A stretch of 63,632 nt of DNA, filler included, from Psammoneis japonica (Eukaryota): NCBI GenBank assembly GCA_008632985.1. It is 7 parts of 6 records of this genome, joined end to end, with 100 filler letters (N's around TTAATTAATTAA, not from the genome) between each part and the next. Parts side by side here need not be neighbours in the genome. Positions count along the whole stretch, not along the records: positions 29,159 to 54,064 come from QPGO01000038.1; positions 54,165 to 59,788 come from QPGO01000048.1; positions 59,889 to 62,055 come from QPGO01000048.1; 4 more parts are not named here. One strand, written 5' to 3'. This document shows positions 1-63,632 of the stretch, in pieces (position 1 is the first letter of the stretch; each line of letters opens with the position of its first letter). The position numbers were made by a program, and so were the translations under genes. A model generated the notes under the pieces. It did no database searches, was not told where the DNA came from, and worked only from the letters and a program-made list of their open reading frames with translations.

Positions 1-10
1 ACTATTTACT

Positions 11-973
11 ATGTGCAACGAAAAGGGACAGGTTGGAGTTGCTTGTCTGACACCGACGTTGGAAGCAAAAGATTTTGCTCACGCAGCCGAGCAGTTCGCG
101 AGGCGAAAGAACGTGCGTCCAAAAATCCATTACAGCGACACTTGGCCGAATAAGTCATCGTTATGGAAGGTGTTATTTGGAGGTTACATAGTATGCCGTT
201 TGGGTCTCTTTCACTGGATGCACCGTATTGTACAGACACTTCGAAAGACCACGTCGACTATCATCAAGCAGTTCGGGACCTTCGAGCTACAGTTTCATAC
301 ACCGAGTGGTCGGACCGCCAAGCAGTAATACAAGCCCTCAAGGATGGAACTCTCAATGGCAAAAAGCACACGGATGCAGAAATAGATGAGATCATCCATT
401 CTTCCAGGTGGAAGCACTACTCAGAATACATGCGCATTTGGAGGCATCCGCTGGAAAAGAGAATCAGCTTGCTTGACGATTGGCACGCCCGATATAAGTG
501 TACGGCTTCTGATGGATCGCGACCCGCTGGGGGACGTCTTGATCCAAACAGTGGTTTGACACTCTTTACAAGTGATACAAAGGATGCCGTGGCAAATGGA
601 AGAGAAACATCCAAGGGATTGGACGTTCCAGTGCCAAAGTCAGAGCAGTACTGGCCAGTGGCTCCATCGCTCCGTTCAAGAGCGAAGCTGGTGAAGTGGC
701 GGACATTACTCGGGCCGGAGTCAAAGTTGGAAAAGGCTCATGATTCGCTGGCTCATTATGGGAACTGTGGGATGCGAGATTCATTGATGGATTTGATCAC
801 TCTGGAAGGTTTGGTTCTCTACAACGCTACAATTGAAGAAAAGGAACGCGTTGAACGAATGAATCCAGAGACTCGAGCAAAGATTCCATACGATTTTCGG
901 GGTGTGGTTACTCATCGGAACGTGCTCAATCTAATCGAAATCAACAAGCTAGCAACAAAGAAGGGGAAGAAAG
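11..973 (+). CDS. Partial, frameshifted transposase-like protein (DDE/DxxH-like, tentative); runs into an N gap
   Basis: ORF 11..328 (YSDTWP...RLGLFHWMHRI) joins ORF 163..1443 (DHVDYH...ESKLEKAHDSLAHYGN) through a 1-bp shift near 248. The motif spacing recalls the D..(D/G)xxH..E arrangement of eukaryotic DNA transposases. TpA content is normal. Confidence 0.3.
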
Positions 974-2949
974 CNNNNNNNNNNNNNNNNNNNNNNNNNN
1001 NNNNNNNNNNNNNNNNNNNNNNNNNNNNNNNNNNNNNNNNNNNNNNNNNNNNNNNNNNNNNNNNNNNNNNNNNNNNNNNNNNNNNNNNNNNNNNNNNNNN
1101 NNNNNNNNNNNNNNNNNNNNNNNNNNNNNNNNNNNCAAGCGAACAACAAGATCAGTTTGTTGGAAACGGCAACGATGGAGAAACTACAGCAGTGGCAAGC
1201 GTTCGACCGGCTAGTGGTTTTGTGGAAATTGTGGCGGCTCCTCAGGTGGGGGTTGAATCTATGTGTGTGAATGACACACCATTGCTTAACGCGGCTCACG
1301 TTCGAGTCGAGGAGCAGTTCAACATGTTGCAAGCCGTGAGAAGCGCCCTGTCACAACAAGTTGCCATTGCATCGAGCATGAGCGCATCCCTCCCATCTGT
1401 TCATATCAAGTGCAACCGGCTCTTTCAAATCTTAATGATCTGATACGGGATCAGAGGAAGCAAGACATTGATCCACACTGTTGTCCTGTCTTCCTACAAT
1501 ACAAGCTGCAGCAAAGCTACAGTGTGACGGGGTGCCGACCAAGAGGTCGACCAGCGCATTCTAAGGATTGCCCAAAGAGACAGCAGTCAAGGAGGTAGAT
1601 GTTATCATTACTAGGCATACTTTATGTATTACTACTTTTGTTGACATTCTCGTGAGATAGCTACTACTCGTAGAAGCGATCTAGCCTAGAGACGCACAGT
1701 AGTGTTTTCGAAACAGAGCTGAGTTTCCATGAGTTACGAATTCACTATTTTATTTCTTATCTACCACACTTCTATAACTATTGGTTGTTGTGTCCTCCAC
1801 ATACTTCATCACAATACCACACTCAAATGCCACCTTTCAAGGGCAGGTGAACCCTATCGCAACGGAGATTCGGGTCTGCGGCGGTTGAAGGCACTCCCGT
1901 CCTTGGAAGCACCAGTCAACGCCTCACCGGGGGGCAACCCCTTGGCTCTCGTTGGCCGTCTCAATGTTCAGAGGTGGGGCCACATGAACATTATTGCAGA
2001 AAAAAAATTACCGAGGCGCTGCTGCAGTCAGCAACCTCGGCAGTAGCCCGTGTTATTTAAAGACGAGGGCAACCTCGTCTGCCGCTTATACACGGACTTT
2101 TCCAAAAGTGGTAGATTGTAGATTACCAGCCAAAACAAACCACACCCACAACCAACATGTGACATCCATTCCATCATATCCCGGTCAACAGCGCTTGTGG
2201 TACCGCCGCACTCAGCAATTCCAATGAACCCTGAAAAGCCACCACTCCAACAACTTCTAAAGCCTCGTCAACGAAGGGTGAACACTCGGCTGAAGCCAAA
2301 AAGGCAACAATACAAAGCATCAGCATGAGAGACGCCATGAATGATCAATGCTTAAAGGAGGGCTCTTCAATCTGTCAAGAACGAACAGAAATTGCAACGC
2401 AAGAGCGGTGAGAGACGAGTTCAAAAAATGGAAAAAGTACCAAGCATTTCTTATCCATTTTTCACGTTTTTCATACATCTCTTTTCGTATATTCATTCAT
2501 CAGAGAGAGTTTTAATGCGTGCTTTGTTGTCACAACAGTGTCACAAGTGACGGCGACAATTTCGACTACCGGCTCTTGCAGCTCTCATGGTCGATTTTTT
2601 GTGTGGTGTCGGAGGGAAACTCCTGAATTGCGTAGATTTCTACGTAAAATTCATACTAGAGATACTTCAACACTACAATGTCTCGATCTGTGTCACCACA
2701 CCAAATTACTTCAACATGGGAGCACCCGGAGATCTGACACATCGGGTGGTGAAACGGGAGAAAGAATTGACGATGGCTCTTCAAACCACTTCTGCCTTTT
2801 AGATCAAGCTCGCTGCCCTCGCAACCCCTTCCTCTCTCCTTCCTTTCTCTCCTCCTCCTCCTTCTTTCTCCTCTCCCTCCCCCCTCTCTTGGAGTCACTG
2901 ACCCCCCCAAAATCGCAGCTAGAGCAGCAGCGCCCTCTCGCTGCTGCAG

Positions 2950-4040
2950 GTGCGGCATGGTTCGCCTTTGTCAAACACAATTGAAATTCCCGTTATTGAC
3001 GAGTCGCCGTCAAACCAGACTGGCGCTTCAGCCAACGGAACTCCGTCCTCCACTTCTTCATCGCATCCCTCCACGGGCACGACCTTGTCGACTCCGTCCG
3101 CGAATGCGACTGACAAGACTGCGTCGTCTTCGTCATCGCTCTCCGTTGCCTCATCGGATCTGATGGCTCGTCCTTGTGCCAACAAGCACGCATGGGAAGG
3201 AAGGGGCGGTGGCACTGGAAACGTGTTGACCATTACGAGGGGCGGAATTGCGACGCAGGCCATCATGTCACAGCCCGCCGTGGAAGGACCAATCGTGGAC
3301 TCCCTGAACCGGTTCGATTCCATGTCTTGTGAGAGCAGATCGCGTCCTTGCCATTTTGTCTCGTTGATGAAGAATTGACGCTGGAAGAGTTCCACGCTCA
3401 ATGTGATGCTCTAGAAGGTGCCGGGTGCTCTCGCTGTGAGTTTCGAGACGGTGGAGCGTGGATTTACGAGCTGTCACATGCTGCACATGATCGCGCTGCG
3501 GGAGAAGTTGTTCTTGAGCTTGTCAGGCAAATGCGCGATCGTAGTGACAATGATTCCAACTGGTCCTATGAGCCGGATGGATTGCTGACAATTCTCGGTT
3601 TTCGCCCAGGACCCAACCATGTTGATGCTGCCGACAGCTCAGGAAACCGATGGCCGAATCTCATTGTTGAAGTTGCGCATCAGGAGACAGAAACGCACCT
3701 TCGTGGCAAGGCGTTGGCTTGGTTGAATGCAGCTGCTGACCCGAACCATGACATTCAACAGGTGCTTGCCATCAAGACAGGATCGACGATGCGTGGAGAT
3801 GGCCACAGGACAATGAAAGCTTGGCGCTGTGAGCGTGGCACAAATGAAAACCCCGTGCAGGAAATTGAGTTTGGAAACCACGGTCCGAACAACGGGGCCA
3901 CTCATCCTGGATCTCCCGGGATGCAGCTCCACATCCCCATTAGGTCTTTGTACCTCCCGCTTCCCCCGCCTGATGAATTGGGCGAAGCACTGGATCTTGA
4001 TTTATTCTACATTCGAAAAGTGATCGAGGAAGCATTTTAG
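2950..4040 (+). CDS. Uma2/DUF820-like PD-(D/E)xK endonuclease-fold protein (Crinkler-effector-like C-terminus) with a Ser/Thr-rich N-terminal part; probably degenerate
   Basis: IYELSHAAHD...EPDG...WPNLIVEVAHQE...KALAWL...QQVLAIK matches the Uma2-type pattern. A probable frameshift near 3355 links ORF 2950..3378 to ORF 3348..4040. The start is uncertain. Confidence 0.55.
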
Positions 4041-4752
4041 ATGGGAGTTTCTAATCTCTTGCTTTTGTCCCGGTGCCGGTTACCTCTTCCGAGCTTTTCT
4101 GTTCTCGGACTGACAAGAACATCATTGTATGTACATTTCATCCTTCGTTGACATGGCTTTCTCATCACCGTAGCCCTGTCTCTCGCTTCTATCTATGATG
4201 TGTGTATAAGATTCCGGTAGCAGAATAGCGTGTCCCTCTCTCTTGTATTTCTTGTATTAGCCATATGGCACCGAGTAAGCTATAATCCAATCATCGTCAT
4301 TACTTGAAATGACCCTAAAGGAGGCATCTGGTTTAGCAATGAAATGCGCACTTTCCTCGTTGCCATTGTTGGGGTTGGTTGGGCAGTTTACTTTCTTACT
4401 TTAGTTAGTTCGTCGGTGGACTTCCCAATTATCTAGGTCGATGAGAAGCGAGTTGTGCTTGGGTTTTATTCATGTCCTGTTGCGACCAGGATAAGAGGGA
4501 CGTGCAGGATTTGACTGTGCTACGCGCTACTATCAGTTCTACTAGATGACCAATGACGAGAAACCCACTTCGGCGCGTTCTGGGATCATGGCAGTAACGA
4601 GGCTTCCTGGTGTTTCTGGAAAAACGAATCATGACTCTCAATTGCATACGTTGTATGGATGCAACAAATTATTATGGATTATGGGTACTACTCGCAACCT
4701 ACCTTGTCTTCTACTCTATTTCATAATCTGCGCTTTAGAAATGAAAATATAG

Positions 4753-6619
4753 TTACATAGGCATAAAAGCAACGCCTCCCGCAATTGCTAGAAAAACAAG
4801 AGGAGCAGTAGCTGTATTGGAAGAGCTTTCCCCGCCGACAGGTTTGGCCAGTGGTCCGACGGAGCTAGTGGGAGTGACGTCGAGACACGCACAACAGGCG
4901 TCCAAAGCTGTTTTACCGCCACTCTCGTATCCGTTCCCAAAATCAGCACATCGATTAGTAGCCAATTCGTACCAATCACATCCGTCGCCATCAGAATCAA
5001 CCCAGCCAGGAGGTTCGTCTTGACACGACTTGAGCCCCCCTCCGCATTCGCAGCAGGCGTCTGGTTAACAATTCAAGATAAGTTTTGAATACTTCAGAAG
5101 TAAGAATCCAATTCGTTGACGACAATTACGAACAGGCCCATATGATTACCCACCATTGGCTACCAACAGGGTCACGGGGTTGGGAGAGAAACTGCCAAAT
5201 GCCCAGCAACGCCTCCTACTGGCCTCATACCAGTCACAGCCATTTCCACTGGAATCTTGCCAATCAGGCGGATCGTCCACGCACTCTCCATTGATTGATG
5301 TTGGACGCACTGTCGAAGGTTGTGTCGTTACAGAACCATCCTCATTGAGCAATTGAAAGGCAAGATCTGCGCGGACAAGACCAAATCCAAACGATCGTCG
5401 CGACCGATGGGGCCCAAATCCTCTGCACTAGCAGTAAGCGCTGCGCGAATCTCCTGAGCCGACTTATCAGGAAAGTGGCTCCATACCAATGCAGCCACTC
5501 CAGACACGTGTGGCGAGGCCATTGAAGTACCGTCCATCTGAGAATAGGAATTGAACGGTAGTGTAGACGGAACGCCGACACCAGGGCAGCTAGTTCCACC
5601 TGATTATGGAAATTAGAAAAGCTGGCTCGGTTCCTATTTCCATCAATAGCTGCAACGCTTATGACAGCGTCATAGTTTGAAGGATAGTGATCTTGTGATG
5701 TATTCTCGTTTCCTGCTGCTGCAACAATCAGGAGTCCGTCGTCTTCGTGTAACTGTCTGTAACTGTCCCTCTCAAAGAGTAAGGGCCTGCCTATCCTTCC
5801 CAAACTCAAGTTTACAATATTGGCTCCCGCATCAGCACACCGTTGGACTTCTCCAACCAAGCTGCTTGCCCAAAACTCGCCGACGTCGTCAAAGGCACGT
5901 ATAATGTGAATTTTGAGAGCTCCGTTGCGACTTATTCCAGTTACACCCCGGTTGTTGCCTCCTAATGCCGCAATCGTGCCTGCAACATGCGTTCCCTGCA
6001 GAGCCAACAACGATCCACAGAAATGAGAAAAACAGATTTCATTCGTCGCACAATTATCCTACGAGTCCATGTCTAAATGAGCAAAACTTACATGCCCAAA
6101 CCCATCCTGAGACCAAGGTCCTGCACCGATGTCTCCTGATCCTGTCACAACGGATGAATCTGACGGTAAATCTTCATGACCTAAATCATATCCACTGTCA
6201 ATAATACAAACTTTGCGGTTCCCCACGTTGGAATCGTCCACATCAAGAGCCCGAACCATATTGACGCCAAAAGGTACAGTCTCTCTGTTGGCCTGGGGCA
6301 TAACTTGCAACGGATCACCGGGCAAAAAGAGAGTCACGGGTTGATCAATTTCCAAATAATCGACTAGGGGTAATTCTGCAACCAGCCCTGCCAACTCGTC
6401 ATCCATCATGTAAACTGCGAGACTTAATCCCGAGATTTCTTCAATGAATTCAAAGGTTGCAGAAACAGTCGTTGCCAGTGTTGTCAATGCATTTTCAAAG
6501 TTATCAGGAATACCAGTGTCCAGGAACTTAATGACGTAACGGTTGCTGATCTGGGCAACGGCAACAATAGCATTTAAAAGCAGCAAGGCTACTGAAAGAA
6601 AGCGAGTCGTAAATAGCAT
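4753..6619 (-). CDS. Secreted subtilisin-like serine protease (peptidase S8) with Cys-rich C-terminal repeats and a hydrophobic tail
   Basis: Signal peptide MLFTTRFLSVALLLLNAIVAVA. Catalytic motifs IIDSG, HGTHVAG (split by GT-AG intron 6091-5996) and DGTSMASPHVSG. Two CxDxPPxWxDSxGxGCDWY repeats. Several 1-bp frameshifts (about 5583 and 5390). Confidence 0.9.
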
Positions 6620-7242
6620 TTCAATAAAATAATGGGTGTCGCGAGTCGCGAGAATTTCTCTTGTGTGCGACAGTATTTCTGTGTGGTTGAAAAACGCGAA
6701 CCCGACTGAGATACGCGGCACCGAAAGCATAGGAACACTGAATATATGAAACCATTGCCATGGCATATTTGTTGAGCCCTTTGTTCAGCTAAGCAAAGAA
6801 ACAGTCAACCAGACACCAGATTTCAACAAAAGTGCCGTCTCACACCTGCACAACGTGAAGCTGCAGTCAGCATCATTTTGATTTATGCGTTTCAAATGCT
6901 TTCATGTGACGCCATTCATGAGTCATCGCCACGACATTATACCTCAGCACGAGAGCCCTTATCCGCGGACGCTGCGTAAACATTCTTCGCGTCCAGAGCT
7001 ACAAAACAGCACTCCCCGTTGCCGCTCATTCGTCATGGTGGATTCAATTATTCGGCTTCGCGATCCGGTCTACAGACAGACAGAACGTCGTACGGACAGT
7101 CTTATGCGGTGAAACCTGTAGAAGTTGTACCAGCCATTTTTACGTAAATATCACGTAGACGCGCCGTACTCATGTGAAATCATGTCGTGGAACTTCAACA
7201 ACGAATCATCTCACGCTCACATTTTCGCACATTTGCCACACC

Positions 7243-8632
7243 ATGACGTCAAGAACAGCCCGATGCGACGTTGTGAAGGCAGCCATTGTAGCTGTGCTTC
7301 TTGCGATACCATCATTAAATCATGTAAATGGTTTACGGCTCAAACTTTTACAGGATCTCCCACAAGTACCACCCGTCGAGACCACAAAATCCGTTCTCGT
7401 CAATCTTCCTCGCAATTGTTTCTTCTGACGGATGAGTCAGTGTCTGTGCAAGACGAGTTGAAAATCATTGGAAATCGTTTATTGGATGAAGCAAAAGAAG
7501 TATCAGAATGCATATCACTGGCGACAGAAGCTCTCTTTATGACAAATGATGCGGTCGAGTCTGTCGATATTGTCAAGCTATGCGACGAGATTGATGCGTG
7601 GGAAAAGAATCCCGATTTGGTAGTCTCGGATGTGTTGGAATTGCGAAAAGCAGCACTAAAATTTAAGCGTTATGAAATGCTGAGCAAACTCATGCAAAGT
7701 GATTACCAAGGATACATTGCAACCGCATCGTTTCTGAGTCCCAGTCGCATTCCGAGAATGGACCTTCCCAACGTGCAGGACGTGCCGTACGACAAGGACG
7801 CCGAGCCGATTGTCTCCGTGACGGGTGAAGATGGCGAAGAACTTGTTCCGGACTGCTCTCTCGATGACCTGAAATACAAGGACAATATCTTGGACAAGAC
7901 TCTCTTGTCTGTCTTTCGAAAGTTGGTGGAACAAAACACGGGTGGCGTCTCGAGTCCCAAAGAGGGAATTGAAGGATTGCTCGAGCAGGGCAGAACCTTC
8001 ATGCTTCAACCGGACCAAACACCGGAAGCACAGCACAAAATGGTATACGATACGCTCGGGGGTCTCATGACACCCGTGTTGCCCCCCTTTTACCGCATTT
8101 TCATGTCGGGCATTGTGCCCAAATTAGGGACTGATTTGGATGGCAAACAAATTGGTCCGTGGTTTTACGCTCCCTTTTTGACATCCTTTGTGACTCCCAC
8201 ATTTTTTGGATTCCTCGTTGGACCGTCCAAACCCAATCGACGAAAGGATGGCAAGCTCGGAGGACTTGTTGTGGAGAAATGCAAGTTTTTGCAAGAAAGT
8301 GGTTGCAAAGGTCTCTGCCTCAATCAATGCAAGCTACCGGCTCAGCAATTCTTTCAGGAGGAGCTCGGATTGCCACTTACCGTATCGCCCAACTTTGTGA
8401 CACAAGAATGCCAATGGAGCTTTGGCGAGGTGAGTACAACATACACTGTAGTTACAATTCTGAATCTGTCTTTTTCATGACGTACGCACAATTCTCACCC
8501 ACATTCGTATCGTCTCATACGTAGGTTCCGCTACCTCCAGAAGAAGATCCATCCTTTCCTTCTGGATGTTTCGTTGGTTGCGAATCTCGAAAACAAGTTG
8601 CGCCCGGTACAAGGGCAAATCTTTGCAACTAA
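7243..8632 (+). CDS. D27: Beta-carotene isomerase D27-like protein, probably plastid-targeted
   Basis: Contains VVEKCKFLQESGCKGLCLNQCKLPAQQFFQEELGLPLTVSPNFVTQECQWSFG, then intron 8430-8524 and a last exon ending in TAA at 8632. The signal peptide ...LNHVNG-FT is restored by one missing T near 7333. Confidence 0.85.
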
Positions 8633-8664
8633 CTTATTCTCTCTACATAATGCTACTACTACTT

Positions 8665-9591
8665 TTATGCTTTGGAATAGGTTACCTTTCCTCTCTTTCG
8701 GCGTTTGCCTGCCGGAGCTCGTGCCACCACAATGCTGCTTGGACGGCGTTTTGGTTCTGTCGTAGCAGTAGCTTCGTTTTGTTTTACCTTTGTTGTGACT
8801 TTGGTAGATAACTTGTCGACTGCGTTTGTGTTTGGTTCGTTCGCTTCTTTGTTTACTACAGGCATCTCTTCTTGCTTGACTCTTGCTATAGACGCTGCAC
8901 TCCGCCATTTCTCAAAGGCACTCGTCACTGCATCAGCAGATTCCTCCCGTGTTGTCTCTATGGATTCTTGAGATGGACTGGAAGGTGATGGAACGACAAG
9001 ATTGTTCAACACCATGTCCATGGCATTGGCATCGAGCTCGCACACCGTATCCACCTCTATTTGCAAATCTCCCGCTTCCCCCAAATCCTCGTAAAAGAGT
9101 GGTATCGTTGCCAATTTGTTGTTGGAATCTAACAGCACGTTTGACGTGTTCGATTCGTCCATCATTGCCTTTGCCATACATTGCGCCATGGCTTGAGGAT
9201 TGGTGGAATCTAAATCAATGCTAATAGCGTGTGCGTGTTGCTTTATAATTTTCATGTTGAGCGGCATACCCCTCATGTAGCGACACGTCTTTTTGTTGTC
9301 GGATAGAATCAAGGACCCAAATCGAATTTTTGTATAAGGATTGTCTTGTGTGATGGAAAAATCAAAGGATACATCGATAAAGAGCGTCTTGTTGTTGGAC
9401 TGCTCCTGCATCATCATTGCGTGATCAGCAGGATGGATCGGCGTTCTCCAATACAATCGAAACGACGAAGAATCATCGTCAGTTGCCTTTTCGATATCAT
9501 CAAGTACTTTGGAACTTCCCAACAATTGCGATGCAAGATGAATTGCAAACACATCCAGAAACAGCGGTGTCGTCGTCGTTGTGGACGTCAT
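8665..9591 (-). CDS. Hypothetical protein (308 aa) with a basic NLS-like C-terminus
   Basis: Clean ATG-to-stop ORF ending in KRRKRGKVTYSKA. It lies head-to-head with SCC2. Confidence 0.65.
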   Translation of the reverse strand: MTSTTTTTPLFLDVFAIHLASQLLGSSKVLDDIEKATDDDSSSFRLYWRTPIHPADHAMMMQEQSNNKTLFIDVSFDFSITQDNPYTKIRFGSLILSDNKKTCRYMRGMPLNMKIIKQHAHAISIDLDSTNPQAMAQCMAKAMMDESNTSNVLLDSNNKLATIPLFYEDLGEAGDLQIEVDTVCELDANAMDMVLNNLVVPSPSSPSQESIETTREESADAVTSAFEKWRSAASIARVKQEEMPVVNKEANEPNTNAVDKLSTKVTTKVKQNEATATTEPKRRPSSIVVARAPAGKRRKRGKVTYSKA

Positions 9592-9910
9592 GGTCGATCT
9601 TTTTCGTATTTTTTAGCAAATTTGAGCGCAAAAAGCAAAAAGTGCAGGCGTGCGACGGCTGGACCGCGATTTGCTTCTTTGGCGCTAAAATCTTATCAAA
9701 TAAACCATAATGACTGAATATGTTCATTCGGTATGATATTGCCCAAAACGAGCTCGTGCGATCTTGCGCTCGCCGAGCGCGCGCGGGCAAAGTCGGACAC
9801 ACATAAAAGCAAAGCTCACTTCTTCTCCGTCGCTCGCTTGTGTTGTTGCTGTCAACACAGTTGCAAATCAAACACACTCTTCGATACAACTACTCTCGGT
9901 AATAGCAACC
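9592..9910. promoter_or_regulatory. Probable bidirectional promoter
   Basis: About 320 bp between the divergent ATGs at 9591 (-) and 9911 (+). Confidence 0.4.
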
Positions 9911-12900
9911 ATGGAGGTCGATGATTCTCAAGACGACGACGTTTCCATGTCTCAAGAAGAAGCAAACGATCCGTTTACAGAGACGGTGGAAAGCATTCTG
10001 NNNNNNNNNNNNNNNNNNNNNNNNNNNNNNNNNNNNNNNNNNNNNNNNNNNNNNNNNNNNNNNNNNNNNNNNNNNNNNNNNNNNNNNNNNNNNNNNNNNN
10101 NNNNNNNNNNNNNNNNNNNNNNNNNNNNNNNNNNNNNNNNNNNNNNNNNNNNNNNNNNNNNNNNNNNNNNNNNNNNNNNNNNNNNNNNNNNNNNNNNNNN
10201 NNNNNNNNNNNNNNNNNNNNNNNNNNNNNNNNNNNNNNNNNNNNNNNNNNNNNNNNNNNNNNNNNNNNNNNNNNNNNNNNNNNNNNNNNNNNNNNNNNNN
10301 NNNNNNNNNNNNNNNNNNNNNNNNNNNNNNNNNNNNNNNNNNNNNNNNNNNNNNNNNNNNNNNNNNNNNNNNNNNNNNNNNNNNNNNNNNNNNNNNNNNN
10401 NNNNNNNNNNNNNNNNNNNNNNNNNNNNNNNNNNNNNNNNNNNNNNNNNNNNNNNNNNNNNNNNNNNNNNNNNNNNNNNNNNNNNNNNNNNNNNNNNNNN
10501 NNNNNNNNNNNNNNNNNNNNNNNNNNNNNNNNNNNNNNNNNNNNNNNNNNNNNNNNNNNNNNNNNNNNNNNNNNNNNNNNNNNNNNNNNNNNNNNNNNNN
10601 NNNNNNNNNNNNNNNNNNNNNNNNNNNNNNNNNNNNNNNNNNNNNNNNNNNNNNNNNNNNNNNNNNNNNCTACTACTACTTTACTGCCGCCGCGCCGGTT
10701 GGGAAAAAGCCAAAACGAAAAAAGGCATCATGTGACAAGCAAACCATTGCCACTCTCAAAAAGGTGTACAAGCCCATTTCCTCCAAGACCGTCGGTGCAC
10801 TCGTGCTACTCATGGAACGCATGGAAAGTCTGGTACGAAACGTTGCCATGGACGATCGTCCCGTCTTGACGCTGTGTTCGGCCGTCTTGGCATCGTTTGA
10901 AATGGATCCAACGCATGAATACGCTTCCTCGTGTCGGCTCGTCCAAGCCGCATCGATTGAATTGCTCACGTCTGTCTTTTCACGGTATTCGCGACACCGG
11001 GCCGTAATCATGGAGGACTTGTTTCCTCTCATGCTCAAGCTTCCTACATCCAAACGATCCATGAGGACCATTGCCGTCAAGACGGTAGCCGACGACGACA
11101 AAAAGAAGGACAGAGAAGAGCAACAACAACAACGCTTTGTACAAGTTTTTTCGATTCTCCTCGTATCACTCGTCCAAGCCTGTGTCGTCATGCCAACCGT
11201 CGAGATTACCAATGACCCTACTCAAAGTGATCGAGCTGCGAAAAAGGCTCCTCCTCCCAAACTCACGATTGGTTTACAACCATGTCAACACATCAGTCGA
11301 CTCTTTGCGTCGAGTCTCTTGCAACGATGCTCGCGCAAGGGCAATGACGGTGGCGCGTCCGAATTTCGTCCCGTTGTTTCCAATTTGGTGGAGGATTTGC
11401 TCGTATTGCACGTATCGCCCGAATATCCCGCATCCGATTTGTTGTTGCTGAGTTTGTGTGACTTGATGAGTCGAGATTTACTCAAGGCTGCTGCGTCTGC
11501 TACAAGCAAAAATCACGCGGAACCCACCTATCTTGCCACCGCGTTGGATACGCTCGGCAAGGCCTGTGCCAGTATGGCACGGCGTTTGGCACAACACAAG
11601 GAACATCCACTCATGTTATCCACTACTACAAATCATGATACTGATGACGACATTGATGATGCCAATAAGGAATACCATCGCTGTTATTGTGGTCAAGCGG
11701 AGAGACCCGACGTGGCACAAGTTGATTGTGATTCCTGTCACGGATGGTTCCATTGTAGTTGTGTTGGTATACATCAAGATCATGTCCCCAAAACGTGGGT
11801 TTGTGACAATTGCAAATTAGAAGCCGTCGTGGTGGAACAAACGCGAGCCTTTGCCGCCAAGAACTCTACTAGTAGCCGTCGACGTGCGTCTCGTGACGAG
11901 GAGGAAGAAGAAGTGGATGAAGGACAAGTCTTTCGACAATTGCTTCTCAATCACTTGACCATACTCGCAAAGCACACCAAGTCTCAATCCATTGCAAGTT
12001 CACGACATTGTCATATTTCCAAATGGGCCAACGAACTGGATGACTTACGACGATCATCGAACGATGGCTCTGTGGATTATGGTTTGCAGTGTCATTACTT
12101 TTTGTCTCAATGGGACTCGACGACATCCTCCAAGCCCTTGGCGTCGCTGTCGGACGAGGGCAATTCGCGACTCATGCTAAACCTCTTGGCGACCTCGTCC
12201 AACATGGCTGTGGCCTTTCCCCGCATGCTGGGTGTCATGGTCAATCTCATGGTGTCCCCGCTCGTGTCGTTGCGTAAACTATCCGTCAAGGCTATTTCCA
12301 TGGTGCGTAATATTTGTGGTCGAGTTGTGATATTGTTTTTTATACTATCTTGTCGGTTACTCACTTGTTACCTTCAATATCAACATACGCACAATACACA
12401 GGTCATTGATGCGGACCCGAGTATTATGCTGCAGTCGGCGTTGCGGGATGCCGTGGCGAAACGATTTGTCGACGACGCCACGTCGGTACGGGAAGCCGTG
12501 ATATCGTTGGTGGGATCCTACATTTTACACACACCGGCACTGGCCAATGCCTTTCATTCGCCATTGCTGTCGAGTCTAAGCGATCCCGGTGTGTCGGTTC
12601 GAAAGCGAGCCGTCAAGATTTATTGCAACGTGTTGCAATCGAATCCGTCCTACAAGGGAAGAGCGGTAGCGTGTGCCGTCATGTTGCAGCGAGCAGCCGA
12701 TCCCAAGGAAGACGACACGGTCCGAGATTTGATTCATGAGTTGTTTCACAAGCTGTGGTTGGAGGATGGTGAAGAACCTGTTGTTCCAGTCAAGAAGGAA
12801 GAACCAGAAGCCCAGGCAGCTCCCAATACCACGTACGCCGACCCACCAGAAGCCGAGACGGAGTCAAATGTTGTGGCTGCACCCGGAGTAGGCGTCGTTA

Positions 12901-15481
12901 CGCCACCCGAAGTCGAGGCTCCCAAGAAAGGGGGGAATACCAAATCTCGAGTGCAGCTACGCTGCGATGTGGCGGCAGAGCAAATGGTAGAAGTTGTCCG
13001 ATCCGCGGGGGGGGGAGACATTCTCGCGGCGCTCATGAAGGAACTCTTGAGCGACTTTTCGGATGCCGACAAGGATCGGAAAGCTTCCGAACGCCGCAAG
13101 AGACACGAAGCGGCGCAGAAGCATTGCTCCCAACTGGTGGAGGCTCTCATGGAGCAACTATTGACCTTGGAAGAGACTCGGGCAAGATTGAACGACCGGT
13201 CCGGGGACAAGCTTGTCGCCATTTTCCGTACCATTGAAGTCTTCTCCCGTGCTTCACCGACCGTCCTGATCAAGCATCTTGATACTATCATGCCGTATCT
13301 CAAGGCCGAAAACGACGTTTCCGTCAAAGACGAGGCGGCTGTCGTGAGTGCCGTCTGCAACATCATCACTCATCTCGCAAGCACCCTCAACAAGAATGAT
13401 CTTGGTGGTCTTAGTGGAGGCTCCATTGGCAATGACTTGGTACGAATCACCTACAGATTCGGAGTCGGACCAATTACCTCTGCTGTTCAGGCTCTTACCG
13501 CTCTTGCCTACCACAAAGATGCAGAAGCCGATGGTGCGCTGCAGAAGAAAGTGATGAAACTCGCCTCCACATTCTACGAATTGCTGGACAAGAAGAAAGA
13601 CTCGGAAGGCGACTTTTCATCATCACCGGTACGTGCTACTGCTATTCAGTATGATTGGGAGCAATCTTGTACGATTTCGGCGCATCTCTTATCCTTGATT
13701 TTGTCTCCCTCCCTTTTCCCAGACGAAACTGCGGAACAATGTGCACAGAGCCTTGAGCGTGCTTGGATCTCTCTGTCGTAACATGGATGACGGCAGCAAC
13801 GACAGAGACAGTGATGATGAAGACATGGACAATTTTGAGAGCGTTGATCCGTCCGAGCTGTCTTCGACAAATATGGCCGAAGCGTGCTACACTCTCTTTA
13901 CCAAGTATCTTGAGAAAAGCGATGTCGAGACGAAATGTGCTGCTCTTCGAGCTTTAGGGGGGATCTTTGCTTCCCGTCCGCGGATAATGCTGGCAGTGGA
14001 ACAGGCTGGAGTCATTGAGCAGGTCATGAGCGAAGACGCCCACCCGGACCTTCAATTGGAAGCCCTGCGGTGCTGGCGAGATATTCTTGTTGTGAGTGTC
14101 CGGTAGCTTTCGACTTTGCGGTTCTGTTTTTGCCCGTCGCTCACATTTTCCTTCTATGCGTTTCGTCTACCTTCCGCAATGATGTAGACCGAAGAAGCAC
14201 GGGTTGAAACGGGGGAAGCCAAGGCGAAAATGGATTCAAAGGGAAAGGTCACTGTATCCAAGAGGATCTCAGGTGATCAAGACGGAGATGCAACTCTTGT
14301 TGGCGGGGTACTGGCCGAGCATTCAACTAGGCTCTTCCAGATGACTTCGTGCAAAAATGAAAAGATTCGACTCGCTTCGGTTGAGCTTCTCGGAGATCTC
14401 CTTCGCCAGGGGCTCATCAATCCCATGGAAACGGTTCCTTACCTATTTGCTCTCCAAGGAGACATCAAAGCCCCGGAAGTACGTTCCTTGTCCCTTGGGC
14501 TCTTGATTCGAGAGGGTGAAAAGAGACCTGATATGCTACGCCAGCGTGCCAGTGCGGGAGTGAAACAGGCCTACAAGTTTCAGCGCGTTGTATACGGGGA
14601 ATCAGAGAACGCGTGTGCTGTGGTGACGCGGAAGCACGGGAGCGTGCTACATGTTGAGAGCATCTTTGCAGACGTCTTCAAAGAATGTATCCGAAGCAGT
14701 AGGAAGCAGCGCGAGGGTCTCTACAGAAGCTTGCTGGGTCTTTTTGAAGCAGGGGAGAGATTGACCGACACCAAGCAGAAGCAGAAAAGTCTTTATCCCC
14801 ACACGAAGAAGTTACACCTTCTCTCCTTCGCCGCCCAGGTGCTCGCTCACTTGCCGTACAATAGGGCAAACGATCCTCTGTTCATCATCTATAACATTTC
14901 GTGTTCAGACGCTTTGCATGGTGATCAACTAGTTGACAGGTTCGCCGCCTTTTTGCGCCCTCACGGTCTCGCAAGTAGCGATGAGCACGACGAGAACAAC
15001 GCGTCAGAAGATGCTCTGGAGCGTGCTGCGAAATCCAAGAATCCATCAAGGACTAAAGAAGCTGCTCCCTTGAAGGACTCGAGTTTCGATTTGCCTCGAT
15101 TTGCGGATATGTGTGCGGAAGGGTATGGAATTGTGCTCCTTTTGAAACTAAAGAATTTCCTTCGGAAGGTGTACAGCCTAAGCGAAACTCGATGCCTTGA
15201 GTACGTGCCTGATGCAAAGGCGGCTCGTTAACAAAGGGATTTCTCTGCCGGAGAAGATGCCAATGTTTGATACCGGCGTCGGCAGATCGTCGGGTTGCGC
15301 AACGAAAATAAACCCTGACGAGTGCATCCGCCAGTATGCAGAGTTCCGGCGGTTGATGAGGGCTGCAAACTCTTCTAGCTATCATTCGGGGAGTAGTGAG
15401 GATGAGATGGGCGCTGCCACGGTGAAGCAACGGAGGAAACGCCGTTCGAGTGAATTGTCTAGCGACAGCAACAGTGACTGA
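9911..15481 (+). CDS. SCC2: Cohesin loader Scc2/Nipped-B/NIPBL with an internal PHD finger
   Basis: Cohesin HEAT region (DDATSVREAVISLVG, DPGVSVRKRAVKI) and Nipped-B C-terminal motif LRQGLINPMETVPYLFALQGD. PHD C4HC3 at 11682-11813. Introns at about 12303-12401, 13629-13702 and 14091-14187. N gap 10001-10669 and a frameshift near 15228. Confidence 0.9.
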
Positions 15482-15676
15482 GGGGGGTTGCCGGGTGACT
15501 GTTATGAATTCGTTTTCAAATATCATTGATAAGCAGTTTGTTTCTAACTACGTATAGGGTGTCTTATGCAAACATTGTTGTTACCAGATAGCGGATACAG
15601 CCCGAGTCCCCGTCTCATTCAAAGTACAACACAATCGTTCAGTTCATCTAATGGAAAACCCCGGGGAGAAGCATTT

Positions 15677-17937
15677 CTACTCAAGAATCGAGCCGAAAGG
15701 ATTGACGGCGAAATTCCGGCCAGTGTGACGGATTGCATCCATTGCAATGCGTGCTCTTTCTTGTTGCCGCGCTAGTTCGACGTATCGTTGGTCCATAGCT
15801 TGATCGCGGGTGTCACGATGTTTCGCTGCTATTTTCTTCTCCTTCTGGCGCCTTTCCCACCTGGCGTGCTCCCTCTTCTCTTTGGCTCGGAGAGCTAGTG
15901 ACATTCTGCGGCGCCTCTTACAGTCGTCGATGTAGGCTTTCACGTCTGTTCTAGCGGCATCCTCCAACGCCAGGTTCTTTTCATCAACCAGACTCTGCTC
16001 GTATTTAGCTTTCGCTGCTTCTGCACGCTGCAACTGCTTCTCCTTCCCTCTGAAACAAAGCGAGGCTCGATCTCTAGCTGCGCAGTCTCTCTTGTACTGC
16101 TCAACATCTTTTCGACCTGCAAATAAGAAACACAGTGGTCAGTTTGGTTGACGGAAGAGGGAAATGGATAGTCTTTCGCCAAGATACTTACAACCAGCCT
16201 GCAACTCTTCCTCTTCGTGAGCTGCCTCTACCGCTTTTTCGTGTTCTTCTGCTTCCAATGCACGGTGTCGGGCTCCTTCTTTATTACGAAAGTTGAGCGA
16301 TTGACGGCGTTCTTCCTCGAGCTTTGCCAAATAGGCTTTCGCGTCGTCTTCGCCAGCCCATTTCAACACATACGATTCCGTCTCTTGCTCGCGTGAGAGT
16401 TGCTGTAGTTCCTGCATTATGTTTTGATGTTGCGCTCTTTGCTTGTTTCGAAAGGCCAGGCTCTCTCGTCTCTCCTTTTCCATCTGCCTTTTGTAGGCTT
16501 CAGCATCTCTCTCCCCCATCCACTTGAGCTCATAGCTGGCATGCTGAAGATCCTGCTCCTCAACCAGACGGTCGGCTTCCTCGTTCCGCTGCCTCCTTCC
16601 CTCTTGATTTCGGAAAGCAAAGCTATCTCTCCGCTCATCGGCAAGCTGCTTCTGATAGTTTTGTGCATCTCGCTCGCCCTGCCACTTCAATTCGTAGCTT
16701 TCGTGCTCTCTATCGAGTTCTGCAATCGCGCGATTCTTGTCTTCGTGCCGCTGCCTACGCCCTTCTTTGTTCCGAAAGGCAAGACTATCCCTCTTTTCTT
16801 TTTTGAAGTTGCCTTTGGTAAGCCTTGGCGTCCTCCTCGCCATCCCACTTCAATTGATAGCTCTCTGACTCTTCCTTCTGACGTTGATTCTCCATTTCCT
16901 TGTGAAGCTCGCGAATTCGACGCGCATCGCCATTACGGAAAGCAAAACTCTTTCGCCGTTCTGCAGCCAGATTTTTCTTGGACTCCCTCCATGCTATGCT
17001 GCTCTCGTGACGCTCTTCCATTAGAGCCATATGCTCATCAACAGCTTGCAGCCTCATCTTTTCTTCTCCGGCGCGATGGTTCTTACGAAGTTGAGCTCTT
17101 GCATCGATGGATGCTCTACGTCGTCTCTCCTCCTCTTCCTTTAGACTTCGTTGGTGCTCACGATGTACTTGGGACTTGAACTGTGACTCGTTTTCAATTT
17201 CATTCAGTCGAGCCTGCTTCTCGTCAAGGTGATGCTTCGCTTTCGCCTGGTACACGCGGGAGGAGAACTGGCGTTGGATATGCAAGAGCTGGCGCCGACT
17301 TTTCTCCGCTTCGGCGTGAACGCTTTCGCATCCTCGTTTTCGTCTTTCCACTTGCTGTGGACTTCGGCACTCTTTGTGCTCTCTGTTGCCGGGAGTTCTT
17401 CTTTGACACTCTGGATGCATTCAAGGTCTTGTTGACGCTCTCCGTAGCGTTATTGATGGCAGCCTGAGTCTTTGCGCCAAGAATGCGACGCAATTCAGAT
17501 CGCTCCTTCGCCTTTGATTCATTGAACGTGGAGCTAAGGTTTTCTTTGATGCTATGAGTATTTCCTTTCTGAGGAAGGTTTTCCTTGGCAACTTCCTCTT
17601 GGTCGACCGCGTCGATGGTAGAGATTGACGCCTTGCTGTCGTCAAGAAAGCTCGGGCAAACGGGTGATTGGGTAGCCCAGCGTGACGATTTCTCATCGGA
17701 ACTTGGAACAGTCGATGGAGAATACGCGAGGCTGTTGGCACTCTGGTTCGCTTTTGCGTCCTCAATCATCACGAGATCACCAAATACCAAACGACTTCTC
17801 TTCATCTTCCCGACCGAAAACGGTGCCGGTGGTGCTTCGCTCTGTGAGTCACAATAGGGAGGGTAATACAGCTTACAATGTGAGTCATCACTGCAATAAA
17901 TAAAGTCTTCTTTGTTTTCTGAACAGCGACTCACCAT
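15677..17937 (-). CDS. Repetitive charged coiled-coil protein with ~46-aa ERRxSxAFRN...ESYELKWxGE repeats
   Basis: Chained minus-strand ORFs 17224..18039, 16785..17420, 16139..16843 and 15677..16033 form one gene via frameshifts and an intron near 16190-16117; the repeat recurs in the last three. The start is uncertain (17937 or 17805). Confidence 0.7.
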
Positions 17938-18506
17938 CTTTGAAAGAAATGCTCCAAATTTCAAAAGAAGTCTGGAGTCCGACAGAGCGCTCGAGCGATT
18001 GCTATTCTTGACAAACACGTCGACTCTGCGGCAAAGCAAATATGTTACTAGTCAACAAGAGAGTAGGTCCTGGTATGTATCAAATGAACAGTCTTGGTTC
18101 CGTCCTATCGCAACAACGTCAATGGCTTCAACCAACGATGTTGTGTCTCACGTGTCGCCCTCTTTGTGCACTCGAAGCGTGAATTTGTGACGGTTTGAAT
18201 GATTGCAATCTTCAGATTCAAATACATGAAGGTAACAAAAACCAACGGATCTATTTTTAAGTATACAGATTGTCTAGCGAATATAATCGTACAATTAACG
18301 TGGACATCTGGTACAAAAGGCAAAACGTAGAAGTTGTACCAATGCGTACGTAACAACAGCAGTTTTGCTTGCGAACCTGACGAACGACAGACACACATTA
18401 GCCCGCCACCTACCAGCCATTGCATGCACGCGCAAAGTGCGCGTATTGGAGCAACCTGCCACCGAGCGACGACCGACGACTGACCACAAACACAAAAGGG
18501 ACAACC

Positions 18507-20490
18507 ATGGCGGCGTTAGCGACTGAAGCGCTGTCCAGGTCAACGACGGATGGTCAGTTTGAAGATGCTGAAGAAGATGAGAATCTGTTTGTAGAGATGA
18601 TACGAGAGAAGATCAGTATGGAAGAGACTTCACCCATGAGTCGCACCGAGAAAGAACATCTTGAAGAACGCATGGAAGAGGATTTCGACGAGGACGAGGA
18701 GGATTACGAAGACGAAGATATCGATGATGAGTTTGACGATATCATGGGTCAGGCGTCTTTTTCTTTTTCTAACGGGTCTTTGTCGTCGGGTAGTAACACT
18801 CTCCCCTCCAAGACTATGAACTTTTCTCATACCGTGTCGAACTCCGTAACGAGAATGCAACACATGGAAACAACCAAGAAAGCAACGCACACTGGTCGTG
18901 ACGACCGTGCTACCAGCGAACAGTGTCTTGATCCACGAACTCGGCTTTTGTTGTTTAGGTTATTAAGTAGTGGCTTCTTGGAGCTTATTGATGGCTGCTT
19001 GAGTACTGGGAAGGAAGCAAACGTTTACTATGCCAAGGCCGGGAGGAAGAAGAAAAGTACTCAGGAGGGAACCTCTGAGATAAATTCAAAGGTGGTGACT
19101 CAGCAACAACACAAGGGACCAGCTCTTCCTCCAGAAGCTGCTCATGTGACAGAATATGCTATTAAAATATACAAGACGAGCATTCTTGTTTTCAAAGATC
19201 GCGACAAGTATGTTGCGGGAGAGCATCGGTGGAGAAAAGGTTATTGTAAGTTGCTCCTGGAGCAGTCTCTATAAGTGGCTGGTTACTCTGACATCTTCGC
19301 CATACACACGTCTCACCTGCTCATCTGCTCAACTACTTTTCAGGCAAATCCAATCCACGCAAGATGGTCAAGGTTTGGGCTGAGAAAGAGATGCGCAACT
19401 ACAGGAGGCTACACGCTGCGTCCATTCCCTGTCCCACTCCCGTTCTACTAAAGTCCCATGTCTTGGTGATGGAATTCTTGGGAGAAGGAGGATGGCCGTC
19501 CCCACGTCTCAAGGACGCGTCATTGAGTGAACGACGCATGAGGGAAGCCTATGTTCAAACCGTTGTGATTATGAGACGAATGTATCAGAGGTGCAAACTG
19601 GTACACGGCGACTTGAGCGAATATAACTTGCTCTGGCACAACAATGAAGTTTATGTTATTGATGTCAGTCAAAGCGTTGAATCTGACCATCCCTCGGCGT
19701 TGGACTTTCTCCGAAAAGATGCATCCAACGTGAATGACTTTTTCCGAAAGACGGGAGGACTCAATGTCATGTCAACGCGACAGCTGTTTGAATTCGTTAC
19801 CGCGCCTCTCGAAGATGGCACAGTAGAGACGGAATCGGCGTGTTTGGACTCCATAATGGAGCATGTCAACGAGGTGTCGAAACGTTTGAACCAAGAATCG
19901 GATCAAACACGAAGAGAAGAAACGCAGCGGGAAGCCGTTGACGAGGCAGTCTTTATGAGTCAGTTCTTGCCAGAAGTTTGAATCAAGTTGCAGATCACGA
20001 GATTCAGAAATTGCAAGACGGCGAGGTAGAAGAAACCTATGCACATGCCGTAGCGGCATTGACAGGCAACAAGAATGTGGTGGAAGCAGTGGCTCGAAAA
20101 ACAGGTCGGGACGATGTCATGACAAAGTCGGTTCAATCCATTCTGTCGTCTGCCACCACTCAATCTGGTGATGTGCCAGTTTCGCGTTTCCGTGGTGATG
20201 ACAGTGATCCGCTCGCCAACGAAAACAGCGATATTGATGGAGACAGCGAGTTCTCAGATGAAGACCAAAGCCAAGACGATCCGGACGACGATGACCTTAC
20301 CCCAGAGCGATACGAGAAAATTCCACCAAAGACACCAGAAGAGGTTGAAGCCGCCAAGCAAGCTCAGCGGGCGGCGAGGAAGGCCAACAAGAAAGCCGTG
20401 AAGGAAGCGAAAAGTGAGAAACGTCTTACGAAAATTAAGAAGAAAGACAAGAAACGAGCAATCAAAAAGAACAAGGGGAGAAAGAAATGA
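18507..20490 (+). CDS. RIO1: Atypical Ser/Thr kinase RIO1 (40S biogenesis)
   Basis: Motifs DRATSEQCLDPRTR, STGKEANVY, AIKIYKTSILVFKDRDKY, GYC/KSNPRKMVKVWAEKEMRN (intron 19246-19343), LVHGDLSEYN and IDVSQSVE, plus a Lys-rich tail. 1-bp frameshift near 19972. Confidence 0.95.
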
Positions 20491-20811
20491 AGTCGAACTC
20501 TGAATCAGAAATGAAGTCACGAATGCGAGATATAAGAAGCAGCGCGTTTTCTTCTGGTTTAGCTTGCTACAAGTGAGCAACAAAAAGGGACTGACACTAA
20601 ACGGGAAATGGAAGCATCTTTTAGTCCTGATACTCGCGGATTTTCCATTCAACGGATTTATGAAAAGGCGATTGAGAATGGAACGAATGATAGCCATCAA
20701 TGAGCTTCTCGAAGCAAGATTGAAGATGGTGTTAGCATCATATGGACTAACAATCCCTGACAAAGTTGGAGGAAGCCATTGTAGATACGCTAGTAGCTAG
20801 TAGCGGGATGG

Positions 20812-21469
20812 ATGGAAGAGGACCAGTTGACTTTATGTTTCCTGGTTATCAATGTGTCAGAGGTGTCAAACGCGCCGCCAAACCACGACCCAGAAGCCGC
20901 GGATCAAGACGTAACGTGCGAACCATGCGTCAGCTCAACAACACTCGCACCGTTCTCAATTCCACGCGTTGTCGCTGTCTCCGTAATAGAGGTTGCAAAC
21001 CAAAACAGCTCCACTGTTTTTTGTCTGAACAAAGCACGCTACGTGGTTACTTTTGACCATGAGTACTTGCCAAGAAAAATGGGATAACGAAGTCGACCGC
21101 TTTCGTGCGGTTTCGATCTTTTCGTTGTGCTTGACCGTCTTCTGTGTTCTGTGTCGACGAGTGGGCCGAAGCTGGATGGATCAGCACCTTGATGCCTCTT
21201 ACAAAGGGCTCTTCTTCATGGCCTTCGTCAAGATACTCCTTGCCATCCTCCTCTTTGGTCCGGTAAATCCAAAATGCCCGAGCGGATGCTCATGTGGAAG
21301 CTACTATCAAAGCTGGCTGTATCCAACCATTGTTCTCTTGGTCGGCTGTTTGTGGCTGTTTTTAGGATACCAGTACTTCAAAAGAGCAAAGTCTGCGTCA
21401 CAGAACGTTTCGGCGGAAGTAGTAGCCGAGATGCCATCCGCTACGCCAGACGACGCGGAAGTTATTTAG
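20812..21469 (+). CDS. Small hypothetical multi-pass membrane protein
   Basis: ORF 21053..21469 has three hydrophobic segments. The upstream exon/frame structure is unresolved. Confidence 0.45.
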
Positions 21470-21989
21470 AGCAAGTGTGGGGGATCATTGCTTTATTTGC
21501 ACGGGTCGTTTCACCTTTCTATTTGAATTTGCCCTCTTGTGTGTCATTGGGCTCAAGTTATGTAGCTACCAGTATCACCTACTCCGCGTAGCTCGCTACA
21601 TTGAACATTCACTGTACATTGTAAACTAAATTAGTACTTCTCTTCTACTTCGACCGAATTCAGAATATATGGGGGAAAACTTCATTATTGACAAAAGTAC
21701 ATCGGAACAACACGCTAGAAGCAGCTAGATGAAAGATTCGGTGCAACTTCTTATCGGAGTCGGACAATGCGCTGTTTACTTTAAGCTTCAATTGTTAGTC
21801 ACAAAGATCAATCACGGTGACGTGATCCGCACGGGTATAATTATTGGTGTGGAACTCGTTTCTTTCATCCGAAGCAAAGGGCTCAGGAGACGTCAGATCA
21901 AGCACTACAGGAGTTTTCGACAACTGTTGGGACGTATTCGTGAGTCTCGTTGAATCAGGAGAAGATGCATATTCATGGTCGTCAAAGCT

Positions 21990-22089
21990 NNNNNNNNNNN
22001 NNNNNNNNNNNNNNNNNNNNNNNNNNNNNNNNNTTAATTAATTAANNNNNNNNNNNNNNNNNNNNNNNNNNNNNNNNNNNNNNNNNNNN
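21990..22089. other. Artificial contig-joining spacer
   Basis: N44-TTAATTAATTAA-N44, with stops in all frames. Confidence 0.95.
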
Positions 22090-22908
22090 GAAGCCGCCAA
22101 TTTTCGTCGAACGCCTCCTGAAGATTGCCACACATCAGCTGTGTCGGCACTGAACCAGCAGGGTGAAACCAGCACCACCGGCACAGCTTGCCTTCCATCT
22201 TTTTCACGAATTCCAAGTCATCCCGCTTCCAACCAATCTGACCGATGCTGTCGCACCAGGAACCGTTGGTGATGATGGTGGGTGGATCTGCAAGTTTGCC
22301 GCTCATGAAATCAATGAACGACTGTGCGGTGGCGTGACAACTCTGCCAGGCTCTCACATCTTTAGACAATGCCATCTCCTTTGATTTCTTCTTTGCATCC
22401 TTCCTTGCTGCCATCTCAGTTGTTTCGTTGTTTCCAGGATCCGGGTTGTTTGCATCTGCTTTTGCTTCGGTTGTGTGGATCAAACTCATGTCGCAGCTCG
22501 GATCCTCAAATGCATGGTGCCGCTTGAGTTTGCCGATTCGCAATTGTGTGTGGTGACCAAATCCAGTCCTCCACAGATTTCGGATGCCTTGCAAGGGATC
22601 AATGGGGGGAGGGCGATTGGCTCCTTTGCAGGCGGTTTTGCTGTCGTCTGCGACACCGGCACGTCTCCTTCCACCAACGACGACGGTTGGTTCATCATGG
22701 TTGAAGTCGGCGCTGCCTCCGCGGTCGCAGTTGTGATCGTTGCGTTGCGCGGCGGTGCAAGAGACGCTGGCGTTGCGGCAACGGTGCCTTCGATTTCCTT
22801 TGCAAGAGACGTGTCCTTTTCATGAGACGACGTTGCATCCGGTTCCTCCACAGTGGTGCACAACACAAGACACGGAGGTTGTCGACAACGACCAGCGGTG
22901 CACTCCAT
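22090..22908 (-). pseudogene. TpA-erased ORF of unknown (probably TE or repeat) origin, truncated by the contig end
   Basis: ATG at 22908 and frameshifted Tyr-free ORFs. Only about one TA in 830 bp. A second copy lies at 59181-59788 (+). Confidence 0.4.
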
Positions 22909-24838
22909 GAAAGTGACTGATGCTACGCCGCTCGCTGTAGCGAGAACCGCGAACAAAACGGAAGGCGTCCGTCGATTGGGTGCAATGGCCCTAGGGCCCT
23001 ACGGTAGTATGTACTGTACACATTATGTAGGATGCATGCCAGACACATGTTCTTGCTGACGTCGTACAGTGTGTTTCAACGAATTCTATTGTACAACTCC
23101 TACTCATTATGTAACCGTGGCTGGATGTGAGGAACTGCTGGATAACCATTGTATGCTGCACGTAAAGATTCGAACTATGTGGGGTGCTATTTCAATTGCT
23201 TAGTGAGCGTCACTAAACGATATTTGCGTGGCTGCTACTCAACAGCTGGCAAATAATGTGCGATGTGATGACGACAGGAAAACAGGAAGAGCGACTTGGA
23301 GGTTGCGGTTGCTTTCCGATTTGTGTGGGCGATTGGACATTAAACATATTGAGTTTGTTTTCCGCATGCTGAAATATTTTCTGGACTATTGTTGTTTAAT
23401 CGTTCATCACGGTGTTTTCCTGCATTATGCCGCCGTCGGCGATAAAAATGAATGTAAGATGCAAGTGGCTCTTTCTGTCGCTGGTCCTCGTAGCACTTCA
23501 GCTATCCCAAAAAGGGCAATCTCAAAGCAGCGGGTAGTTGTCATCGGTAAGGAGAGACTGTTGATCTTCCGCTGCTCATTTTAAAGTTGTACGTCTTCAT
23601 CAAAACTCGCATCACCGTCGTCGTTGTGCAGGGAAAGTTATAATTGATGACTACCGAAAGGGCCTAGAAAACCCGTCTGACGGAAGACTACCGATTGGAG
23701 GTGGTGGGCCTCAGGCAGCGTTTGGAGCTGCGCTGGCGGTACTTGATAACGACTCAATAGATGATCCTCTGCAACAGCCAGTTACATTTCTTGGATTTCT
23801 TGGCCCAGTCGGAAAAACTTGATTGGTCTGAACGTGAGAACAATGCGCTGCATGAGCTGTTGGACCCTATGGTTGATTCGTCACAAGTCCTTGAAGGACC
23901 AGTATGTCGTACACCTCGCAACCAATTGTGGCATGATTCAGACCAAAATGTTCAGTGGATGCCCCTGAACGATAGTTTTGGACCAGAAGGCGCTGGGGGG
24001 TTGTGGAGGAATTGTCCATCTGCTGCGGATGTTTTAAAATATGTTTACGAGAAGAGGAAACTCTCTCTACCTTGCATGTGATCATAGAGGTTGGTGCGGA
24101 CTCACCGGACTCCTGCACCAATGCATGTCGTCATGGCTGCAGAGTAGGCGTTCCGAGCCCCCGTAGGATTCACGGGACTACCATCGCAAGTATGAAGCTC
24201 GGCAGCTGGGATGGGGGATTTGGTTTCTGAGCCCCGTTCTCTAATAAAGCTACCTCTCGGACCATCTCTCACTGCTGCATCCCATTTTCTCCAACAGGTT
24301 TTATCGAACGCCCTGTAAAGGTGCATATCCGGTGAAATGGCGTCAAACACGGTACTTATTTCATCTAGGCGAGAAGAACATGATTCTGAATCTCTTTCAG
24401 ACATGTCACCAGTCGCGGCGTCCGGAAAAGCAATCGGTTCTATTCCTATAACCTTCGCCTTCTCTGTCAAAGATCCATCTCTAAGTAGCATGCTGTCCTG
24501 CCAGCACCTCTCTCGTCGATGCTGGTTGTATCGCTTCTGCTATTGGGGCTGCCGTTTGCGAACACGAACACTTGCCTCCCTGGAATGCAGATACGATGAA
24601 GAGAATACGACAAGCAGCTACCGAAGTCAAAGAGAAACGGGGTATCCATAGAAATACGCGCATAATATAAGTATCCATGACAAAGAACGCAACAAGTTGC
24701 TTGGGTACTTCTAATTGTCTCAAAGTACTGTGATTTTTGCTTTACTTTTTTGATCTTCGCACACCTCGTGTACCAATTAACAAGCCTACCGCAAGCAACG
24801 CACTCGCTGACAAAGCGTAACATATCGACTTCGCCCCC
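22302..24838 (-). repeat. ~2.5-kb segment near-identical to 57256-59788 (allelic haplotig or dispersed repeat)
   Basis: Reverse-complement identity along the whole length, with few SNPs and indels. The copies are on different contigs. Confidence 0.95.
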
Positions 24839-24938
24839 NNNNNNNNNNNNNNNNNNNNNNNNNNNNNNNNNNNNNNNNNNNNTTAATTAATTAANNNNNN
24901 NNNNNNNNNNNNNNNNNNNNNNNNNNNNNNNNNNNNNN
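24839..24938. other. Artificial contig-joining spacer
   Basis: N44-TTAATTAATTAA-N44. Confidence 0.95.
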
Positions 24939-25310
24939 CCTACAGCATCGATCTTCTTTCACCGCGCGCGCACACTGCCATTCACAGAGCGTAGAGCAGG
25001 CAGACGAGATAGAGCATGAGCATGGCTGCGATGCACCGGTGTGATTCAAACTGCAACAGAACATCTCATCATCCCAACAAGCCATGTTGCAAAAACTAAA
25101 GCTCAATCTGTCCAAGGAGCACCCTTAAAAGAAGAAGCGTTCTTATTCTTCCAAGTTGTTTGCTTGACAAGAAAAAAGAGGAAGTGCCACGCCTGCATTA
25201 ACAACAACACGCAACGCGGACAAGAGCAATGAGTTTCTGGATTCTGGATTGCGGCATTCTGAATGATGCAAAATCACGTCGAGTTGTTCGCTTAGAAACG
25301 AACTCAGCCA

Positions 25311-28300
25311 TATGACTCGGTTCTGTATCAATTTGCAGGATACTCAATTGAAGAAGCTATGCATGCTTTACTGGGAGGTTATGCCCAACCACCGGTACCA
25401 AGAACCAACATCCGATCATTTGTTGGCGGCTGCTACATGAGGTCCCCCGGTTCAGCGTAAGATGCTTCCTGAAATGCTCTTGGTGTGTAACGCACTTATG
25501 AAGGCTTTGAATCACCCGAACGAATACGTAATAGGCAGTCTGCTTCGCTTTCTTTGCAAGGTGAAGGATGAGGAGATTCTCGGTCCACTCATCCCTTCCA
25601 TCAAGGCTAATCTCGAACATCGTCATCAATACGTCCGTAAGAACGCGGCGCTCGCCTTATTTGTTGCTCAGATAAGCCGTTTGGAGAGCACTTGATTCCT
25701 GATGCACCAGAGCTCATGTACGAATTCCTCCAAGCCGAAACAGACGTTGCTGCGAGGAGAAACGCCTTTCTTATGCTTTTCAATCAGTCGGAGGATTCAT
25801 TTGGCCATTCATTTCTTGGCCCAACACATGGATGACGTTGGCAAGTACGGAGATGGGTTCGCCTTGCTCGTTCCGCCTGGAACTTAGGGCCCTACTCGTA
25901 AGATCTGTCGCCGTGACCCCATACTGTACCCAAAAGTCACGATTTGTCCGGGTCTTGTTTCAGATGCTTTCCAACACGTCTGCTGCCGTGTCCTACAAAA
26001 CAGCTTGGACTCTAGTCTCGCTTTCTTCGGCACCCACTGTCATTCGTGCTGCCGACGTTGCTTACACAATTGTTGAATGACAAGAATGACAACAATGTCA
26101 AGCTCATTGTTCTTGAGTGATTGGAAGACCTCAAGATGCGTCATTGCAAGATCTTGCAGCTGCTAATGGACATTCTTCGCGCGCTTCGTTCCCCAAGCGC
26201 TGATATTTGCAAGAAGGTCCTCGATGTTGCCATGGATATTGTCACCCTTCGTAGCGTTTCTGATGTGGTATCGACGCTTGAGCGCGAGGTCGCCAAGACT
26301 GCAGGACTCTTCCATGGCGGAAGCCAAGGGCATGGAACATGCTGATTCGGACCGTTCACGGATGCGCTGTGCGATTCCCCAATGTTGCCGAGTCGGGTTG
26401 TTTTTGCCCGCATGGACTTTTTGGGCGTGGATGGAGGTATGCAGGTTGCTTTTTTTGCCAGAGCCATTGTCGAACAGTACCCCGCACTGTGAGGCCCATC
26501 TTGCCAAAGTTGTTTGGTTTCGTCGTGGACATTTCTTCGCGCAACGTAATGTACGTTTGTCTCCGGATCTTGGGTGAATACCCGGATACGGAGGAAACCA
26601 CTGTTGAGGCCTCTGCAATTTTTTCATATCAGTTAGGTCCGACCCCATTCTTGATTGCCAAGGAAGAGTATGATGAAGAGAAGCACGAAGAAGGAGATGC
26701 TCCCAAAATGATTACTAAGGACGTTGTGTTGGCAGCCGGTGCTTACGCGACCCAAGACCCAAACCGTCTACTCCGAAGCCGCTCTTCCGGACGATTCGGA
26801 TAATACTCCTCATTTGCGCAAGATGGTGATTGGTTGTGACGTCTTCTTGGGAACCATTCTAGAGCTTCATGCCTGACCAAGTTGTGTTTGAGGGCTACCT
26901 GGTACGAATTTGCCTCAAATGGACGCATTGGCGATTAAGAAAATGACGCCCGATACGCTGCTTATCATGTGCGGTGTAGTCAAAATGACCCAGGCCAGCT
27001 TTTCAGTTCAGCGTCCAACCGTGGCTGATTGTTCGTAACGCATTGCACTTCGCTGCCTTACGCTATCGGGCTCCAAGGAATGTCTATTACTCAAGGATAA
27101 TCTCCTGAACCATGGTGAAGCAATGTTCGCCCAGGTTATTAAGACGCTCAAGGACAAAGAAACCAAAGATGCTTCATCCGACGGCGAGGACGACGCAGGT
27201 AAACTCCCCACGGCGCAGCCTGACGACTTGATCCACTTTAGTCAGTTGCGTTCCATGGCTGTTCAGGGTGGTGATGTCGACCTTGACGACGGAGACGATT
27301 TGGGACGTGCTACTGAGTATGTCGGTGCCAACGATTTGCTTAGTTCCGAACTGAATCATGTCTACCAACTCAGTGGGTTTGCGGATAATGTCTACGCGGA
27401 GGCCTATGTCACGGTGACAGTGTCTTGGAGATTCTGGTCATCAATCTTACTCCCAACACACTAGCCAATATTGCGGTGGAGCTCGCCACAAAGGGTGACA
27501 TAAAGATTGTCGAACGCCCGCAGTCTAAAAAGATCGGCCCTTTCGATCAGATCACCGTCCGCGCCTCCATCAAGATCTCCTCCACCGAGACGGGGCACAT
27601 CTTTGGAATCATTGTCTACGACGACACGGCGACTCGGGGGAAGGGATACATCAATCTCAATGACATTAACATGGACATTATGGATTACATTCGCCCCGCA
27701 ACTTGTACCGACGAAGCCTTTCGATCCATGTGGGCCGAGTTTGCATGGGAAAACAACGTGGCCATTTCAGCCTCGATTCCCAACTTGTTGGATTTTCTCA
27801 ATCACATTGTCGAGTCGACCAACATGCGCTGCCTCACTCTGCACGACACATTGGAAACGGGACGCTTCCTTGCCGCTAACCTCTACGCAAGAAGGTAAGA
27901 CATTGCTTGTTCTCGATGCGCGCTTGCCGATTGTTTCCCGGTTTTGTGTTGGATACTGCGTAGCACGCTTTTTCATGAGTAGTGCCTGTTAATGCCGGGA
28001 GAAAGAAACTTCTCGTGAAACTGTCGGCGCCGACAAGGTGCCTTGTTACGCATTCAGCACCTCATTGCAAGCACGAGAGCGTGGCCGTGTGGGATCAGTC
28101 CTTACGCGTACCTTTAGAGCATTGGTGTATCATATCTATTTGCTCATGCAACTCTAGTTTCATAGTCTTTGAACCGTCAACTAACACATGCGTGCTTTTG
28201 TTGTTTGTATAGTGTCCTTGGTGAAGACGCTTTCGTTAGTGTTTCGGTCGAGAAGAAGGACGACAACGACTTTAAGTTGGCTGGGTACATACGGACACAA

Positions 28301-28325
28301 GGTATTGCTCTGACACTGCATGAAC
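25311..28325 (+). pseudogene. COPB1: Coatomer subunit beta (beta-COP) pseudogene
   Basis: Recognisable segments [89 protein letters not shown] and FLAANLYAR/SVLGEDA (intron about 27896-28212). Many stops, frameshifts and deletions. Confidence 0.88.
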
Positions 28326-29058
28326 TAGTCCCACCGGTATGTATGTTGATTCTACTCTCTATGCTTCTCTCCCTCGTTTTGATTTCCCAGGCTACAACCA
28401 AAGGGTCGATCGCTTCCTTGACGCCAATCGGGAACGGGCCGTGGCCAAAACCGCGAGGCTAGGCAGTATGTGGATCAAGCCTCTAGCAATGTATATGTTT
28501 GGCAATAACAAGGTTTAATAGGGAGCCATTTGAACGAGAAGATTGAAAAGCTGCATGAATAACAAAGTTCTATACATTTAGTCTAGACGCCACGAATGAT
28601 CTCCATCGTTCATTGCCATAGAGAGGAGCCGCTGTCCTTCCTGGCGCGTAAACAAAATCATTCCGTGACGCCAAAACTTACCTTATTATTTCATTCTTCC
28701 ACAATTCATTCTCTGCGTCCGAAATAAGTAAGGGTTTGGTTCATTGACTACCGCGGTTCTCGAGCAAATACAGAGTGTTCAGAATGTGCATCGAGATTCG
28801 CTGAGTCGTGATTCAGATTCTGCCCAACGGCGGAAAGCATACTTCTACATACACTGATTCCTCCGCAGATCTACACAACGGAAATATAAAATGACCATTG
28901 TGCCGTACCCTTCTACAGGAATCCAGTACAAAACAGATGACATTCGGCATTCGAACTGCCAGCGCGACACTTTCCCTGACTCAACCATGAATCATATCCT
29001 CTAAGTAAATCCAAGACCTTCTGACGATGACGCACTCAACATCGACTGTCACTTATGG

Positions 29059-29158
29059 NNNNNNNNNNNNNNNNNNNNNNNNNNNNNNNNNNNNNNNNNN
29101 NNTTAATTAATTAANNNNNNNNNNNNNNNNNNNNNNNNNNNNNNNNNNNNNNNNNNNN
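29059..29158. other. Artificial contig-joining spacer
   Basis: N44-TTAATTAATTAA-N44. Confidence 0.95.
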
Positions 29159-29519
29159 GCATGCCACGGGACCAACTGTGGACATGATGCGGAAGATTGC
29201 CGTCAGCTCAAGCACCACGTGAAACGTGTCAAGACTGGACATTCCAACAACGGAGGCGGCAAGCCCAACACAAAACCTCGGAATGAGGAAGATGTTAATG
29301 CTCTCATCGGATCGAAGGTCGAGGAGCACTTTGCCAATGCTCAGAAAAAGCGCAAGGCCCGCGAGGAGGAGCTTGATCACTTCCGCGACCTCAACCCAAG
29401 TGGTTCCGAAGACTCGGACGCCAGAGAAGGGGGCCGACACGATGCAGGCAGTTTTAATGCATTGGATGAATGTGTGAATGAACAACTGAACTACCATCGT
29501 ACACGTGTTGCAGGCCAAT

Positions 29520-30401
29520 CCCGCAAACGAGTTAAAAAGACTCATCTTGCTCCAATCTTGTTTGCAGCTGTGAATGCTGAACATGGCAAGGGCAAGACTC
29601 AAACCATTAAGACACTGCCAGACAGTGGCGCCAGCAGTGCTCCACTCGACAGTCGACACTGCAAACGTCTGCGAAGCCATTCAACGGCTGAGACAAACTG
29701 GCTACGGTGGCAGGCTCGTCTGGCACGTCTGACGACTGCACCGTTAAATTTCGGTTGCCAGAGTTGTCCGAAGCTGCAGAACTTGAGCATGCCGTCCACG
29801 CACACAACAGAAAGCAGGGCAAGTGCGATGTGATTGTTGGACGTGACATTCTGGAGACACAAGGCATTGACGTTGTCTTCTCCAAACAGATGACAGAGTG
29901 GCCATTGGTCAATGGAGAAGTGCCAATGAGGCACGTAGATGCTGCGGTGGAAACCTCCTTCTATCTTCAAGATCCAGAAGCCTTGTCTTCGGAAACCGAC
30001 CGGATTTCGCGCATTTTAGACGCTGAGCACGCGCCGGCCTGCCTCGAGGACATGACGCGAGGGGCAATGGGACTTTCCACAGTTCAACAAAACAACCTTT
30101 TGGCACTGTTGAAATGCCATGAGTCCTTGTTTGATGGGACATCAGGAGAATGGAAGGGAGAGCCCTGCCATGTCCAACTCAAGGAGGGTGTGGAACCATG
30201 CCATGCTCGTCCGCATGAAGTGCCTCGTGCGCACAAAGCTGCGCTGCGTAAAGAAGTAGAACACCTGGCACGTGTCGGTGTTCTCAAATGCGTCAACCGA
30301 TCCCAATGGGCAGCTCCATCATTTGTCATGCCGAAGAAAGATTTAACGGCACGCTTTGTTGATGATTTCAGAGAGCTGAACAAACGGATCAAGCGATTGC
30401 C
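29520..30401 (+). pseudogene. Gypsy pol 5' part: protease and RT N-terminus
   Basis: LPDSGAS, CDVIVGRDIL and SQWAAPSFVMPKKDLTARFVDDFRELNKRIKRLP. It ends at the Copia TSD. Confidence 0.85.
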
Positions 30402-30582
30402 GAATGAATGCCGATGCAGCCGCGTGGGGCAATGACAGCACCTTGAGCCCAAGAGCAGCAGCGACAAACCAAAGAGAACCCTGTGTCGATTAGAACGTGT
30501 GAGATTGTGGGAAAGAACAAACCACCAGATCGTGCGCGTCAGCCCCGGACCAGGGACTGACCGCTCCACCCAGATTTACTCG
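30402..30582 (-). repeat. Copia 3' LTR
   Basis: Direct repeat of 36358-36538. On the minus strand it is preceded by the G-rich PPT-like CGCGGGGAC. Ends are uncertain by about 1 bp. Confidence 0.9.
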
Positions 30583-30699
30583 GTCCCCGCGAAACGGCAG
30601 TGACAATGCCGATTCGTCTAAACCTGGAACATCCTCTCACAGAGAGGCAAACACAAAACCCAAATTCAGGCCACCAGCAATGCTGGCTTGGGAGGCCGA

Positions 30700-32674
30700 A
30701 ACAAGTGGGCGCGAGCCGCAGGTGTCTGGCCTTGGTGTCGGGGCTCTGCCAAAAGATGCAAGAGCAAAGTTTCCAATGCCGCTCTCCCGTCGTCACCTTC
30801 ACAAACAAATCCCGCCAAATTTGTGTCCGTGTCCTCCTTCCAACGCGAATGACGCCAGCCGCAACCGCTTCACGAACCAAATGACAGTTGACAGCATCAT
30901 GCTTCTTGTGCAACACAGATTCCGGAACACTGACGTTCTTCACCACGCCGCGGTTGTCGCAAAATGCATTGGCAGGGCCTTCAATCGGCACTCCAAACAT
31001 GCAAAGTTTGTGACGCAAAGCAACAATCAACTCCTTGCAAATGCGCATTGCAACCAATTCGCTGCCAAACGTCGCTGACTCCACTGTGTTCTGCCGCTTG
31101 CTAAACCAAATGATCGGAGCATTGTTCACGAATGTCAAAATCCCGCTGTGCGATCTGCGAGCAACAACGTTTCCCGCATGGTTGGCGTCAACAAATGCAG
31201 ACACATTTGCCGGGTTGCCACGGGGCTTGGGCATCCATGGCGGCAACTCCTCCTCAACGTCCCCATAAAACTCCGTCCAGTCCGCAGTGGAATTGAAAAC
31301 AGATTCGTCAATCACAGGCATCTTCGGGTCAAAACCAATGCGACCGACATTCAAATGCTTCTTCATGTGCGCGAACACATGGTGCAACGCTTCGAGGTGC
31401 CCTTTCCTTGGGTTGGCTTGACACTGAGAGAGAATAGAAACTTCATGCAAGATGTCGACACGGCCCAACTCGATCGCCCAACGACAAATGCCAATCAACT
31501 GCAAACACCTGTCCACCAAATCGGGTCCCAACTCGTCCGTCACGTCTAATTCCGGCTTGTGCTTAGAAGGCAGTGGGTCCCTCACATTGTTCTTCAAGAC
31601 TGCTCCGTCACCGTCCTCTTCTAACAGCCCTTCCACCGTCTTGATCGCCGACTTGACACACGACTTCGGCGAGCTTGCCCAAATGGTGCACCCATCTTTG
31701 GTCTGAACCTTCTCGACGTCGGCTCCAAGGCACAACGATGTCTCTCCTTCACTCCCAGGTTTGACAGCAAATGATTCACCCATGCTCTCGACAATGGATT
31801 TTCCTTGATGAGAAATGATTAGAATGTCGTCAACATGAACCAAAAGCATTTCATAATGCTCGTGCCCATCGTCACGAGTCGCCGCACGAACACAAACGTT
31901 GGGATCCGCCTTCGTTGATTCAAAACCCATGTTCCGTAAAACGGATGCCAATGCGGACCTCCAAGAGTGTCCAGAGCTCTTCAAACCGCACAGCGCTCGA
32001 GTCACAACTAGAACCTTGCCTTGGTGCTCTCCACATTCCCTGCCACCTTCGAACCAGATCTTCTCCGCACACGGGGCATTCAAGTGCGCGTTCTCCAGGT
32101 CGACAGCCGCAATGTCCACTCCATTCAATGCTGCCAGCAGGAATCCTAACCGCACGCCATCCCTCGAAACAACACTTGAGCATGTGATCGATGATGGTGT
32201 TTCCGCAGCATGACCTCCTGCAACAAATCTGGCCTTCCCAGTGAAATCCATCTTTGCGTCGAATGCCAAATGGCACCTGATCTCCTGACAACCACGCAAA
32301 GTTGCACTCTTGCCTTCCCGGACGACTTGAGGGGTTTCAGCTTCATGTTCGCGCCACGCTGCCTTGACCTTGTTCATCTCCTTGTCAATTGCGCGAGCCC
32401 AACAGTCCGTCCCCGTTTCCTGGTCAATCTTCAAAGCATCTTCCGTAGACTTGGGTAAACGTGTGCCGAACTTGTGGGCAGTGCGCCAATGTTTCTTCTT
32501 AGCCTTCGAGATGATGCGATTCCGCTTGCCTGAAACATGCGTGGCCCACCAAGCAAACGCCGGTTCTTCGGTTGACCTGTTCGCTGCAGCATGCTCAGCA
32601 AGCTCAATCGGGCTAGACTCCTTCAGATCCTTGAGTTTCACCCACGACAAGCTGCCGTCCTTCCATGCGACCAA
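30700..32674 (-). pseudogene. Copia reverse transcriptase and RNase H
   Basis: KARFVAGGH, DLENAHLNA, RALCGLK, LLVHVDDILII, FVDANHAG, SKRQNTVESATFGSE and FCDNRGV. Only 2 Tyr in the 711-aa ORF. Confidence 0.92.
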
Positions 32675-33156
32675 TGGGTTCCATCCTTTCGTAGTGTCTT
32701 CTTATGTTCGTTCCCGTCAGCTGTCTGAACTGTTCCTTCCTGGATCGGTGTAGCTTCGCCGGTCTTTTCGTGATCCTGTGTCTCCTGCAAAATAGAGTGC
32801 TGGTTGCCTTGCTGTCAACTTGAGCAAACACATTCTCCGCGATCACATTGGCAGCACGCTTGTCTCTGGCACCGTCTGTGCATTCAATCTCACATTCGCG
32901 GGTGTCAAACAATGGATTCTGATGCCGGGTTCCAATCAGTTGCCCATCCTGACCTCGTGCCCGCTTGACTGCGACTCCTCGCCGTTCAGCGTTAGTCCCA
33001 ACATCAAACACGAGTTCCATTCCAAGACATTGATCAATTGCCTGTTCGTCGTCGTCCTCGGGTCGTTCTCCTGGCAATGACATGTCCCCGCATTCCTCAT
33101 CGGTTGGTGTCACACCGCCTTCACATTCCATGCCGGGGTTGCCGTCGATCGCCAAA

Positions 33157-34020
33157 TCATCCAATGCAAATGCTGGTGCCCTTCGTCGCCTTGTAAAACG
33201 AAACTGGTGTCATCCAACCGTGCCCGAGTTGTTCGTCAAACTTGTCGACTTTCACACGAGTGTCCGGCTGCACCATGTCGGCCTGCGTTACATGCTCGAC
33301 CAAAGTCTTCGAAACCATCTTCCCGGATTCCGTGACAATCCAATGACACATGTCCGATCCGACCTTGTGAGACACACCAAGCCATCGTCCAAGCCTCCTC
33401 GGGTCATCTGTTACATTCGGCTTGTCGTGTCCATCCCACCACCAGACCAGATCACAGAAACCGAAGTCCAAACACTCGCCTGTTTTGGGTGTCTGACCAG
33501 TTGCCTCTTCACACCCAGTCCGTTTGTCGCGGCCTCTTGCCATGCGAGACACAAGTTCCGATTCACAAACTAGACCAAAATCCCACAATCGTTTCGGCAC
33601 CTTCTTCCTCGTCATCCGCAGGCGCCAACACTTAGCCAAGAACCCGATCTCTCTTTCTGCTGCGTGATTCTGATTCTTACGACCTTGTTCCGTTGTCCTG
33701 AGTTGGATCCTCATTCGACGTGTGTGTTTCACAAACTCAGTGCTTCGTCCTGTGAACTCTCCAGCACCATCCGACATGAGACACTCCGGCACTCCCACAT
33801 CGTCTGTAAAGTCAACGAGAGACAAACCTGCCTCCGACCTTGCGGTCATTGGCACAACCTTTACGAACTTGCCCTGAGCACAAACATTGGCACAAGTGTG
33901 CCGAGCAAAGACTTCACCTTGGACATTAACGTGTCCACAAACCATGTCCCTTTTGATCTTTTCCGATGCAGGTCCAAGTGATCCACCCTGACTCTCCTTG
34001 ACATTGGTTGGGTCACCGTC
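33157..34020 (-). pseudogene. Copia integrase
   Basis: WFVDT, DVGVPECLMSDGAGEFTG, QNHAAEREIG, VPKRLWDFGL and LGRWLGVSHKVGSDMC. Confidence 0.85.
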
Positions 34021-34444
34021 CNNNNNNNNNNNNNNNNNNNNNNNNNNNNNNNNNNNNNNNNNNNNNNNNNNNNNNNNNNNNNNNNNNNNNNNNNNNNNNN
34101 NNNNNNNNNNNNNNNNNNNNNNNNNNNNNNNNNNNNNNNNNNNNNNNNNNNNNNNNNNNNNNNNNNNNNNNNNNNNNNNNNNNNNNNNNNNNNNNNNNNN
34201 NNNNNNNNNNNNNNNNNNNNNNNNNNNNNNNNNNNGACTGGAGACAATCGAGTGAGTTCAGCTTCAACCTCGCCCCATTGGACTGCTTGAGACTTGGCCC
34301 TGTCGCTCTTCATTTCTGAAATCTGTTCCTGTCTCATGCCAGATGTCATCGAACGGACAGCGCGCATCTCAGATTGCTCCCTTGCACGCTGTGGTGAACC
34401 CACATCGACTTCCGTTGGACTCCACACGTCTCCTGTTGGCAGCA

Positions 34445-36120
34445 TCACTGGTGAGTTCTTCTCCTCCCAATCCGTGGAACACGAGACTTGAAAAATGCAA
34501 TTGTCCCCATGGAATTGAAAGGCATGAAAGCTTCATCAGCTTCGATTCCAAACCCATTTCGAGTGTCGCAAGGGTTGTCGTGTGCGGGCACATTGTGCGC
34601 TCGCAACTGATTGGGGTTCAACAATGAATGCTGCACGTCAGTTCCAAACCACAGCATTTGGTCTCCAACCAGCAAGCACTCGCGAGTCGTTTCCGGATCC
34701 GTCCATGCTGTGCAACAACGCGCCACAGGAATCTGTTTAACTGGCTCATGCGAATCTAGAAACGGGTGCACTTCACAGACTTCGTTCGTCAATTCCATGA
34801 GTTTCCAGTTAGCGCCAGCACAACAAGTGTCCGCATGAGTGTCACATTCGTTCCTTGCCATGAAGCCGGGTGTCGTTAAGTTCGTCATCGCGGTGGTGGT
34901 CGTTGACCTTGTCACACGTTTCGAAGTCACAGCAACGCGCCTTTTCGTTGCCTTCTCTTGCAAATGAAACATTGGGTGGGGTTTGGTTAACAACATGATG
35001 AGCAACATGAATGCAAATGATGTGTGTGCCAAATGCGCCAACGCTCCCGTAGTTGAAACCACCCCGATCAGTCAAACATGACCTTGACAGGCCCCTCGAC
35101 CGAAAGCGCGCCCATTCCTGCCACCACGATCACGGTCAGCTCCGCGACCGCGGCCACCGTTTTCACCTTGCGCTTGATCTTGCTGCCCTTGACCTTGACG
35201 GTCTTGAACCTGAGCTTCGGCTGCTTGCCTGTTGCCTCCGTCGCGTCCGCCTCTTCCTGCAGGGTTTCCTCGACCACCGCGTCCGTGCATCCTTTCACGA
35301 GCTTGAAAAACACAATTGAGACCTCCGTTAAAGCGCAATCTGTCCCATTCCTGGTCGGCAAATGTCCTCGTAGGATCCGACACATCGACTCCATCAATCA
35401 CAGTTGTGCGATCACCGCCCCTTCCTTGATGTCCTCCGCGTCCTCCACCACGGCCAAATCCACCGCCACGCCCACGACCGCCGCGATGGAAACCTCGGCC
35501 ACCACCGCCACCTCGGCTGATCTGAGAAATCTTGCGCTTCGCATGATGCCAGGCTTCCAACTGAGCACCTGCATGCAAACGAGAGACTTCGGATGAGAAA
35601 CAAGCACACGCCCCCGCGAAGTCACGAGGGCACTGGTTGCCAATGACGGCCGTAGCTGCCACAAGACGGGCATCCTCTGATTTGATGCCCTTCTGCAATG
35701 TTTCAACCTTCTGCCGAGCAGATGTGCTTTCATCTGGAACCTTGTCCAAAGTGGCAAAGGCACTGGTGAGTTTCTCCTTGAATTTCTCAAACGCAAGTGC
35801 ACCTTCCTTTTTGTAGAACTGGTCAACAACACCACAAACCTGCAATGCCGCGTCCACGTCAGCCGCCGCGGCCAAAGCCGCAAGTGCCACTGCTGGTGCC
35901 GCTGCCATCCTGTGACAAGAGAAACAGAGGCAACAACCCGCACAATGGGTCGCAATTTGGTGTGAGTGCGCATGGCACAGGAGGCCACACCGACCGGTGC
36001 TGTGACAACGGGTTCACGCAGCCAACTGACTTTGGGGTGATCAATCCCGTGTCGTTTCCATCGTGAGCACACGCTCGGGCATGCTGCCCAATGCCGCAGT
36101 CGCTCCACACCCGTTAACAA
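34445..36120 (-). pseudogene. Copia gag (RGG-rich C-terminus) and aspartic protease
   Basis: FEKFKEKLTSAFATL...KVETLQKGI, RGG repeats, DGVDVSDPTRTF, and protease ECDTHADTCCAGANW...SLLNPNQLR. Confidence 0.8.
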
Positions 36121-36342
36121 CATGGAGATGGTGACCATTTTGCGAGCATTTTCCGTTGCAAGCTGTTTCCTTTGGTCGTCATACGCGACACAGAGCACAC
36201 GCTGCACGCGACAACCCCCTTTCGACGCTGCGCGTGCGAATCAGTGCATTTTCTACAGCTGCTCGTTCCATGCACACAATCACAACAATCAACCGTTTGC
36301 AACGAGTTGTTTCCTTGTCCGTTTCGTTCAGCTTTTCATCAA

Positions 36343-36356
36343 TGGCTCTGATGAAG
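36343..36356 (-). other. Probable primer-binding site (initiator tRNA-Met type)
   Basis: The minus strand reads CTTCATCAGAGCCA next to the 5' LTR. The canonical iMet PBS is TGGTATCAGAGCCA; here TAT appears as CAT and the first three bases mismatch. Confidence 0.5.
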
Positions 36357-36357
36357 C

Positions 36358-36538
36358 AAACAAATGCCGATGCAGCCGCGTGGGGCAATGACAGCACCTT
36401 GAGCCTGAGAGCAGCAGTGACAAACCAAAGAGAACCCTGTGTCGATTAGATCGTGCAAGATTGTGGGAAAGAACAAACCACCAGATCGTGCGCGTCAGCC
36501 CCGGACCAGGGACTGACCGCTCCACCCAGATTCACTCG
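36358..36538 (-). repeat. Copia 5' LTR
   Basis: Direct repeat of 30402-30582. Confidence 0.9.
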
Positions 36539-36543
36539 TTGCC

Positions 36544-38824
36544 TCATCCGATTCCTCATGTCCAAGATGTGCCACTTGGGCTCAAAGGCTTTGTGTGGGC
36601 TGCATTGCTGGATTTAAACATGGGCTGTCATCACATCCGATTGGATGCTGACAGCAAGAAGCTCTGTGCGCTCATCTTCCCGTGGGGCAAGCATGAGATG
36701 CAGGCATTGCTCATGGGATTGTGCAACTCGCCAGACATTTTCCAAGAACGCATGTCAGGCTTGTTTGAAGATCTGTCGTTTGTTCGAACGCACTTAGATG
36801 ACCTTCTCGTTGTGACGAAAGGCACCCATGAAGATCACCTCAACAAACTTGAAGAAGTTTTGTTGAGGGTCCAGAAAGCAGGACTAAAAGTTAACGCAAC
36901 TAAATCTCACTTCTGTCAAACCCAATTAGAATGCTTGGGTTGTCTGGCTGACAGAGACGGAGTGCGACCAACACCTGATAAAGTCGACGCCATCAAGCGA
37001 ATCGCGACCCCAACCAACAAACGCGACCTGCGTTCATTTGTTGGCATGGTGAACTGCTGTCGCGACACGTGGATTAGACGTTCTGAAGTCTTGGCTCCGC
37101 CAACACGACTCGCAAGCGAGACTGTTAAGTGGGAGTGGACGTCCGTTGAAAACGAGGCATTCGAAACCGTCAAACGGGCAATGTCGGATGATGTTTTGTT
37201 GTCACATCCTGATTTTAACAAACCCTTTGAGATGCATGCCGATGCCTCTAAATGTCAATTGGGAGCAGTCATGTCCCAAGATGACAAACCTGTCGCCTTT
37301 TGCAGCAGAAAGCTCAACAGTGCGCAATTAAATTGTGCAACAACGGAGAGAGAATTGCTCGCCATTGTGAAGACGTTGAAAGAATTTCGAACGATTCTCC
37401 TTGGTCATCGTGTGATCACACACACTGATCATAAAAATCTTGCGCACAAAGTGTTCAATGCCGAGCGCGTCATGCGCTGGCGGTTGACATGCGAAGAATG
37501 CGGTCCCGAATTGCGCCATGTTAAGGGTGCCCACAACCCAGTCGCTGACGCTCTTAGTCGCCTTCGACTGGCACCCAGCTTGCCTTCCGAGGCCAATCCG
37601 GATGTAAAAGACACTCCATCGAGTCGTCCTTTGCATGAAGCCTTTAATGCAGACGCTCAAGATGAGCCATCTCTGCCTGTTAGCTTCAAGCGCATTCAAA
37701 AAGCACAACAAAAGGACAAGCGCCTGCTCTCACGAGCCAAGGACTCGTCCGACTGCTCCATTCGCGCGCATCGTGGGGAAGGGTCATCACGACAGTCAAT
37801 CTGTCATAAGGACAAAATCGCAGTGCCGCAGTCATTGCAGGTTCCGCTAACTGAATGGTGCCACGAGACACTGTGTCATCCAGGTGAGACACGTGCGGAA
37901 ATGTCCATTGCCCAGCACTTCTGTTGGCCTGGCATGAGGTCTGCGGTGCATTCTACGTGCGTTGAGTGCGATCGATGCCAGAAGACAAAACGCCGAACGC
38001 AGCATTGTGGGAAGCTGCCAGAAAAGGTCGCAGAGATAATTCCATGGGAGACTCCATGCACAGATGTGATGGGGCCACATAAAATTCAAAGACACGGAAA
38101 GGACACCTTGCAATTGTGGGCAGTCACAATGATTGACCCAGCAACCGGGTGGTTCGAGATTGAAGAAGTGTCTGCGAAATGCGCAGACATCGCAGCAAAC
38201 GTCGTGGAACAAACGTGGCCATGCAGACATCCGTGGCCAACCCAGGTGGTTTATGACCGTGGGACAGAATTTATGGCAGAATTCAGCCAGATGATTAAAA
38301 ATGACTGTGGGATTTTGAAGAAACCCACAAGTGAACGGAATCCACAGGCGAATGCCACAGTGGAACGTGTGCGCCAGACACTTGGCAACATGGTGCGTTC
38401 CTTTTCAGCACAGGACATGGAACTGGACGAAGATGACCCATGGAGTGGCATCCTCTCCGCAGTGGCCTTCGCCATTGGAGCTGCGGCACACACGACCACG
38501 CGTGCAAGTCCCATGCAATTGGTCTTTGGACGCGATGCGGTTTCATCTGTTGCCCATCGTGCCAAGTGGAAGCACATAGAAACCAGAAAGCAGAAGCTCA
38601 TCCACTTAAACAACAAGCGTGAAAATCAGAAACGCAAGGAGTGTCAACATGCCGCAGGGCAATTGGTGCTTGTCAAGCAGGAACAATCCTCTAAATGCGG
38701 TTCTAACAGCCATGCAGGACCCGCCAGTGTTGTCCGTGTGTGTGACAATGGCACGTTGTGCACCCAGAACGGAGCACTGACAGATGCGCACAATCTGCGG
38801 CAGATTGCACCCTGTCACCAGTGA
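36544..38824 (+). pseudogene. Gypsy pol 3' part: RT, RNase H and integrase
   Basis: LDLNMGCHHI, HLDDLLV, DASKCQLGAVMSQ, ERELLAIV, HTDHKNL, H-x4-H zinc-finger, YDRGTEF and NPQANATVER. One Tyr in 787 aa. Confidence 0.93.
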
Positions 38825-39289
38825 GACATTCTGTCACTTGACGGCCCTGATCATGGGGGAGTGTGCAGCATGCCTCGCTGCTGGACAACACGGTGAGACC
38901 GTGCATGAGCCTCTTGCACGTGGCAACGTGGTGTTGTTAACACGCACCTGGGAAGCACGACCACAGGAGGGCGTGGCTCTAGATCTCAGGCAATTCCAGA
39001 AGGATGCCAAGAGAGCATCCGTGTGAAGCACACCAGCCCGTCGTCTGGCCCACGATGGCAGCGTGATTCCACATGATGACATCACTCGTGCATGGCGCGT
39101 GATGGCGTGATTCGCACGATCCATGATGCGAACGCACGATCGATTTGATGCGATCCAAACGCGAACGAATGGGGATTTGGCAAGATTCCCCATTCGCACG
39201 ATCCCATTTTCTCTGCTCTAAACTAGCTCACAATTTTCACAACGACAAAGTCGCAACACATCTTCTTTTTCAGCGCCTGGTGCATGCAT

Positions 39290-39640
39290 GGGGCACGAGT
39301 GCATGGCTCTCTGCACTCAGTGAAATCCTGCTCAACGGCATGGAAAGAACACTTTGGCAGCTCAAGCTCATGCCCAGCTGCGCCCAGCAAATCATGCCAG
39401 AGTTGATTGTTGGGCCATGTCTTCAATTTAGACAACAAAGTGGCGGAAGACAAAGAATTGCTCACAGCTGGAGGTGTGCATTGATGGAGGTGCCAGACAA
39501 GCAACAAGGCAGCAAGGTTCAATTGGCTGGTGTCATGCTCCCCGACAGTGTTCCCCTCATGCCCCAAGTCCACGGACAGGGGAGGGACAGCAGGAGGTGC
39601 ACCTCTGGCCTGTCCAAATTGATGTTGACTCCATGTCCAA
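39290..39640 (-). mobile_element. Short non-LTR (LINE-like) RT fragment; second copy at about 52120-52465
   Basis: QLWHDLLGAAGHELELPKCSFH resembles the W..LL...GG.L...KC motif of LINE RTs. Confidence 0.45.
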
Positions 39641-39849
39641 AGTGCTCTGCTGCTGCATCCTCTGGAGCATCTGCTGCCATCCAATGTTTGAATGTCTTCG
39701 GATTGTCTTGAGGACCAGCTGGCACTTGAATGGTCTTGATGCTTGAGTCTGCTTTCTCCTTGAAAGCATCAATCTTTCGGAACACTCTCTTTGTCTCTTC
39801 TGCTTCTGCGCACTGCAGCTTGCAGCAGAGACCGCTGTTGGACGAAAAC

Positions 39850-40300
39850 ATGCCAAGATCTGGCAGCCGGCTTGCGTGGCTGTTCTTCAGTCTTCCAGCC
39901 TTCCATGCTTGCTTTTGCGTGTCCAGCCAATGTCCAAGTCTTTCTCCATTTTCAGGCTGTTTGAGAAGAGAAAACACAGTTTCCCAATGCTCAGCCAGAA
40001 TGTCCCACTTGGCTCTGGCCTTCTCCAGCAATTCCTGTTGAGAAGCATCAAGTTTCCTTTTCCTTGTGGCATCCCGTTGGTTGCTTGACCATTTTCCAAG
40101 GTTCTCCCAACCCTTGTTGTGGCACCTTGGCATGTTGCAATGTCCCTCCCGTTTCGTGAATTGCTTGAGAAGAGAGGGCATTGTGCCCCATTGATTTTCC
40201 CACAAGAGCCACTTGGCACCAGCCTCCTCAAGTTTTTCTTCTTTTTCAATGTTGAGCATGCTGAGCTTGTGTTTTGTGGCCACTGGTTGTCCAACCAAAT
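39850..40300 (-). pseudogene. Degenerate helicase-associated (HA) domain repeats
   Basis: W..M..LL.QF..REGHCNMP....LGKW..NQR.....LD..QQELLE and LGHWLDTQKQ. Confidence 0.65.
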
Positions 40301-40479
40301 TCCAAGAGCAAAGCCATCCTCAGCACATTCATTGGGAAGATCAGGCTGCAAGCAAAACATGGCGCCAATCTCAGCAACACAGCATTGTGGAAATGTGCTC
40401 TTTGTGCCAGAGGCATGTGTTTGTGAACAACATGGTTCACTGGCAGTGCTGCCAACAGATGCTCTCTATTTTCTTTTTT

Positions 40480-41717
40480 GCATGTTTGTTTTCCTTGAAA
40501 TGACATGCTTGTTTTCCTTGAAAAAACGTGCTTGTTTTCCTTGAAAGAACATGTTTGTTTTCCTTGAAACAACACGTTTGTTTTTGTCAAAACAATGTGT
40601 TTGTTTTTGTTGAAATGAAGTGTTTGTTTTCCTTAAAAAGACATGTTTGTTTTCCCTGAAACGACATGTTTGTTTTCCTTGAAACGACATGTTTGTTTTC
40701 CTTGAAAAGACATGTCTGTTTTCTGCAAAATGACATGTTTGTTTTCTTGAAAAGACATGTTTGTTTTTCTCAAAAAAACATGTTTGGTTTCCTTGAAACA
40801 ACATGTTTGTCTTCGTTGAAACAACATGTTTGTTTTCCTTGAAATGATGTGTTGGTTTTCCCTGAAACGACATGTTTGTTTTTGTTGAAACGACTTGTTT
40901 GTTTTCCTTGAAATGACGTGTTTGTTTTCCTTGAAACGACATGTTTGTTTTCCTTGAAAGAACTTGCATGTTTTCTTTCCTTGAAACAACATGTTTGTTC
41001 TCTTTGAAAAGACATGTTTGTTTTCTTTGAAAAGACATGTTTGTTTTCCTTGAAAAGACATGTTTGTTTTTCTTGAAAAGACATGTTTGTTTTTCTTGAA
41101 AATGAGTGAATGCTGTTTGTTTTCCTCAAAAGGACATGTTTGTTTTCCTTGAAAAGACACCTTTGTTTTCCTTGAAAAGACATGTTTGTTTTCAAGACAT
41201 GTTTTTTTCCTTGAAAACACGTGCATGTTTTCTTGGAAACAACACGTTTGTTTTCCTTGAAACAACATGTTTGTTTTCCTTGAAACAACATGTTTGTTTT
41301 CCTTGAAACGACATGTTTGTTTTCCTTGAAACGACATGTTTGTTTTCCTTGAAACAACACATTTGTTTTCCTTGAAACGACATGATTGTTTTCTTTGAAA
41401 CGACATGTTTGTTTTCCTTGAAATGCACGCTTGTTTTCCTTGAAATGACATGTTTGTTTTCCTTGAAATGACATGTTTTTTTTTTTAAACGACATGTTTG
41501 TTTTCCTTTAAACGACATGTTTGTTTTCCTTGAAAAGACACGTTTGTTTTTCTTGAAACAACATGTTTGTTTTCCTTGAAATGAAGTGTTTGTTTTCCTT
41601 GAAAAGACATGTTTGTTTTCCTTGAAACGGCGTGTTTGTTTTCCTTGAAACAACACGTTTGTTTTCCTTGAAAAGACATGTCTGTTTTCCTTAAAATGAC
41701 ACGTTTGTTTTCCTTGC
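40480..41717. repeat. 23-bp minisatellite array (consensus ACATGTTTGTTTTCCTTGAAACG), about 50 units
   Basis: Visible tandem units. The spurious ORFs have a 23-aa period, equal to 3 units. Confidence 0.95.
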
Positions 41718-42189
41718 AACAACTGGCATGGAAACTCTGGCGGCAAGCACCAACCTGAAAAGGACAAGCCCAGGATCTGGGCATGCCATTGCCCCATTGA
41801 AGAGTGGAGGGCTCCTGACGGTCCTGAGCAAAAGCAAGTTGAGAAGCTCCATGAGGCCAAGAAAGCTGGGAAAAAATGCAAAGCAGCAGCTGCATCCTTG
41901 GAGGCTGAGTCGGTCGATGCTGACACTCACGCTGTGAAAAGGACGGCTGTTGCCAAGCCTTAACCTGCTGATGAACAAAAGGACTCCAAAGAGTCAGATG
42001 AGCCACCTGCTGTCTGCACAGGCATGCAGTTTGGATGCAGCGCCCACAAGAAACCTCAGAAGGAGGAACGAACAGTTGTGCCAGCACCAAAAGGCATGGA
42101 GCCAACTGTTGCTGCACCTGCTGGCACTGTGCATTTATCCAGGTGATTCCCAAAGAACACGTGTGTCTCTTTGTCATCTGCTGGACATT

Positions 42190-42700
42190 CACATGGTGAA
42201 GCAACCAATGGCTTGGACTCGCACGCTGATGCGTGCGCTGTTGGGTCCAAATTTGTCATGTGCTCTGATGTTGACTGCGCTGTTGCAGTGCATCCTTGCT
42301 CCGAAGAGTGTGCGCCAATGAGGAGTGCTCTCATTTGTGCGGCTGCTGCCATGTGGGTTGATCCAACCAATGGATGGCCACACCTGCTGCCAGTCCATGA
42401 GGCTGTGTTTTTTGGGGACAGAATGACTGACACCCTGCTGTGCCCCAAACAACTGCGAGCGAGTGAGCTGACTGTCCACAACACCCCTCGCCAGTTTCGT
42501 CCCAACAGCACACACTCTGTTGTTTTCCCTGACTCGAAAATCAGGATGCCTTTGTGCACGCAAGGTGTTGCTGTGGTCTTTGACTCACATGAGCCAACTC
42601 AGGAGGATCTGGAGAACCTCCCCCGGCTGGAGCTCACATCACCCCTTGGATGGGAACCTTCTGCTGATGCCGCAGCACAAAAGGAGGAAGAGCGCGCATG
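42190..42700 (+). mobile_element. Copia protease-region fragment; partial copy at about 45240-45455
   Basis: GLDSHADACAVG...HEAVFFGDRMTDTLLCPKQLR...TPRQF. Confidence 0.75.
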
Positions 42701-42964
42701 TGCCAGTGTGCGCAAAGGACCAGCAAAGTCTGATGGACAGTTGACAATGGATGGGTTCCAGCCCCAGGTGGGACTTTTTGTGACATTTGCCCCGTGGAAT
42801 TCTGCGTGCGAGCTCTCTGCAGTTCGCACTCTGGTCAATGGACACATTTGTCTTCAACACAAAACAAATGGCCAAGTTTGCAGTGCATGTGTCTCTGTTC
42901 GCACTCGAAGTTTTGGACAACACGGCTGCCCTGCGCCATTCTTAAGACACTCGAGAATGGCGCA

Positions 42965-43850
42965 GAAGAAAAAAACATCAAAAGTTGCTGAATGGATCGC
43001 CTGACATTTGCACCATAAAATGATGCAAAATTTCACCAAAATCACGTAGAAATCTGCGTGCACGACATGCGACGTGATTCAAAAAACTGTCAATGTCACA
43101 ATTCAGCAGTGCGAGGTCCCACCCAGACCTGGAATGCGTCAATGATGAGTGCGACCAGGTGTGTCACTTCAACTCATTTGTGCCAGACGTCCCACAAAAA
43201 TGAGAGCATCATTGTGGATGCAAATGATGGCGATTCTCTGCATGCTGCTTGGTTGCTCAGGTGAGTGTCTCTCACAACCACATTGGGGGAGACGGGCCAC
43301 ATGACTGGCACAGTCTGTGCGTCCACCTGGATTGTGCTGAGTGGAGATGGGTGCATGCACTGTCGACCTTGAGTTGTGCATCGACTGTCACACCCAAGAT
43401 GCTCTCCAAGAGGTGGGACATTGGCCTGATGGCCGCCAAGAACACCCTCCGAGTGACAACCCAGGCAGGGGCCAGCAACGTCAAGATCATGGGTTGCGTG
43501 AGCTCTGGGTGCACGCTCAAGGACTAAAGTGTCTGCGAGCTGGAGGAGCAATTGGGCGCCCAGATCAGAAAGTGCCAGTTGTCTGACTTGGAAAGCAAGG
43601 CACGCTGGGCCATGTCCTCTGACCTTTGTGTCAAGTGGGAATTGACTGATGTTGAGCTGGAGCTGAAGAAAACTGAAAGGCGTCTTCCGACAAAGGCGTC
43701 AACCCCCTTGAGACCGCGGCACAGGCCTGAGCTGGACAGCTTGCCTGAGTTGAGTGCCAAAATGGCCAACTGTCATCAAGGCTTTGTTGGTGTGCTCCGA
43801 GTTGTTTGTTTTTCTTGAAAAGACATGTTTGTTTTTGTCAAAAAGACGCG
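42965..43850 (+). mobile_element. Composite repeat containing fused Copia pre-integrase and RT fragments; second copy at about 52470-53370
   Basis: VTPKMLSKRWDIGLMAAKNTLRVTTQ is joined directly to WAMSSDLCVK...HRPELDSLPEL...HQGFVGVLR. Confidence 0.7.
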
Positions 43851-44433
43851 CTTGTTTTTCTTGAAACGACATGTTTGTTTTCCTTGAAACGACATGTTTG
43901 TTTTCCTTGAAAAGACATGTTTGTTTTCCTTGAAACAACACGTTTGTTTCACATGTTTGTTTTTGTTGAAACGACATGTTTGTTTTCCTTGAAACGACAT
44001 GTTGTTTTTCTTGAAACGACGTGTTTGTTTTCCTTGAAAAGACATGTTTGTTTTTTTTTGAAACGACATGTTTGTTTTCCTTGAAAGGACATGTTTGTTT
44101 TCCTTGAAATGACATGTTTGTTTTCCTTGAAAGAACTTGCATGTTTTCTTTCCTTGAAACAACATGTTTGTTTTTGTCAAGACAACATGTTTGTTTTCCT
44201 TGAAATGACACGCTTGTTTTCCTTGAAAAGACATGTTTGTTTTTCTTGAAAAGACATGTTTGTTTTCACTGAAATGACATGTTTGTTTTCCTTGAAAAGA
44301 CACATCTGTTTTTCTTGAAATGACATGTTTGTTTTTCTCAAAAACAAGATGTTTGTTCAACATGTTTGTTTTCTTTGAAAAAACATGTTTGTTTTCCATG
44401 AAAAGACATGTTTGTTTTCCTTGAAAAGACATG
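43802..44433. repeat. 23-bp minisatellite array
   Basis: Same unit as 40480-41717. Confidence 0.93.
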
Positions 44434-44434
44434 T

Positions 44435-44763
44435 GGGCAGGCGGTGGGAGCCACCACCCACAAGAGCCGTGCCTGTGCACAGATTGCTGCCGCGAAGTGC
44501 ACCAGATGGGGTCATTTTGCTTTTGACCAGTGCGTGCAATGCCATCAGAAGGCTTGCGATGACTTGTCTGAGCTCGACGAGCCAGCGGCCGAGACCAAGA
44601 AGGTCTCTGACTTTCTCAAGGGTGTTTTCGACCCTGGGTTGGAGACTGGTGAGAGTGCAGTGGATGGAAATCTGATGAAGCCAGCAGACTTCAAAGCATG
44701 CCAGCAGTGTGCAAAGATTCTGGTGGAGAATGCCAAGAACCACAACGCTGATGCTTGCATGGC
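44435..44763 (+). mobile_element. Copia gag fragment
   Basis: FAFDQCVQCHQKACDDLSELDEPAAETKKVSDFLKGVFDP. Confidence 0.6.
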
Positions 44764-44994
44764 TCAGTGAGCCGAGCATGCACATTTCTCATTTGACCAT
44801 CGCAGGTCCATCTTGTGGGGGGTGTCAAAATGTCGTGCTTCAATGTGCGAATTTTCAATTTCACACAACCTCAACAACTGCACACACAATGTGACGATTG
44901 ATCCTCGAGACGCATCAAAGCACAACGTTTTGGCACCCCCCACAAGACAGACCTGTGATGGTCAAATGAGAAATGTGCATGTTCGGCTCACTGA
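44764..44994. mobile_element. MITE-like foldback element, 231 bp with ~84-bp terminal inverted repeats
   Basis: 44764-44847 (TCAGTGAGCCGAGCATGCACATTTCTCATTTGACCATC...) is the reverse complement of 44911-44994, with a few transitions. Confidence 0.85.
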
Positions 44995-45108
44995 AGGGAC
45001 CCCAAAGACACCACCATTTGCACTCAATGATCGATTTTGACCAAATGCACACTTTTTGCCACACCCGACTTTTGCCAATTTTGCCTGGTCAATCCGTGGA
45101 TGCGGTGT

Positions 45109-45808
45109 TAAAAAGACATGTTTGTTTTCCTTGAAACAACATGTTTGTTTTCCTTGAAACAACACGTTTGTTTCACATGTTTGTTTTCCTTGAAACGACA
45201 TGTTTGTTTTTCTTGAAACGACGTGTTTGTTTTCAAGGCCTCGATGTTGCAGTGCATCCTTGCTCTGAATGTCCCCATTTGTGTGGATGCTGCCATGTGG
45301 GTCAATCCAGCCAGTGGACAGCCACACCTGCTGCCAGTCCACTGGGCTTTTTTTTTCAGAGACACAATGACTGACACCCTGCTGTGCCCCAGCCAACTGC
45401 AAGCAAGTGAACCGACTGTCCACGACACCCCTCGCAAGTTTGATCCCAACAGCGCACACTCTGGACGTCCACCAGGATTGTGCTGAGTGGAAACGGGTGC
45501 ATGCGCTGTCGACCTTGAGTCGTGCATCAACTGTCACAACCGAGATGCTCTCCAAGAGGTGGAATGTTTGTTTCCTTGAAATGACACGTTTGTTTTCCTT
45601 GAAAAGACACGTTTGTTTTCCTTGAAATGACATGTTTGTTTTCCTTGAAAAGACACATTTTTTTTCTTTGAAACGACATGTTTTTTTTTTGAGTGACATG
45701 TTTGTTTTCCTTGAAACAACACGTTGGCTTTCCTCGAAATGACACGTTTGTTTTCCTTGAAATGACTTTTTTTTGAAACGACGTGTTTGTTTTTCTTGAA
45801 ACAACATG
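45109..45808. repeat. Two short 23-bp minisatellite blocks (45109-45235, 45563-45808) flanking Copia fragments
   Basis: Same unit as 40480-41717. Confidence 0.85.
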
Positions 45809-46359
45809 AGTTTGCCTTGAATTCTGCACAAGAATGCACTGACGGATGCAAACCAATGCGATTCCATGTGCAGGAGAACAGCATCTGCACCCCACAAGAA
45901 GCTCGCGCCTGTCCCCAAGTTCAGTTGGATTCATGAGACTGCAATGTGCAGCAATTTGTTTGGTTGATCCTCTCCCAGATGAAGATGTGTGACACCTCTG
46001 GAATGCTTGAACAGCACCCGCAACTGAGCAACTCCTTGTTTGATGTCTGGCGGTCAAAATCCTCCACCGCCAAGAGCTTGTGGGCCACACAAGATGAGTT
46101 GTTTTGTGTTTCAGCTGCACCCACATTTGACAATGTGAGCCGCACTGCTTTCTGTCAAGCGGCAAGCAAGTGCTTGGGGAGAAAGTTCTTGTCAGGGTGA
46201 GCACAGGTCATTGAGGAGAGATGACATGCATGGCAGCATCTCCATGTTTCTGCATGACAAAGCGAACAAGATCAAAGGAAAAGAGCTGCAGCATCGCTCT
46301 TGTGTCGGAGTTTCTTCAGCTGAGTCTTCTGGGCACCAATTGGAGCCAAGCAGTGGTTG

Positions 46360-47400
46360 TTGCAGGGGGGCACTGAAGGGACACAGCCCACTGGCAGGGC
46401 ACTGATCAAACAAGATTTGCGGCGCAAGTGTTTGGCGCTGGGGGCACCTTTGAGGCTTTGTGCCCTCAGCCATGTTGTGCAATTCTAGATTTTGTGCCCT
46501 TGACCTTTTTGTGCCCTTGGCTGTTTTGCACCCTTTCCTTTTTTTGTGCCCTTGAGCACTTTGCCCCATCTCGTGGTTTTGTGCCCTTGGCCATTTTGCG
46601 CCCTTTGTGACTTTGTGCCCTTGGCCATTTTGTGCCTTTTTTGGCTTTGGGCCCTCAGCCGCATTTGGCGCCCCTCCTGATTTTGTGCCTTCAGCAATTT
46701 GCAGCATGCATGCAGACAAAAGGTCATTTTTGTCACGCCCTTTGTGACATTTAAAGGCTGCAACACATCGCCGTGATGCATTGGCTCTTGTCAGTGGCTG
46801 TGTGTTGCACTCCTCCCCATGCATCACGCGTCCATGCGGCTCTTTACCAACGTGTGCTGACACTGCACGGTTTTGGCGGAACAGTGTGGGTGCGTGCGAA
46901 GGAACACACAGAACTGCACAGAGTTTTGCGCTTTCGACAGTGATCAACGTTGCTGCAGACAACTCCCACTCGGGTTTCGAACCCCTGGCCTCCTGCCCAG
47001 TGGTTGCGATGTGCCACTCCGCTGTGAATTCACAATGCAGCATGCATGCAGACAAAAGGTTGTTTTTGTCACGCCCTTTGTGACATTTAAAGGCTGCAAC
47101 ACGTCGCCGTGATACATTGACTCTTGTCAGTGGCTGCACATTGCAAATTTTTGGCCATTGTGGTTTTGTGCCCTTTGCCACCTTGGGCCCTTTCTGATTT
47201 TTTGCCCTTGGCAGCTTTGTGCCCTCAGCCACCATTTTGCACCCTCAGCCATTTTGTGACCTCAGCAACTTTGTGCCCCTGCCTGGTTTGTGCTCTTTGT
47301 GATTTGGCGCCCTCAACAGACATTTTTTGTCCTTTTTGATTTTGTGCCCTTGGCCATTTTGCTGGTCACGACAGAGCTGCAGAACAACAAGAACCTGCCC
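46360..47400. repeat. Degenerate TTTGTGCCCTT-core repeat blocks, homologous to 50880-51860
   Basis: TTT(T)G(T/C)GCCCT core roughly every 17-20 bp. An internal duplicated insert occupies 46700-47140. Confidence 0.8.
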
Positions 47401-47419
47401 GATGAAGAACGCGGGGCAA

Positions 47420-49060
47420 AGGAGAGAAAGTGCGCGAGATGCCTGAAGCACTTCATGGCAGGGAACTCCAAGAATGGAGATGCAGAAGGGAGCACACCCA
47501 GGAAATGCAAGAGGGAGGATTTTTGCAGGAAGACTGTGGCAGAGTGTGGCAGGAAAGCGGGGGAGGGGGGCAGTGGGTTGGGGGATGAGGAAAGCCACGT
47601 GGGGGGTTGGACCCAGACACATGAGCTGGAGCCAACACCTGTTTGGCAGAGAATGTGTGAAAAGTGGCAGTCACGTTTGTTGCAAATGACGTTGCAGGCA
47701 CAATCCAAATTGAGCGACTGCGCTCCACGGTGCCAGCCGGAGAGCAACCGGGGAAGGGCACAACACAAGCGGCACTTTGGGAAGCCAGTCAACCAATCTG
47801 TTGTCAGTCAGTTGTCGAATGTGTTTGAGTGGGCGCGCCGGAGTTTTTGGCCCGCTCGCTTTCTACGTGGCCTGGTGCAACCCAAATCTGTGTGGGCTCA
47901 GCACGCTTTGCCCTGCAGAACAGTTTTTGGGAGTGTTCTCTGGCTCGCGGCTCAAAATGGCACACAAAACGGCATGGACAATGGCGTTTTGCCAAGTTGA
48001 AAAATGTGATTGTCTCTGAGGTCGGAACCTGGATGCTCTCAACAGAGTTCGGTTTGTTGTGTCATCTTGTGCGAGATGAGCTCAAGAGCGCCCAGGCTCA
48101 CATGGGCAGATTGTGGCGAAAATTCTTGCTGAAGGTTCGCATTGACAATGTCGCTTCTGTTGCTTCACAACCAGCCTCATGCACTGCCATTTGTGCTGTG
48201 TGTTTTGTCGAGGCTTCATGTGTTTGCAGCCGTTCAATTTGCGTGCAATTTCTCTTTCTGCGCTGTTCTTTTGTTCTGTGGGGTCTCTGTTGTCATGAGG
48301 CACCCCAGAGACACTTTTTCTTGTCTAGAATGTCATCTCTAAAGTGCAGTGGCCACGGCAATTCAGTGACGAAGCCAAGTCACAGACACAGCATCAGGAA
48401 GAGTTCAAGACAAACACGGCAACTTGGAGCCATGACGTCTTGAGCTGGTTGAGCTCTCAAGAGCTCAGACACATCATCGCGCAGCTTTGACAACATTTCT
48501 CCCCCACTGTCCATGGTGATGCTGAGTTTGATTTGGCAGACCAGCGCATCATGGTGACTCCAAAGGCAAAGATTGCTTCTTTTGGCTGTGGGGCTGTTTG
48601 CAACCTGGGAACATGTGGCTTGTTTGCATGAAAGTGCGCGAGATGCCTGGAGCACTTCACGACAGGGAACTCCAAGAACGGAGATGCGGGAGGGAGTGCA
48701 CCCAGGAAATGCAAGAGGGAGGCTTTTTGCAAGAAGATTGTGGCAGAGCGTGGCAGGAAAGTGGAGGAGGGAGGCAGTGGGTTGGGGGATGAGGAAAGCC
48801 ACATGGCGGGTTGCACTGAGACACACGAGCTGGGGCCAAAACCTGTTTGGCGGACAACGTGTGAAAAGCAGCAGCCACCTTTGTTGCAAATGACGTTGCA
48901 GACACAATCTAAATTGAGTGACTGCATTCCATGGCACCAGCTGGAGAGCAGCTGGGGAAGGGCACAACACAAGCGGCGCTTTGGGAAACCAGTCAACCGA
49001 TCTGTTGTCAGTCAGTTGTTGAATGTGTTTGAGTGGGTCCGCCGGAGTTTTTGGCCCGTT
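47420..49060 (+). repeat. Local dispersed duplication (about 47420-47860 vs 48630-49060; 47860-48280 vs 50260-50660)
   Basis: Shared text such as GGGGATGAGGAAAGCCAC...GTCAGTCAGTTGT. Confidence 0.75.
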
Positions 49061-50879
49061 CACTTTCCACCTTGGTTTGGTTTTACCCTTTTGGGAATTC
49101 CCCAAAATGGCAAAGGCAAGGGGGAATTGCCTTGCCCTTTTGGGGAATTCCCATGAAATGAGGGCAATTTGGCGGGAAGGAATGACCAAAAGGGCTCAGG
49201 GGAGGGGAACAAAAAACAAATGGAGTGCGGTGATGTGCGGCAATTGTGGACAGGCAGATGTGCTTTCATCCTCGTGGCGACCGGCGCGCGGAAAAAACGA
49301 TGCATGACCATGACGGGTGCATCAACAAATCAACACAAAGCGCCCCCTTGTGGCAGAGCAAGGGAAGAATGAACACCATTGAATCACACATGTTGACACT
49401 GCTCACATGTGGCTCTGTTTTTGCCTTGGCCTTTGCTCTGGAGCCGTTGTGGTTTGCATTTGTGACCACACGACACAAGAAGGAAAAAATGATGCACTGC
49501 ATTCTGTGCATGAGACAGGTCAAAGGGAAGAACGAACATTGTCGATCAATCCGCCACATTTTCACTGACCTTGTGAGGCTCTGCTTTTGCCTCAGCCTTC
49601 GCTCCAGATGCCTCATGGTTTGCATTTGTGGCTGCACGACAACGGAGTGATTCCAGACGACCCGCTTCATTCTGCACGTGAGATGTGTCAGTTGAAACAA
49701 AAACCATGACCATTCAATCCGCCACATTTTTGTCAGCCATGTGCGGCTCCACTTTTGCCTTGAACTTTGCCACAAATGCCGCATGGCTCACATTTGTGAC
49801 CGCAGGAAAGAAAAATGAGTGCAACGATCAGCGCACTGGTTTTCTGCTCAACATCATCTGCCACACTTCTGCTCATTTTTGTTTTGCACTGTCGATCGCA
49901 ATCTCGCTCACTGGATTGGCTGGTGTCATTTTTGTTTGACAAGAGCCGTCGTGGATGGGGTGCGAGTGCTCCATGGCGTGTTGCCCATTTTTGGCTGCGG
50001 TCATCGGTCGATGGTTGATTGTTGCGCATCTGGTGTGTGGCTGCGCACATGCCGGTGCACTGAATGCGCGGAAATGTGCGAGAAGGGAAGCATGGGGAGT
50101 TGCCAATGTGTTGTTTTTTGTTCGCGTGTCAAGCACACACGCAACGAACGGAAATTCGTGGCAGCTCCCCGGGAGCTCACCCTTCCCGCGGAAAAACAGG
50201 GCAAAAGGTGGTGATCCCAGGGAGCTTTGAGAAGCTGCACGGTGAAACCAAACTGGGCTTTCCACGTGGCCTGGAACAACCCAAATCCATGTGGGCTCAG
50301 TGTGCTTTGCCCTGCAGAGCAGTTTTTTGGAGTGCTCTCTGGCTCGCGGCTCAAAATGACACGCAAAGTGGTGCGGACAACGGCATTTTGCCAAACTGAA
50401 AAATGCGGTCATCTCTGCTCTCAATGGAGCTCGGCGCTGTTGCATCATCTTCTGCGAGACAAGCTCGAGAACATCAAGGCCCGCATGGGCAGATCATGGC
50501 AAAAATTCTTGCTGAAGGTTCGCACTGACAACGTCGCCTCTGTTGCATCGCAACGACCTCATGCACTGCCATTCGTGCTGTGTGTTTTGCTGAGGCTTCA
50601 CATGTTTGCAACCGCTCAATTTGTGCACAGTTTCTCTTTCTGCGCTGCTCTTTTGTTTGCCCTGCAGGGCAATTTTTTGGGAGTGTTTTCTGGCTCTGCG
50701 GCTCAAAGCAACACGCAAAACAGTGCTGACAATGGCGTTTCGCCAAATGGAAAAATGCGATTGTCTTTGAGGTCGGAACCTGGACACTCTCAATGGAATT
50801 TGGCGCGTCACATCATTTTCGCATTTTCGCATTTTCGCATTTTCGGCGGTCTTCAAACCAAGAACAATCTCGCCACATG

Positions 50880-51860
50880 TTGCAGGGGGCACTGAAGGGA
50901 CACAGCCCACTGGCAGGGAGCTGATCAAACAAGATTTGTGGCGCAAGTGTTTGGCACTGGGGGCACCTTTGAGGCTTTGTGCCCCCAGCCATGTTGCGCA
51001 ATTCTTGACTTTGCGCCCTTGACCTTTTTGTGCCCTTGGCTGTTTTGCGCCCTTTCCTTTTTTTTGCCCTTGAGCACTTTGCCCCATCTCGTGGTTTTGT
51101 GCCCTTGGCCATTTTGCGCCCTTTGTGACTTTGCGCCCTTGGCCATTTTGTGCCTTTTTTGGCTTTGGGCCCTCAGCCATGTTGCGCAATTCTTGACTTT
51201 GTGCCCTTGACCTTTTTGCGCCCTTGGCTGTTTTGTGCCCTTTCCTTTTTTTGTGCCCTTGAGCATTTTGCGCTTTTTGTGGTTTTGTGCCCTTGCCACT
51301 TTGCGCCCTTTGTGACTTTGCGCCCTTTGTGACTTTGTGCCCTTGGCCATTTTGTGCCTTTTTTGGTTTTGGGCCCTCAGCCATGTTGCGCAATTCTTGA
51401 CTTTGTGCCCTTGACCTTTTTGTGCCCTTGGCTGTTTTGCGCCCTTTCCTTTTTTTGTGCCCTTGAGCATTTTGTGCTTTTTGTGGTTTTGTGCCCTTGC
51501 CATTTTGCGCCCTTTGTGACTTTGTGCCCTTGTCCATTTTGTGCCTTTTTTGGTTTTGGGCCCTCAGCCGCATTTGGTGCCCCTCATGATTTTGTGCCTT
51601 CAGCAATTTTTGGCCATTGTGGTTTTGTGCCCTTTGCCATTTTGGACCCTTTCTGATTTTTTGCCCTTGGCAGCTTTGTGCCCTCAGCCACCATTTTGCA
51701 CCCTCAGTCATTTTGTGACCTCAGCGGTTTTGTGCCCCTGCCTGGTTTGCGCCCTTTGTGATTTGGTGCCCTCAACAGACATTTTTTGTCCTTTTTGATT
51801 TTGCGCCCTTGGCCATTTTGCTGGTCACGACAGAGCTGCAGAACAACAAGAACCTGCCCA
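50880..51860. repeat. Degenerate TTTGTGCCCTT-core tandem array with a higher-order unit of about 190-200 bp
   Basis: Repeated blocks CAGCCATGTTGCGCAATTCTTGACTTTG at about 50987, 51174 and 51378. Confidence 0.85.
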
Positions 51861-53304
51861 ATGAAAATGGCGCAGACAACGGCGTTTTGCCAAGTTGAAA
51901 AATGCGGTTGTCTCTGAGGTCGGAACCTGGATGCTCTCAACAGAATTTGGTGCATTGTGCCATCTTGTGAAAGATTTTCTTCAGCTGAGTCCTCTGGGTG
52001 CCAATTGGAGCCAAGCAGCGTCCGAGGGTTTTGTGCAGAGCACAAGCTGACAGTTGAGTGCCAGAGCGGGACTTGGGCCTGTCTGCAGAAAAGACTTCAA
52101 TGCCAAGGTCTTCATGGTGAGGGCGAGTGCATGGCTCTCTGCACTCAGTGAAATCCCGCTCAACAAGCATGGAAAGAACACTTTGGCAGCTCAAGCTCAT
52201 GCCCAGCTGTGCCCAGCAAATCACACCAGAGTTGATTGTTGGGCCATGTCTTCAATTTAGATGACAAAGTGGCGGAAGACAAAGAATTGCTTGCAGCTGG
52301 AGGTGTGCATTGATGGAGGTGCCAGACAAGCAACGAGGCAGCAAGGTTCAATTGGCTGGTGTCATGCTCCCCGACAGTGTTCCCCCCATGCCCCAAGTCC
52401 ACGGACAGGGGAGGGACAGCAGGAGGTGCACCTTTGGCCTGTCCAAAATGATGTTGACTCCGTGTCGTAGAAGAAAAAAACATTGAAAGTTGCTGAATGG
52501 ATCGCCTGACATTTGCACCATGAAATGATGCAAAATTTTGCCAAAATCACGCAGAAATCTGCGTGCACGACATGCGGCATGATTCAAAAAACTGTCAATG
52601 TCACAGCTCAGCAGTGCGAGGTCCCACCCAGACCTGGAATGCGTCAATGATGAGTGCGAACAGGTGCGTCACTTCAACTCATTTGTGTCAGACGCCCCAT
52701 CAAAATGAGAGCATCATTGTGGGTGCAAATGACGGCGACTCTCTGCATCGCTGCTTGGTTGCTCAGGTGAGTGTCTCTCACAACCAACTGGGGGAGACGG
52801 GCCACATGACCAGCACAATCTGTGCATCCGCATGGATTGTGCTGAGTGGAGATGGGTGCATGCACTGTCGACCTTGAGTTGTGCATCAACTGTCACGCCC
52901 AAGATGCTCTCCAAGAGGTGGGACATTGGCCTGATGGCCGCCAAGAACACCCTCCGAGTGACGACCCAGGCAGGGGTCAGCAACGTCAAGATCATGGGTT
53001 GCATGAGCTCTGGGTGCACGCTCAAGGACAGAAGTGTCTGCGAGCCGGAGGAGCAATTGGGCACCCAGATCAGAAAGTGCCAGTTGTCTGACTTGGAAAG
53101 CAAGGCATGCTGGGCCATGTCCTCTGACCTTTGTGTCAAGTGGGAGTTGACTGATGTTGAGCTGGAGCTCAAGAAAACTGAAAGGCGTCTTCCGACAAAG
53201 GCGTCAACCCCCTTGAGACCGCAACACAGGCCTGAGCTGGACGGCTTGCCTGAGTTGAGTGCCAAAATGGCCACTGTCATCAAGGCTTTGTTGGCGTGCT
53301 CCGA

Positions 53305-54064
53305 GTTGTTTGTTTTTCTTGAAAAGACATGTTTGTTTTTGTCAAAAAGACGCGCTTGTTTTCCTTGAAACAACATGTTTGTTTTCCTTCCTTGAAAAGA
53401 CATGTTTGTTTTCTTTGAAACAACACGTTTGTTTCACTTGAAAAGACATGTTTATTTTCCTTGAAAAGACTTGTTTGTTTTCTTTGAAACGACATGTTTG
53501 TTTTCCTTGAAAAGACATGTTTGTTTTCCTTGAAACAACATGTTTGTTTTCCTTGAAACGACATGTTTGTTTTCCTTGAAAAGACACATTTGTTTTCCTT
53601 GAAACAACATGTTTGTTTTCTCTGAAATGGCATGTTTGTTTTCCTTGAAACGACATGTTTGTTTTCCTTGAAACCACATGTTTGTTTTCCTTGAAATGAC
53701 ACGTTTGTTTTCCTTGAAACGACATGTTTGTTTTCATTGAAAAGACATGTTTGTTTTCTTTGAAATGAAATGTTTGTTTTCCTTGAAAAGACATGTTTGT
53801 TTTCTTTGAAACCACATGTTTGTTTTCCTTGAAACGACATGTTTGTTTTCATTGAAAAGACATGTTTGATTTCCTTGAAACGACATGTTTGTTTTCCTTG
53901 AAACGACATGTTTGTTTTCCTTGAAAAGACACATTTGTTTTCCTTGAAACAACATGATTGTTTTCCTTGAAACGACATGTTTGTTTTCCTTGAAAAGACA
54001 CATTTGTTTTCCTTGAAACAACATGTTTGTTTTCCTTGAAATGGCGCGTTTGTTTTCCTTGAAA
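53305..54064. repeat. 23-bp minisatellite array running to the contig end
   Basis: Same unit as 40480-41717. Confidence 0.95.
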
Positions 54065-54164
54065 NNNNNNNNNNNNNNNNNNNNNNNNNNNNNNNNNNNN
54101 NNNNNNNNTTAATTAATTAANNNNNNNNNNNNNNNNNNNNNNNNNNNNNNNNNNNNNNNNNNNN
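54065..54164. other. Artificial contig-joining spacer
   Basis: N44-TTAATTAATTAA-N44. Confidence 0.95.
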
Positions 54165-54821
54165 CGTGCCGGCTGGTGCCAGTTGCATTAAGTCCGCCGT
54201 GTGCTCGGCAACTTGACACTGATCGTGGGTGAGGTCGCCCACAAGACCGAAGTGGCGGCCGTCCCAAGGCTGCGGGTCGCCAACCACCGTGATCGGATGG
54301 GTGGAGATTCGATGGGAAATTTGATTCTTTCCCGGGTCATTTCCAAGGCCCTGTGCGCGACAGTGGGTCACGACGGGCACAGGTGCATCGTGACCGGACG
54401 CCGCGGTCAATCTTGTAAACAGCGCAGCGGGGCTGTAACGGGACTGGCCGTTTGCGACCGCGGCTGCGTCTGCCACAGTGTTCGCGTGCGTGCCGCAGTG
54501 CGGATCCAACGCCTGCGTGGTGCAGAAATCTGTGCACGTGCGCATGGCGTGTGGAAGAGGTGGCATGGCCACCGGTTGTCCATGGCCATGAACACTCGGT
54601 TGTCCGCCGGCTTGTGCCGGTGGAACAGCCTGTGGTGGTGCTTGCGCGGCTGGAGGGGGCGGCTGTTGCTGCCCCTGTGGTGGGACTGGTGGCCCCTGAG
54701 GCGGGCCTTGTCCCTGCGGCACTGGATGTACAGGTGGCGCTGCGTTGGGAGCCTGAGGCTCCTCTGGAGCTGGCGCTCCTGGATTTGCTGGAGGAAAACC
54801 TCCTGGATTCAACATGCTCAA
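54165..54821 (-). pseudogene. Pro/Gln-rich N-terminus of a probable retroelement ORF1/gag-like protein, TpA-mutated
   Basis: RTCTDFC...DPHCGTH...SHRISTHP...PWDGRHFGLVGD has Cys/His where Tyr would be plausible. The family assignment is tentative. Confidence 0.4.
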
Positions 54822-57255
54822 TGGTGACTTCTTCTACGGAAATGAAAGACAACAGCGGCGGAGGTGTCCTGCGTCGAACCGATGGCATTTTAACCTGTCT
54901 ACGGGCCGGCTTGCTGTTGTTGTTTCCAAAAGAATGAGAGGAAACAAAGCAGCCGGTGAGAGAGGCGGCCAGGAAGTTAGGGAACTTTCAAATGGAATGG
55001 GGAATCTCGCCTTGCGGATTGCTCGAGGACAGTGGTGTTGGGGAAACAGGTGGCGGAGGGAGCGCGCGGAGCGCGCTGGGAGTGGCAGGTCGTCAAATGG
55101 TGTGGGTTAGCGCACATGACGACGTTGCTGACGCAGACAGTCATCCTTTAAGTGAGCAGCCCCATGCACGCTATAAAGTTCATAGCGCACACAAAGAGCT
55201 GCTGACGTCACGGGGTCATTCTGCTTCTATGTGCGCTGCAAATCTCCCCTGTGCACGCTGCCATAAAGTGACATCCACAATTGTGAAGAAAGACAGAAAG
55301 GCAATGGGTCAATTTTCAGTTTGGATTGCCGACATGCATCGATGAACATGTGTGCTTCGCAGGCACCACGCAACAAACTGCAGCACCACAATGATGCGTG
55401 CCGCCGGTGTCTCACTTTACGGCATGATGTCTCAATGACGCTTTCGCCGATTTTCCTGTTTGTTTTTGATTTCTTAACAAAAATTGTGCAATTCATCCGA
55501 AAAGCTTGGCGCTGTGGCTTCTTGACTTTGCTCATGCCACCCTCACAAAAGCAAGCCTTTGTTTCCTTGCCCTGCTTCTGCTTTCTGCTGCTGCTCACCT
55601 TGGGCTTTGGCATGTGCTGGAGATCATTTCTGGCCACCTCAGATGCTGCATGCCTGTGAACTTGTCTGTGCTTTTTGTCTTTTCTTTTTGTTGTTGCTCT
55701 GGCTTCTTGCTGCTCCAACACACAGAGCACTGCTTTTTTGCTGCTGCTGCTGCTGCTGCTTTTGTTCATGATCATCATGCTGGGGAGCTCCTTGCCAAAG
55801 CTGCAAAGAGATGATTTTCCAGATCTGCAACAAGCATCAAAGCAGCAGTTCTTTGTGAGGCAGCTCTCAACAACAACTGGGCCAAACCCCAAACTGGTGC
55901 TGCTGAGAACACTTTGCAGTTTGCAAGGTGTTGCTTGGTCATGGACAACATGCAGAGTTTCTCAGCTGGCTTGCTGTGGTGGCAATGAGCTCTTGCTGGG
56001 TTGTGCTGTGTAGAGCATCTCAGCTGCTTGTGCTTTTGGCACCCAAAGCCGTCTCACAAGTTTCTCTTTTGGCATCTTGTTCATCCCTTCCACCTGTTTC
56101 TTCAAGATGCAGCATGCAGCAGGGCTCTCTGTGAGAGCTGGCATGTGGTGCCATCCTGGCTTCTTTTGCTTTGCCTCTTGCAGCCATCAGAGCTGCAGCT
56201 GGACACACTGGTTCTGCACAAACTCTCCTTGTCTGCACGCCACACTTTGTTTTGCACCAAATTGTGAGGCAAATCTCAACTGGCGCAGCTGTCACACACC
56301 CCAAAATGGCATTGAAAACACTTTGTGGGGTGCTGCTTGGCTGCGGACAACCTTTGGCCTTCTTGGCTGGGGCCAGCTGGGGGGCAGCAGCCAGCTCTCT
56401 TGCTGCTGGGTCACAGCACAACACGCTGCAGAGCATCTCTCAACTGCTGCTTGCTTTTGGTGCCCAAAACAGTCTCACAATTTTCCCTTTTTGGCATTTT
56501 GTTCACCCCTTCCACCCAGTTCTTCAGTGCACAGCACACACCACTCTCCTCTCTGCACCCCGGCTCTTGCCCCTCTTCCTCTGGCTCTCTGCGCATCTTT
56601 TTTGCTTCTTGCTGCTTTGCCTTTTGTTGCAGCCACTGGTGCTGTGGCCAGACACTCTGTTTTGGCACAAGCTCCTTGTCTGCATGTTGCACTTTGCTTC
56701 AAATGTTGTTCCTTGTCCTTTTGAGAGGAGATGCCTTTGGTGATGGGTGCTTGTGCAGAGTTGTTTGTTCTCCCCACTTTAACATCCGGGTTGCTTTTGC
56801 GAGTTGACTCTCGCTTCGCTCGAGTCGAGTTAATCAAAACCTGCTGCCCACACCAGGTAAAAAAATGCCCGCTGCGAGAGGGAGAGAAAAAGGGTTGGCC
56901 GAGGGTGCGGACGGACGGTCGGGAGGAGGAGTTGGTGATGGAGGGATGGCGGAGGAGGAAAGCTTGACATGCAGAGAGATGGTTGGAGAGAGCAAAGCCA
57001 AAGTTGAGGCTGAGGGTTTGGGAAGCCCAAAGCAGGGGTGTGGCAGCATGGCAGGAGGAGCCGAAGTGGGCGGGGGAAAGTTGTTTCCAGGCCGCGTTGG
57101 GTTGGGTGAGGAGGTTGGAAGGAGCTAAAAGGGAGTTGGTGAAGGCAGAGAAGGATGCTTGAGAGTTAGAGAAAGAGGCTTCTTCATCACGACGTTCTTG
57201 CATCGCTGCCAGAACTTCCGCCTGTAAGCCTCAGCACCAAACCTGCTCAAGGATC

Positions 57256-59788
57256 GGGGGCGAAGTCGATATGTTACGCTTTGTCAGCGAGTGCGTTGCT
57301 TGCGGTAGGCTTGTTAATTGGTACACGAGGTGTGCGAAGATCAAAAAAGTAAAGCAAAAATCACAGTACTTTGAGACAATTAGAAGTACCCAAGCAACTT
57401 GTTGCGTTCTTTGTCATGGATACTTATATTATGCGCGTATTTCACTATGGATACCCCGTTTCTCTTTGACTTCGGTAGCTGCTTGTCGTATTCTCTTCAT
57501 CGTATCTGCATTCCAGGGAGGCAAGTGTTCGTGTTCGCAAACGGCAGCCCCAATAGCAGAAGCGATACAACCAGCATCGACGAGAGAGGTGCTGGGCAGG
57601 ACAGCATGCTACTTAGAGATGGATCTTTGACAGAGAAGGCGAAGGTTATAGGAATAGAACCGATTGCTTTTCCGGACGCCGCGACTGGTGACATGTCTGA
57701 AAGAGATTCAGAATCATGTTCTTCTCGCCTAGATGAAATAAGTACCGTGTTTGACGCCATTTCACCGGATATGCACCTTTACAGGGCGTTCGATAAAACC
57801 TGTTGGAGAAAATGGGATGCAGCAGTGAGAGATGGTCCGAGAGGTAGCTTTATTAGAGAACGGGGCTCAGAAACCAAATCCCCCATCCCAGCTGCCGAGC
57901 TTCATACTTGCGATGGTAGTCCCGTGAATCCTACGGGGGCTCGGAACGCCTACTCTGCAGCCATGACGACATGCATTGGTGCAGGAGTCCGGTGAGTCCG
58001 CACCAACCTCTATGATCACATGCAAGGTAGAGAGAGTTTCCTCTTCTCGTAAACATATTTTAAAACATCCGCAGCAGATGGACAATTCCTCCACAACCCC
58101 CCAGCGCCTTCTGGTCCAAAACTATCGTTCAGGGGCATCCACTGAACATTTTGGTCTGAATCATGCCACAATTGGTTGCGAGGTGTACGACATACTGGTC
58201 CTTCAAGGACTTGTGACGAATCAACCATAGGGTCCAACAGCTCATGCAGCGCATTGTTCTCACGTTCAGACCAATCAAGTTTTCCGACTGGGCCAAGAAA
58301 TCCAAGAAATGTAACTGGCTGTTGCAGAGGATCATCTATTGAGTCGTTATCAAGTACCGCCAGCGCAGCTCCAAACGCTGCCTGAGGCCCACCACCTCCA
58401 ATCGGTAGTCTTCCGTCAGACGGGTTTTCTAGGCCCTTTCGGTAGTCATCAATTATAACTTTCCCTGCACAACGACGACGGTGATGCGAGTTTTGATGAA
58501 GACGTACAACTTTAAAATGAGCAGCGGAAGATCAACAGTCTCTCCTTACCGATGACAACTACCCGCTGCTTTGAGATTGCCCTTTTTGGGATAGCTGAAG
58601 TGCTACGAGGACCAGCGACAGAAAGAGCCACTTGCATCTTACATTCATTTTTATCGCCGACGGCGGCATAATGCAGGAAAACACCGTGATGAACGATTAA
58701 ACAACAATAGTCCAGAAAATATTTCAGCATGCGGAAAACAAACTCAATATGTTTAATGTCCAATCGCCCACACAAATCGGAAAGCAACCGCAACCTCCAA
58801 GTCGCTCTTCCTGTTTTCCTGTCGTCATCACATCGCACATTATTTGCCAGCTGTTGAGTAGCAGCCACGCAAATATCGTTTAGTGACGCTCACTAAGCAA
58901 TTGAAATAGCACCCCACATAGTTCGAATCTTTACGTGCAGCATACAATGGCTATCCAGCAGTTCCTCACATCCAGCCACGGTTACATAATGAGTAGGAGT
59001 TGTACAATAGAATTCGTTGAAACACACTGTACGACGTCAGCAAGAACATGTGTCTGGCATGCATCCTACATAATGTGTACAGCACATACTACCGTAGGGC
59101 CATTGCACCCAATCGACGGACGCCTTCCGTTTTGTTTCGCGGTTCTCGCTACAGCGAGCGGCGCAGCATCAGTCACTTTCATGGAGTGCACCGCTGGTCG
59201 TTGTCGACAACCTCCGTGTCTTGTGTTGTGCACCACTGTGGAGGAACCGGATGCAACGTCGTCTCATGAAAAGGACACGTCTCTTGCAAAGGAAATCGAA
59301 GGCACCGTTGCCGCAACGCCAGCGTCTCTTGCACCGCCGCGCAACGCAACGATCACAACTGCGACCGCGGAGGTAGCGCCGACTTCAACCATGATGAACC
59401 AACCGTCGTCGTTGGTGGAAGGAGACGTGCTGGTGTCGCAGACGACAGCAAAACCGCCTGCAAAGGAGCCAATCGCCCTCCCCCCATTGATCCCTTGCAA
59501 GGCATCCGAAATCTGTGGAGGACTGGATTTGGTCACCACACACAATTGCGAATCGGCAAACTCAAGCGGCACCATGCATTTTGAGGATCCGAGCTGCGAC
59601 ATGAGTTTGATCCACACAACCGAAGCAAAAGCAGATGCAAACAACCCGGATCCTGGAAACAACGAAACAACTGAGATGGCAGCAAGGAAGGATGCAAAGA
59701 AGAAATCAAAGGAGATGGCATTGTCTAAAGATGTGAGAGCCTGGCAGAGTTGTCACGCCACCGCACAGTCGTTCATTGATTTCATGAG
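57256..59788 (+). repeat. Second copy of 22302-24838
   Basis: Reverse-complement near-identity. Confidence 0.95.
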
Positions 59789-59888
59789 NNNNNNNNNNNN
59801 NNNNNNNNNNNNNNNNNNNNNNNNNNNNNNNNTTAATTAATTAANNNNNNNNNNNNNNNNNNNNNNNNNNNNNNNNNNNNNNNNNNNN
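59789..59888. other. Artificial contig-joining spacer
   Basis: N44-TTAATTAATTAA-N44. Confidence 0.95.
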
Positions 59889-62055
59889 TTGCAAGCCAGC
59901 TCTTGCTTTGTTCACATCATGTCGGACTGCCTCAGACACACGACTGTTCGATCAAACCTGCTTACAATCATTCCGTCAAGCGGTGGAGAGAGAAATCGTC
60001 ACTGAAGAAAATCTGAAATTCTTGCAAAATCTGCAAGATGCAAAATCTAATTGTCTGCGATTAAAAAGCACATCAGATTTTCTTAAACGCACTGCCCGTG
60101 AGCATGCATCGGACGACAATGAATTTAGCACAAGGTGCAAAAGCGACGCCGAAGACGACATCGGAACGGCTTTGCAAGGACAAATGCTTGATGCTCTTCT
60201 AGATGAATTGGTGAACCATGAACACGAAGACAGGACAGAAGCGAATGATGAAGCAGCCGCACCCACGATTTAAGTGGCAAACAAACCAGACAGAAGGGAA
60301 GTCACCTTGCAGGATGTCAGCACTTGGCATGCATGTGCATGACTTCTTCAGATCAAAACACTGTCATCAATTCGGTCCCTGTCGTAGAAACAATGGAGCC
60401 ACCAGAAATTGAGGTTAATGAAGAAGACAATGAAAACAGCATGCAAGCAGATGAAGAACCTGTGCCTCAAATTAGGAAACGAGACACAGTTCGAGCATTG
60501 CTGACCAAGACTGGACGCATTCAACAATCTTTCCAAGACACAACTAATTCGGAAGAAGCCGTTGATGTCCTTGAAGCTAACGGCTCAGCTAAAAGCTTAG
60601 TTGATTGGTCAAAAAAAGCCAAGCTAGACCCACATCAAAGTCGTGCTTTTGAAGTCATGGCAGGAACTTTCATTTTGACGTGCTGCAAAGACGCTCTGGG
60701 AGAACAAGCAAGTGGCAATGTAAGAGGAGGAATTAGACACGAGTTTGACAAAGAACACAGGAGATTAGCTGAGTTAGTTGAAGTGCGAGAACAAAGAGGC
60801 ACACAGTTAATTTGTTTCTTGCATGGAGCAGGAGGAAGTGGCAAATCCACTGTTGTCGATCTTGTTGTTTTGTGCACAAGAGAATGTTGCTCTTTAATTG
60901 AACGACCATTCACTGCACAAACAATTGCCGTCACTGCCATGACCGGAGTTGCAGCGACAATTCTGAAAGGAGACACCATTCACAGAGTTGCCTATCTAAA
61001 CAGGAAAAAAGAAACAACAGAAACACAAATGGAAAGCTGGAGTGACACTCGTCTGCTGATTGTCGACGAAATGTCATTTGCTTGCAGAAGAGATTTAGAA
61101 AAATTACATGCTAATCTATCCATCGTGAAATCCAATTTAGACAGGCCTCATGGGGGTGCAAGTGCAGTGTTTGCAGGGGACCTGAGACAACTCGAGCCAG
61201 TTGGACACGGAATGCACCCTCTGCACAAGGAGACCTGTGCCGAATTCCAGGAATGGGTGAACTGCCACATCCAGTTGCATGGGATGCACAGATTCAGTGA
61301 GGATCCAGAATGGGGCAGTTTGCTAAAACGATTTAGAGATGGCGAAGCGACTCTCGAAGATGTCGACAAAATCAATGAAAGAGCAGCAAGAAAGGGTCAA
61401 CAACTGCCAGAGAACATCAAATGTGCATCATGCAGAAACAAAGAAAGAGACTCCATCAACACAGCCTTGTTTGAGGAAAGGACCAAGAGACTGCACCAAA
61501 GAGATGGAGAAGTCTTGGACTCTCTAGCCATTTTCAGTGACGATTTACAAGTGCGTGACGGAGCAAGACAGTGCAGGCCTTTCCCGGTGCACAAAACATT
61601 CTGGAAAAACTGTGGAGAGAGCGATGTGGAAATGCAATCTGGCAGGCTTGATCCAGTGTTACGAACATGCAAGGGATGTAGAGTTATGATCCCGCACAAT
61701 GAAAATGTGGCAAATGGCATTGCGAACGGAACACAAGCAACACAGCAAAAGTCGTGCTGAAACCAGGAGAACATTCATCGCAAGTGGTCTTGGACTGTGG
61801 AACATCCATTCGAGGTGTCACAGCATCCCAGGTGGATCATGTAGACTCAAGCATGGCAACAAAAGCATCGATCCACCCACCTTTTCGCTCAAGCCTAAGT
61901 CCCACTTTCAAAGCCTGTTTAAAGGACCCAACCCAATGGATGACAGCTGAGGAAAAAGAGAAACACATGCTCGGACTGAAAGCAACCCATTGCCATTCAC
62001 AACAAAACAATGCGACTGCAGGACACAAGCTTCAAGGAAGCGGGCGGTGTCAACA
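59889..62055 (+). mobile_element. PIF1-family SF1B helicase, probably from a Helitron-like element; frameshifted and TpA-mutated
   Basis: FLHGAGGSGKS, TAMTGVAA, LLIVDEMSF, FAGDLRQLEPV, GMHRF, NGIANGT and ATAGHKLQG. One Tyr in the 478-aa ORF. Confidence 0.8.
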
Positions 62056-62155
62056 NNNNNNNNNNNNNNNNNNNNNNNNNNNNNNNNNNNNNNNNNNNNT
62101 TAATTAATTAANNNNNNNNNNNNNNNNNNNNNNNNNNNNNNNNNNNNNNNNNNNN
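62056..62155. other. Artificial contig-joining spacer
   Basis: N44-TTAATTAATTAA-N44. Confidence 0.95.
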
Positions 62156-62157
62156 AC

Positions 62158-62700
62158 GGTAAGCCCTCTTGCAGCCGCTTTCAGTGTCTGGCGTACAATG
62201 CCGACACGAATACATCACTTATTGCTTGTTGCCCACTCACGGGACGAGGACATCAGCTCCGCGTTCACTTGCAGTGGCTAGGATTTCCTATTTGCAACGA
62301 CATTCAGTATAGTGGCAGTCCAGCGCCAGAGGTGGTTGCTGTTTCAAAAGAATACGTGCTGGCCCAAATGATGTTGGGCTCCAAGACCAACGACAGCGTG
62401 CAACAAGAGCTCGGTGTGATTCGTTGCGAGCAAGCACAAGCAGCCAAGAATACCTGTCGTTGCTGTCAAGACGGACAGAGTGGTATCGAATCGTCCTTTA
62501 CTGCTGCTCAGCTGCTACAGGGTGGTCATTCCATTTGCTTGCACGCACTTCGTTATCGAATCCCTGTTTCGCCAAAACGAAAAGGCAAAAAGAAAAAGGA
62601 CATGAGTGATGAGCCTATTGCCGTTTTGGATTTAGAAGTAAAAGCTCCAGATTGGGCGGAGGCCTTTGGAGATCTGCCTACGTTATCGTGGCTTGAGTAA
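62158..62700 (+). CDS. RluA-family RNA pseudouridine synthase, C-terminal part (5'-truncated)
   Basis: GKPSCSRF...[26 protein letters not shown]...ICLHALRY. Confidence 0.85.
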
Positions 62701-63632
62701 GATGCTCAGATAATGCGTCTTGCCATTCTTTTAAGCTTACGACTACTGCACTCTAAAGGCATAGCACTAAGAACGTGACATGGGATACCTGTCTTCTGTA
62801 TTGTTCAGCAAAACCGTAGCAAGAGTTCCAAAAGACATGGTTGGTTTGTTGGAGCCGCTGCAACGACGCATTGCGAGCGGCAATGCTAAACTTACAATTG
62901 GCGCTCAAGGGGTAAGTGGGCCATAATGACTGCAAAGCTTATCTGAAGTGTGTCGCGGTGATTGTCAATACTTTGCCTTTTGTGTTTCAGGCATATGGGG
63001 CCTTCCTAGCGTGCTGTGTGGAGCAGAAGCAACAATTAGGTCTTCACCTATAGACGTTGTTGAGAACACCAATCAATTTGCAAAGTGCGCAGGACTAAAA
63101 CGGATGCCAGCAGTATCTGAGTCAATAGTCTCAAGACTGGAGTCAAAAGGAGTTCCTGGACTCGTGATTGAAGACGACTGCAGTGTGGAACACAAAGTAG
63201 TACGTTAGAAAATTGGCATTTTGGGGCATGGCTGCTCTTGTAGGTAATCTCTTGCGTGGGTAGCTTTGTTGCTTTGTCACTGCAGAATGCTCAGAAGCAC
63301 TTGGAAAAAAAAAACTTCAAATGGCAACTTTAATGACTAAAATTATTCAAAAGATGAATTAGTACCGGACAGCGTTGACGATCGGGAACAGTTCGTGCCA
63401 AGTGTGGCATCACAGTTTCTCTTATGTGTCCACACAAAAGAGGCAATGGACTTACATGGAATGGAAACTCTCTTCTCTTCGTGGCTCATGTAGATGTGGC
63501 AAAACAATTTGTCATGNNCCGGCGCTGATGTTAGTTGTGGCTCCAGTTAGTTGTGACCGTGTGCAGACAGGCTACTGTGCTTACTGAGGGCCGGCTGTGC
63601 AGTGCACAGACGAACCCACCGTGTCGTGTCGT

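Follow-up and report, generated by a model that had tools for sequence, protein, structure and literature searches.

Loss of TpA from repeats of the diatom Psammoneis japonica points to an A:T-to-G:C mutator acting at 5'-TAY-3'

Introduction

In Bigelowiella natans, a chlorarachniophyte alga (Rhizaria), TpA hypermutation affects integrated NCLDV and virophage DNA (Mettrop et al., 10.64898/2026.01.13.699255). According to the available text of that preprint, two integrated viral regions gained 231 mutations in mutation-accumulation lines, of which 230 were A>G or T>C changes, each at a TpA, and the elevated de novo rate was measured directly and was active in only some lines. The same text describes 324 low-TpA coding sequences enriched in reverse-transcriptase and DDE domains, and its authors propose a deaminase of the ADAT2/TadA type, which remains unproven. 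In fungi, as outlined in the portions of the literature used here, RIP makes dinucleotide-specific transitions that saturate repeats and spare single-copy genes (PMC2621366, PMC7296669). In dinoflagellates, going by the accessible part of PMC11572971, 5hmU produced by a TET/JBP homologue replaces T preferentially in TA and TC, and it silences transposable elements.

Here we describe a window of 63,632 nucleotides from the diatom Psammoneis japonica (GCA_008632985.1), which consists of seven scaffolds, all small unplaced pieces, joined by N44-TTAATTAATTAA-N44 linkers. A preliminary description of this DNA placed TpA loss in a single range, 29159..62055; this range covers multiple scaffolds rather than one locus, and its start and end are linker edges. 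The pattern points, with a probability of about 0.78, to a context-specific mutator that rewrites repeats after integration by converting A:T to G:C at 5'-TAY-3', and that is of the same kind as the TpA hypermutation of B. natans. The preliminary description was unsure whether such a signature had been published. It is in print since 2026 for B. natans in the preprint cited above, which is so far the one previous report and concerns an alga unrelated to this diatom, and a full-text literature search found no report of a TA-erasing signature in diatoms.

Results and Discussion

TpA is depleted in repeats and retained in host DNA

A scan of observed/expected (o/e) TpA across the window, of the kind that the preliminary description proposed for the whole genome, shows that depletion tracks the repeats and spares the host. 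In 2-kb bins the o/e is 0.33-0.76 across 1 to 29 kb, in agreement with the ordinary TpA ascribed earlier to host genes, 0.12-0.21 across 30 to 40 kb, and 0.00-0.05 across 40 to 54 kb. Pooled host DNA has 1153 TA in 32,021 bp (o/e 0.55), the partly depleted DNA (nested Copia/Gypsy and Helitron pieces) has 149 in 13,556 bp (0.19), and the saturated DNA (39.5-54 kb and 55.5-56.8 kb) has 26 in 15,918 bp (0.02). The near absence of TpA claimed earlier for repeats holds for the latter two classes, but positions 57271-58950, inside the proposed range, have a normal o/e of 0.68, and the range is also incomplete, with further islands outside it at 2708-3940 and 22090-22923. Counts of RTAY in 1-kb bins give the same division: most host bins contain 4-20, while bins at 29-57 kb and 60-62 kb contain 0-1. 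The exceptions among host bins, 3001 and 22001, contain the two islands. Some avoidance of TpA is general, as the host o/e is itself 0.55.

The products of TpA transition accumulate where TpA is lost. The TG/CA o/e rises from 1.18 in host DNA to 1.45 in partly depleted and 1.63 in saturated DNA. AA, AC, and AG are undepleted where TA o/e drops to 0.02; ApA is enriched, at 1.15, 1.22, and 1.47 in the three classes, and the GA/TC values of 1.14, 1.09, and 0.91 show no loss of TpC. In saturated DNA the CpG o/e is halved, to 0.49, a point absent from the preliminary description. TAA and TAG stops fall from 14.9 to 1.3 per kb per strand. With these stops removed and none created, long open frames fill the dead repeats.

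Gypsy, Copia, and Helitron sequences have lost tyrosine

The partly depleted DNA comprises the following features.

29159..30406, + strand: 5' part of a Ty3/Gypsy element (gag and protease ORFs), truncated by the scaffold start and split by the Copia insertion
30407..36543, - strand: Ty1/Copia element nested in the Gypsy element; LTRs of 181 nt at 30407-30587 and 36363-36543; Pfam RVT_2
30539-32701, 33157-34257, and 35072-36013, - strand: Copia ORFs for RT/RNase H, integrase, and gag, respectively
36544..39450, + strand: 3' part of the Gypsy element with an RT-RNase H-integrase ORF at 36392-38824; Pfam RVT_1, RT_RNaseH_2, Integrase_H2C2, and rve
59889..62055, + strand: Helitron-type Rep/helicase fragment with a PIF1-like helicase ORF at 60252-61760; Pfam PIF1 and AAA_30

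The Gypsy ORFs at 29111-29833 and 29692-30435 resume as the pol ORF beyond the Copia insertion, and the two Gypsy parts together have a TA o/e of 0.21, a CpG o/e of 0.85, 1 RTAY, 16 half-sites, and 31 YTAR. The Copia LTRs form a direct repeat of 181 nt with 95% identity and a spacing of 5956, and Copia homologues are 1300-1440 aa long with identity up to 67%. TA loss occurs without CpG loss, since the Copia element has a CpG o/e of 0.94 and a TA o/e of 0.14. The best homologues of the Helitron helicase are about 1900 aa long and match at about residues 1250-1740; this fragment has a TA o/e of 0.25, no RTAY, 11 half-sites, and 27 YTAR.

Tyrosine is scarce in all three coding regions, with 1 in 810 aa of the Gypsy pol ORF (36392-38824), 2 in 720 aa of the Copia RT ORF (30539-32701, - strand), and 1 in 502 aa of the PIF1 ORF (60252-61760). 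The preliminary description gave identical counts with different ORF lengths (787, 711, and 478 aa). The richness in Cys and His that it noted is also found: the Gypsy protein has 3.9% Cys and 4.8% His, versus 1.4% and 2.5% in 60 homologues.

The direction of change is supported as A:T to G:C on both strands

Conserved tyrosines of the homologues correspond to Cys or His in the window. The 24 conserved Tyr columns of Gypsy (relative to 60 homologues) contain 12 Cys, 10 His, 1 Trp, 1 Ala, and no Tyr, the 19 of Copia contain 9 His, 7 Cys, 1 Phe, and 2 Tyr, and the 6 of the Helitron helicase contain 3 Cys and 3 His and no Tyr. Altogether 44 of 49 columns have changed to Cys (22) or His (22), 2 retain Tyr, and 3 have another residue. 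By comparison, all 14 conserved Cys columns and 22 of the 23 conserved His columns are retained. Within the Copia RT the consensus LLVYVDDIL has become LLVHVDDIL, so that the catalytic YVDD reads HVDD.

Changes have occurred at 233 of 1072 conserved columns. Single-step transitions among them include 100 A>G in any context versus 17.5 G>A in total; a 5' T precedes 89.0 of the 100 A>G, and another 5' base precedes 11, with a 5' A in 3. Because Tyr of the homologues is replaced by Cys or His in the window, and because A>G after T so exceeds G>A, the sequence comparison supports the direction TA to TG or CA, as first proposed; the substitution spectrum against homologues had been suggested as a check and agrees with it. 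Two or more changes are needed at 64 columns and transversions account for 50.5, so ordinary decay is also present. Transversions and multi-step changes are expected in old dead copies.

The target of the putative mutator is 5'-TAY-3'

The base after TpA determines whether it survives, a result new in this analysis. Among conserved positions with a codon-first A after T, the numbers converted and kept were 12 and 1 when the next base was C, 10 and 2 for T, 3 and 4 for G, and 1 and 9 for A (Fisher p = 4.6e-5); a pyrimidine at +1 thus gives 22 converted and 3 kept. The same rule appears in the motifs that remain, as RTAY is gone from depleted DNA while YTAR persists. Measured against related intact Copia loci, survival is 1% for RTAY, 16% for half-sites, and 59% for YTAR. 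A k-mer analysis of the products gives the +1 rule clearly in saturated DNA and ambiguously in partly depleted DNA. Palindromic RTAY would offer two good targets and be lost first, followed by half-sites and then YTAR, until TpA is essentially gone.

Changes arose in integrated DNA

The changes are copy-specific and arose after integration. The 86 unambiguous events are divided 43:43 between the coding strand and the other (43 TG, 43 CA), and the changes are no weaker in the Helitron helicase, minisatellites, and unclassifiable repeats than in the retroelements; both facts uphold the DNA-level origin proposed earlier. The two Copia LTRs differ by seven events, of which two are TG<>CA double differences and one is TA<>CA. 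Since DNA other than retroelements is affected and the LTRs of one Copia element differ at such sites, the changes occurred in integrated DNA. Contigs of a public read run show copies that differ from the window: among the 40 variant letters listed out of 107, 16 are TA in another copy and CA or TG in the window, and 2 go the other way. The sites include a run of seven successive CA at 55157-55209.

These observations bear on the possibility that an ADAR-like enzyme edits retroelement RNA (A to I) and that reverse transcription then fixes the edits in DNA. ADARs likewise yield A>G and favour a 5' U/T, as noted in the available discussion of the B. natans preprint (10.64898/2026.01.13.699255). 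Editing of RNA would leave a one-sided bias on the coding strand of retroelements, and the 43:43 ratio, the DNA elements of all classes, and the differing LTRs do not have this form. The boundary of the mutated domain described below is a repeat junction and not the end of a transcript. ADARs also favour a 3' G, whereas here the +1 base is preferentially a pyrimidine, G is poor (3 converted and 4 kept, versus 22 and 3 for C or T), and A is poorest. Such editing is a highly improbable source of the pattern.

Saturated repeats, minisatellites, and islands

TpA is nearly eliminated from a second group of sequences.

39451..54064: saturated repeat DNA with long stop-free frames on both strands; TA almost gone
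40481..41720: 23-bp minisatellite, AT-rich and TA-free; 53.9 copies (Tandem Repeats Finder)
43803-44434, 45566-45766, and 53307-54064: other period-23 arrays of 24.3, 8.9, and 32.8 copies (Tandem Repeats Finder)
22090..22923: TA-depleted island opening the scaffold 22090-24838; 1 TA in 834 bp (o/e 0.02), 0 RTAY
2708..3940: TA-poor island in a gene-bearing scaffold; 8 TA in 1233 bp (o/e 0.13)

The repeat DNA of 39451..54064 has 25 TA in 14,614 bp (o/e 0.03), a CpG o/e of 0.53, and TG and CA o/e of 1.60 and 1.63. In 500-bp bins, 39.5-54 kb has 0-3 TA versus 13-54 expected; the AT-rich bin 40501 has 1 versus 52 expected, and minisatellite bins with GC of 0.31-0.32 have 0-1 versus 52-54. The region contains internal duplications, for example 42958-44431 and 52463-53931 at 89.9%. 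Of 19 long ORFs tested from 39.5 to 58 kb, 18 lack a Pfam match, as do 13 of the 14 within this region; the sole match is an HA (helicase-associated) domain at 39519-40319. The LINE fragments and MITE named in the preliminary description are accordingly unconfirmed among these ORFs.

The scaffold 22090-24838 is the reverse complement of 57256-59788 with 99.25% identity. The two copies differ by five substitutions, all A<>G, and three of these are TA<>TG (22715, 22925, and 23013), the sole hint in this DNA of an elevated de novo rate. Around the island at 2708-3940, RTAY is absent between 2663 and 3951, although the host density would predict about 13, and the island keeps four Tyr codons. As a TA-poor stretch of uncertain repeat status, it counts against the preferred reading.

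The mutated domain ends at the edge of a repeat

One scaffold contains both a depleted repeat and a single-copy flank.

54165..57177: TA-depleted stretch of scaffold 54165-59788, present in many copies; saturated core at 55476-56779
57178..57270: border between repeat and single-copy DNA where the mutated domain stops, with a depth step and the return of RTAY

Copy number was measured for this scaffold only, and depth is that of contigs from a public read run of one sample, possibly the source data of the assembly. Depth is about 170-4360 over the depleted 54165..57177 versus 42-136 in flank bins from 57173 to 58864, and it drops from 2220 in bin 56985-57172 to 78 in bin 57173-57360, with the step at 57172/57173. 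Single-copy contigs begin at 57178, and one contig extends upstream into unlike, TA-containing sequence. The first RTAY is at 57270, followed by ten more up to 57566. The edge of the mutated domain, a new observation like the multicopy state of the depleted DNA, is sharper than 100 bp, and the restriction to repeats proposed earlier is borne out on this scaffold, where the depleted part is multicopy and the single-copy flank is TA-normal. On action at duplicated sequence, a property of RIP, the depth data bear for 54165-57177 only, which they show to be multicopy.

The core, with 1 TA (o/e 0.01) and a CpG o/e of 0.11, is reproduced by the read data: k-mer contigs match 259 nt at 55979-56237 with no differences, and further matches of 212 and 211 nt have one difference each. 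The preliminary description had asked for raw reads from two platforms. The TA-free core is confirmed, in one run of one sample, and this evidence is weak against platform artefacts because the run may be the assembly's own source. An artefact of sequencing or assembly, such as systematic miscalling of a modified base in repeats, could be suspected for small unplaced scaffolds and a single sample. However, TA is readable in this DNA, since the same contigs include copies with TA at some sites, and TA-normal and TA-free DNA adjoin on one scaffold. Unrelated metagenome assemblies show the same change from Tyr to His or Cys, and, in the text available, the B. natans measurements came from Illumina sequencing of mutation-accumulation lines. 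We regard an artefact as extremely improbable.

Environmental relatives of the Copia element

Two environmental relatives of the Copia element carry the TA-depletion signature, a result also new in this analysis. TA o/e is 0.30 in metagenome locus L045 and 0.25 in L055, and their conserved Tyr columns read 3 His and 3 Cys in L045 and 2 His, 2 Cys, and 1 Tyr in L055. The control loci L021 and L040 have Tyr in 7 of 7 and 6 of 6 such columns. Three other loci (L053, L059, and L072) have CpG o/e of 0.03-0.16 yet retain 7-23 RTAY per kb.

The wider set of relatives shows that TA-poverty is not native to these families. Selection or compositional habit with no mutator could draw on the general TpA avoidance seen in host DNA (o/e 0.55). 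Against this, the median among the 78 environmental Copia relatives is about 0.70 for TA o/e and 16.9 per kb for RTAY, versus 0.17 RTAY per kb in the Copia element of the window, and Tyr makes up at least 1.7% of all 120 Gypsy and 120 Copia homologues. The non-coding minisatellites are TA-free too. By established RT biochemistry, the change of YVDD to HVDD is inactivating. The chance that these elements are natively TA-poor is close to negligible.

Possible mechanism

The preferred reading is that LTR retrotransposons, the Helitron fragment, minisatellites, and unclassifiable repeats have all been rewritten after integration, with the adenine of 5'-TAY-3' on either strand converted so that A:T becomes G:C. 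In this reading mutation halts within about 100 bp of a single-copy junction, and TpA erasure is quicker than the CpG decay of older repeats and separable from it. The data above show the direction, the context, the equal load on both strands, and the timing, as well as, on scaffold 54165-59788, the confinement to multicopy DNA, whereas chemistry and targeting are inferred. The mechanism is probably a repeat-directed adenine deaminase, a guess from the chemistry and from the TadA substrate context, U33-A34-C35. The enzyme would most likely convert adenine to hypoxanthine, read as G, and may be TadA/ADAT2-like or another enzyme of the deaminase fold; the TadA-like candidate of the preliminary description would be consistent with the 5'-TAY-3' preference. 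A Pfam search of the window ORFs found no deaminase gene, in agreement with the earlier statement that the responsible enzyme lies outside the window. Targeting may use repeat identity, small RNA, or heterochromatin marks, and the process may serve as a RIP-like genome defence, as the preliminary description suggested.

Chemistry on thymine could produce the same pattern with the same targeting. Oxidation of T in 5'-RTA-3' to 5hmU or 5fU by a TET/JBP-type enzyme would lead to mispairing with G and T>C. Because T>C at RTA and A>G at TAY describe one base-pair change read from opposite strands, all of the spectrum, strand, and +1 counts fit it equally well, and dinoflagellate 5hmU provides a precedent in TA context and in transposon silencing. 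On the other side, the T>C outcome of 5hmU or 5fU mispairing is an assumption here, no report of 5hmU in diatoms was found, and the dinoflagellate preference also covers TC, while TpC is not lost here. Thymine chemistry is unlikely.

Error-prone repair synthesis of the Pol eta type in heterochromatin (WA>WG) was another candidate of the preliminary description. The somatic-hypermutation hotspot of Pol eta is WA, with TA the strongest, and A>G events are found here on both strands. It is disfavoured because ApA is undepleted and even rises in o/e, and a 5' A precedes just the 3 of 100 A>G changes noted above. A strong +1 pyrimidine preference also speaks against it, and polymerase error would hardly reach near-complete saturation. 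This origin is very unlikely.

Comparison with known systems

The closest likeness is to B. natans. There, in the text available, changes are almost solely A>G or T>C at TpA, giving TpG or CpA on either strand, and foreign DNA is hit while the rest is normal; here A>G (100) likewise exceeds G>A (17.5), 89 of 100 have a 5' T, and host DNA is spared outside the two islands. The systems differ in host, and neither a diatom nor a stramenopile is mentioned in the available preprint. Its measured targets, two viral insertions present as single copies, retain many TpA (Rho 0.45), whereas repeats here reach o/e of 0.00-0.05, and its rate was measured directly, whereas the present evidence is a footprint. 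The preference for a 3' pyrimidine and the order RTAY, half-site, YTAR are unmentioned in its Results and Discussion as available.

RIP, which depends on the RID/DIM-2 cytosine methyltransferases and has premeiotic timing, is similar in that a dinucleotide-specific transition kills transposons, leaves a dinucleotide skew, and, in the accounts used here, spares single-copy genes. It differs in changing C:G to T:A, mainly at CpA, and in creating TpA and stops, while here A:T becomes G:C at TpA and TAA and TAG are erased. Fungal RIP itself is rejected by this opposite direction, TpA being erased and TG/CA enriched. CpG decay of 5mC-methylated transposons likewise raises TpG and CpA, and the older repeats here show it (CpG o/e 0.53, and 0.11 in the core), but it is unable to remove TpA or to turn Tyr codons into Cys or His.

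Implications

The spurious long ORFs in repeats will enter annotations as genes and bias analyses of codon usage, GC, and methylation proxies (CpG o/e, TG/CA) in diatoms. The RTAY/YTAR ratio provides a sharp and cheap genomic marker for mapping the process across diatom genomes and for shortlisting the enzyme by phyletic co-occurrence. If the preferred reading is true, this would be the second eukaryotic lineage with A:T>G:C mutational defence, and the first in which that defence is aimed mainly at transposons, and the RIP-like concept would be broadened beyond fungi and cytosine chemistry. The enzyme would then be a natural DNA A-to-G editor with a defined sequence context, of interest for base editing. 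Tentatively, and at somewhat less than even odds, diatoms may run a dedicated defence that is RIP-like and chemically opposite, in which a repeat-directed DNA adenine deaminase acts at 5'-TAY-3', is guided to multicopy DNA, stops within 100 bp of repeat edges, and clears TpA from every invading element at a pace beyond that of 5mC decay. Because a rhizarian alga and environmental contigs show this signature too, it may represent an ancient immune module across SAR.

Organization of the scaffolds

The window consists of small, separate scaffolds strung together, and neighbourhood across the linkers is therefore meaningless. Seven scaffolds are joined by six linkers of the form N44-TTAATTAATTAA-N44, starting at 21990, 24839, 29059, 54065, 59789 and 62056. 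The range 29159-62055, to which the preliminary description assigned the signal, comprises three of them; most of it is TA-depleted as claimed, but 57271-58950 has a TpA observed/expected ratio (o/e) of 0.68. Host genes in the window encode, among other proteins, a D27-like carotene isomerase, a cohesin loader of the Nipped-B/PDS5 type and a RIO kinase. The best named relatives of the D27-like protein are from the diatoms Asterionellopsis, Amphora, Seminavis and Nitzschia (64-78% identity), which identifies the DNA as that of a diatom.

Features of the window (RTAY, palindromic site with two targets)
2708-3940: TA-poor island in a gene-bearing scaffold; 8 TA, o/e 0.13, RTAY absent for 1288 bp
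21990-22089, 24839-24938, 29059-29158, 54065-54164, 59789-59888, 62056-62155: linkers, with stops in all six frames
22090-24838: scaffold, reverse complement of 57256-59788 at 99.25% identity
30407-30587 and 36363-36543, minus strand: LTRs (181 nt) of a Copia element nested in a Gypsy element
Surrounding the Copia element: Gypsy element, truncated by the scaffold start
39.5-54 kb: old repeat DNA, with four 23-bp minisatellite arrays, further tandem arrays and internal duplications
39519-40319 (-): ORF containing two stretches of helicase-associated domain (HA, PF03457), inside saturated TA-free DNA
51010-51725: complex tandem array, periods 17, 34, 119-120, 187 and 204
59889-62055: Helitron-like Rep/Hel with PIF1-type helicase; in homologues of ~1900 aa the match lies at about residues 1250-1740

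Few of the open frames in the old repeats can be assigned to a family. Of 19 long ORFs tested from 39.5 to 58 kb, 18 gave no Pfam match, and the single match is the helicase-associated domain; the ORF at 39519-40319 is a defunct gene-family member and not an evident transposon protein. The labels LINE and MITE applied earlier lack a supporting Pfam match and are unconfirmed. The tandem array at 51010-51725 has zero TA in every 500-bp bin from 50001 to 51501. One of its frames translates to a Lys/Gly/Gln-rich repeat.

Depletion of TpA in repeats

The repeats are nearly free of TpA while host genes are ordinary, in agreement with the preliminary description. In 2-kb bins TpA o/e is 0.33-0.76 up to 29 kb, 0.12-0.21 at 30-40 kb and 0.00-0.05 at 40-54 kb. 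At 39.5-54 kb, 500-bp bins hold 0-3 TA where 13-54 are expected, including bins of 31-32% GC, and the pooled values show TG/CA rising as TA falls. The tyrosine counts reported before were also reproduced (Gypsy pol ORF 1, Copia RT ORF 2, PIF1 ORF 1). Two depleted islands, 2708-3940 and 22090-22923, lie outside the range first described. An ORF at 3333-4040, overlapping the first island, has a weak match to Uma2 of the PD-(D/E)XK type (E = 0.0017, under the Pfam cut-off) and retains four Tyr codons.

TpA and its tetranucleotide contexts in pooled DNA (half-site, one target; YTAR, none)
DNA; TA / bp; TA o/e; TG/CA o/e; RTAY per kb; half-sites per kb; YTAR per kb
Host; 1153 / 32,021; 0.55; 1.18; 10.3; 10.1; 5.6
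Partly depleted (nested Copia-Gypsy and Helitron pieces); 149 / 13,556; 0.19; 1.45; 0.22; 2.2; 6.4
Saturated (39.5-54 kb and 55.5-56.8 kb); 26 / 15,918; 0.02; 1.63; 0.06; 0.3; 0.9

Direction of the changes

Comparison with homologues bears out the proposed direction, TA to TG or CA. The ORFs were aligned with homologues from public data, a column being called conserved when at least 70% of the homologues agreed (at least 60% for the helicase); homologues at 50-67% identity served to infer the ancestral states. With 60 homologues, 24 Tyr columns of the Gypsy protein read 12 Cys, 10 His, 1 Trp, 1 Ala and no Tyr. The 19 Tyr columns of Copia (60 homologues) read 9 His, 7 Cys, 1 Phe and 2 Tyr; for example, the reverse transcriptase consensus LLVYVDDIL has become LLVHVDDIL. 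The 6 Tyr columns of the helicase (66 homologues) read 3 Cys and 3 His. Conserved Cys (14/14) and His (22/23) columns were kept, showing that this is not general decay.

The codon-level spectrum is dominated by A>G after T. Changes were found in 233 of 1072 conserved columns. Single-step A>G accounts for 89.0 with a 5' T and 11 with another 5' base, while G>A in any context accounts for 17.5 and transversions for 50.5; 64 columns need at least two changes. Changes away from tyrosine match TA>TG/CA as well: Thr>Ala (T|ACN>T|GCN), Ile>Val, Val>Ala (GTA>GCA), Ile>Thr (ATA>ACA) and Leu>Pro (CTA>CCA).

The possibility that these families are natively TA-poor was ruled out by their relatives. In 78 related metagenome Copia loci the median is 16.9 RTAY per kb and TA o/e is ~0.70, and Tyr makes up at least 1.7% of all 240 Gypsy and Copia homologues.

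Target motif

The mutated target is 5'-T-A-Y-3', so that RTAY holds two good targets and YTAR none. The surviving TAs are non-random, occurring in TTAA, CTAA/TTAG and CTAG. Measured against related intact Copia loci, a more appropriate baseline than host DNA, survival in the Copia of the window is 1% for RTAY, 16% for half-sites and 59% for YTAR. By a hand estimate from these figures, TAY is a roughly nine times faster target than TAR. Because TA is palindromic, survival alone is silent on the flank of the target strand, and direction-resolved sites were therefore used, namely conserved codons starting with A and directly preceded by T. At these the ratio of converted to kept sites depends on the next base: C 12/1, T 10/2, G 3/4 and A 1/9 (Fisher p = 4.6e-5). 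The -2 base has no preference (19 R vs 23 Y among non-Tyr events), and together these counts define TAY. Among tetranucleotide products, YTGY:RTGR goes from 1.26 to 1.67-1.88 in saturated DNA and is 1.27 in partly depleted DNA; as the classes did not move in the latter, the codon-resolved test was relied on to separate a +1 from a -2 rule.

RTAY is a cleaner marker than TpA. Most host 1-kb bins have 4-20 RTAY, the exceptions being the two bins with the islands, and bins at 29-57 kb and 60-62 kb have 0-1.

Strand symmetry and timing

The two strands are mutated equally, and mutation takes place after integration. The 86 unambiguous TpA events divide evenly, with 43 giving TG (coding strand) and 43 giving CA (other strand). 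Runs tests for strand clustering were non-significant (Copia z = -0.79, Gypsy z = 0.01, Helitron z = -1.63), and no long single-strand tracts were seen at the spacing of non-synonymous sites; the sole local run is 7 consecutive CA sites in 52 bp of one read contig. The Helitron and the non-coding minisatellites are affected as strongly as the retroelements. The two LTRs of an element are identical when it integrates, and those of the Copia differ by 2 TG<>CA doubles, 1 TA<>CA, 1 TG<>CG and 3 transversions. These three observations argue against editing of retroelement RNA and uphold the DNA-level process suggested earlier.

In 109 minisatellite units, TG/CA dimorphism at ancestral TA sites is too weak to be diagnostic, the array having probably expanded after mutation: one column pair reads TG 95, CA 7 and TA 2, and a second reads TG 89, CG 13 and CA 6. 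Old internal duplicates in saturated DNA, compared with each other alone, differ by CpG decay, by transitions of other kinds and by transversions, and the TG<>CA doubles number 7, 3 and 10. The stretches 22302-24838 and 57256-59788 probably represent two haplotypes, or else an overlap left unmerged; their 2542 aligned columns contain 5 substitutions and 14 gap columns. All five substitutions are A<>G, and three, at or close to the island 22090-22923, are TA<>TG, at most a hint of recent activity (n = 5).

Copy number and the edge of the mutated domain

On scaffold 54165-59788 read depth ties the mutated domain to multicopy DNA. The reads were taken as Logan contigs (runs X1 and X2) of one public sample, possibly the assembly's own source. 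The preliminary description had raised the prospect of reads showing TA; these contigs, with that possible shared origin, reproduce the TA-free core with 0 differences over 55979-56237 and 1 difference in each of two pieces of 212 and 211 nt. Summed word depth is 175-4360 at 54165-57172 vs 42-136 at 57173-58864, so the depleted part is multicopy. Among the 40 variant letters listed of 107, 16 have TA in the other copy and CA or TG in the window, with the opposite arrangement at 2; 14 are of the CpG type and 4 are transversions. At seven consecutive sites in one contig (55157-55209) the window has CA and the other copy TA. TA is thus readable in this DNA, and the extent of conversion differs among copies.

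The domain ends sharply, within ~100 bp of the repeat edge, since copy number steps at 57172/57173 and the first RTAY is at 57270, with 10 more by 57566. Single-copy contigs start at 57178. One contig matches rightwards from there and leftwards has 255 nt of unlike, TA-containing sequence, which suggests an alternative junction such as an allele without the repeat.

CpG decay and environmental relatives

TA can be lost without CpG, and CpG without TA. In the Copia, TA o/e is 0.14 and CpG o/e 0.94, and the environmental Copia relatives L053, L059 and L072 show the converse, with CpG o/e 0.03-0.16 and RTAY still at 7-23 per kb. TA erasure is therefore earlier or faster than CpG loss here. CpG o/e is 0.53 in the old repeats and 0.11 in the core 55476-56779. 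When the environmental loci L042 and L056 are included with the three relatives, CpG o/e spans 0.03-0.30 at 7-23 RTAY per kb, which is CpG decay without TA erasure.

A few environmental relatives resemble the window. Two of 80 metagenome Copia-related loci are TA-poor (L045, o/e 0.30; L055, o/e 0.25), in a search whose pattern held a Tyr and which under-sampled converted copies. Their conserved Tyr columns read 3 His and 3 Cys in L045, and 2 His, 2 Cys and 1 Tyr in L055; the control loci L021 (7/7) and L040 (6/6) kept all Tyr. In 8 Tyr-majority columns of the Helitron helicase, the homologous proteins P0441, P0505 and P0511 have 5 His and 1 Cys, 4 His, and 2 His and 2 Cys, respectively. Six of the best 150 helicase cluster representatives (P0441, P0464, P0470, P0482, P0493 and P0505) have less than 1.2% Tyr with raised Cys and His. 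These six and P0511 come from ENA or Logan assemblies.

Mechanism and known systems

Deamination of adenine to hypoxanthine would be the simplest route to A>G; the window itself contains no deaminase gene. The substrate context of TadA, U33-A34-C35, resembles TAY. ADAR favours a 3' G and does not fit the TAY context. Error-prone synthesis by Pol eta, a candidate in the preliminary description, would mutate AA too; it does not fit, because AA is enriched rather than lost and a 5' A precedes only 3 of 100 A>G changes. Modification of thymine at 5'-RTA-3' on the opposite strand would produce the same data as adenine deamination; in dinoflagellates, 5hmU occurs at TA and TC and keeps transposons silent (PMC11572971).

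The signature is also known from Bigelowiella natans, where it was measured directly, whereas here only its footprint is seen. The preprint on that alga reports that in two viral regions integrated in the genome 230 of the 231 de novo mutations were A>G or T>C and lay at TpA without exception, that low-TpA coding sequences are enriched in RT and DDE domains, and that the authors suggest an ADAT2-like enzyme as candidate (bioRxiv 10.64898/2026.01.13.699255). A full-text literature search found no description of TpA hypermutation in diatoms, and the preprint text does not mention them. Passages of a Phaeodactylum mutation-accumulation study describe a bias towards GC>AT and do not describe TpA hypermutation (PMC6604790). 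This kind of signature is therefore already known, though very recently described. To this the window adds a motif (TAY/RTAY), equal mutation of both strands, a link from read depth to copy number, a sharply bounded domain, TA erasure that is separable from CpG decay, and relatives in environmental DNA.

Consequences for reading frames

TpA hypermutation opens false reading frames. A>G and T>C never make a stop codon, and both destroy TAA and TAG. The density of TAA plus TAG, 14.9 per kb per strand in host DNA, drops to 1.3, and that of TGA stays level. Long stop-free frames occupy 25% of six-frame space in saturated DNA vs 15% in host DNA. Those in saturated DNA match no family and would be annotated as genes in error.

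Follow-up and report, generated by a model that had tools for sequence, protein, structure and literature searches.

An inactivated Ty1/copia-type retrotransposon on the minus strand, nested inside the reverse transcriptase (RT) of a Ty3/gypsy-like element in a diatom-like genome, was found to have lost TA dinucleotides to TG and CA in similar numbers, with CG retained, and the differences between its two long terminal repeats (LTRs) place this process after insertion. Both LTRs of such an element are made from shared template stretches in reverse transcription and are identical at insertion, and the pair thus serves as a built-in before-and-after experiment, in which the TA-erasing process is seen to act on integrated DNA, at either base pair of TpA, and far faster than ordinary substitution. 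The following features were recognised in the window, i.e. the whole stretch of 63,632 nucleotides analysed, to which all positions refer.

29159..57000, no strand, TA-depleted repeat DNA around the element (two contigs and the artificial linker 54065-54164)
29692..30401, plus strand, open frame of the host Ty3/gypsy-like pol, upstream of the insertion
30397..30401, no strand, target-site duplication TTGCC, left copy (the host frame rejoins across one copy)
30402..30582, minus strand, LTR of 181 bp, the 3′ LTR in element orientation
30539..32701, minus strand, RT/RNase H open frame, inactivated (Pfam RVT_2, PF07727, E = 1.6e-13)
33157..34257, minus strand, integrase-like open frame (BLASTP), broken by the assembly gap 34022-34235
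34445..35071, minus strand, protease-like open frame (single BLASTP match, to the N-terminal part of P0024, E = 1.7e-27)
35072..36013, minus strand, gag-like open frame, Gly/Arg-rich, assigned from position only
36358..36538, minus strand, LTR of 181 bp, the 5′ LTR in element orientation
36539..36543, no strand, target-site duplication TTGCC, right copy
36539..38824, plus strand, host Ty3/gypsy-like pol, downstream of the insertion (RT, RNase H and integrase; Pfam)

The ends are those of a Ty1/copia element, with direct LTRs, a 5-bp duplication and an empty site in other copies of the host: in seven loose contig ends from such copies, the sequence up to 30401 runs directly into that after 36543, 26 of 30 letters being the same. 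No copy of the LTR beyond the two was present within the window. The stretch just inside 36357 resembles an initiator-tRNA primer site, and we take it to be a candidate primer-binding site. The RVT_2 match of the RT/RNase H frame scored 51.2 bits (cut-off, 31.6), which identifies a copia-type reverse transcriptase; its closest homologue was 68% identical, and the homologues bearing names came from the diatoms Fragilaria and Thalassiosira (53-55% identity). The integrase-like frame lies upstream of the RT part, the Ty1/copia order, as it does in all 54 homologues carrying both (BLASTP). Pfam gave no match at E ≤ 0.001 for the integrase-like frame, and none for the protease-like or gag-like frames. 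For the host pol at 36539..38824, RVT_1, RT_RNaseH_2 and Integrase_H2C2 all exceeded the curated Pfam cut-offs, but rve (E = 3.9e-05) reached 24.3 bits against a cut-off of 32.6. A dinoflagellate origin, with conversion of thymine to hydroxymethyluracil at TpA, was considered and rejected, the spliced-leader motif giving 0 matches at up to three mismatches and the named homologues being diatom.

The two LTRs were compared by ungapped alignment of 30402-30582 with 36358-36538. Ten of the 181 bases differed, nine by transitions, and the alignment reproduced exactly the set of differences listed in the initial annotation: three adjacent TG/CA pairs, one TA/CA, one A/T transversion and two CpG-type differences (CG/TG and CG/CA), the last of which had been described as a terminal G/A and is assigned to its class here by the flanking base.

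30402, G/A; with the flanking base CG/CA (30401-2 vs 36357-8), CpG-type
30405..30406, TG, vs 36361-36362, CA; reciprocal site 1 (context A-TA-A if the ancestor was TA)
30450..30451, CA, vs 36406-36407, TG; reciprocal site 2
30462, C/T (CG/TG)
30495, A/T transversion
30500..30501, TG, vs 36456-36457, CA; reciprocal site 3
30577, T/C (TA/CA)

Ten randomly placed differing sites among 181 would form at least three adjacent pairs with P = 0.009, a value that does not yet include the requirement that each pair be TG versus CA. Sorted by dinucleotide, the LTR columns comprised three TG/CA, one TA/CA, one TA/TA, 11 CG/CG and two CpG-type singles.

These patterns are what would be expected if the copia-type retrotransposon had inserted into the gypsy-like element and a mutation process had acted on the DNA afterwards. 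The change of TpA to TpG or CpA would be a transition from A:T to G:C affecting one or the other base pair of the self-complementary TpA; after the first such hit the dinucleotide has ceased to be TA and can no longer be a target, so each TA would end as TG or CA, about half and half. The two LTRs would represent independent trials from the same starting sequence, with approximately 80-90% of TAs lost per copy, and ancestral TA sites would be expected to read TG versus CA in about one third of cases and the same in both LTRs in about another third, with few still TA. With eight ancestral TA sites and a loss probability p of 0.875, the expected numbers were 3.1 opposite, 3.1 same, 1.8 single and 0.1 intact, and those observed were 3, 3, 1 and 1; the best fit was obtained at p = 0.80, with P(data) = 0.058. 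As roughly estimated, each TA received 1.9 hits per copy, compared with 0.12 per CpG and 0.004 per ordinary site; the TA rate, about 0.95 per base pair, is thus some 260 times the ordinary rate, a rough ratio in which the ordinary rate comes from one difference only.

The composition and coding content of the element point in the same direction as the initial annotation, which had called CpG abundant and had read the coding changes as pointing to TA. Observed/expected ratios were 0.14 for TA, 0.94 for CG, 1.48 for TG and 1.36 for CA in the element, and 0.26 for TA and 0.84 for CG in the LTR at 30402..30582. At 18 columns where homologues conserve Tyr, the element has His in ten and Cys in six and keeps Tyr in two (nine, five and two of 16 in RT/RNase H; one His and one Cys in the integrase-like frame), and the polarity from TA to TG or CA is given by these 16 replacements. 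The Tyr of the catalytic RT motif is among those lost, and the motif now reads HVDD. Within RT/RNase H, all 71 conserved Gly, Trp, Phe, His, Gln, Cys and Met columns were unchanged. Changes were found in 49 of its 320 conserved columns, comprising 24 single TA-to-TG/CA steps (13 to CA and 11 to TG), three CpG-type, ten other single-step and 12 multi-step changes, so that TA accounts for 24 of all 37 single-step changes. No significant bias toward the sense strand was seen among the Tyr columns (ten His vs six Cys, P = 0.45), and no clustering of hits by strand was seen (ten runs of like outcomes vs 12.9 expected, z = -1.2).

TAs with T on the 5′ side or A on the 3′ side survive more often. The tetranucleotide gains of mutated over background DNA were noisy with regard to protection of one strand by a T/A flank. 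All three reciprocal sites would have the context N-TA-A if ancestrally TA. Were such a flank to protect one strand only, opposite outcomes at N-TA-A sites would be rarer than observed, which would count against the TA reading.

The TG/CA pairs could also have arisen at three ancestral CpGs, by deamination of methylated C, with one LTR hit on the plus strand (CG to TG) and its partner on the minus strand (CG to CA). Two of the ten LTR differences are CpG-type (one CG/TG, one CG/CA), which means that CpG decay acts here too; CpG-type differences from other copies also occur inside the element, and the older repeats of the window, in which CG observed/expected is 0.05-0.6, contain some TG/CA doubles that fit CpG decay. 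In one such pair (48630-49070 vs 47426-47866), seven CG/CG columns, 18 CpG-type singles and three doubles were counted, and the doubles of the older pairs may be explained by CpG decay alone. In the LTRs, however, 11 of the 13 CpGs readable as CG in at least one copy are intact in both and two were hit once, CpG decay being about 16 times slower per dinucleotide than TA loss. When loss rates measured independently of the LTRs were used (TA, approximately 0.88; CG, approximately 0.11-0.13), about three TG/CA doubles were predicted from ancestral TA and about 0.05-0.12 from ancestral CG, compared with the three seen; at a CG loss of 0.13, the probability of at least three opposite doubles among 16 visible sites was 3.2e-4. 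The high CG content of the element also argues against a CpG origin, as do its conserved CGN Arg codons, of which 17 of 19 are kept and two were lost in the CpG manner. We regard a CpG origin of the three sites as quite unlikely; judged from the model, in which the value per site is about 0.9-0.97, the three sites were probably TA. The earlier proposal that an ancestral TA was mutated independently in each LTR after integration is supported in that respect (CpG model, P = 3e-4; the TA model fits), and one site does retain TA in one LTR, as had been pointed out (30577, TA/CA); TpA being palindromic, the accompanying notion of opposite strands is indistinguishable from a hit at one or other of its base pairs.

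Other genomic copies were read from contigs of one public run, which contains 0.38 of the words of the stretch; 2073 contigs matched along the entire 4861-base stretch, which also contains the host element, point to many family copies in the run. These contigs have T, T and A at 30436, 30439 and 30445, i.e. TA at sites where both LTRs here have CA, CA and TG, respectively. Double hits with like outcomes in the two LTRs, as at these sites, are also a prediction of the TA model. There were 713 variable places, and the 40 that were listed include none of the reciprocal sites. Counted singly, these 40 letters comprised 20 with TA in other copies and CA or TG here, nine with CG there and TG or CA here, six transversions and five other transitions. 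Four of them (two TA-type and two CG-type) form TG/CA doubles at 30850-1 and 32749-50; without these two doubles, 18 TA-type and seven CpG-type single differences were listed, some of the latter with CG in every other contig. Among the 25 differences listed for X2, which comes from another copy, A>G was absent, which indirectly implies that its contig over 30401-30478 has no CG at 30450-1; the lack of A>G at 30451 among these differences likewise stands against a CpG origin. Compared with the host pol at 29692..30401, X2 had TA in place of CA or TG at 11 of 16 listed differences, one other being CpG-type. LTR patterns with TG/CA/CG/TA written as YR gave 0 matches in the metagenome, viral and prokaryote genome contig collections.

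The loss of TA extends to the DNA around the element. TA observed/expected was 0.20 in the host pol at 29692..30401 and 0.22 at 36539..38824; over larger areas it was 0.17 in 29159-38824, 0.04 in 39000-57000 and 0.53 in the rest of the window. Most borders of the depleted area are artificial contig linkers, and one lies inside a contig, at about 57.0-57.3 kb, with TA normal beyond it. The process may be aimed at repeat or foreign DNA. A near-identical 2.5-kb pair outside the depleted DNA (57256-59788 / 22302-24838) showed five differences, three of them TA-type, and no TG/CA doubles; its use as a young-repeat control was dropped, as the pair more probably reflects overlapping contigs that are redundant or allelic.

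The reading of the LTR pair assumes that the two are sisters. An assembly gap of 214 N (34022-34235) lies between them, so that they stand on two sequence contigs joined by scaffolding, the window is itself a chain of contigs with artificial linkers, and with the many family copies in the run the scaffold might have joined halves of two copies of the same nested insertion; alternatively, gene conversion from another mutated copy might have overwritten one LTR. What the differences record would then be how far copies have diverged and not change since insertion. Against this, an identical 5-bp duplication is found on either side, at one and the same position of the host frame, and the LTRs share CA, CA and TG at the three sites where other copies have TA. 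Non-sister LTRs are improbable on these grounds, and the mutation process would be the same whether or not the LTRs are sisters.

Changes introduced before integration, through RNA editing or RT errors, are even less credible as the source of the differences. Clusters of A-to-G changes in retroelements are known as footprints of RNA editing in animals, but both A>G and T>C are found here on one strand, and an RT that has the HVDD motif and has lost 14 of its 16 conserved Tyr would scarcely have been able to produce the copy. Because the LTRs share a template, earlier changes would have been copied into both and would be common to them, not reciprocal, which bears out the argument of the initial annotation against RNA editing or RT error. 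It is equally far-fetched that each TG/CA pair arose in one LTR by a single event, be it a tandem substitution of two bases or their inversion, TG and CA being reverse complements. Three events would be needed instead of six, but we know of no process that makes such changes at this rate, no doubles occurred among the five differences of the 2.5-kb pair outside the depleted DNA, and the TA loss, the change of Tyr to Cys or His and the TA/CA single would be left unexplained.

With mutation of TA after insertion as the preferred reading, LTR divergence overstates the age of the element, as had been anticipated. The K2P distance between the LTRs was 0.058 for all sites, 0.017 when TA-type differences were left out and 0.0055 when CpG-type ones were left out as well, and LTR dating is inflated 3.5- to 10-fold here. 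Ages based on LTR divergence are thus inflated in this genome, and homology-based transposon annotation will miss or misread the Tyr-less proteins.

The footprint shares features with several known systems. Repeat-induced point mutation (RIP) of ascomycetes likewise makes dinucleotide-specific transitions at the DNA level, disables transposons once they have inserted and exaggerates the divergence of LTRs; RIP converts C to T, mainly CpA into TpA, so that TA is enriched, whereas the direction is reversed here, with TA erased and Tyr codons lost rather than gained. CpG methylation and deamination also yield TG and CA, can produce TG/CA pairs between copies and are at work in the window's older repeats, but CpG decay depletes CG, and this element keeps CG (0.94) and loses TA. 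APOBEC and ADAR leave clustered transitions in animal retroelements; their targets are cDNA or RNA prior to integration, with a single strand affected, and reciprocal differences between sister LTRs are impossible by such editing.

The closest parallel is the chlorarachniophyte Bigelowiella natans, for which the main text of a preprint describes hypermutation at TpA in the integrated DNA of giant viruses and virophages, with changes arising in real time in mutation-accumulation lines (Mettrop et al., bioRxiv 2026, 10.64898/2026.01.13.699255). The words "diatom" and "LTR" are absent from that main text, and in the full-text literature, as far as it was covered, this preprint was the only account found, with none of TpA-to-TpG/CpA mutation of transposons in diatoms. 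By analogy with the proposal for B. natans, the agent may be enzymatic, e.g. acting by deamination of adenine in DNA; if so, A:T>G:C editing of foreign DNA at the DNA level would be known from a second lineage, B. natans having been the first. Diatoms could defend their genomes enzymatically, through a system that converts transposon adenine at TpA, spares TTAA and runs at about a hundred times the ordinary rate, either the same as the B. natans system or convergent with it, a tentative reading to which we give slightly less than even credence. If it is true, DNA adenine editing would be an immunity against transposons and viruses that is widespread among SAR eukaryotes, B. natans being a rhizarian, and sister LTRs such as these would be a natural rate meter of the process. 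As described in the preprint for B. natans (10.64898/2026.01.13.699255), the changes consist nearly entirely of A>G and T>C at TpA, yielding TpG or CpA according to strand; they are local to foreign DNA, with TpA depleted, CpA and TpG enriched and a rate orders of magnitude above background. Unlike what that main text reports, the targets here are LTR retrotransposons and other repeats of a diatom-like genome, in which the process is read from sequence only; TpA is depleted much more strongly (TA observed/expected, 0.04-0.17), with TTAA spared.

The copia-type retrotransposon and its open frames were delimited as follows:

30402-36538, minus strand, LTR retrotransposon, one element bounded by two LTRs
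30402-30582 and 36358-36538, LTRs, 181 bp each
36013-35072, minus strand, gag-like open frame
35071-34445, minus strand, protease-like open frame
34257-33157, minus strand, integrase-like open frame, interrupted by the assembly gap at 34022-34235
32701-30539, minus strand, reverse transcriptase (RT)/RNase H open frame with a Pfam RVT_2 match (copia-type RT)

The integrase-like frame aligned upstream of the RT part in all 54 homologues containing both which, together with RVT_2 in the last frame, gives the Ty1/copia gene order. The closest protein relatives shared 68% identity, and the few named ones were all from diatoms (Fragilaria and Thalassiosira, 53-55% identity). The assembly gap at 34022-34235 separates the two LTRs.

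The element was inserted within the pol gene of a plus-strand gypsy-like element (the host element), whose frame downstream of the insertion matched RVT_1, RT_RNaseH_2 and Integrase_H2C2 above the cut-offs, in Ty3/gypsy order, and rve weakly, below the cut-off. A copy of TTGCC lies at each end of the element (30397-30401 and 36539-36543); the reading frame of the host element is continuous across one of them. Seven loose contig ends from other host-element copies passed from 30401 directly into the sequence following 36543 (26 of 30 letters identical); because these copies lack the insertion at 30401, its boundaries are confirmed. Twice within 30 bases (36559-36560 and 36568-36569), the window has TG and other host-element copies have CA, a reciprocal pattern between copies, not between LTRs.

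The LTRs differ at ten bases, exactly those listed in the initial annotation:

30405-6, 30450-1 and 30500-1, three adjacent pairs with TG in one LTR and CA in the other (TG/CA sites)
30577, TA/CA difference
30462, CG/TG difference
30495, A/T difference
terminal base, G/A difference, a CG/CA pair once the neighbouring base is included

Ten differences placed at random would include three adjacent pairs with P = 0.009, with the TG-versus-CA requirement not yet imposed.

Loss rates of TA and CG were both measured within the element, independently of the LTRs. The observed/expected ratios were 0.14 for TA, 0.94 for CG, 1.48 for TG and 1.36 for CA, the CG value agreeing with the earlier remark that CpG is abundant here. 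The RT/RNase H frame was aligned with its 60 best homologues, and columns at least 80% conserved were used. Changes were found in 49 of 320 conserved columns, 24 of them explained by one TA step (TA>CA, 13; TA>TG, 11) and the others by a CpG-type step (3), another single step (10) or several steps (12, including 8 within residues 623-637, close to the end of homology). At the 16 conserved Tyr columns the element now has His (9), Cys (5) or Tyr (2), and the catalytic motif of its RT is now HVDD; two further conserved Tyr columns in the integrase frame have become one His and one Cys. Conserved Gly (27/27), Trp (13/13), Phe (12/12) and His (9/9) columns of the RT/RNase H frame were unchanged. 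CGN codons persist at 17 conserved arginines, and at 2 others a CpG-type change removed the arginine. The coding changes point to TA, as had been proposed. Composition and conserved columns together put the loss per copy at about 0.88 for TA and about 0.11-0.13 for CpG.

Other copies were read from sequencing-run contigs. One public run (X1) contains 0.38 of the words of the compared stretch; at 80% likeness 2073 contigs were placed over 29160-34020, with 713 variable places, and readings were drawn from the 40 places listed, which favour positions where all other copies agree and lie outside the three TG/CA sites. Among those listed, the LTR places 30436 (C>T), 30439 (C>T) and 30445 (G>A; window to other copies) have TA in the other copies and CA, CA and TG, respectively, in both window LTRs; these are same-direction double hits, which descent from TA predicts to be as many as opposite ones. 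Letter by letter, the 40 listed places comprised 20 TA-type, 9 CG-type, 6 transversions and 5 other transitions, four letters forming two TG/CA doubles at 30850-1 and 32749-50. Compared with a host-element contig of a second run, the window shows at least 16 differences; among those listed, 11 are TA there and CA or TG here, and 1 of 16 is CpG-type. No A>G occurs among the 25 listed differences of this run, which argues indirectly that its LTR contig (30401-30478) is not CG at 30450-1.

With the doubles set aside, the listed single differences were 18 TA-type and 7 CpG-type; CpG decay therefore acts on this copy too, a point in favour of the TG/CA sites descending from CG. LTR models were run with the loss rates measured elsewhere in the element. 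Under descent from CG, however, about 14 ancestral LTR CpGs predict 0.08-0.12 TG/CA sites (3 observed); at a loss rate per site and copy (p) of 0.13, three or more have a probability of 3.2e-4, and at this model's own best-fitting rate P(data) is 6e-4. The best fit under descent from TA was p = 0.80 (P(data) = 0.058). Eight ancestral TA sites at p = 0.875 would yield 3.1 opposite sites (3 observed), 3.1 same-direction sites (3 observed), 1.8 single hits (1 observed) and 0.1 intact sites (1 observed). The posterior for TA ancestry of a given TG/CA site was 0.84-0.97 across the tried parameter range. Rates, models and coding changes support the initial proposal of an ancestral TA mutated independently in each LTR, and it is quite probable, judged from sequence, that the TG/CA sites of the pair derive from TA hit after integration.

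TpA is self-complementary; a change of the first base pair yields CA and of the second TG, and either removes the site's further susceptibility. Identical LTRs each losing most of their TAs are thus bound to acquire many TG-versus-CA columns. The sequence would look the same after attack on adenine or on thymine, on either strand. Outcomes were balanced (CA 13 versus TG 11; His 10 versus Cys 6, P = 0.45), and no strand clustering of outcomes was found (z = -1.2). Differences between the two LTRs place the changes after integration. By the mechanism of LTR synthesis, changes from RNA editing or RT error are copied into both LTRs, and the earlier argument against such sources before integration holds for this reason.

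The contig containing the element (29159-54064) is low in TA along its whole length. TA observed/expected was 0.17 in the two nested elements, 0.04 in 39 to 57 kb and 0.53 in the rest of the window, and CG was 0.55 in 39 to 57 kb and 0.97 in the rest; TA was therefore lost first and fast, and CG later and slowly. One return of TA to normal within a contig was found, at ~57.0-57.3 kb. Old repeats differ from copy to copy mostly in the CpG way, with few TG/CA doubles, explicable by CpG decay, so only the young LTR pair has such doubles in excess. Surviving TAs lie in TTAA in 21/90 cases in the two elements, 15/49 in old DNA and 45/1190 in the background (P ~1e-15); over 29159-57000 they strongly favour TTAA and CTAA/TTAG, with ATAT, ATAC/GTAT and GTAC nearly absent. 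TA steps that have a preceding T or a following A seem to be spared. All three TG/CA sites, if TA, would be in N-TA-A context, which would fit uneasily with a flank protection that worked on one strand.

Six identical 100-base linkers (21990-22089, 24839-24938, 29059-29158, 54065-54164, 59789-59888 and 62056-62155), each made up of a 12-letter spacer, carrying stops in every one of the six frames, between two runs of 44 N, are artificial, so that neighbourhood across them is not real; their spacers contribute 18 TA steps in TTAA context. In the most decayed stretch (55500-56700), TA and CG are both nearly wiped out (1 TA in 1200 bases; CG observed/expected, 0.05-0.16). TA-free DNA holds 23-bp tandem repeat arrays of up to 54 copies (40481-41720, 43803-44434, 45566-45766 and 53307-54064), and a second repeat family (periods 17-204 bp) lies at 51010-51725. 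The segments 57256-59788 and 22302-24838 (inverted) are near-identical over 2.5 kb (5 mismatches, few gaps), likely a redundant or allelic overlap, not a repeat, because one side is nearly an entire short contig; three of the five differences are TA versus CA, in DNA without TA depletion. The 12 kb of 28000-40000 contain 44 stop-free frames of at least 100 codons, spread over many frames of both strands, because TAA and TAG vanish along with TA steps. Such frames in TA-depleted DNA could mislead gene callers.

LTR dating overestimates the age, as initially anticipated, being inflated 3.5- to 10-fold at this element (K2P 0.058 over all sites, versus 0.017 once TA-type differences are removed or 0.0055 once CpG-type ones are removed too).

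Full-text literature searches found no account of such TpA mutation in diatoms. RIP in fungi runs in the opposite direction to the TA loss in the element. According to the main text of one preprint, which mentions neither diatoms nor LTRs, two integrated viral regions in mutation-accumulation lines of Bigelowiella natans mutate ~1000x faster than the remainder of the genome, with nearly only A>G and T>C changes, all at TpA, and an ADAT2-like DNA adenine deaminase is proposed (Mettrop et al., bioRxiv 2026; 10.64898/2026.01.13.699255). The LTR pair is a clear new example of a type of mutation process so far described in that preprint, here affecting retrotransposons of a diatom-like genome.

Follow-up and report, generated by a model that had tools for sequence, protein, structure and literature searches.

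Probable in-place inactivation of a Copia retrotransposon of Psammoneis japonica by local hypermutation at TpA

Introduction

To our knowledge, textbooks describe a defence against mobile DNA by dinucleotide-specific hypermutation only in fungi (RIP, C → T) and in the form of animal deaminases that act on RNA or cDNA. For A → G changes at TpA on chromosomal DNA a single prior report was found, a 2026 preprint on the chlorarachniophyte Bigelowiella natans (Mettrop et al., bioRxiv 10.64898/2026.01.13.699255), the main text of which describes hypermutation, restricted to TpA, in the DNA of giant viruses and virophages that had integrated into the genome. According to the same text, TpA → TpG/CpA changes arise de novo in the integrated viral DNA of mutation-accumulation lines at about 1000-fold the background, windows that are poor in TpA and rich in CpA and TpG cluster, and reverse transcriptase and DDE domains are over-represented among the genes low in TpA; as the agent the authors propose an adenine deaminase, as yet unproven, and ADAR is cited as preferring a U before the edited A. 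In the literature searched by us, TpA hypermutation is nowhere described for diatoms, and the signature was met only in the B. natans preprint; a paper on diatom DNMTs (PMC9998398) mentions RIP, in the text available, merely as background.

The locus described here, contained in a window of 63,632 nucleotides (i.e., the whole stretch of DNA that was analysed, made of joined parts of the P. japonica assembly GCA_008632985.1), resembles what the main text of the preprint reports for B. natans in several respects. A → G and T → C changes occur at TpA, the tyrosine codons TAY being replaced by CAY or TGY in 17 of 21, 25 of 27 and 5 of 5 conserved columns of a Copia, a Gypsy and a Helitron sequence, respectively; both TpG and CpA are produced, depending on the strand; and, within the window, the changes are found only in local tracts of DNA that is foreign or mobile. 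On the other hand, the host is a diatom-like stramenopile instead of a chlorarachniophyte, the targets are LTR retrotransposons, a Helitron and satellites instead of integrated viral DNA, and the depletion, which is partial in B. natans (Rho 0.45 in an NCLDV region), is here near saturation (observed/expected ratio, o/e, 0.00–0.2). Furthermore, the B. natans events were seen de novo, whereas all hypermutation events discussed below, none of which was observed de novo, are deduced from end states, and the main text of the preprint contains no flank rule beyond TpA itself (its tables S2–S12 may hold flank data), whereas here RTAY is preferred and TTAA is spared.

Organization of the locus

The Copia element is antisense to a Gypsy element and nested in it, as indicated by a 5-bp GGCAA duplication and a pair of 181-bp LTRs. 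The features considered are the following.

29159..54064, entire unplaced scaffold QPGO01000038.1, TpA-poor throughout (HMM segmentation and o/e values)
29159..30396, + strand, 5′ part of a Gypsy-type element, cut short at the scaffold end and split by the Copia insertion
30397..30401, − strand, target-site duplication GGCAA on the Copia 3′ side (identical 5-mer on both flanks)
30402..30582, − strand, Copia 3′ LTR (181 bp), pairing with 36358–36538
30542..32701, − strand, Copia reverse transcriptase/RNase H frame of 720 codons (Pfam RVT_2)
32613..33209, − strand, linker piece of the Copia pol, in a different frame (frameshifted), aligning with long homologues
33160..34020, − strand, possible integrase-like region of the Copia pol
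34022..34235, assembly gap of 214 N within the Copia
34448..36013, − strand, two open frames (34448–35071 and 35075–36013), presumed gag/protease, so labelled from position alone, upstream of pol
36345..36353, − strand, PBS-like CATCAGAGC, 4 nt past the 5′ LTR
36358..36538, − strand, Copia 5′ LTR (181 bp)
36539..36543, − strand, target-site duplication GGCAA on the Copia 5′ side
36544..39290, + strand, Gypsy continuation (Pfam RVT_1, RT_RNaseH_2, Integrase_H2C2 and rve)
60252..61757, + strand, Helitron-type PIF1 helicase fragment (Pfam PIF1), on a separate scaffold

The reverse transcriptase frame of the Copia matches RVT_2 (PF07727, E = 1.6e-13, 51.2 bits with a cut-off of 31.6) and has 659 homologues with a top identity of 68%, the closest being metagenome or diatom proteins, among which Fragilaria crotonensis and Thalassiosira exigua are named. 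This frame contains a frameshift near codon 620 and continues into the LTR because the TAA and TAG stops are gone. Region 33160–34020 aligns with 43% identity (E = 3e-62) to residues 137–363 of homologue P0046, upstream of the RVT_2 domain of the latter; weak, sub-threshold rve/rve_3 matches were seen in two of the four homologues scanned for this region, and a Pfam search at E ≤ 1 returned nothing for 33160–34020, 34448–35071 or 35075–36013, the last two frames being divided by a single TGA (35074–35072). Other copies, from the sequencing run X1, display indels at 32694, 33179/33180 and 33224. The canonical PBS motif is TATCAGAGC, from which the CATCAGAGC of this element may have arisen by the same kind of change, as had been suggested; neither this motif nor the 12-nt canonical form was found in 80 relatives (0/80), most sequences of which end before the PBS region, a search of the window for tRNA genes found none, and a literature search on the PBS of CoDi elements yielded nothing usable. 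Diatom Copia elements are divided into CoDi groups, a name that reportedly goes back to Maumus et al. in 2009.

The Gypsy ORF pieces 29159–29830 and 29692–30432 align with 60 Gypsy homologues, and the pol frame of the continuation (36392–38821) begins within the Copia LTR only because stops are absent. As to the Helitron fragment, its full-length homologues combine Helitron_like_N with PIF1.

The boundaries of the scaffolds in the window were set from the 44N-TTAATTAATTAA-44N linkers, and the apparent tract edges in the window are mostly these linkers; for none of the tract edges in the window was a match with the end of a known TE obtained, the Copia lying wholly within mutated DNA. The TA o/e is 0.08 across 29113–57125 vs 0.52–0.70 in the gene-bearing segments, both values referring to this window only. 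Within 29159..54064 CpG is normal from 29159 to 39290, and the part from 39291 to 54064, which contains 23-bp satellite arrays, is CpG-poor too; the satellite arrays within the block are devoid of TA.

Loss of tyrosine codons

The recoding of tyrosines claimed in a sequence-only reading of positions 30700–34020 is borne out by alignment. In the Copia pol YVDD has become HVDD (His codon CAT at 31837–31835), ALYGLK has become ALCGLK (Cys TGC at 31990–31988) and NAYLNA has become NAHLNA (His CAC at 32086–32084), all in columns occupied by Tyr in the homologues; the ITCSSVVSR and VNCH replacements are likewise present at Tyr columns (Cys TGC at 32182 and Cys TGT at 30886) and the LRHKL that had been derived from LRYKL is found at ORF residue 564. 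Further Tyr columns contain Cys at 33092 and 32894 and Arg (CGT) at 32858 in the linker piece, and Cys at 33456 and His at 33345 in the integrase-like region.

Two alignments were used to quantify the effect. In the first, made with 60 of the 120 homologues listed and with Tyr columns conserved in at least 80%, the 16 Tyr columns are occupied by 2 Tyr, 9 His and 5 Cys, other conserved residues being kept throughout (Phe 12/12, Trp 13/13, His 9/9 and Cys 3/3). The second, comprising 47 homologues of at least 900 aa and three ORF pieces, yields 2 Tyr, 9 His, 8 Cys, 1 Arg (CGT) and 1 Phe in 21 Tyr columns, as compared with 321 of 372 non-Tyr conserved columns kept (Fisher p about 1e-13 vs Tyr). 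Tyr → Cys/His thus affects 17/21 Tyr columns vs only 2/32 Arg columns displaying Arg → Cys/His, and 29 of the 70 differences from the conserved consensus are derivable by TA → TG/CA, 4 of the 70 by CpG decay.

The Gypsy keeps none of its 27 conserved tyrosines (14 Cys, 11 His and 2 Phe) and 437 of 599 other conserved residues. Its continuation at 36544..39290 accounts for 0/21, and in its 5′ part, where the TA o/e is about 0.14–0.3, the Tyr columns at 29824, 30028, 30166 and 30199 are Cys or His; 60 of 189 consensus differences can be derived by TA → TG/CA and 12 of 189 by CpG decay. Also the Helitron fragment keeps 0/5 tyrosines (3 Cys, 2 His) and 120/135 other conserved residues, a single Tyr being left in its 502 residues vs a mean of 3.3% in the homologues. 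Independence of the TE superfamily, suggested earlier from Copia and Gypsy, therefore extends to the Helitron fragment.

The intact homologues are free of these replacements. Indeed, Tyr is kept in 119/120 Copia and 120/120 Gypsy homologues listed, with a median retention of 94% and 93%, respectively, and the only one of the 120 listed Copia homologues with Tyr loss is P0016 (2 Tyr, 10 His and 5 Cys in 18 columns).

The TA-poor island at 2708–3940 was considered as a further hypermutated tract and rejected; it is a Uma2-family endonuclease-like gene which, albeit TA-poor, keeps 3/4 conserved Tyr, so that low TA alone is not diagnostic.

Dinucleotide composition, strand symmetry and flanking bases

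Positions 30700–34020 contain 29 TA, where the 77 intact environmental relatives would predict about 151 and 2000 composition shuffles give 185.9 ± 10.3 (minimum 157). The o/e values in this interval are 1.45 for TG, 1.36 for CA and 0.96 for CG, that of TpA in the Copia being 0.16.

Mixed TG and CA outcomes, previously noticed in both elements, are found in the Copia (9 His, 8 Cys) as well as in the Gypsy (11 His, 14 Cys). With respect to the coding strand, Tyr → Cys (A → G) occurs 22 times vs 20 for Tyr → His (T → C), a ratio (binomial p = 0.88) that upholds the proposed independence of the transcription strand. Asymmetry is equally absent on the window + strand (TG 23 vs CA 19, p = 0.64), and along the DNA the outcomes are distributed without clustering, in 23 runs (expectation 21.8 ± 3.2); neither transcription- nor replication-strand asymmetry was found among the Tyr outcomes of Copia and Gypsy.

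The influence of the flanking bases was evaluated in four data sets against the 77 intact loci, using three pooled classes and sites of known ancestry. Relative to the composition baseline on which this rule leans, RTAY is almost erased (observed/expected 1/93, 1/63, 7/64 and 2/279), mixed-flank sites are found at 0.17, 0.18, 0.38 and 0.05 of expectation, and YTAR such as TTAA largely survives (0.55, 1.09, 0.80 and 0.19). At the mixed sites of known ancestry the strand having a pyrimidine 3′ of the A changed 37 times vs 17 (p = 0.009), the corresponding preference in Tyr codons alone being 12 vs 6 and not significant (p = 0.24), and a two-factor model predicts a mixed-site survival of 0.171 vs 0.165 observed. 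The P-minus-M excess of the window Copia is 9.97 per kb and surpasses that of 73 intact loci by no more than about 1.7 SD, and host-gene baselines and the full 16-class tetranucleotide balance are too noisy (gain/loss 0.09 to 4). A preference for C over T at +1, hinted at by composition (TGC gain 0.7–1.0 of the expected TAC), was not retained, as the hand tally of Tyr codons disagrees with it.

Timing and origin of the changes

The two Copia LTRs differ at 10 bases corresponding to 7 events, namely 3 discordant TG/CA doublets, 1 TA/TG, 1 CA/CG, 1 A/T and 1 terminal T/C, so that over the 181 bp four events are of TA type and a single one is a transversion. Eleven CpG are shared by the LTRs and 2 are decayed, and double decay at the same site predicts about 0.04 discordant pairs; the TA ancestry of the discordant pairs is argued from these rates and not from an outgroup. 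At these LTR sites mutation took place after integration. The discordant LTR pairs, the lack of strand bias and the loss in the Helitron together point to a DNA-level process acting after integration.

The reading that we favor, with a probability of roughly 0.8, is that the Copia is a dead element, inactivated in place by local DNA-level hypermutation at TpA. The A of TpA would become G on either strand, giving TA → TG or TA → CA, and the process would act after integration on the nested-repeat block (Gypsy, Copia and satellites) and on other repeat scaffolds, including that of the Helitron, whereas the TpA content of host genes remains normal. The strands would be struck independently, one site at a time, at a rate about 4-fold higher where the A is followed by a pyrimidine and about 2-fold higher where the T is preceded by a purine; with such flank-dependent rates RTAY would be erased first and TTAA-like sites last. 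Because loss of TA cannot make TAA or TAG, the frames stay open while the TAY codons turn into His or Cys, and motifs needed for catalysis, YVDD among them, are destroyed. What is observed is the signature, together with its direction, its symmetry between strands, its dependence on the flanks and its independence of TE class.

The alternative that survives best, although we regard it as unlikely, is a slow, passive, context-dependent decay of silent DNA instead of an aimed defence, caused either by a miscoding modified adenine at TpA or by a repair bias of heterochromatin, in analogy with the CpG decay of 5-methylcytosine. The older block at 39.3–57 kb, which has lost both TpA (o/e 0.00–0.06) and CpG (o/e 0.3–0.65) as if with residence time in methylated chromatin, would be explained in this way, the palindromic RTAY optimum would suit a modification enzyme recognising double strands, and the outcomes are scattered by site rather than arranged in runs. 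Yet the contrast in rates is extreme, the young LTRs being mostly TA-changed with a non-TA, non-CpG divergence of 1/181 in an element of normal CpG content, and many copies of the same families keep TA in the same organism, for which episodic, copy-specific action is a better fit. The decay of 5-methylcytosine itself has in common with the present process the TG/CA products and the marking of silenced repeats, and is superimposed on it in the older block, but starts from CG and not from TA (Copia o/e 0.96 for CpG, 0.16 for TpA).

Much less probable is editing before integration, in which either the RNA of the retrotransposon would undergo ADAR-like A-to-I conversion or its cDNA would be deaminated, and the changes would enter the genome with the new insertion. 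ADAR-type editing prefers a U 5′ of the edited A, hyperedited retroelements are known from animals and, like the changes seen here, ADAR/APOBEC3 editing consists of clustered transitions that inactivate retroelements, driven in that case by deaminases. However, ADAR and APOBEC3 act on RNA or nascent cDNA and leave a single-strand signature that is fixed at integration, whereas the present changes concern both strands, are post-integration and reach a DNA transposon too. In fact, editing of the packaged strand predicts changes on one strand and not 22 Cys vs 20 His, LTRs made from one template should be concordant instead of differing by 3 doublets and 1 TA/TG, the Helitron, which has no RNA intermediate, and the satellites are affected as well, and the Gypsy flanks on either side of the Copia insertion are mutated to an equal degree.

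A sequencing or assembly artefact, such as systematic miscalls at modified bases, would be favored by the fact that the window joins unplaced, repeat-rich, gapped scaffolds and that run X1, the only run containing the stretch, possibly stems from the sample behind the assembly and so does not provide independent support. In this run 376 of 2073 contigs are at least 99% like this copy, and others of the same families carry TA; transitions account for 465 of the 555 differing places in the 2073 contigs compared and, in the best-supported 40 of 558 rows, 19–20 show TA at places that are CA or TG in this copy. The pattern of hypermutation recurs in protein P0016, obtained from a different source, as well as in 3 of the 80 loci taken from metagenomes (L020, L061 and L063). 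The latter belong to a different Copia family (68–70% DNA identity), have a TA o/e of 0.25–0.30 and keep 2/11, 1/5 and 0/5 tyrosines, respectively. Furthermore, the sharp edges are limited to repeats and the host genes on the same scaffolds are normal, all of which makes an artefact very improbable.

Selection on the elements to shed TpA/UpA, e.g., to evade a UpA-cutting nuclease or through a change of codon usage, can be practically dismissed, for in spite of a mild under-representation of TpA everywhere (host o/e 0.5–0.7) and of the Uma2-like example of a functional gene that can be TA-poor, the invariant catalytic Tyr is destroyed (YVDD → HVDD) with frameshifts alongside, non-coding LTRs and satellites are affected and intact relatives keep Tyr.

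A putative DNA adenine editor

Among the described systems, ascomycete RIP has in common with hypermutation at TpA that it is post-integration and DNA-level, consists of dinucleotide-specific transitions on both strands and kills transposons. RIP, however, turns C into T, chiefly at CpA, and increases TpA, whereas A → G at TpA lowers TpA and raises CpA/TpG and the GC content; RIP makes stop codons, whereas the TpA process cannot make TAA or TAG. Changes of RIP type (CA/TG → TA) are found in 0/70 Copia and 0/189 Gypsy differences, and TpA is depleted.

By analogy with what has been proposed for B. natans, the agent of hypermutation at TpA could be a genome-defence enzyme aimed at repeats or silent chromatin, most simply a polynucleotide adenine deaminase that would convert A to inosine, read as G. 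We advance only tentatively, as something on which we would not bet at even odds, that diatoms may possess a natural DNA adenine editor of this kind (5′-R-T-A-Y-3′, A read as G), serving as a defence aimed at transposon chromatin. Such an editor, if real, would in effect be the mirror image of fungal RIP, and a natural DNA adenine deaminase would interest base-editing technology; the preference for RTAY, the sparing of TTAA and the independence of the strands offer a biochemical handle for the enzyme hunt. Since the signature is found in a rhizarian alga and in environmental Copia elements from a different family, such a system may have an early origin and a broad distribution across the SAR supergroup, and its footprint in a diatom-like genome and in environmental, diatom-type Copia elements suggests that the process is more than the curiosity of one alga.

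As regards annotation, hypermutation at TpA explains the presence in such genomes of long TE frames that lack stops although the elements are dead, and from which gene callers will predict proteins, and TA-poor tracts combined with Tyr → Cys/His provide a simple marker of inactivated elements.

Such an editing system may still be active, judging from two scaffold copies of 2.5 kb, 99.25% identical, in which 3 of 5 substitutions are TA/TG. The TA-normal part of this duplicate is unmutated, so that duplication by itself perhaps does not trigger the process, unless the two copies are alleles.

Loss of conserved tyrosines and its strand symmetry

The window consists of separate unplaced scaffolds joined by six-frame-stop linkers (six filler blocks, each of 44 N, TTAATTAATTAA and 44 N), so that adjacency across the blocks is not real; some apparent edges of TA-poor tracts are merely linkers. 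Pfam places host-type genes (subtilase, D27-like, Nipped-B/cohesin loader and RIO kinase) at 1-21 kb. The scaffold carrying the finding, 29159-54064, contains nested repeats, a minus-strand Ty1/copia (Copia) element with an RVT_2 domain and a 5-bp target duplication (GGCAA) being inserted within a plus-strand Gypsy element with RVT_1, RNase H, Integrase_H2C2 and rve. The top homologues of both are unnamed metagenome and diatom proteins, the named ones being from Fragilaria crotonensis and Thalassiosira exigua.

Features of the window
21990-22089, 24839-24938, 29059-29158, 54065-54164, 59789-59888, 62056-62155: linker blocks
30402-30582 and 36358-36538, minus: Copia LTRs, 181 bp each
39296-39637 and 52124-52466: LTR-like pair, 95.6% identical
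40481-41720, 43803-44434, 45566-45766, 53307-54064: 23-bp satellite arrays (consensus near CATGTTTGTTTTCCTTGAAACGA, up to 54 copies)
42958-44431 and 52463-53931: 1.5-kb duplicated segment, 89.9%
51010-51725: further periodic repeats, 17-204 bp
60252-61757, separate scaffold: PIF1-type helicase ORF (full-length homologues have Helitron_like_N and PIF1)

The six Tyr replacements named for Copia in the sequence-only reading are all found where it had placed them, at columns that are Tyr in the homologues. In a first alignment (60 of the 120 listed homologues, Tyr columns being counted if at least 80% conserved), 2 of 16 Tyr are kept, 9 having become His and 5 Cys, with conserved Phe (12/12), Trp (13/13), His (9/9) and Cys (3/3) unaffected. 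A second alignment, made with 47 homologues of at least 900 aa and three frameshifted ORF pieces of the query, finds the 21 Tyr columns occupied by His in 9 cases, Cys in 8, Tyr in 2, Phe in 1 and Arg in 1 (codon CGT, altered at both positions), as opposed to 321 residues retained at 372 other conserved columns (Fisher p ~1e-13). In Gypsy, on the opposite strand, none of the 27 conserved Tyr is kept (14 Cys, 11 His, 2 Phe). At the points where the Copia copy shifts frame, other copies in X1, a public DNA sequencing run, have indels; frameshifts therefore also make this copy dead.

Intact homologues do not share these His and Cys residues, median Tyr retention being 94% for Copia and 93% for Gypsy (120 homologues scored for each). 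Among them only P0016, a database Copia protein, has a like loss (2 Tyr, 10 His and 5 Cys of 18). A Pfam search with a cut-off of E ≤ 1e-5 matches nothing in P0016 but matches RVT_2 in its intact relatives, which illustrates how elements escape domain-based annotation through this process.

The independence from transcription strand proposed earlier holds when outcomes are counted: on the coding strand, 22 changes are A>G (Cys) and 20 are T>C (His) when Copia and Gypsy are pooled (p=0.88), and on the window plus strand there are 23 TG and 19 CA (p=0.64). Taken in DNA order, the 42 outcomes form 23 runs (21.8 ± 3.2 expected), so that strand choice is independent between neighbouring sites; the two strands are used equally and independently. 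The proposed independence from TE superfamily extends beyond Copia and Gypsy to the Helitron-type helicase. An alignment of this ORF with 40 homologues, chosen on match length among the top 52 of 150 listed, shows loss of all 5 conserved Tyr (to Cys in 3 cases and to His in 2) and retention of 120 residues at 135 other conserved columns; its 502 residues include 1 Tyr, compared with a mean Tyr content of 3.3% among the homologues.

TpA depletion and its distribution

At 30700-34020 there are 29 TA, compared with 186 ± 10 in composition shuffles and ~151 predicted from 77 intact environmental relatives; o/e is elevated for TG (1.45) and CA (1.36), with a normal value for CpG (0.96). Of the differences from conserved consensus, 29/70 in Copia and 60/189 in Gypsy are derivable from TA>TG/CA, 4/70 and 12/189 from CpG decay and 0/70 and 0/189 from RIP-type changes, while the residual ones probably stem in part from misaligned short frameshifted pieces. 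The change runs from TA to TG or CA and is restricted to TpA.

The distribution of the loss is copy-specific and tract-like. Two-state segmentation of the window yields a TA o/e of 0.08 at 29113-57125, 0.23 at 59096-62100 and 0.52-0.70 in gene-bearing segments. Within the repeat block, 23-bp satellite arrays and degenerate sequence have almost no TA (0-3 per 500 bp, compared with 21-28 outside). Since both the Helitron-type helicase and the satellites are affected, reverse transcription is not required. In the younger part (29-39.3 kb) CpG is normal. At 39.3-54 kb and 55.5-57 kb, the older part, which includes the satellite arrays, CpG is lost too (o/e 0.3-0.65), so that ordinary and much slower CpG decay is superimposed. 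The plus strand of the repeat scaffold has 601 TGA, 60 TAA and 38 TAG, and long open frames occur in all six frames, because TA loss cannot create TAA or TAG.

A 2-kb island of normal TpA (57126-59095, o/e 0.70), in which no ORF is recognisable by Pfam, lies between TA-poor 54165-57125 and 59096-59788 on one scaffold. The genic island 2708-3940 (TA o/e 0.13) was rejected as a hypermutated candidate: its Uma2-family endonuclease-like gene (ORF 3333-4037, homologues at 44-68% identity) retains 3 of 4 conserved Tyr, its low TA probably reflects codon usage rather than hypermutation, and low TA by itself is therefore not diagnostic.

Dependence on flanking bases

Measured against the 77 intact environmental Copia loci, 327 kb in total, survival of TA depends on its flanks, and the order of loss RTAY > mixed (RTAR/YTAY) > YTAR (TTAA, CTAA, CTAG) is solid.

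Surviving TA by flank (RTAY, observed vs expected; mixed, ratio; YTAR, ratio)
Copia: 1 vs 93; 0.17; 0.55
Gypsy: 1 vs 63; 0.18; 1.09
Three mutated environmental loci: 7 vs 64; 0.38; 0.80
Older block: 2 vs 279; 0.05; 0.19

At mixed sites just one strand has A followed by a pyrimidine and, where ancestry is known, this strand was hit 37 times and the other 17 (p=0.009), the counts being 12 vs 6 for Tyr codons after a pyrimidine, 6 vs 1 for read-supported sites and 19 vs 10 for the three-copy environmental family. Composition points the same way: products of the A-then-pyrimidine class are in excess by 81 in Copia and 76 in the environmental copies (other class, +15 and -1), the Copia excess lying just ~1.7 SD past the spread of intact loci. 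A two-factor model fits, in which a pyrimidine 3' of the A raises the rate ~4-fold and a purine before the T ~1.9-fold: it predicts a mixed-site survival of 0.171, compared with 0.165 observed; this division of the effect between the two flanks is provisional.

Timing

The two LTRs of an element are identical at insertion. Those of Copia differ by 7 events (10 bases), namely 3 TG/CA discordant doublets, 1 TA/TG, 1 CA/CG, 1 terminal T/C before G and 1 transversion. They have 11 CpG in common and 2 decayed, so that an opposite-strand double CpG hit at one site is expected ~0.04 times; on the other hand, with TpA conversion at ~85-99%, discordant outcomes are expected at former TA sites. The TA changes of the LTRs therefore postdate integration, and their rate exceeds that of other substitutions by a factor of 100 or more. 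The LTR-like pair 39296-39637/52124-52466 shows 5 TG/CA discordant doublets over a 373-column alignment that includes non-homologous flanks, 3 of the 5 lying, by eye, clearly within the repeat.

X1, which contains 36% of the words of the stretch, is perhaps from the same sample as the assembly and is used here to read the state of paralogues rather than to provide independent proof. Its contigs aligned on 29159-34021 at ≥80% likeness number 2073 (376 at ≥99%), transitions make up 465 of 555 differing places, and 19-20 of the 40 best-supported rows (of 558) have TA where the window copy has CA or TG; TA is still present in other copies of these elements. Segments 22302-24838 and 57256-59788 (reverse-complemented) are 99.25% identical, and 3 of their 5 substitutions are TA/TG (22715, 22925, 23013), none of these being more than 100 bp from the boundary of a TA-poor tract. 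These copies are either alleles or redundant assembly; if alleles, the differences hint at possible recent or ongoing activity.

Environmental copies

Among 80 metagenome loci encoding relatives, 77 retain at least 81% of Tyr columns (median TA o/e 0.69). The other three, low in TA (o/e 0.25-0.30) and normal in CpG, keep 2/11 (L020:1-1590), 1/5 (L061:1-1344) and 0/5 (L063:1-1126) Tyr, with His or Cys in the other columns. These loci make up a single family (L061-L063 90.7%, L020-L063 81%, L020-L061 77% identity) and have just 68-70% DNA identity with the window Copia; since they and P0016 share the pattern, the signature is not peculiar to the window copy or assembly. Three further environmental Copia loci, L050, L054 and L048, with CpG o/e of 0.03, 0.06 and 0.30, raised TG/CA and moderately low TpA (0.38-0.58), look like cases of strong CpG decay, which is distinct from the TpA signature.

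Mechanism and relation to known systems

An enzyme whose product from the adenine of T-A-(Y) reads as G would account for the data; in the simplest case it would be a deaminase, TadA/ADAT-like or other, that makes inosine, and it may be aimed at repeat or silent chromatin. Passive decay linked to a modification is possible, though it would have to run very fast relative to CpG decay. An artefact is unlikely, other sources showing the same signature. Selection is contradicted by the loss of catalytic Tyr, and RNA or cDNA editing by the strand symmetry, the discordant Copia LTRs and the affected Helitron.

The TpA loss of Copia, Gypsy and Helitron belongs to a barely known kind of process. Fungal RIP is alike in logic and opposite in chemistry, and the changes in Copia and Gypsy do not fit it. 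The closest described case is Bigelowiella natans, where TpA-only A>G/T>C hypermutation arises de novo, in mutation-accumulation lines, within integrated giant-virus and virophage DNA (preprint 10.64898/2026.01.13.699255); no flank rule of this kind was found in the main text of the preprint, which makes no mention of diatoms. Literature searches found no published report of TpA hypermutation in diatoms. The present finding adds an explicit strand test, a Helitron, environmental copies and the flank rule.

A minus-strand ORF at 39522-40319, within a fully TpA-depleted block, carries two Helicase-associated (HA, PF03457) repeats.

What the first reader, a model, noticed from the sequence alone, without database searches (positions are those of the whole stretch)
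36544..38824. Gypsy conserved motifs systematically recoded at TA-containing codons
Seen: RT YLDD reads CAC TTA GAT GAC = HLDD (36791-36802). MGYYHI reads ATG GGC TGT CAT CAC, so adjacent TAT codons became TGT and CAT on opposite strands (36626-36631). Other cases: NYYR->NCCR (37055-37060), AFYSRKL->AFCSRKL (37301), YQLGAVISQ->CQLGAVMSQ (ATA->ATG), YTDHKNL->HTDHKNL, EEYGP->EECGP, APLT->APPT (CTA->CCA). The frame stays open for 2.3 kb, so substitutions are dense without indels or new stops. This argues against ordinary ageing. The ancestral residues come from my knowledge of Ty3/Gypsy consensus motifs.
Basis: partly seen in the sequence, partly recalled or inferred. Interest (0 to 1): 0.85.

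Follow-up and report, generated by a model that had tools for sequence, protein, structure and literature searches.

The report
TA-erasing hypermutation in a dead diatom Gypsy
A dead jumping gene in a diatom-like genome has lost about four fifths of its TA steps to TG or CA, which turned its conserved tyrosines into cysteines and histidines; this is the coding trace of a rare DNA mutation process reported so far only in one 2026 preprint on an unrelated alga.

Summary
The open frame 36392-38824 is the 3' two thirds of a Ty3/Gypsy pol (RT, RNase H, integrase).

- **Tyrosine loss:** it has 1 Tyr in 810 residues, against 2.9-4.8% in 120 relatives.
- **Direction:** at 317 columns that are at least 90% conserved it differs at 47. 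Of these, 42 are one-step changes, and 32 of the 42 revert by TG>TA or CA>TA; about 5% would be expected. All 18 conserved Tyr columns read Cys or His.
- **Controls:** a host gene gave 1 of 16 and twelve metagenome Gypsy relatives gave 1 of 56.
- **Replicate:** a Copia element nested inside this pol shows the same pattern, 19 of 25. Its two LTRs differ mainly at TA sites, so the change happened in DNA after integration.
- **Extent:** the whole 24.9-kb contig is TA-poor, and host-gene contigs are not.
- **Flank dependence:** RTAY sites are all gone, mixed sites are 86% gone, and YTAR sites are mostly kept.
- **Open frame:** this mutation type cannot create a stop codon, which explains the open frame.

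The closest precedent is TpA-only hypermutation in Bigelowiella natans (Mettrop et al., bioRxiv 2026). This scan has already noted the same process on other pieces of this genome.

The parts
36544..38824 (+). 3' two thirds of a Ty3/Gypsy pol (end of RT, RNase H, integrase zinc finger and core). The frame is open, but the RT box reads HLDD (36791-36802). Only 30 TA are left.
   Evidence: Pfam gives RVT_1, RT_RNaseH_2, RT_RNaseH and Integrase_H2C2 above cut-off; rve scores 24.1 bits, below its 32.6 cut-off. tblastn maps P0001 residues 329-1096 to 36527-38821 in one frame. Counts are TA 30, TG 210, CA 221.
36392..36543 (+). First 51 codons of the listed open frame. They are read-through of the nested element's LTR and the target-site duplication, not pol.
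   Evidence: The LTR copy is 36358-36538 and the TSD is 36539-43. Relatives align only from about residue 45.
29432..30401 (+). 5' third of the same Gypsy pol (protease region and start of RT). It is cut off upstream by the contig end at 29159 and has one frame change between 29701 and 29809.
   Evidence: tblastn maps P0001 residues 2-125 to 29432-29809 (frame 2) and residues 101-334 to 29701-30402 (frame 1). Pfam found no family in the two frames.
30402..36538 (-). Nested Ty1/Copia element inserted into the Gypsy RT. LTRs lie at about 30402-30582 and 36358-36538, flanked by the 5-bp duplication TTGCC (30397-30401 and 36539-36543). It contains an N gap at 34022-34235.
   Evidence: The LTR pair is 96.0% identical over 176 bases; register and flanks were read. 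RVT_2 lies in 30542-32701 on the minus strand, and relatives are 50-67% identical. The same Tyr>Cys/His signature is present.
29159..39500 (.). Moderately TA-erased part of the contig. 0-8 TA are seen per 500 bases where 16-33 are expected, and CpG is near expectation.
39501..54064 (.). Extremely TA-erased part of the same contig. 0-3 TA are seen per 500 bases where 13-54 are expected, and CpG is about half of expectation. It holds degraded repeats and 23-bp satellite arrays.
   Evidence: Paralogous pairs inside it differ by 24 TG:CA double differences.
54165..57125 (.). TA-poor part of the next contig. TA density returns to normal between about 57126 and 57270, which is the only border that lies inside a contig.
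29059..29158 (.). Assembly linker (44 N, TTAATTAATTAA, 44 N). The same linker lies at 21990, 24839, 54065, 59789 and 62056. The window is therefore a chain of separate contigs, and the sharp TA edge at 29.1 kb is a joint, not a genomic border.

Best explanation
The stretch is a dead, split copy of a high-copy Ty3/Gypsy retrotransposon in a diatom-like nuclear genome. Its odd motifs are the coding read-out of a mutation process that acts on the integrated DNA and turns TpA into TpG or CpA (A:T to G:C).

**Shown here**
- The direction of change.
- The restriction to TA.
- Action after integration.
- The same signature in a second, unrelated element nested inside the first.
- A strong dependence on the flanking bases: RTAY goes first, YTAR last.
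- Host-gene contigs of the window are spared.

**Consequences**
- Every tyrosine codon is TAY, so tyrosines go first, including the Y of the RT catalytic box.
- The change can never create a stop codon, so the frame stays open although the protein is ruined.

**Inferred, not shown**
- The process is enzymatic and aimed at silenced mobile DNA.
- The chemistry is deamination of adenine to hypoxanthine in DNA at 5'-TA-3', which is read as G at the next replication. This is what Mettrop et al. propose for Bigelowiella natans.

The confidence given is for the DNA-level TpA-erasing process as the cause of the motifs. For adenine deamination as its chemistry I would give about 0.5.
For: **Direction and specificity**
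- 32 of 42 one-step differences at columns at least 90% conserved are TA-erasing; 4.8% would be expected.
- All 18 conserved Tyr columns are Cys (10) or His (8).
- Tyr makes up 0.1% of the frame, against 2.9-4.8% in 120 relatives.

**Controls with the same script**
- Host coatomer exon: 1 of 16.
- Twelve related metagenome Gypsy loci: 1 of 56 in all.
- 80 related metagenome loci have TA odds of 0.52-1.08, and none is below 0.4; the window's frame (36392-38824) has 0.22.

**Replicate**
- In the nested Copia, 19 of 25 one-step differences are TA-erasing, and 12 of 14 Tyr columns are Cys or His.

**After integration, in DNA**
- The Copia's two LTRs differ by TG:CA doubles at 30450/1 and 30500/1 (and at 30405/6, at the LTR edge).
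- They also differ by one TA:CA at 30577, one CG:TG and one transversion.
- 24 TG:CA doubles separate paralogous repeats at 39-54 kb; every other double class numbers 3 or fewer per pair.

**Other copies in reads**
- Of the 40 best-supported differences to contigs of run X1, 13 are window TG/CA against TA elsewhere (two of these are part of TG:CA doubles). One goes the other way.

**Flank rule, with the pol DNA of 20 relatives as baseline**
- RTAY: 20.5 per kb expected, 0 seen.
- Mixed: 30.7 per kb against 4.4 per kb.
- YTAR: 13.9 per kb against 8.8 per kb.

**Precedent**
- In mutation-accumulation lines of B. natans, the 20 new mutations in an integrated virophage were all A>G or T>C, as were 210 of 211 in an integrated giant virus. 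All of these fall on TpA (Mettrop et al., bioRxiv 10.64898/2026.01.13.699255; abstract, Results and Discussion read).
Against: - No enzyme, no modified base and no new mutation was observed here. No genome is held for this window, so no deaminase candidate could be sought.
- The ancestral states come from relatives of only 50-59% identity and from a 40-row extract of 1220 read differences, not from a family-wide comparison.
- Run X1 may be the data the assembly was made from, so it is not independent proof against a sequencing artefact.
- All TA-poor DNA here is repeated, so 'aimed at mobile DNA' cannot be separated from 'aimed at repeats' or 'aimed at a chromatin state'.
- The window is a chain of contigs, so only one border (about 57.1-57.3 kb) is a real genomic edge.
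- A simple one-strand target 5'-TAY-3' is not established. Tyr codons preceded by a pyrimidine gave 11 Cys to 6 His; those preceded by a purine gave 10 Cys to 15 His (Fisher p = 0.21).
- Oxidation of thymine at TpA would give the same sequence pattern as adenine deamination.
Confidence: 0.8

Rival explanations
1. The phenomenon is the same, but the chemistry or cause differs. Either the T of TpA is the target (for example oxidised to 5-hydroxymethyl- or 5-formyl-uracil, which mispairs with G), or a repair or replication bias of compact chromatin removes TA steps without a dedicated mutator.
For: - The sequence pattern is symmetric: TG 210 against CA 221 in the pol.
- The flank effect acts on the whole site rather than clearly on one strand.
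- So the data do not say which base of the pair is hit.
- That formyl-uracil mispairs with G is recalled, not taken from a call.
Against: - A passive bias would not be expected to remove every RTAY site while CpG stays near expectation in the same 10 kb.
- It would also not be expected to stop within about 150 bases at 57.1-57.3 kb.
- In B. natans the rate is 1000-fold above background and is switched on only in some lines, which speaks for a regulated activity.
Confidence: 0.12
2. RNA editing before integration: the retrotransposon RNA was A-to-I edited (ADAR-like) and then reverse-transcribed, so the copy arrived already mutated.
For: - A>G with a preceding U is the known preference of ADAR (stated in the Discussion of the preprint).
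- The elements here are retroelements.
Against: - The two LTRs of the nested Copia derive from one template and are identical at integration. They nevertheless differ mainly at TA sites, including TG in one against CA in the other.
- Both strands are hit about equally.
- Satellite-rich and non-retroelement DNA of the same contig is even more TA-free.
- TA followed by G or A is what survives. ADAR favours a 3' G; that point is recalled.
Confidence: 0.03
3. Artefact: a base modification at TA in repeat DNA is misread by the sequencing chemistry or by polishing, so the genome really has TA there.
For: - Systematic A>G and T>C miscalls at methylated motifs are known for some long-read base callers (recalled).
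- The only run found may be the assembly's own data.
Against: - Contigs of run X1 hold 53% of the stretch's sampled 31-letter words exactly.
- 1295 of the 6134 laid pieces are at least 99% alike.
- The same run holds other copies that have TA where the window has TG/CA, so TA in this repeat family is readable.
- Differences are copy-specific, such as the TG:CA doubles between LTRs and paralogues.
- The assembly has sized N gaps typical of scaffolded short-read or Sanger data.
- The B. natans mutations were called from Illumina reads.
Confidence: 0.03
4. Native composition or ordinary decay: this family is naturally TA-poor and Tyr-poor, or the copy simply aged under the usual mutation spectrum with CpG deamination.
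For: - TG and CA also rise through CpG decay, and CpG is about half of expectation at 39.5-54 kb and lower still at 55.5-57 kb.
- Host DNA of the window already has TA odds of only 0.5-0.6.
Against: - 0 of 80 related loci have TA odds below 0.4.
- Relatives keep the Tyr columns.
- The catalytic Y is lost.
- Only 3 of 42 one-step differences are CpG-type, and CpG odds in the pol are 0.84.
- AT odds stay at 0.99 in the pol frame (AA 1.16, TT 1.16), so this is not a general A/T to G/C drift or biased gene conversion.
Confidence: 0.02

Closest known systems
TpA-restricted hypermutation of integrated giant-virus and virophage DNA in Bigelowiella natans (Mettrop et al., bioRxiv 10.64898/2026.01.13.699255; abstract, Results and Discussion read)
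   Same: - Only TpA is hit.
- The products are TpG and CpA, depending on strand.
- The direction is A:T to G:C, against the usual bias.
- It is confined to foreign DNA inside a nuclear genome.
- The long-term trace is low TpA with high CpA+TpG.
- Reverse-transcriptase and transposase Pfams are enriched among TpA-depleted genes there.
   Different: - The host is a rhizarian alga, not a diatom. The word 'diatom' does not occur in the preprint.
- The main targets there are single-copy viral insertions; here they are high-copy LTR retrotransposons and satellite-rich DNA.
- Erasure there is partial: Rho TpA is 0.45 in the giant-virus region. Here it runs from 0.22 down to 0.00.
Here RTAY goes before mixed sites, and YTAR goes last.
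- There the mutations were seen arising in culture. Here they are only inferred.
Repeat-induced point mutation (RIP) of Neurospora and other fungi
   Same: It is a DNA-level, dinucleotide-specific transition hypermutation that inactivates transposon copies in place, with sharp domain edges and both strands affected.
   Different: - The direction is opposite. RIP makes C>T (abstracts of PMC7296669 and PMC3318451 in the listing), chiefly at CpA, which creates TpA and stop codons; that detail is recalled.
- Here TpA is destroyed and no stop can arise.
- Dependence on duplication and on a sexual phase was not testable here.
ADAR hyper-editing and APOBEC3 hypermutation of viruses and retroelements in animals
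   Same: Both are deaminase-driven clustered transitions used against foreign nucleic acid. ADAR prefers a U before the edited A (preprint Discussion).
   Different: - ADAR acts on double-stranded RNA, and APOBEC3 acts on C in single-stranded cDNA before integration.
- Here the LTR pair shows action after integration.
- The sites that survive are those with a 3' purine.
Methylation-driven CpG decay of silenced repeats
   Same: It also feeds TpG and CpA and is seen in the older blocks of this window, where CpG is about half of expectation at 39.5-54 kb and lower still at 55.5-57 kb.
   Different: It is a separate and slower process here. In 29.2-39.5 kb TA falls to a fifth of the host-region density (95 TA against an expected density of about 35.7 per kb), while CpG is near expectation.

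Membership tests
Ty3/Gypsy LTR retrotransposon (pol) | Reverse transcriptase, RNase H and integrase domains in the order RT-RH-IN | tested here: met
   RVT_1 lies at residues 64-184, RT_RNaseH_2 at 249-342 (RT_RNaseH at 274-366), Integrase_H2C2 at 478-535 and rve at 556-651. rve is below its curated cut-off (24.1 against 32.6 bits).
Ty3/Gypsy LTR retrotransposon (pol) | Intact catalytic Y-x-D-D box of the RT | tested here: not met
   The box reads HLDD at 36791-36802. The column is Y in 100% of 120 relatives. This is a dead copy of the family, not an active member.
Ty3/Gypsy LTR retrotransposon (pol) | Flanking long terminal repeats and target-site duplication of the Gypsy itself | not testable with these tools
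   The contig starts at 29159, inside the element, so the 5' LTR is missing. The stretch 38931-39279 has the highest summed contig depth, which fits a 3' LTR but does not prove one.
TpA hypermutation as described for Bigelowiella natans | Changes restricted to TpA, giving TpG and CpA | tested here: met
   32 of 42 one-step differences are of this type, and 19 of 25 in the nested Copia. TA odds are 0.22 with TG at 1.63 and CA at 1.41.
TpA hypermutation as described for Bigelowiella natans | Direction A:T to G:C, meaning TA is the older state | tested here: met
   Polarised by 120 relatives, by other copies in reads (13 against 1) and by TG:CA doubles between LTRs and paralogues.
TpA hypermutation as described for Bigelowiella natans | Confined to foreign or mobile DNA, with host genes spared | tested here: met
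   Host-gene contigs mostly have TA odds of 0.43-0.76 (one 2-kb bin is 0.33), and the coatomer control is clean. Caveat: the pieces are separate contigs.
TpA hypermutation as described for Bigelowiella natans | New mutations arise in the DNA of growing cultures at about 1000 times the background rate | not testable with these tools
   This needs mutation-accumulation lines or time-series resequencing. Only post-integration action is shown here.
Repeat-induced point mutation (RIP) | C>T transitions that enrich TpA and deplete CpA/TpG | tested here: not met
   The opposite is seen: TpA is depleted and CpA/TpG are enriched.
ADAR-type editing of an RNA intermediate | The change is made in RNA, so it is present identically in both LTRs of a new copy | tested here: not met
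   The LTRs of the nested Copia differ at TA sites, with TG in one and CA in the other at 2-3 places.

The most novel reading that the evidence does not exclude
Diatoms (stramenopiles) and chlorarachniophytes (rhizarians) share an enzymatic genome defence that edits adenine in duplex nuclear DNA at R-T-A-Y sites of silenced mobile or viral DNA. This would be a natural DNA adenine base editor working as a 'reverse RIP': it kills elements by erasing tyrosine codons while never creating stop codons. If so, it is either ancient in the SAR supergroup or was acquired repeatedly.
Probability: 0.4. Interest if true: 0.9.

Novelty: new member of a known kind. Interest (0 to 1): 0.72.

Why it matters
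**Why it matters**
- Targeted A:T-to-G:C hypermutation of nuclear DNA has one report so far, a 2026 preprint on an unrelated alga.
- It also gives a second system in which to find the enzyme.

**Practical points**
- Mutated copies keep long open frames, so gene callers will report them as proteins. These proteins have Cys or His where Tyr should be.
- TA-free domains will distort composition-based analyses of diatom genomes.
- A natural enzyme that deaminates adenine in double-stranded DNA with a defined four-base preference would interest the base-editing field.

Tried and rejected
- **Whole-genome search:** no genome is held, so I could not survey the family or look for deaminase genes.
- **Sequencing runs:** three runs of one sample were listed, and no RNA holder was listed.
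- **Organism:**
  - The Atlas look-up of the RIO1 fragment gave no useful taxon.
  - The cluster look-up of six NCBI-sourced relatives gave no informative names.
  - The named best hits of a host coatomer fragment (74-80% identity) are all diatoms. That is the only basis for 'diatom-like'.
- **One-strand target 5'-TAY-3':** not significant, with Fisher p = 0.11 for the Gypsy alone and 0.21 with the Copia added. Product counts agree with the rule in the extreme block but not in the moderate one.
- **Strand asymmetry:** none in the Gypsy pol (TG 210, CA 221). Other blocks lean either way, so I draw no conclusion.
- **TA-erased relatives elsewhere:** 0 of 80 metagenome loci have TA odds below 0.4. 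These loci were picked by protein likeness, which favours intact copies.
- **Literature:** five full-text searches (one search was a format error) found only the Mettrop preprint. The one diatom paper that also mentions hypermutation (PMC9258296) uses the word for antibodies.
- **Earlier notes of this scan:** none on a deaminase in this genome.
- **Rejected readings:**
  - General GC-biased conversion, because AT odds are not lowered in the pol.
  - Selection for an open frame, because the mutation type cannot make stops. The 759-codon frame sits where stops in all six frames average one per 33 codons.
Full report
**What is there**

The listed open frame runs from 36392 to 38824 on the plus strand and has 810 codons. 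Pfam finds RVT_1, two RNase H models, the integrase H2C2 zinc finger and a weak integrase core, in the Gypsy order.

It is not a whole pol. A full-length relative (P0001, 1096 residues) maps with residues 2-334 to 29432-30402, with a frame change near 29701-29809. Residues 329-1096 map to 36527-38821 in one frame.

Between the two parts lies a 6.1-kb element with:
- 181-base LTRs at about 30402-30582 and 36358-36538, 96.0% identical over 176 bases;
- a 5-base target duplication, TTGCC, at 30397-30401 and 36539-36543;
- a Copia-type RT (RVT_2) on the minus strand.

The first 51 codons of the frame are LTR read-through.

**The window is a chain of contigs**

Six linkers of 44 N, TTAATTAATTAA, 44 N lie at 21990, 24839, 29059, 54065, 59789 and 62056. 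The window is therefore a string of separate contigs, and the Gypsy lies in the contig 29159-54064.

**The organism**

A coatomer-beta exon on a neighbouring contig has named best hits of 74-80% identity, and all of them are diatoms. Named relatives of the Copia come from the diatom Fragilaria crotonensis.

**The observation**

I compared them with 120 relatives of 50-59% identity.
- The expected tyrosine is the commonest residue in seven of the eight tyrosine columns. In the 'YQLGAV' column it is Y in 18 of the 30 closest relatives, but in only 29 of all 120.
- The family's RT box is Y-I-D-D rather than YLDD.
- The frame has 1 Tyr in 810 residues (0.1%), against 2.9-4.8% in the relatives.
- Cys is 4.0% (relatives at most 2.5%) and His is 4.8% (relatives at most 3.5%).

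**Test of direction**

| Measure at columns at least 90% conserved | Result |
|---|---|
| Conserved columns | 317 |
| Columns where the window differs | 47 |
| Differences one base change away from the conserved residue | 42 |
| One-step differences that are G after T, or C before A (older state TA) | 32 |
| One-step differences of CpG type | 3 |
| Other one-step differences | 7 |

- Among all 5361 possible non-synonymous, non-stop single-base reversions of this frame, 257 (4.8%) are of the TA-creating kind.
- At looser thresholds the share falls as real family variation comes in: 50 of 83 at 70%, and 57 of 109 at 50%.
- All 18 conserved Tyr columns are Cys (10) or His (8).
- All seven Thr>Ala changes have a T before the codon, that is T|ACN to T|GCN.

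**Controls with the same script**

| Sequence tested | TA-erasing among one-step differences | Conserved Tyr columns kept |
|---|---|---|
| Host coatomer exon | 1 of 16 | 4 of 5 |
| Twelve related Gypsy loci from metagenomes | 1 of 56 in all | 16-18 of 18 each |

Some of the twelve loci may encode proteins that are in the reference set, which would lower their number of differences. It does not affect the Tyr result. The 80 related loci have TA odds of 0.52-1.08 (median 0.78), and none is below 0.4. The window's frame has 0.22.

**Replicate**

The nested Copia lies in the opposite orientation and belongs to another superfamily. I compared it with its own 120 relatives of 50-67% identity.
- There are 229 conserved columns and 30 differences.
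- 25 differences are one-step, and 19 of those are TA-erasing; 4.3% would be expected.
- The 14 Tyr columns read His (7), Cys (5) and Tyr (2).

**RNA or DNA, before or after integration**

The two LTRs of the Copia were identical when it integrated. Their differences are:
- CA against TG at 30450/1;
- TG against CA at 30500/1;
- the same kind of double at 30405/6, at the LTR edge;
- TA against CA at 30577;
- one CG against TG;
- one transversion.

A TG:CA double means that one older TA was erased independently in each copy, on different strands. That can only happen in DNA after integration.

Six paralogous pairs inside 39-54 kb show 24 such doubles, and every other double-difference class numbers 3 or fewer per pair.

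Contigs of the one run that holds the stretch show the family is highly repeated: 6134 pieces were laid.
- 1028 of the 1217 differing places tallied by kind of change are transitions.
- Of the 40 best-supported differences printed, out of 1220, 13 have TG/CA in the window and TA elsewhere. Two of these belong to TG:CA doubles. One goes the other way.
- That run may be the assembly's own data, so it shows that unmutated sites exist in other copies. It is not independent proof of the window's letters.

**Extent**

| Stretch | TA seen per 500 bases | TA expected per 500 bases | CpG |
|---|---|---|---|
| 29159-39500 | 0-8 | 16-33 | near expectation |
| 39501-54064 | 0-3 | 13-54 | about half of expectation |

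- The next contig is TA-poor up to about 57.1 kb. TA then returns to normal density within roughly 150 bases. This is the only border that lies inside a contig.
- The contigs with host genes (subtilase, D27-like, cohesin loader, RIO1 kinase, coatomer) mostly have TA odds of 0.43-0.76; one 2-kb bin is 0.33.
- TA erasure is therefore faster than CpG decay and separate from it.

**Flank rule**

The baseline is the pol DNA of 20 relatives.

| Site class | Expected per kb | Seen in the 2281-base pol |
|---|---|---|
| RTAY (ATAT, ATAC/GTAT, GTAC) | 20.5 | none |
| One matching flank (mixed) | 30.7 | 4.4 per kb, 14% kept |
| YTAR (TTAA, CTAA/TTAG, CTAG) | 13.9 | 8.8 per kb, 63% kept |

- In all, about 148 TA would be expected and 30 are seen. 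That implies roughly 120 erasing events in 2.3 kb.
- The same ranking appears with host DNA as baseline over 29159-39500. In the extreme block even YTAR is mostly gone.
- Whether the flank acts on one strand (target 5'-TAY-3') or on the duplex site is open. Tyr codons preceded by a pyrimidine gave 11 Cys to 6 His; those preceded by a purine gave 10 Cys to 15 His (p = 0.21).

**Why the frame is open**

- A>G after T can only turn TAA into TGA, and T>C cannot produce any stop codon. The process therefore removes TAA and TAG and never adds a stop.
- Stops in all six frames of the pol region still occur about once per 33 codons, mostly as TGA. The 759-codon frame is therefore inherited, not a by-product of composition.
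- It has survived because the dominant mutation type is stop-neutral and few other mutations have accumulated.
- The element is dead because of the Copia insertion, the frame change in its 5' part and the missense load. That load includes the loss of the RT catalytic Tyr.

**Mechanism**

- **Shown:** a TA-specific, A:T-to-G:C change that depends on the flanks, acts after integration, and affects mobile and repeated DNA of several kinds but not the host-gene contigs.
- **Inferred:** an enzyme aimed at silenced DNA. The most economical chemistry is deamination of adenine to hypoxanthine, as Mettrop et al. propose with an ADAT2-like candidate.
- **Alternative:** attack on the thymine fits the sequence data equally well.
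- **Lead from recall:** tRNA adenosine deaminases act on U-A-C in the anticodon loop. This fits the preference for a pyrimidine after the A better than the ADAR preference for a 3' G does. It is a lead, not a test.

**What is known**

Five full-text searches found one description of this pattern: the B. natans preprint. I read its abstract, Results and Discussion.
- Its mutation-accumulation lines show 231 new mutations in two integrated viral regions. All but one are A>G or T>C, and all of those fall on TpA.
- Its main text mentions neither diatoms nor a flank rule. Its supplements were not open to me.

Earlier notes of this scan report the same process on at least eight other pieces of this genome. 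One of them gave me the lead to the preprint. I treated all of them as leads and repeated the key tests here on this window's own elements.

**Verdict**

- The thing itself is a dead Gypsy fragment and is ordinary. What marks it is a rare hypermutation process, which I file as a new member (diatom, transposon targets, RTAY preference) of a kind known from a single 2026 preprint.

Noticed in passing
window 21990, 24839, 29059, 54065, 59789, 62056: Linkers of 44 N, TTAATTAATTAA, 44 N join separate contigs. Any feature that seems to start or stop at these places is an assembly joint.
   Followed up: yes
window 22090-24838 and 57256-59788 (reverse complement): Two contigs share a 2.5-kb stretch at 99.25% identity (BLAST). 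The 5 base differences are all A/G: three are TA against TG (at CTAC, CTAC and GTAC sites, with TA in either copy), one is CG against CA and one is AA against AG. They may be alleles or a recent duplicate. The stretch is TA-normal, has no Pfam hit and starts where the TA-poor domain ends.
   Followed up: partly
proteins P0301, P0320, P0275 (ENA assemblies; relatives of the nested Copia): Three of 120 public relatives have Cys or His at 7, 5 and 5 of 22 conserved Tyr columns; the other 117 have at most 1. Partly TA-erased Copia copies thus seem to exist in other public assemblies. Their DNA and source organism could not be examined.
   Followed up: partly
window 40481-41720, 43803-44434, 45566-45766, 53307-54064: Arrays of a 23-base satellite lie inside the most TA-free block. 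The unit is TA-free and there are up to 54 copies. In one frame they read as a long repetitive open frame.
   Followed up: partly
window 59889-62055: A short contig carries a PIF1-like helicase frame (60252-61757), possibly Helitron-derived. It is moderately TA-poor: the 2-kb bin from 60001 has TA odds of 0.26, and there are 38 TA in 2.2 kb.
   Followed up: no
window 39522-40319 (-): An open frame with two helicase-associated (HA) domains lies in TA-free DNA. It may be a mutated copy of a non-transposon gene.
   Followed up: no
window 55510-56780: This block has 1 TA and only 7 CpG in about 1.3 kb. It is the most eroded stretch of the window for both dinucleotides and sits next to a less eroded block (54165-55500), which suggests nested insertions of different ages.
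   Followed up: no

Follow-up and report, generated by a model that had tools for sequence, protein, structure and literature searches.

Why have the transposons of one stretch of diatom-like DNA lost most of their TA dinucleotides, and what do the sites that remain say about the agent of that loss? The stretch under study, hereafter the window, comprises 63,632 nucleotides, joining filler included, from Psammoneis japonica (assembly GCA_008632985.1), of which positions 29,159-54,064 come from QPGO01000038.1. Its first 29 kb are genic according to a Pfam-based gene map, and hold 1002 TA sites at an observed/expected ratio (O/E) of 0.54-0.57. The remaining features of concern are the following.

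29159..39000, no strand: moderately mutated TE block, TA O/E 0.17, CpG about normal, including the Gypsy segment
29692..30432, plus strand: 5' part of the Gypsy pol (protease to RT N-terminus), split from the remainder by a nested Copia
30407..36538, minus strand: Copia-type element inside the Gypsy, with 176-bp LTRs at 30407-30582 and 36363-36538 (direct repeat, 96% identity)
30542..32701, minus strand: Copia pol ORF (RVT_2), source of 44 ancestral-codon sites
36544..38824, plus strand: Gypsy pol segment with RT, RNase H and integrase (Pfam RVT_1, RT_RNaseH_2, Integrase_H2C2, rve), 30 TA, O/E 0.22
39001..57000, no strand: older repeat and satellite block, TA O/E 0.044, CpG-poor too, independent DNA on which the flank rule was tested
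60252..61757, plus strand: PIF1-like helicase ORF (Pfam PIF1), source of 29 ancestral-codon sites

The 5' part of the Gypsy pol matches residues 101-334 of the relative P0002 in BLASTP (50% identity, E=4e-84). The nesting of Copia in Gypsy is borne out by contigs that join 30401/30328 to 36580/36649, depth being alike on both sides. The PIF1-like ORF probably belongs to a DNA transposon.

Loss of TA from integrated transposon DNA

The loss of TA is confined to the transposon and repeat DNA, the O/E being 0.17 at 29.2-39 kb and 0.044 at 39-57 kb versus 0.54-0.57 in the genic part, and it extends to the PIF1 element and to the satellite block. Where TA O/E lies between 0.0 and 0.3, the O/E of TG+CA is 1.4-1.9. 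CpG is at 0.86-1.16 in the 29-39 kb region, although about 80% of TA is gone there; in the 39-57 kb block it stands at 0.3-0.6, and CpG decay runs alongside the loss of TA. TA-free DNA is almost without stop codons, and long spurious ORFs therefore fill such regions, which calls for caution in annotation. The genic part contains two small TA-poor pockets.

The depletion is mutational, as seen in the fate of tyrosine codons. Ancestral states were taken as the majority residues of relatives at approximately 33-69% identity, rather than from the DNA of sister copies. Across the three TE ORFs, 57 columns have a conserved Tyr, and these now encode Cys (TGY) in 26 cases, His (CAY) in 23, another residue in 6, and Tyr in only 2, both of them TTAT, whereas retention in each of the other residue classes lies between 53 and 98% of columns. 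For instance, the RT motifs GYYHI and Y-DD have become GCHHI and HLDD. Tyr makes up 0.12% of the Gypsy residues, where Cys and His are raised, against 3.86% in 120 relatives, 0.28% of the Copia pol against 3.81% in 119 relatives, and 0.20% of the PIF1 ORF against 3.12% in 77 relatives. Outside Tyr codons, a T precedes 25 of 30 first-base A>G changes but only 17 of 217 conserved A-first codons that are unchanged (Fisher p=2e-18). The A:T>G:C change in the transposon DNA of the window is limited to TpA, yielding TG or CA. The two strands were struck about equally (26 Cys versus 23 His), and site by site: runs of like fate number 14, 10 and 3 against 13.5, 8.9 and 4.0 expected, showing no clustering.

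The TpA change struck integrated DNA. The two Copia LTRs were identical when inserted and now differ at 7 columns, which correspond to 5 events (two TG<>CA doubles, one TA<>CA, one CG<>TG and one transversion); three of the five are TA-derived, and the change must thus have acted after integration. A 2.5-kb pair of 99.25% identity has 5 differences, 3 of which are TA<>TG (at CTAC, CTAC and GTAC), and about 2 kb of this pair is largely unmutated. Eleven repeat pairs within the window yield 287 events, divided into 41 TA-derived (29 TG<>CA doubles and 12 TA singles), 82 CpG-derived, 103 other transitions and 61 transversions, so that other processes dominate divergence in the old block. The doubles hold one fate of each kind by construction, and are therefore silent on strand preference. 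Contigs of four sequencing runs show the families to be highly repeated, with 6141 contigs of run X1 matching the stretch at 80% likeness or more; transitions account for 1029 of the 1218 variable places in X1 contigs (A>G 235, T>C 229, C>T 277, G>A 288). Matches in runs X3 and X4 are limited to short, diverged pieces. The window also contains a 23-bp satellite, which was omitted from the analysis for want of an ancestral state to compare with.

Flanking bases and the rate of change

The first-pass annotation had drawn attention to the contexts in which TA survives, putting the Gypsy segment at about 30 TA in 2.3 kb, about 28 of them in TTA or TAA and none in RTAY. An exact count of 36544-38824 (2281 bases) returns 30, 28 and 0, the sites being TTAA (9), CTAA (6), TTAG (5), ATAA (5), TTAT (2), and GTAA, CTAC and ATAG (1 each), with YTAR making up 20 of the 30. 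It was likewise correct in placing three of the four Tyr codons of the Gypsy, Copia and PIF1 ORFs in TTAT (38252, 31855 and 31267; the fourth is CTAT at 60993), and in naming TTAG as the sole TA common to both LTRs, which are those of the nested Copia (30491/36447). The wider region from 29159 to 39000 has 92 TA, of which 2 are RTAY and 52 YTAR, and the 52 TA of 39001-57000 divide into 2 RTAY, 21 mixed and 29 YTAR, with TTAA contributing 18.

Two baselines were used for these counts: (a) metagenomic relatives of this Gypsy with normal TA content, sampled in their pol ORFs (65 of 80 loci pooled, 11,961 TA, 26.7% RTAY and 24.8% YTAR, median TA O/E 0.81), which also serve as the control for codon use, and (b) the 1002 TA sites of the genic DNA of the window. 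In the Gypsy segment, the RTAY/mixed/YTAR split of 0/10/20 compares with 8.0/14.6/7.4 expected by (a) (chi2 p=2e-7) and with 8.7/16.6/4.7 expected by (b) (p=4e-14), and the chance of at least 28 of 30 sites falling in TTA or TAA is 9e-9 and 6e-10, respectively. Uniform depletion across the NTAN tetramers is thus not what is seen in the TE DNA against either baseline; the loss is strongly uneven, and the proposal that YTAR is resistant holds in the sense that RTAY is lost first and YTAR is kept longest, TTAA most of all. Protection extends further out, as A at +2 (T at -3 on the other strand) gives an additional effect, being found in 45% of the 360 flanks of 180 surviving TA versus 25-27% in the baselines (p<1e-13). 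The most depleted +2 base is T, and G shows no marked loss (19% versus 22-23%). Most of the surviving TA are ancestral: in the ORF at 36392-38821, 23 of 31 lie in residues common with relatives, such as conserved Leu TTA/CTA and T|AAR Lys, and 8 of 31 in residues absent from them.

Survival of double-stranded sites alone does not distinguish a preference for a pyrimidine at +1 from one for a purine at -2. Codon-inferred changes do resolve the strands. At T|A sites that cross codons, the mutated fraction depends on the +1 base (A 1/10, G 3/8, C 12/13, T 9/11; Y versus R p=3e-5) and on the -2 base (R 12/14, Y 13/28; p=0.02). In NTA codons, where the change is on the opposite strand, kept and changed sites number 0/10 for GTA, 1/7 for ATA, 6/5 for CTA and 10/3 for TTA (p=8e-5). 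In the case of YTAY, the Tyr fates of 11 Cys to 7 His reject a rule based only on +1 (p=0.014) or only on -2 (p=0.002), and fit a rule with both (p=0.62).

A competing-risk maximum likelihood fit was made to 141 codon-inferred ancestral TA sites of the Gypsy, Copia and PIF1 ORFs. The strand-resolved inputs were the Cys or His outcome of Tyr codons, A>G changes at first bases, and NTA codons. The negative log-likelihood falls from 115.2 with no flank to 105.1 with -2 only, 90.8 with +1 only, and 84.4 with both, each flank adding to the other (-2 p=3.5e-4, +1 p=1.3e-10). The both-flank fit puts the factor for -2 at 0.26 (bootstrap 0.08-0.53) and that for +1 at 0.13 (0.04-0.23). Relative rates are C 1.6, T 1, G 0.25 and A 0.09 at +1, and A 1, G 0.74, C 0.29 and T 0.21 at -2. 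A purine at +1 thus slows the change approximately 8-fold and a pyrimidine at -2 approximately 4-fold, making 5'-R-T-A-Y-3' the fastest context and TTAA the slowest. The earlier wording of the target as (non-T)TAY comes near to this but is incomplete, as the +1 and -2 bases both have an effect. Loss rates of duplex sites span about 60-fold, from 2.0-2.2 for ATAT, ATAC and GTAC down to 0.036 for TTAA, and the remaining TA are thus mostly the slowest-reacting ancestral sites. The estimates are stable across consensus thresholds of 0.5-0.9, and are alike in Gypsy and Copia and over the three site types; a PIF1-only fit is degenerate, with too few kept sites. The relative weighting of the two flanks is uncertain, equal weights not being rejected (p=0.059).

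Outside the fitted data, the class rates track survivor enrichment in 39001-57000 (Spearman -0.90 to -0.93) and in the right-hand TE (-0.81). In the moderately mutated TE outside the fitted ORFs, where CTAC/GTAG is over-represented (10 of 43), the correlation is -0.50 (p=0.14) with the relatives as baseline and -0.78 with the genic baseline. A composition test of strand fate, using NTGN excess, gives opposite results with genic and young-TE baselines, and is confounded in the old block by CpG decay and satellites. Slow contexts are not immune, as evidenced by the two TG<>CA doubles of the Copia LTRs, at CTAA and GTAA, and by TTAY Tyr sites, of which 4 became His, 4 became Cys and 2 were kept. 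The rule is therefore a gradient of rates and not a motif.

Candidate agents and chemistries

A TpA-limited, flank-dependent change of integrated TE DNA together with a protein that reads the flanks is, taken jointly, the probable explanation. Such a protein would read at least 4, and probably 6, bp around the TA, and would be directed to silenced repeats. The chemistry preferred here is deamination, in which an enzyme of the deaminase fold, TadA/ADAT-like or from another clade, would turn adenine into hypoxanthine, a base read as G; taken by itself, this assignment is tentative, and falls somewhat short of probable. Since R-T-A-Y is self-complementary and the fit disfavours equal weights for the two flanks only marginally, the enzyme may read a duplex tetranucleotide and attack either strand.

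A rather unlikely alternative places the chemistry on the thymine, with the T of TpA being modified in silenced repeats (for instance, by a TET/JBP-type dioxygenase that leaves a 5hmU or 5fU mark) and mispairing with G to give T>C. Here, the flank rule would be the recognition sequence of the modifier, and loss of TA the thymine analogue of CpG decay. The scheme presupposes sufficient mutagenicity of 5hmU or 5fU. An A>G change is at the same time a T>C change of the complementary strand, and R-T-A-Y is palindromic, so that every count fits equally, and adenine deamination and thymine-side chemistry are inseparable by sequence. TpA is also symmetric like CpG and hence apt for a maintained mark, and the older block pairs CpG decay with loss of TA, but we know of no thymine modification of this kind in diatoms. 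Dinoflagellate TET/JBP does make 5hmU that is TE-enriched and silencing, and older work had T in TA and TC preferentially replaced (PMC11572971, PMC11071213); against this, 5hmU in Breviolum is reported at base resolution to be without a sequence motif (PMC11071213), and the authors of a preprint on Bigelowiella favour adenine deamination for a similar process (bioRxiv 10.64898/2026.01.13.699255). It is also conceivable, if unlikely, that R-T-A-Y is the recognition site of a palindrome-type duplex enzyme that places or maintains a TpA mark, on A or on T, in silenced diatom repeats. Such a mark would form a further epigenetic system, comparable to that of CpG, with mutational decay removing TA much as 5mC erases CpG, and the measured flank rule would be the first description of the target site of such an enzyme.

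Other explanations bear on the flank effect and on the origin of the sites. DNA mechanics, whereby TA at junctions of T-runs and A-runs (TTTAAA-like) breathes or flips less and is slower to react with any agent, would account for protection that reaches +2/-3 and for TTAA being by far the best kept site in the oldest block, but is improbable given base-specific rankings (C>=T>>G>A at +1, A>=G>C>T at -2) that go beyond simple A/T-run effects, and the protection of CTAG and CTAA/TTAG, which have no A-runs. A mutation equilibrium, in which the remaining TA are re-made from TG/CA by C>T or G>A and persist where removal is slowest, is similarly doubtful. The mixed classes in the oldest block (21 of 52) exceed simple exponential decay, with counts approximately proportional to 1/rate, and 8 of the 31 TA of the Gypsy ORF are in residues not found in relatives; the other 23, however, lie in codons for shared residues, the inferred counts of mutated and kept sites are independent of survivor origin, and a rule of removal rates is implied either way. 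Editing of TE dsRNA by an ADAR-like enzyme, fixed via reverse transcription, is highly improbable. Retrotransposons are among the targets, and the 5' preference of ADARs is for A>G changes preceded by U (bioRxiv 10.64898/2026.01.13.699255), yet TA changes set the two Copia LTRs apart once the element had integrated, the DNA affected includes satellites and a helicase-type DNA element, and the two strands are changed equally. ADARs prefer a 3' G, contrary to the window, where a +1 G lowers the rate about 4-6 fold relative to C or T, and to our knowledge they are restricted to metazoa. Least credible of all is the absence of any mutator, in which case codon use or selection would have kept the elements poor in TA and rich in TTAA from the start: the genes of the window are TA-poor as well (O/E approximately 0.55), but the Gypsy relatives are TA-normal with 27% RTAY, 49 of 57 conserved Tyr have become Cys or His, and the excess of TG/CA mirrors the loss of TA.

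If the flank-reading protein is indeed an adenine deaminase, it would be a case from nature of adenine deamination in DNA, for which laboratory evolution of TadA has otherwise been the main source. The flank rule could help to identify the enzyme, and provides a direct biochemical test for candidates, RTAY versus YTAR substrates. It also predicts that the age of a TE insertion can be read from the NTAN classes still present.

Comparison with known mutators and marks

An A:T>G:C mutator aimed at transposons would mirror, as a principle of genome defence, both RIP and APOBEC. RIP, in Neurospora and other ascomycetes, is directed at repeats and changes C:G to T:A at CpA, creating TpA and stop codons. 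As in the window, integrated DNA is hypermutated by transitions alone, at a specific dinucleotide, and transposons are killed, but the direction is opposite, as TA is lost here, TG/CA is gained and ORFs are left open. The APOBEC3/AID enzymes are cytosine deaminases that act on ssDNA with marked strand clustering, and leave a -2/-1/+1 context fingerprint in retroelement DNA; like the probable mutator of the window, they are innate-defence mutators whose identity can be read from that fingerprint, and they differ from it in target (adenine/thymine here) and in their strand runs. Deamination of 5mC converts symmetric CpG in silenced repeats to TG/CA; this CpG decay co-occurs at 39-57 kb, is slower than the loss of TA, as the 29-39 kb block shows, and differs in chemistry.

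Among adenine deaminases, early ABE had a YAC preference. TadA recognizes UACG and changes the Tyr codon UAC to Cys UGC in E. coli mRNA, and fungal mRNA editing of the ADAT type favours A or G at +1 (PMC10027721), while the ADAT2 demonstrated to act on adenine in DNA, that of amphioxus, has a GAA preference (PMC10354150). The first-pass annotation had judged the fingerprint to be closer to the UAC of TadA than to the UAG of ADAR. There is a resemblance, in the T at -1, in C being favoured at +1 with C and T both far above G, and in the same Tyr to Cys codon change. The strict UACG is not reproduced: at +1, T falls little short of C (1.0 versus 1.6), so that C is not required, and the window further differs in its purine preference at -2, in the lack of any sign that G is needed at +2, and in a substrate that is chromosomal DNA. 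The 5hmU of dinoflagellates resembles the window as a TE-enriched silencing mark with an early-reported TA/TC preference, but the sections of these papers drawn on here describe no mutational decay (PMC11572971, PMC11071213), and no motif in Breviolum (PMC11071213).

The closest likeness is to Bigelowiella natans, for which a preprint reports that integrated DNA of giant viruses and virophages undergoes TpA-restricted hypermutation (bioRxiv 10.64898/2026.01.13.699255). As in the window, nearly all changes are A>G/T>C at TpA, giving TpG/CpA, and only foreign or repeat-like DNA is affected; the changes of the window fall on TpA in the same manner (25 of 30 A>G after T, 49 of 57 Tyr to Cys or His). 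The preprint describes TpA-poor, CpA+TpG-rich clusters that include RT and DDE-type domains, and proposes an ADAT2-like deaminase. The two hosts are a rhizarian alga and a diatom-like stramenopile; for diatoms, no description of TpA hypermutation was found in the literature searched. The process was demonstrated by mutation accumulation in Bigelowiella and is inferred from fossil sequence here, where the loss of TA is near complete (O/E 0.04) and accompanied by CpG decay. The main text of the preprint contains no flank analysis (bioRxiv 10.64898/2026.01.13.699255), and the rule given above predicts that its 231 mutations are enriched at RTAY. The TpA process as such is already known from one preprint on an unrelated alga, and the contribution of the window is a target rule that is quantitative and strand-resolved, with R-T-A-Y the fastest context, TTAA the slowest, and a range of approximately 30-fold per strand.

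Layout of the window and depletion of TpA

Named protein matches in this eukaryotic window come from the diatoms Fragilaria, Thalassiosira and Seminavis. The observed/expected ratio (O/E) of TA is about 0.55 in the genic DNA at 1-29 kb, and TpA is almost absent from the transposon- and satellite-derived DNA at 29.2-57 kb. Here TA O/E is 0.17 at 29159-39000 and 0.044 at 39001-57000, where several 1-kb bins lack any TA, and TG+CA climbs to 1.4-1.9. The features are as follows.

1-29 kb: ordinary genes by Pfam (subtilase, D27-like, Nipped-B, RIO1, coatomer beta)
29692-30432: Gypsy pol, protease and RT N-terminus (50% identity, E=4e-84, to P0002, a database relative)
30407-30582 and 36363-36538: 176-bp LTRs (direct repeat) of a Copia element lying between the two Gypsy pol parts
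36544-38824: RT, RNase H and integrase part of the same Gypsy pol, by Pfam domains
39522-40319, minus strand: ORF with a helicase-associated (HA) domain (PF03457, E=5.5e-16), inside the TA-free block
40481-41720, 43803-44434, 45116-45766 and 53307-54064: 23-bp satellite arrays of up to 54 copies, within the TA-free block
46457-46689 and 51010-51725: second satellite family, 17-bp period, within the TA-free block

Contigs from other genomic copies link ~30401 straight to ~36580, skipping the Copia element. Per-kb CpG O/E is approximately normal (0.86-1.16) in 29159-39000 and halved or worse (0.3-0.8) in 39001-57000. Since CpG is near normal where TA is moderately depleted, and reduced where TA is nearly extinct, CpG decay appears to lag far behind the loss of TA in DNA of this type.

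Within the genic part, a TA-poor 1-kb pocket at 3001-4000 (TA O/E 0.14, TG/CA 1.32; ORFs with no Pfam match) may derive from a fragmentary old TE or from part of a gene that has been mutated. The sole stop codon left on either strand of 29000-57000 is TGA, which accounts for many long ORFs that match no family; such TA-free DNA would lead gene callers to over-predict. The six identical filler joins of 44 N, 12 bases and 44 N (21990-22089, 24839-24938, 29059-29158, 54065-54164, 59789-59888 and 62056-62155) lie either at ends of the young repeat or where TA-normal DNA meets TA-poor DNA, and element termini may fall there.

TpA-specific mutation of integrated DNA

The three TE ORFs were aligned with public relatives (120 of 120 listed matches for Gypsy, 119 of 120 for Copia and 77 of 79 for PIF1), with three relatives of <2% Tyr excluded, and a column counted as conserved if 60% or more of the relatives had the same residue. 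Only 2 of 57 conserved-Tyr columns kept Tyr, with 26 now Cys (TGY), 23 His (CAY) and 6 other, whereas every other residue class was retained in 53-98% of its conserved columns. Retention after Tyr was lowest for Ile, Thr and Val, and these losses are also of TA type (I>V/T/M, T>A, V>A). Even catalytic motifs are altered, GYYHI to GCHHI and Y-DD to HLDD. Among conserved A-first codons, a T precedes 25/30 first-base A>G changes versus 17/217 unchanged codons (p=2e-18). Judged by these alignments, TA depletion is mutational and TpA-specific. Two of the public-database relatives, P0137 (Copia) and P0314 (PIF1), share this composition, with 0.29% and 0.57% Tyr and with His and Cys raised, so mutated copies of this type are present in other records too.

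The target of the process is integrated DNA. Between the two Copia LTRs, 7 columns differ and represent 5 events, including one TA<>CA and two TG<>CA doubles, each double marking an ancestral TA that was hit by separate events in the two LTRs, on opposite strands. Two young inverted copies (22302-24838 and 57256-59788; 99.25% identical) have 5 differences, three of which are TA<>TG in CTAC, CTAC and GTAC and are distributed over both copies; seemingly, the process has been caught early in these C/G-TA-C sites. The helicase-type element and the satellites are also TA-depleted. Fates divide evenly between Cys and His (26:23) and form no runs along the ORFs; these old elements therefore show neither a bias to the coding strand nor any sign that long tracts were hit on a single strand. 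The first ~750 bases of the 2.5-kb repeat (22090-22839) contain one TA, and the remainder has a TA O/E of 0.5-0.97; the switch between the two is abrupt, near 22840.

Surviving TA sites and a strand-resolved flank rule

Exactly 30 TA remain in 36544-38824 (TTAA 9, CTAA 6, TTAG 5, ATAA 5, TTAT 2, and GTAA, CTAC and ATAG 1 each). As the first-pass annotation had counted by eye, 28 of these lie in TTA or TAA and none is RTAY (R, purine; Y, pyrimidine); its further observations, that three of four remaining Tyr codons in the Gypsy, Copia and PIF1 ORFs are in TTAT and that the single TA common to both 176-bp LTRs is TTAG, were reproduced, the fourth Tyr codon being in CTAT. In the ORF at 36392-38821, most TA are, by alignment, ancestral, because 23/31 fall in codons for residues shared with relatives (8/31 do not).

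Two baselines were used, genic DNA from within the window, with 1002 TA, and pol ORFs of metagenomic relatives of the same Gypsy. The latter pools 65 of 80 fetched loci (ORF of at least 500 aa, TA O/E at least 0.5; 183,561 bases, 11,961 TA), a set deliberately biased to unmutated copies by search patterns that demanded two retained tyrosines; its TA are 26.7% RTAY, 48.6% mixed and 24.8% YTAR. The counts in 36544-38824 are 0/10/20 versus 8.0/14.6/7.4 expected from relatives (p=2e-7; p=4e-14 against the genic baseline), and the same skew is seen at 29-39 kb (2/38/52, n=92) and 39-57 kb (2/21/29, n=52). TTAA, the rarest NTAN class in genes (O/E 0.31), is the best kept in TE DNA, at 0.74 (29-39 kb) and 0.24 (39-57 kb) versus 0.00-0.37 and 0.00-0.05 for other classes. 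Uniform loss was not found after correction for codon use, TTAA being kept and RTAY lost, in line with the sequence preference first proposed.

Survival of NTAN in duplex DNA cannot separate a +1 pyrimidine from a -2 purine, because each is the reverse complement of the other (positions relative to the mutated A, on the strand whose A changes). Strands were instead distinguished by outcome, TA>TG marking a change of the A on the strand read and TA>CA a change on the opposite strand. This was applied to ancestral TA sites inferred from codons, 141 in all: 51 codons for Tyr, 42 T|A sites that span two codons and 48 NTA codons for Ile, Leu or Val. Ancestral states were taken from protein relatives at ~33-69% identity rather than sister-copy DNA. 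Flanking bases may have changed too. Tyr codons reveal all three outcomes (the 6 'other' columns were left out), and T|A sites only TG or kept.

Mutated T|A sites by flanking base
+1 base: A 1/10, G 3/8, C 12/13, T 9/11
-2 base: purine 12/14, pyrimidine 13/28
(-2, +1): R,Y 10/10; Y,Y 11/14; R,R 2/4; Y,R 2/14

For the NTA codons, sites kept/changed on the opposite strand are GTA 0/10, ATA 1/7, CTA 6/5 and TTA 10/3. Because hidden outcomes bias raw fractions, a competing-risk model was fitted with a per-strand rate of t·a(-2)·b(+1), assuming multiplicative flank effects and a single exposure time. Across the 141 sites, -lnL falls from 115.2 (no flank) to 105.1 (-2 only), 90.8 (+1 only) and 84.4 (both), each flank adding to the fit beyond the other (p=3.5e-4 for -2, 1.3e-10 for +1). 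Fitted a(Y)/a(R) is 0.26 (bootstrap 0.08-0.53) and b(R)/b(Y) is 0.13 (0.04-0.23); equal weights are not rejected (p=0.059). Four-level rates are T 1, C 1.5-1.6, G 0.24-0.25 and A 0.09 at +1, and A 1, G 0.74, C 0.29 and T 0.21 at -2. Estimates are stable across consensus thresholds of 0.5-0.9, when Gypsy and Copia are each fitted alone and within every type of site, with PIF1 alone degenerate; the rule covers three elements in one window.

The most clear-cut test comes from tyrosines in YTAY, which had 11 Cys and 7 His fates. A +1-only model expects 85% Cys (p=0.014) and a -2-only model 26% (p=0.002), and both are rejected, whereas the two-flank model expects 67% and fits (p=0.62). Thus, of the initial proposal that (non-T)TAY is preferred and YTAR resistant, the retention of YTAR and the favoured +1 pyrimidine stand, but TAY alone does not suffice, since the -2 base also acts.

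Fitted class rates (TTAA 0.036, CTAA/TTAG 0.075, CTAG 0.14, mixed 0.30-0.60, RTAY 2.0-2.2) were compared with survivor enrichment in DNA outside the fit. At 39001-57000 the Spearman coefficient is -0.90 with relatives as baseline and -0.93 with genic DNA as baseline; it is -0.81 in the right-hand TE outside the PIF1 ORF, and -0.50 (p=0.14, relatives) and -0.78 (genic) at 29-39 kb outside the fitted ORFs, where CTAC/GTAG is over-represented (10/43). At 39-57 kb, where the DNA is far older, mixed classes exceed what simple decay would leave; some of these TA have probably formed anew, and the removal-rate rule implied is then unchanged. Of the 360 flanks of the 180 TA that persist in all TE-like DNA of the window, 45% have A at +2 (equivalently, T at -3), versus 25-27% in the baselines (p<1e-13). 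Recognition therefore probably extends over six base pairs, or else A/T-run structure plays a part.

Possible mechanism and comparison with known systems

At the level of reconstructed base changes, the data demonstrate a repeat-directed, post-integration, TpA-specific A:T>G:C process with rates R-T-A-Y > Y-T-A-Y, R-T-A-R > Y-T-A-R, spanning ~30-fold per strand and ~60-fold per site. The agent is probably a protein that reads the flanks of TA. Adenine deamination, with hypoxanthine then read as G, is favoured, because T at -1 matches every TadA/ADAT substrate, because of UAC>UGC recoding, and because the authors of a Bigelowiella preprint proposed it. R-T-A-Y is equally a T-centred motif, and the sequence would fit thymine modification, for instance 5hmU made by TET/JBP, equally well; in dinoflagellates this base is described as marking and silencing TEs, with one report of a preference for TA and TC (PMC11572971, PMC11071213). 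RNA editing of the ADAR type is rejected, as the LTR differences arose after integration, non-retroelement DNA is affected, the strands are balanced and the rate at +1 G is low.

Adenine deamination of the TadA/ADAT kind shares with the TE pattern a T at -1 of the target A, and TadA is described as recoding UAC>UGC (Tyr>Cys) in bacteria (PMC10027721). However, the strict UACG motif is not reproduced, either in +1 rates or in +2 composition. The suggestion that the pattern is nearer to TadA UAC than to ADAR UAG therefore holds for T at -1 and for C/T above G at +1, but not for the full motif. Amphioxus ADAT2 is reported to prefer GAA on DNA (PMC10354150), and fungal ADAT-type editing A/G at +1 (PMC10027721). 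Our literature search found no description of a TpA process in diatoms; the only description in print is the Bigelowiella preprint, the main text of which contains no flank analysis (bioRxiv 10.64898/2026.01.13.699255). To what is in print, the window adds a codon-use control from relatives of the same element, a strand-resolved split of a ~8-fold +1 effect versus a ~4-fold -2 effect, and an out-of-sample check of the flank rates.
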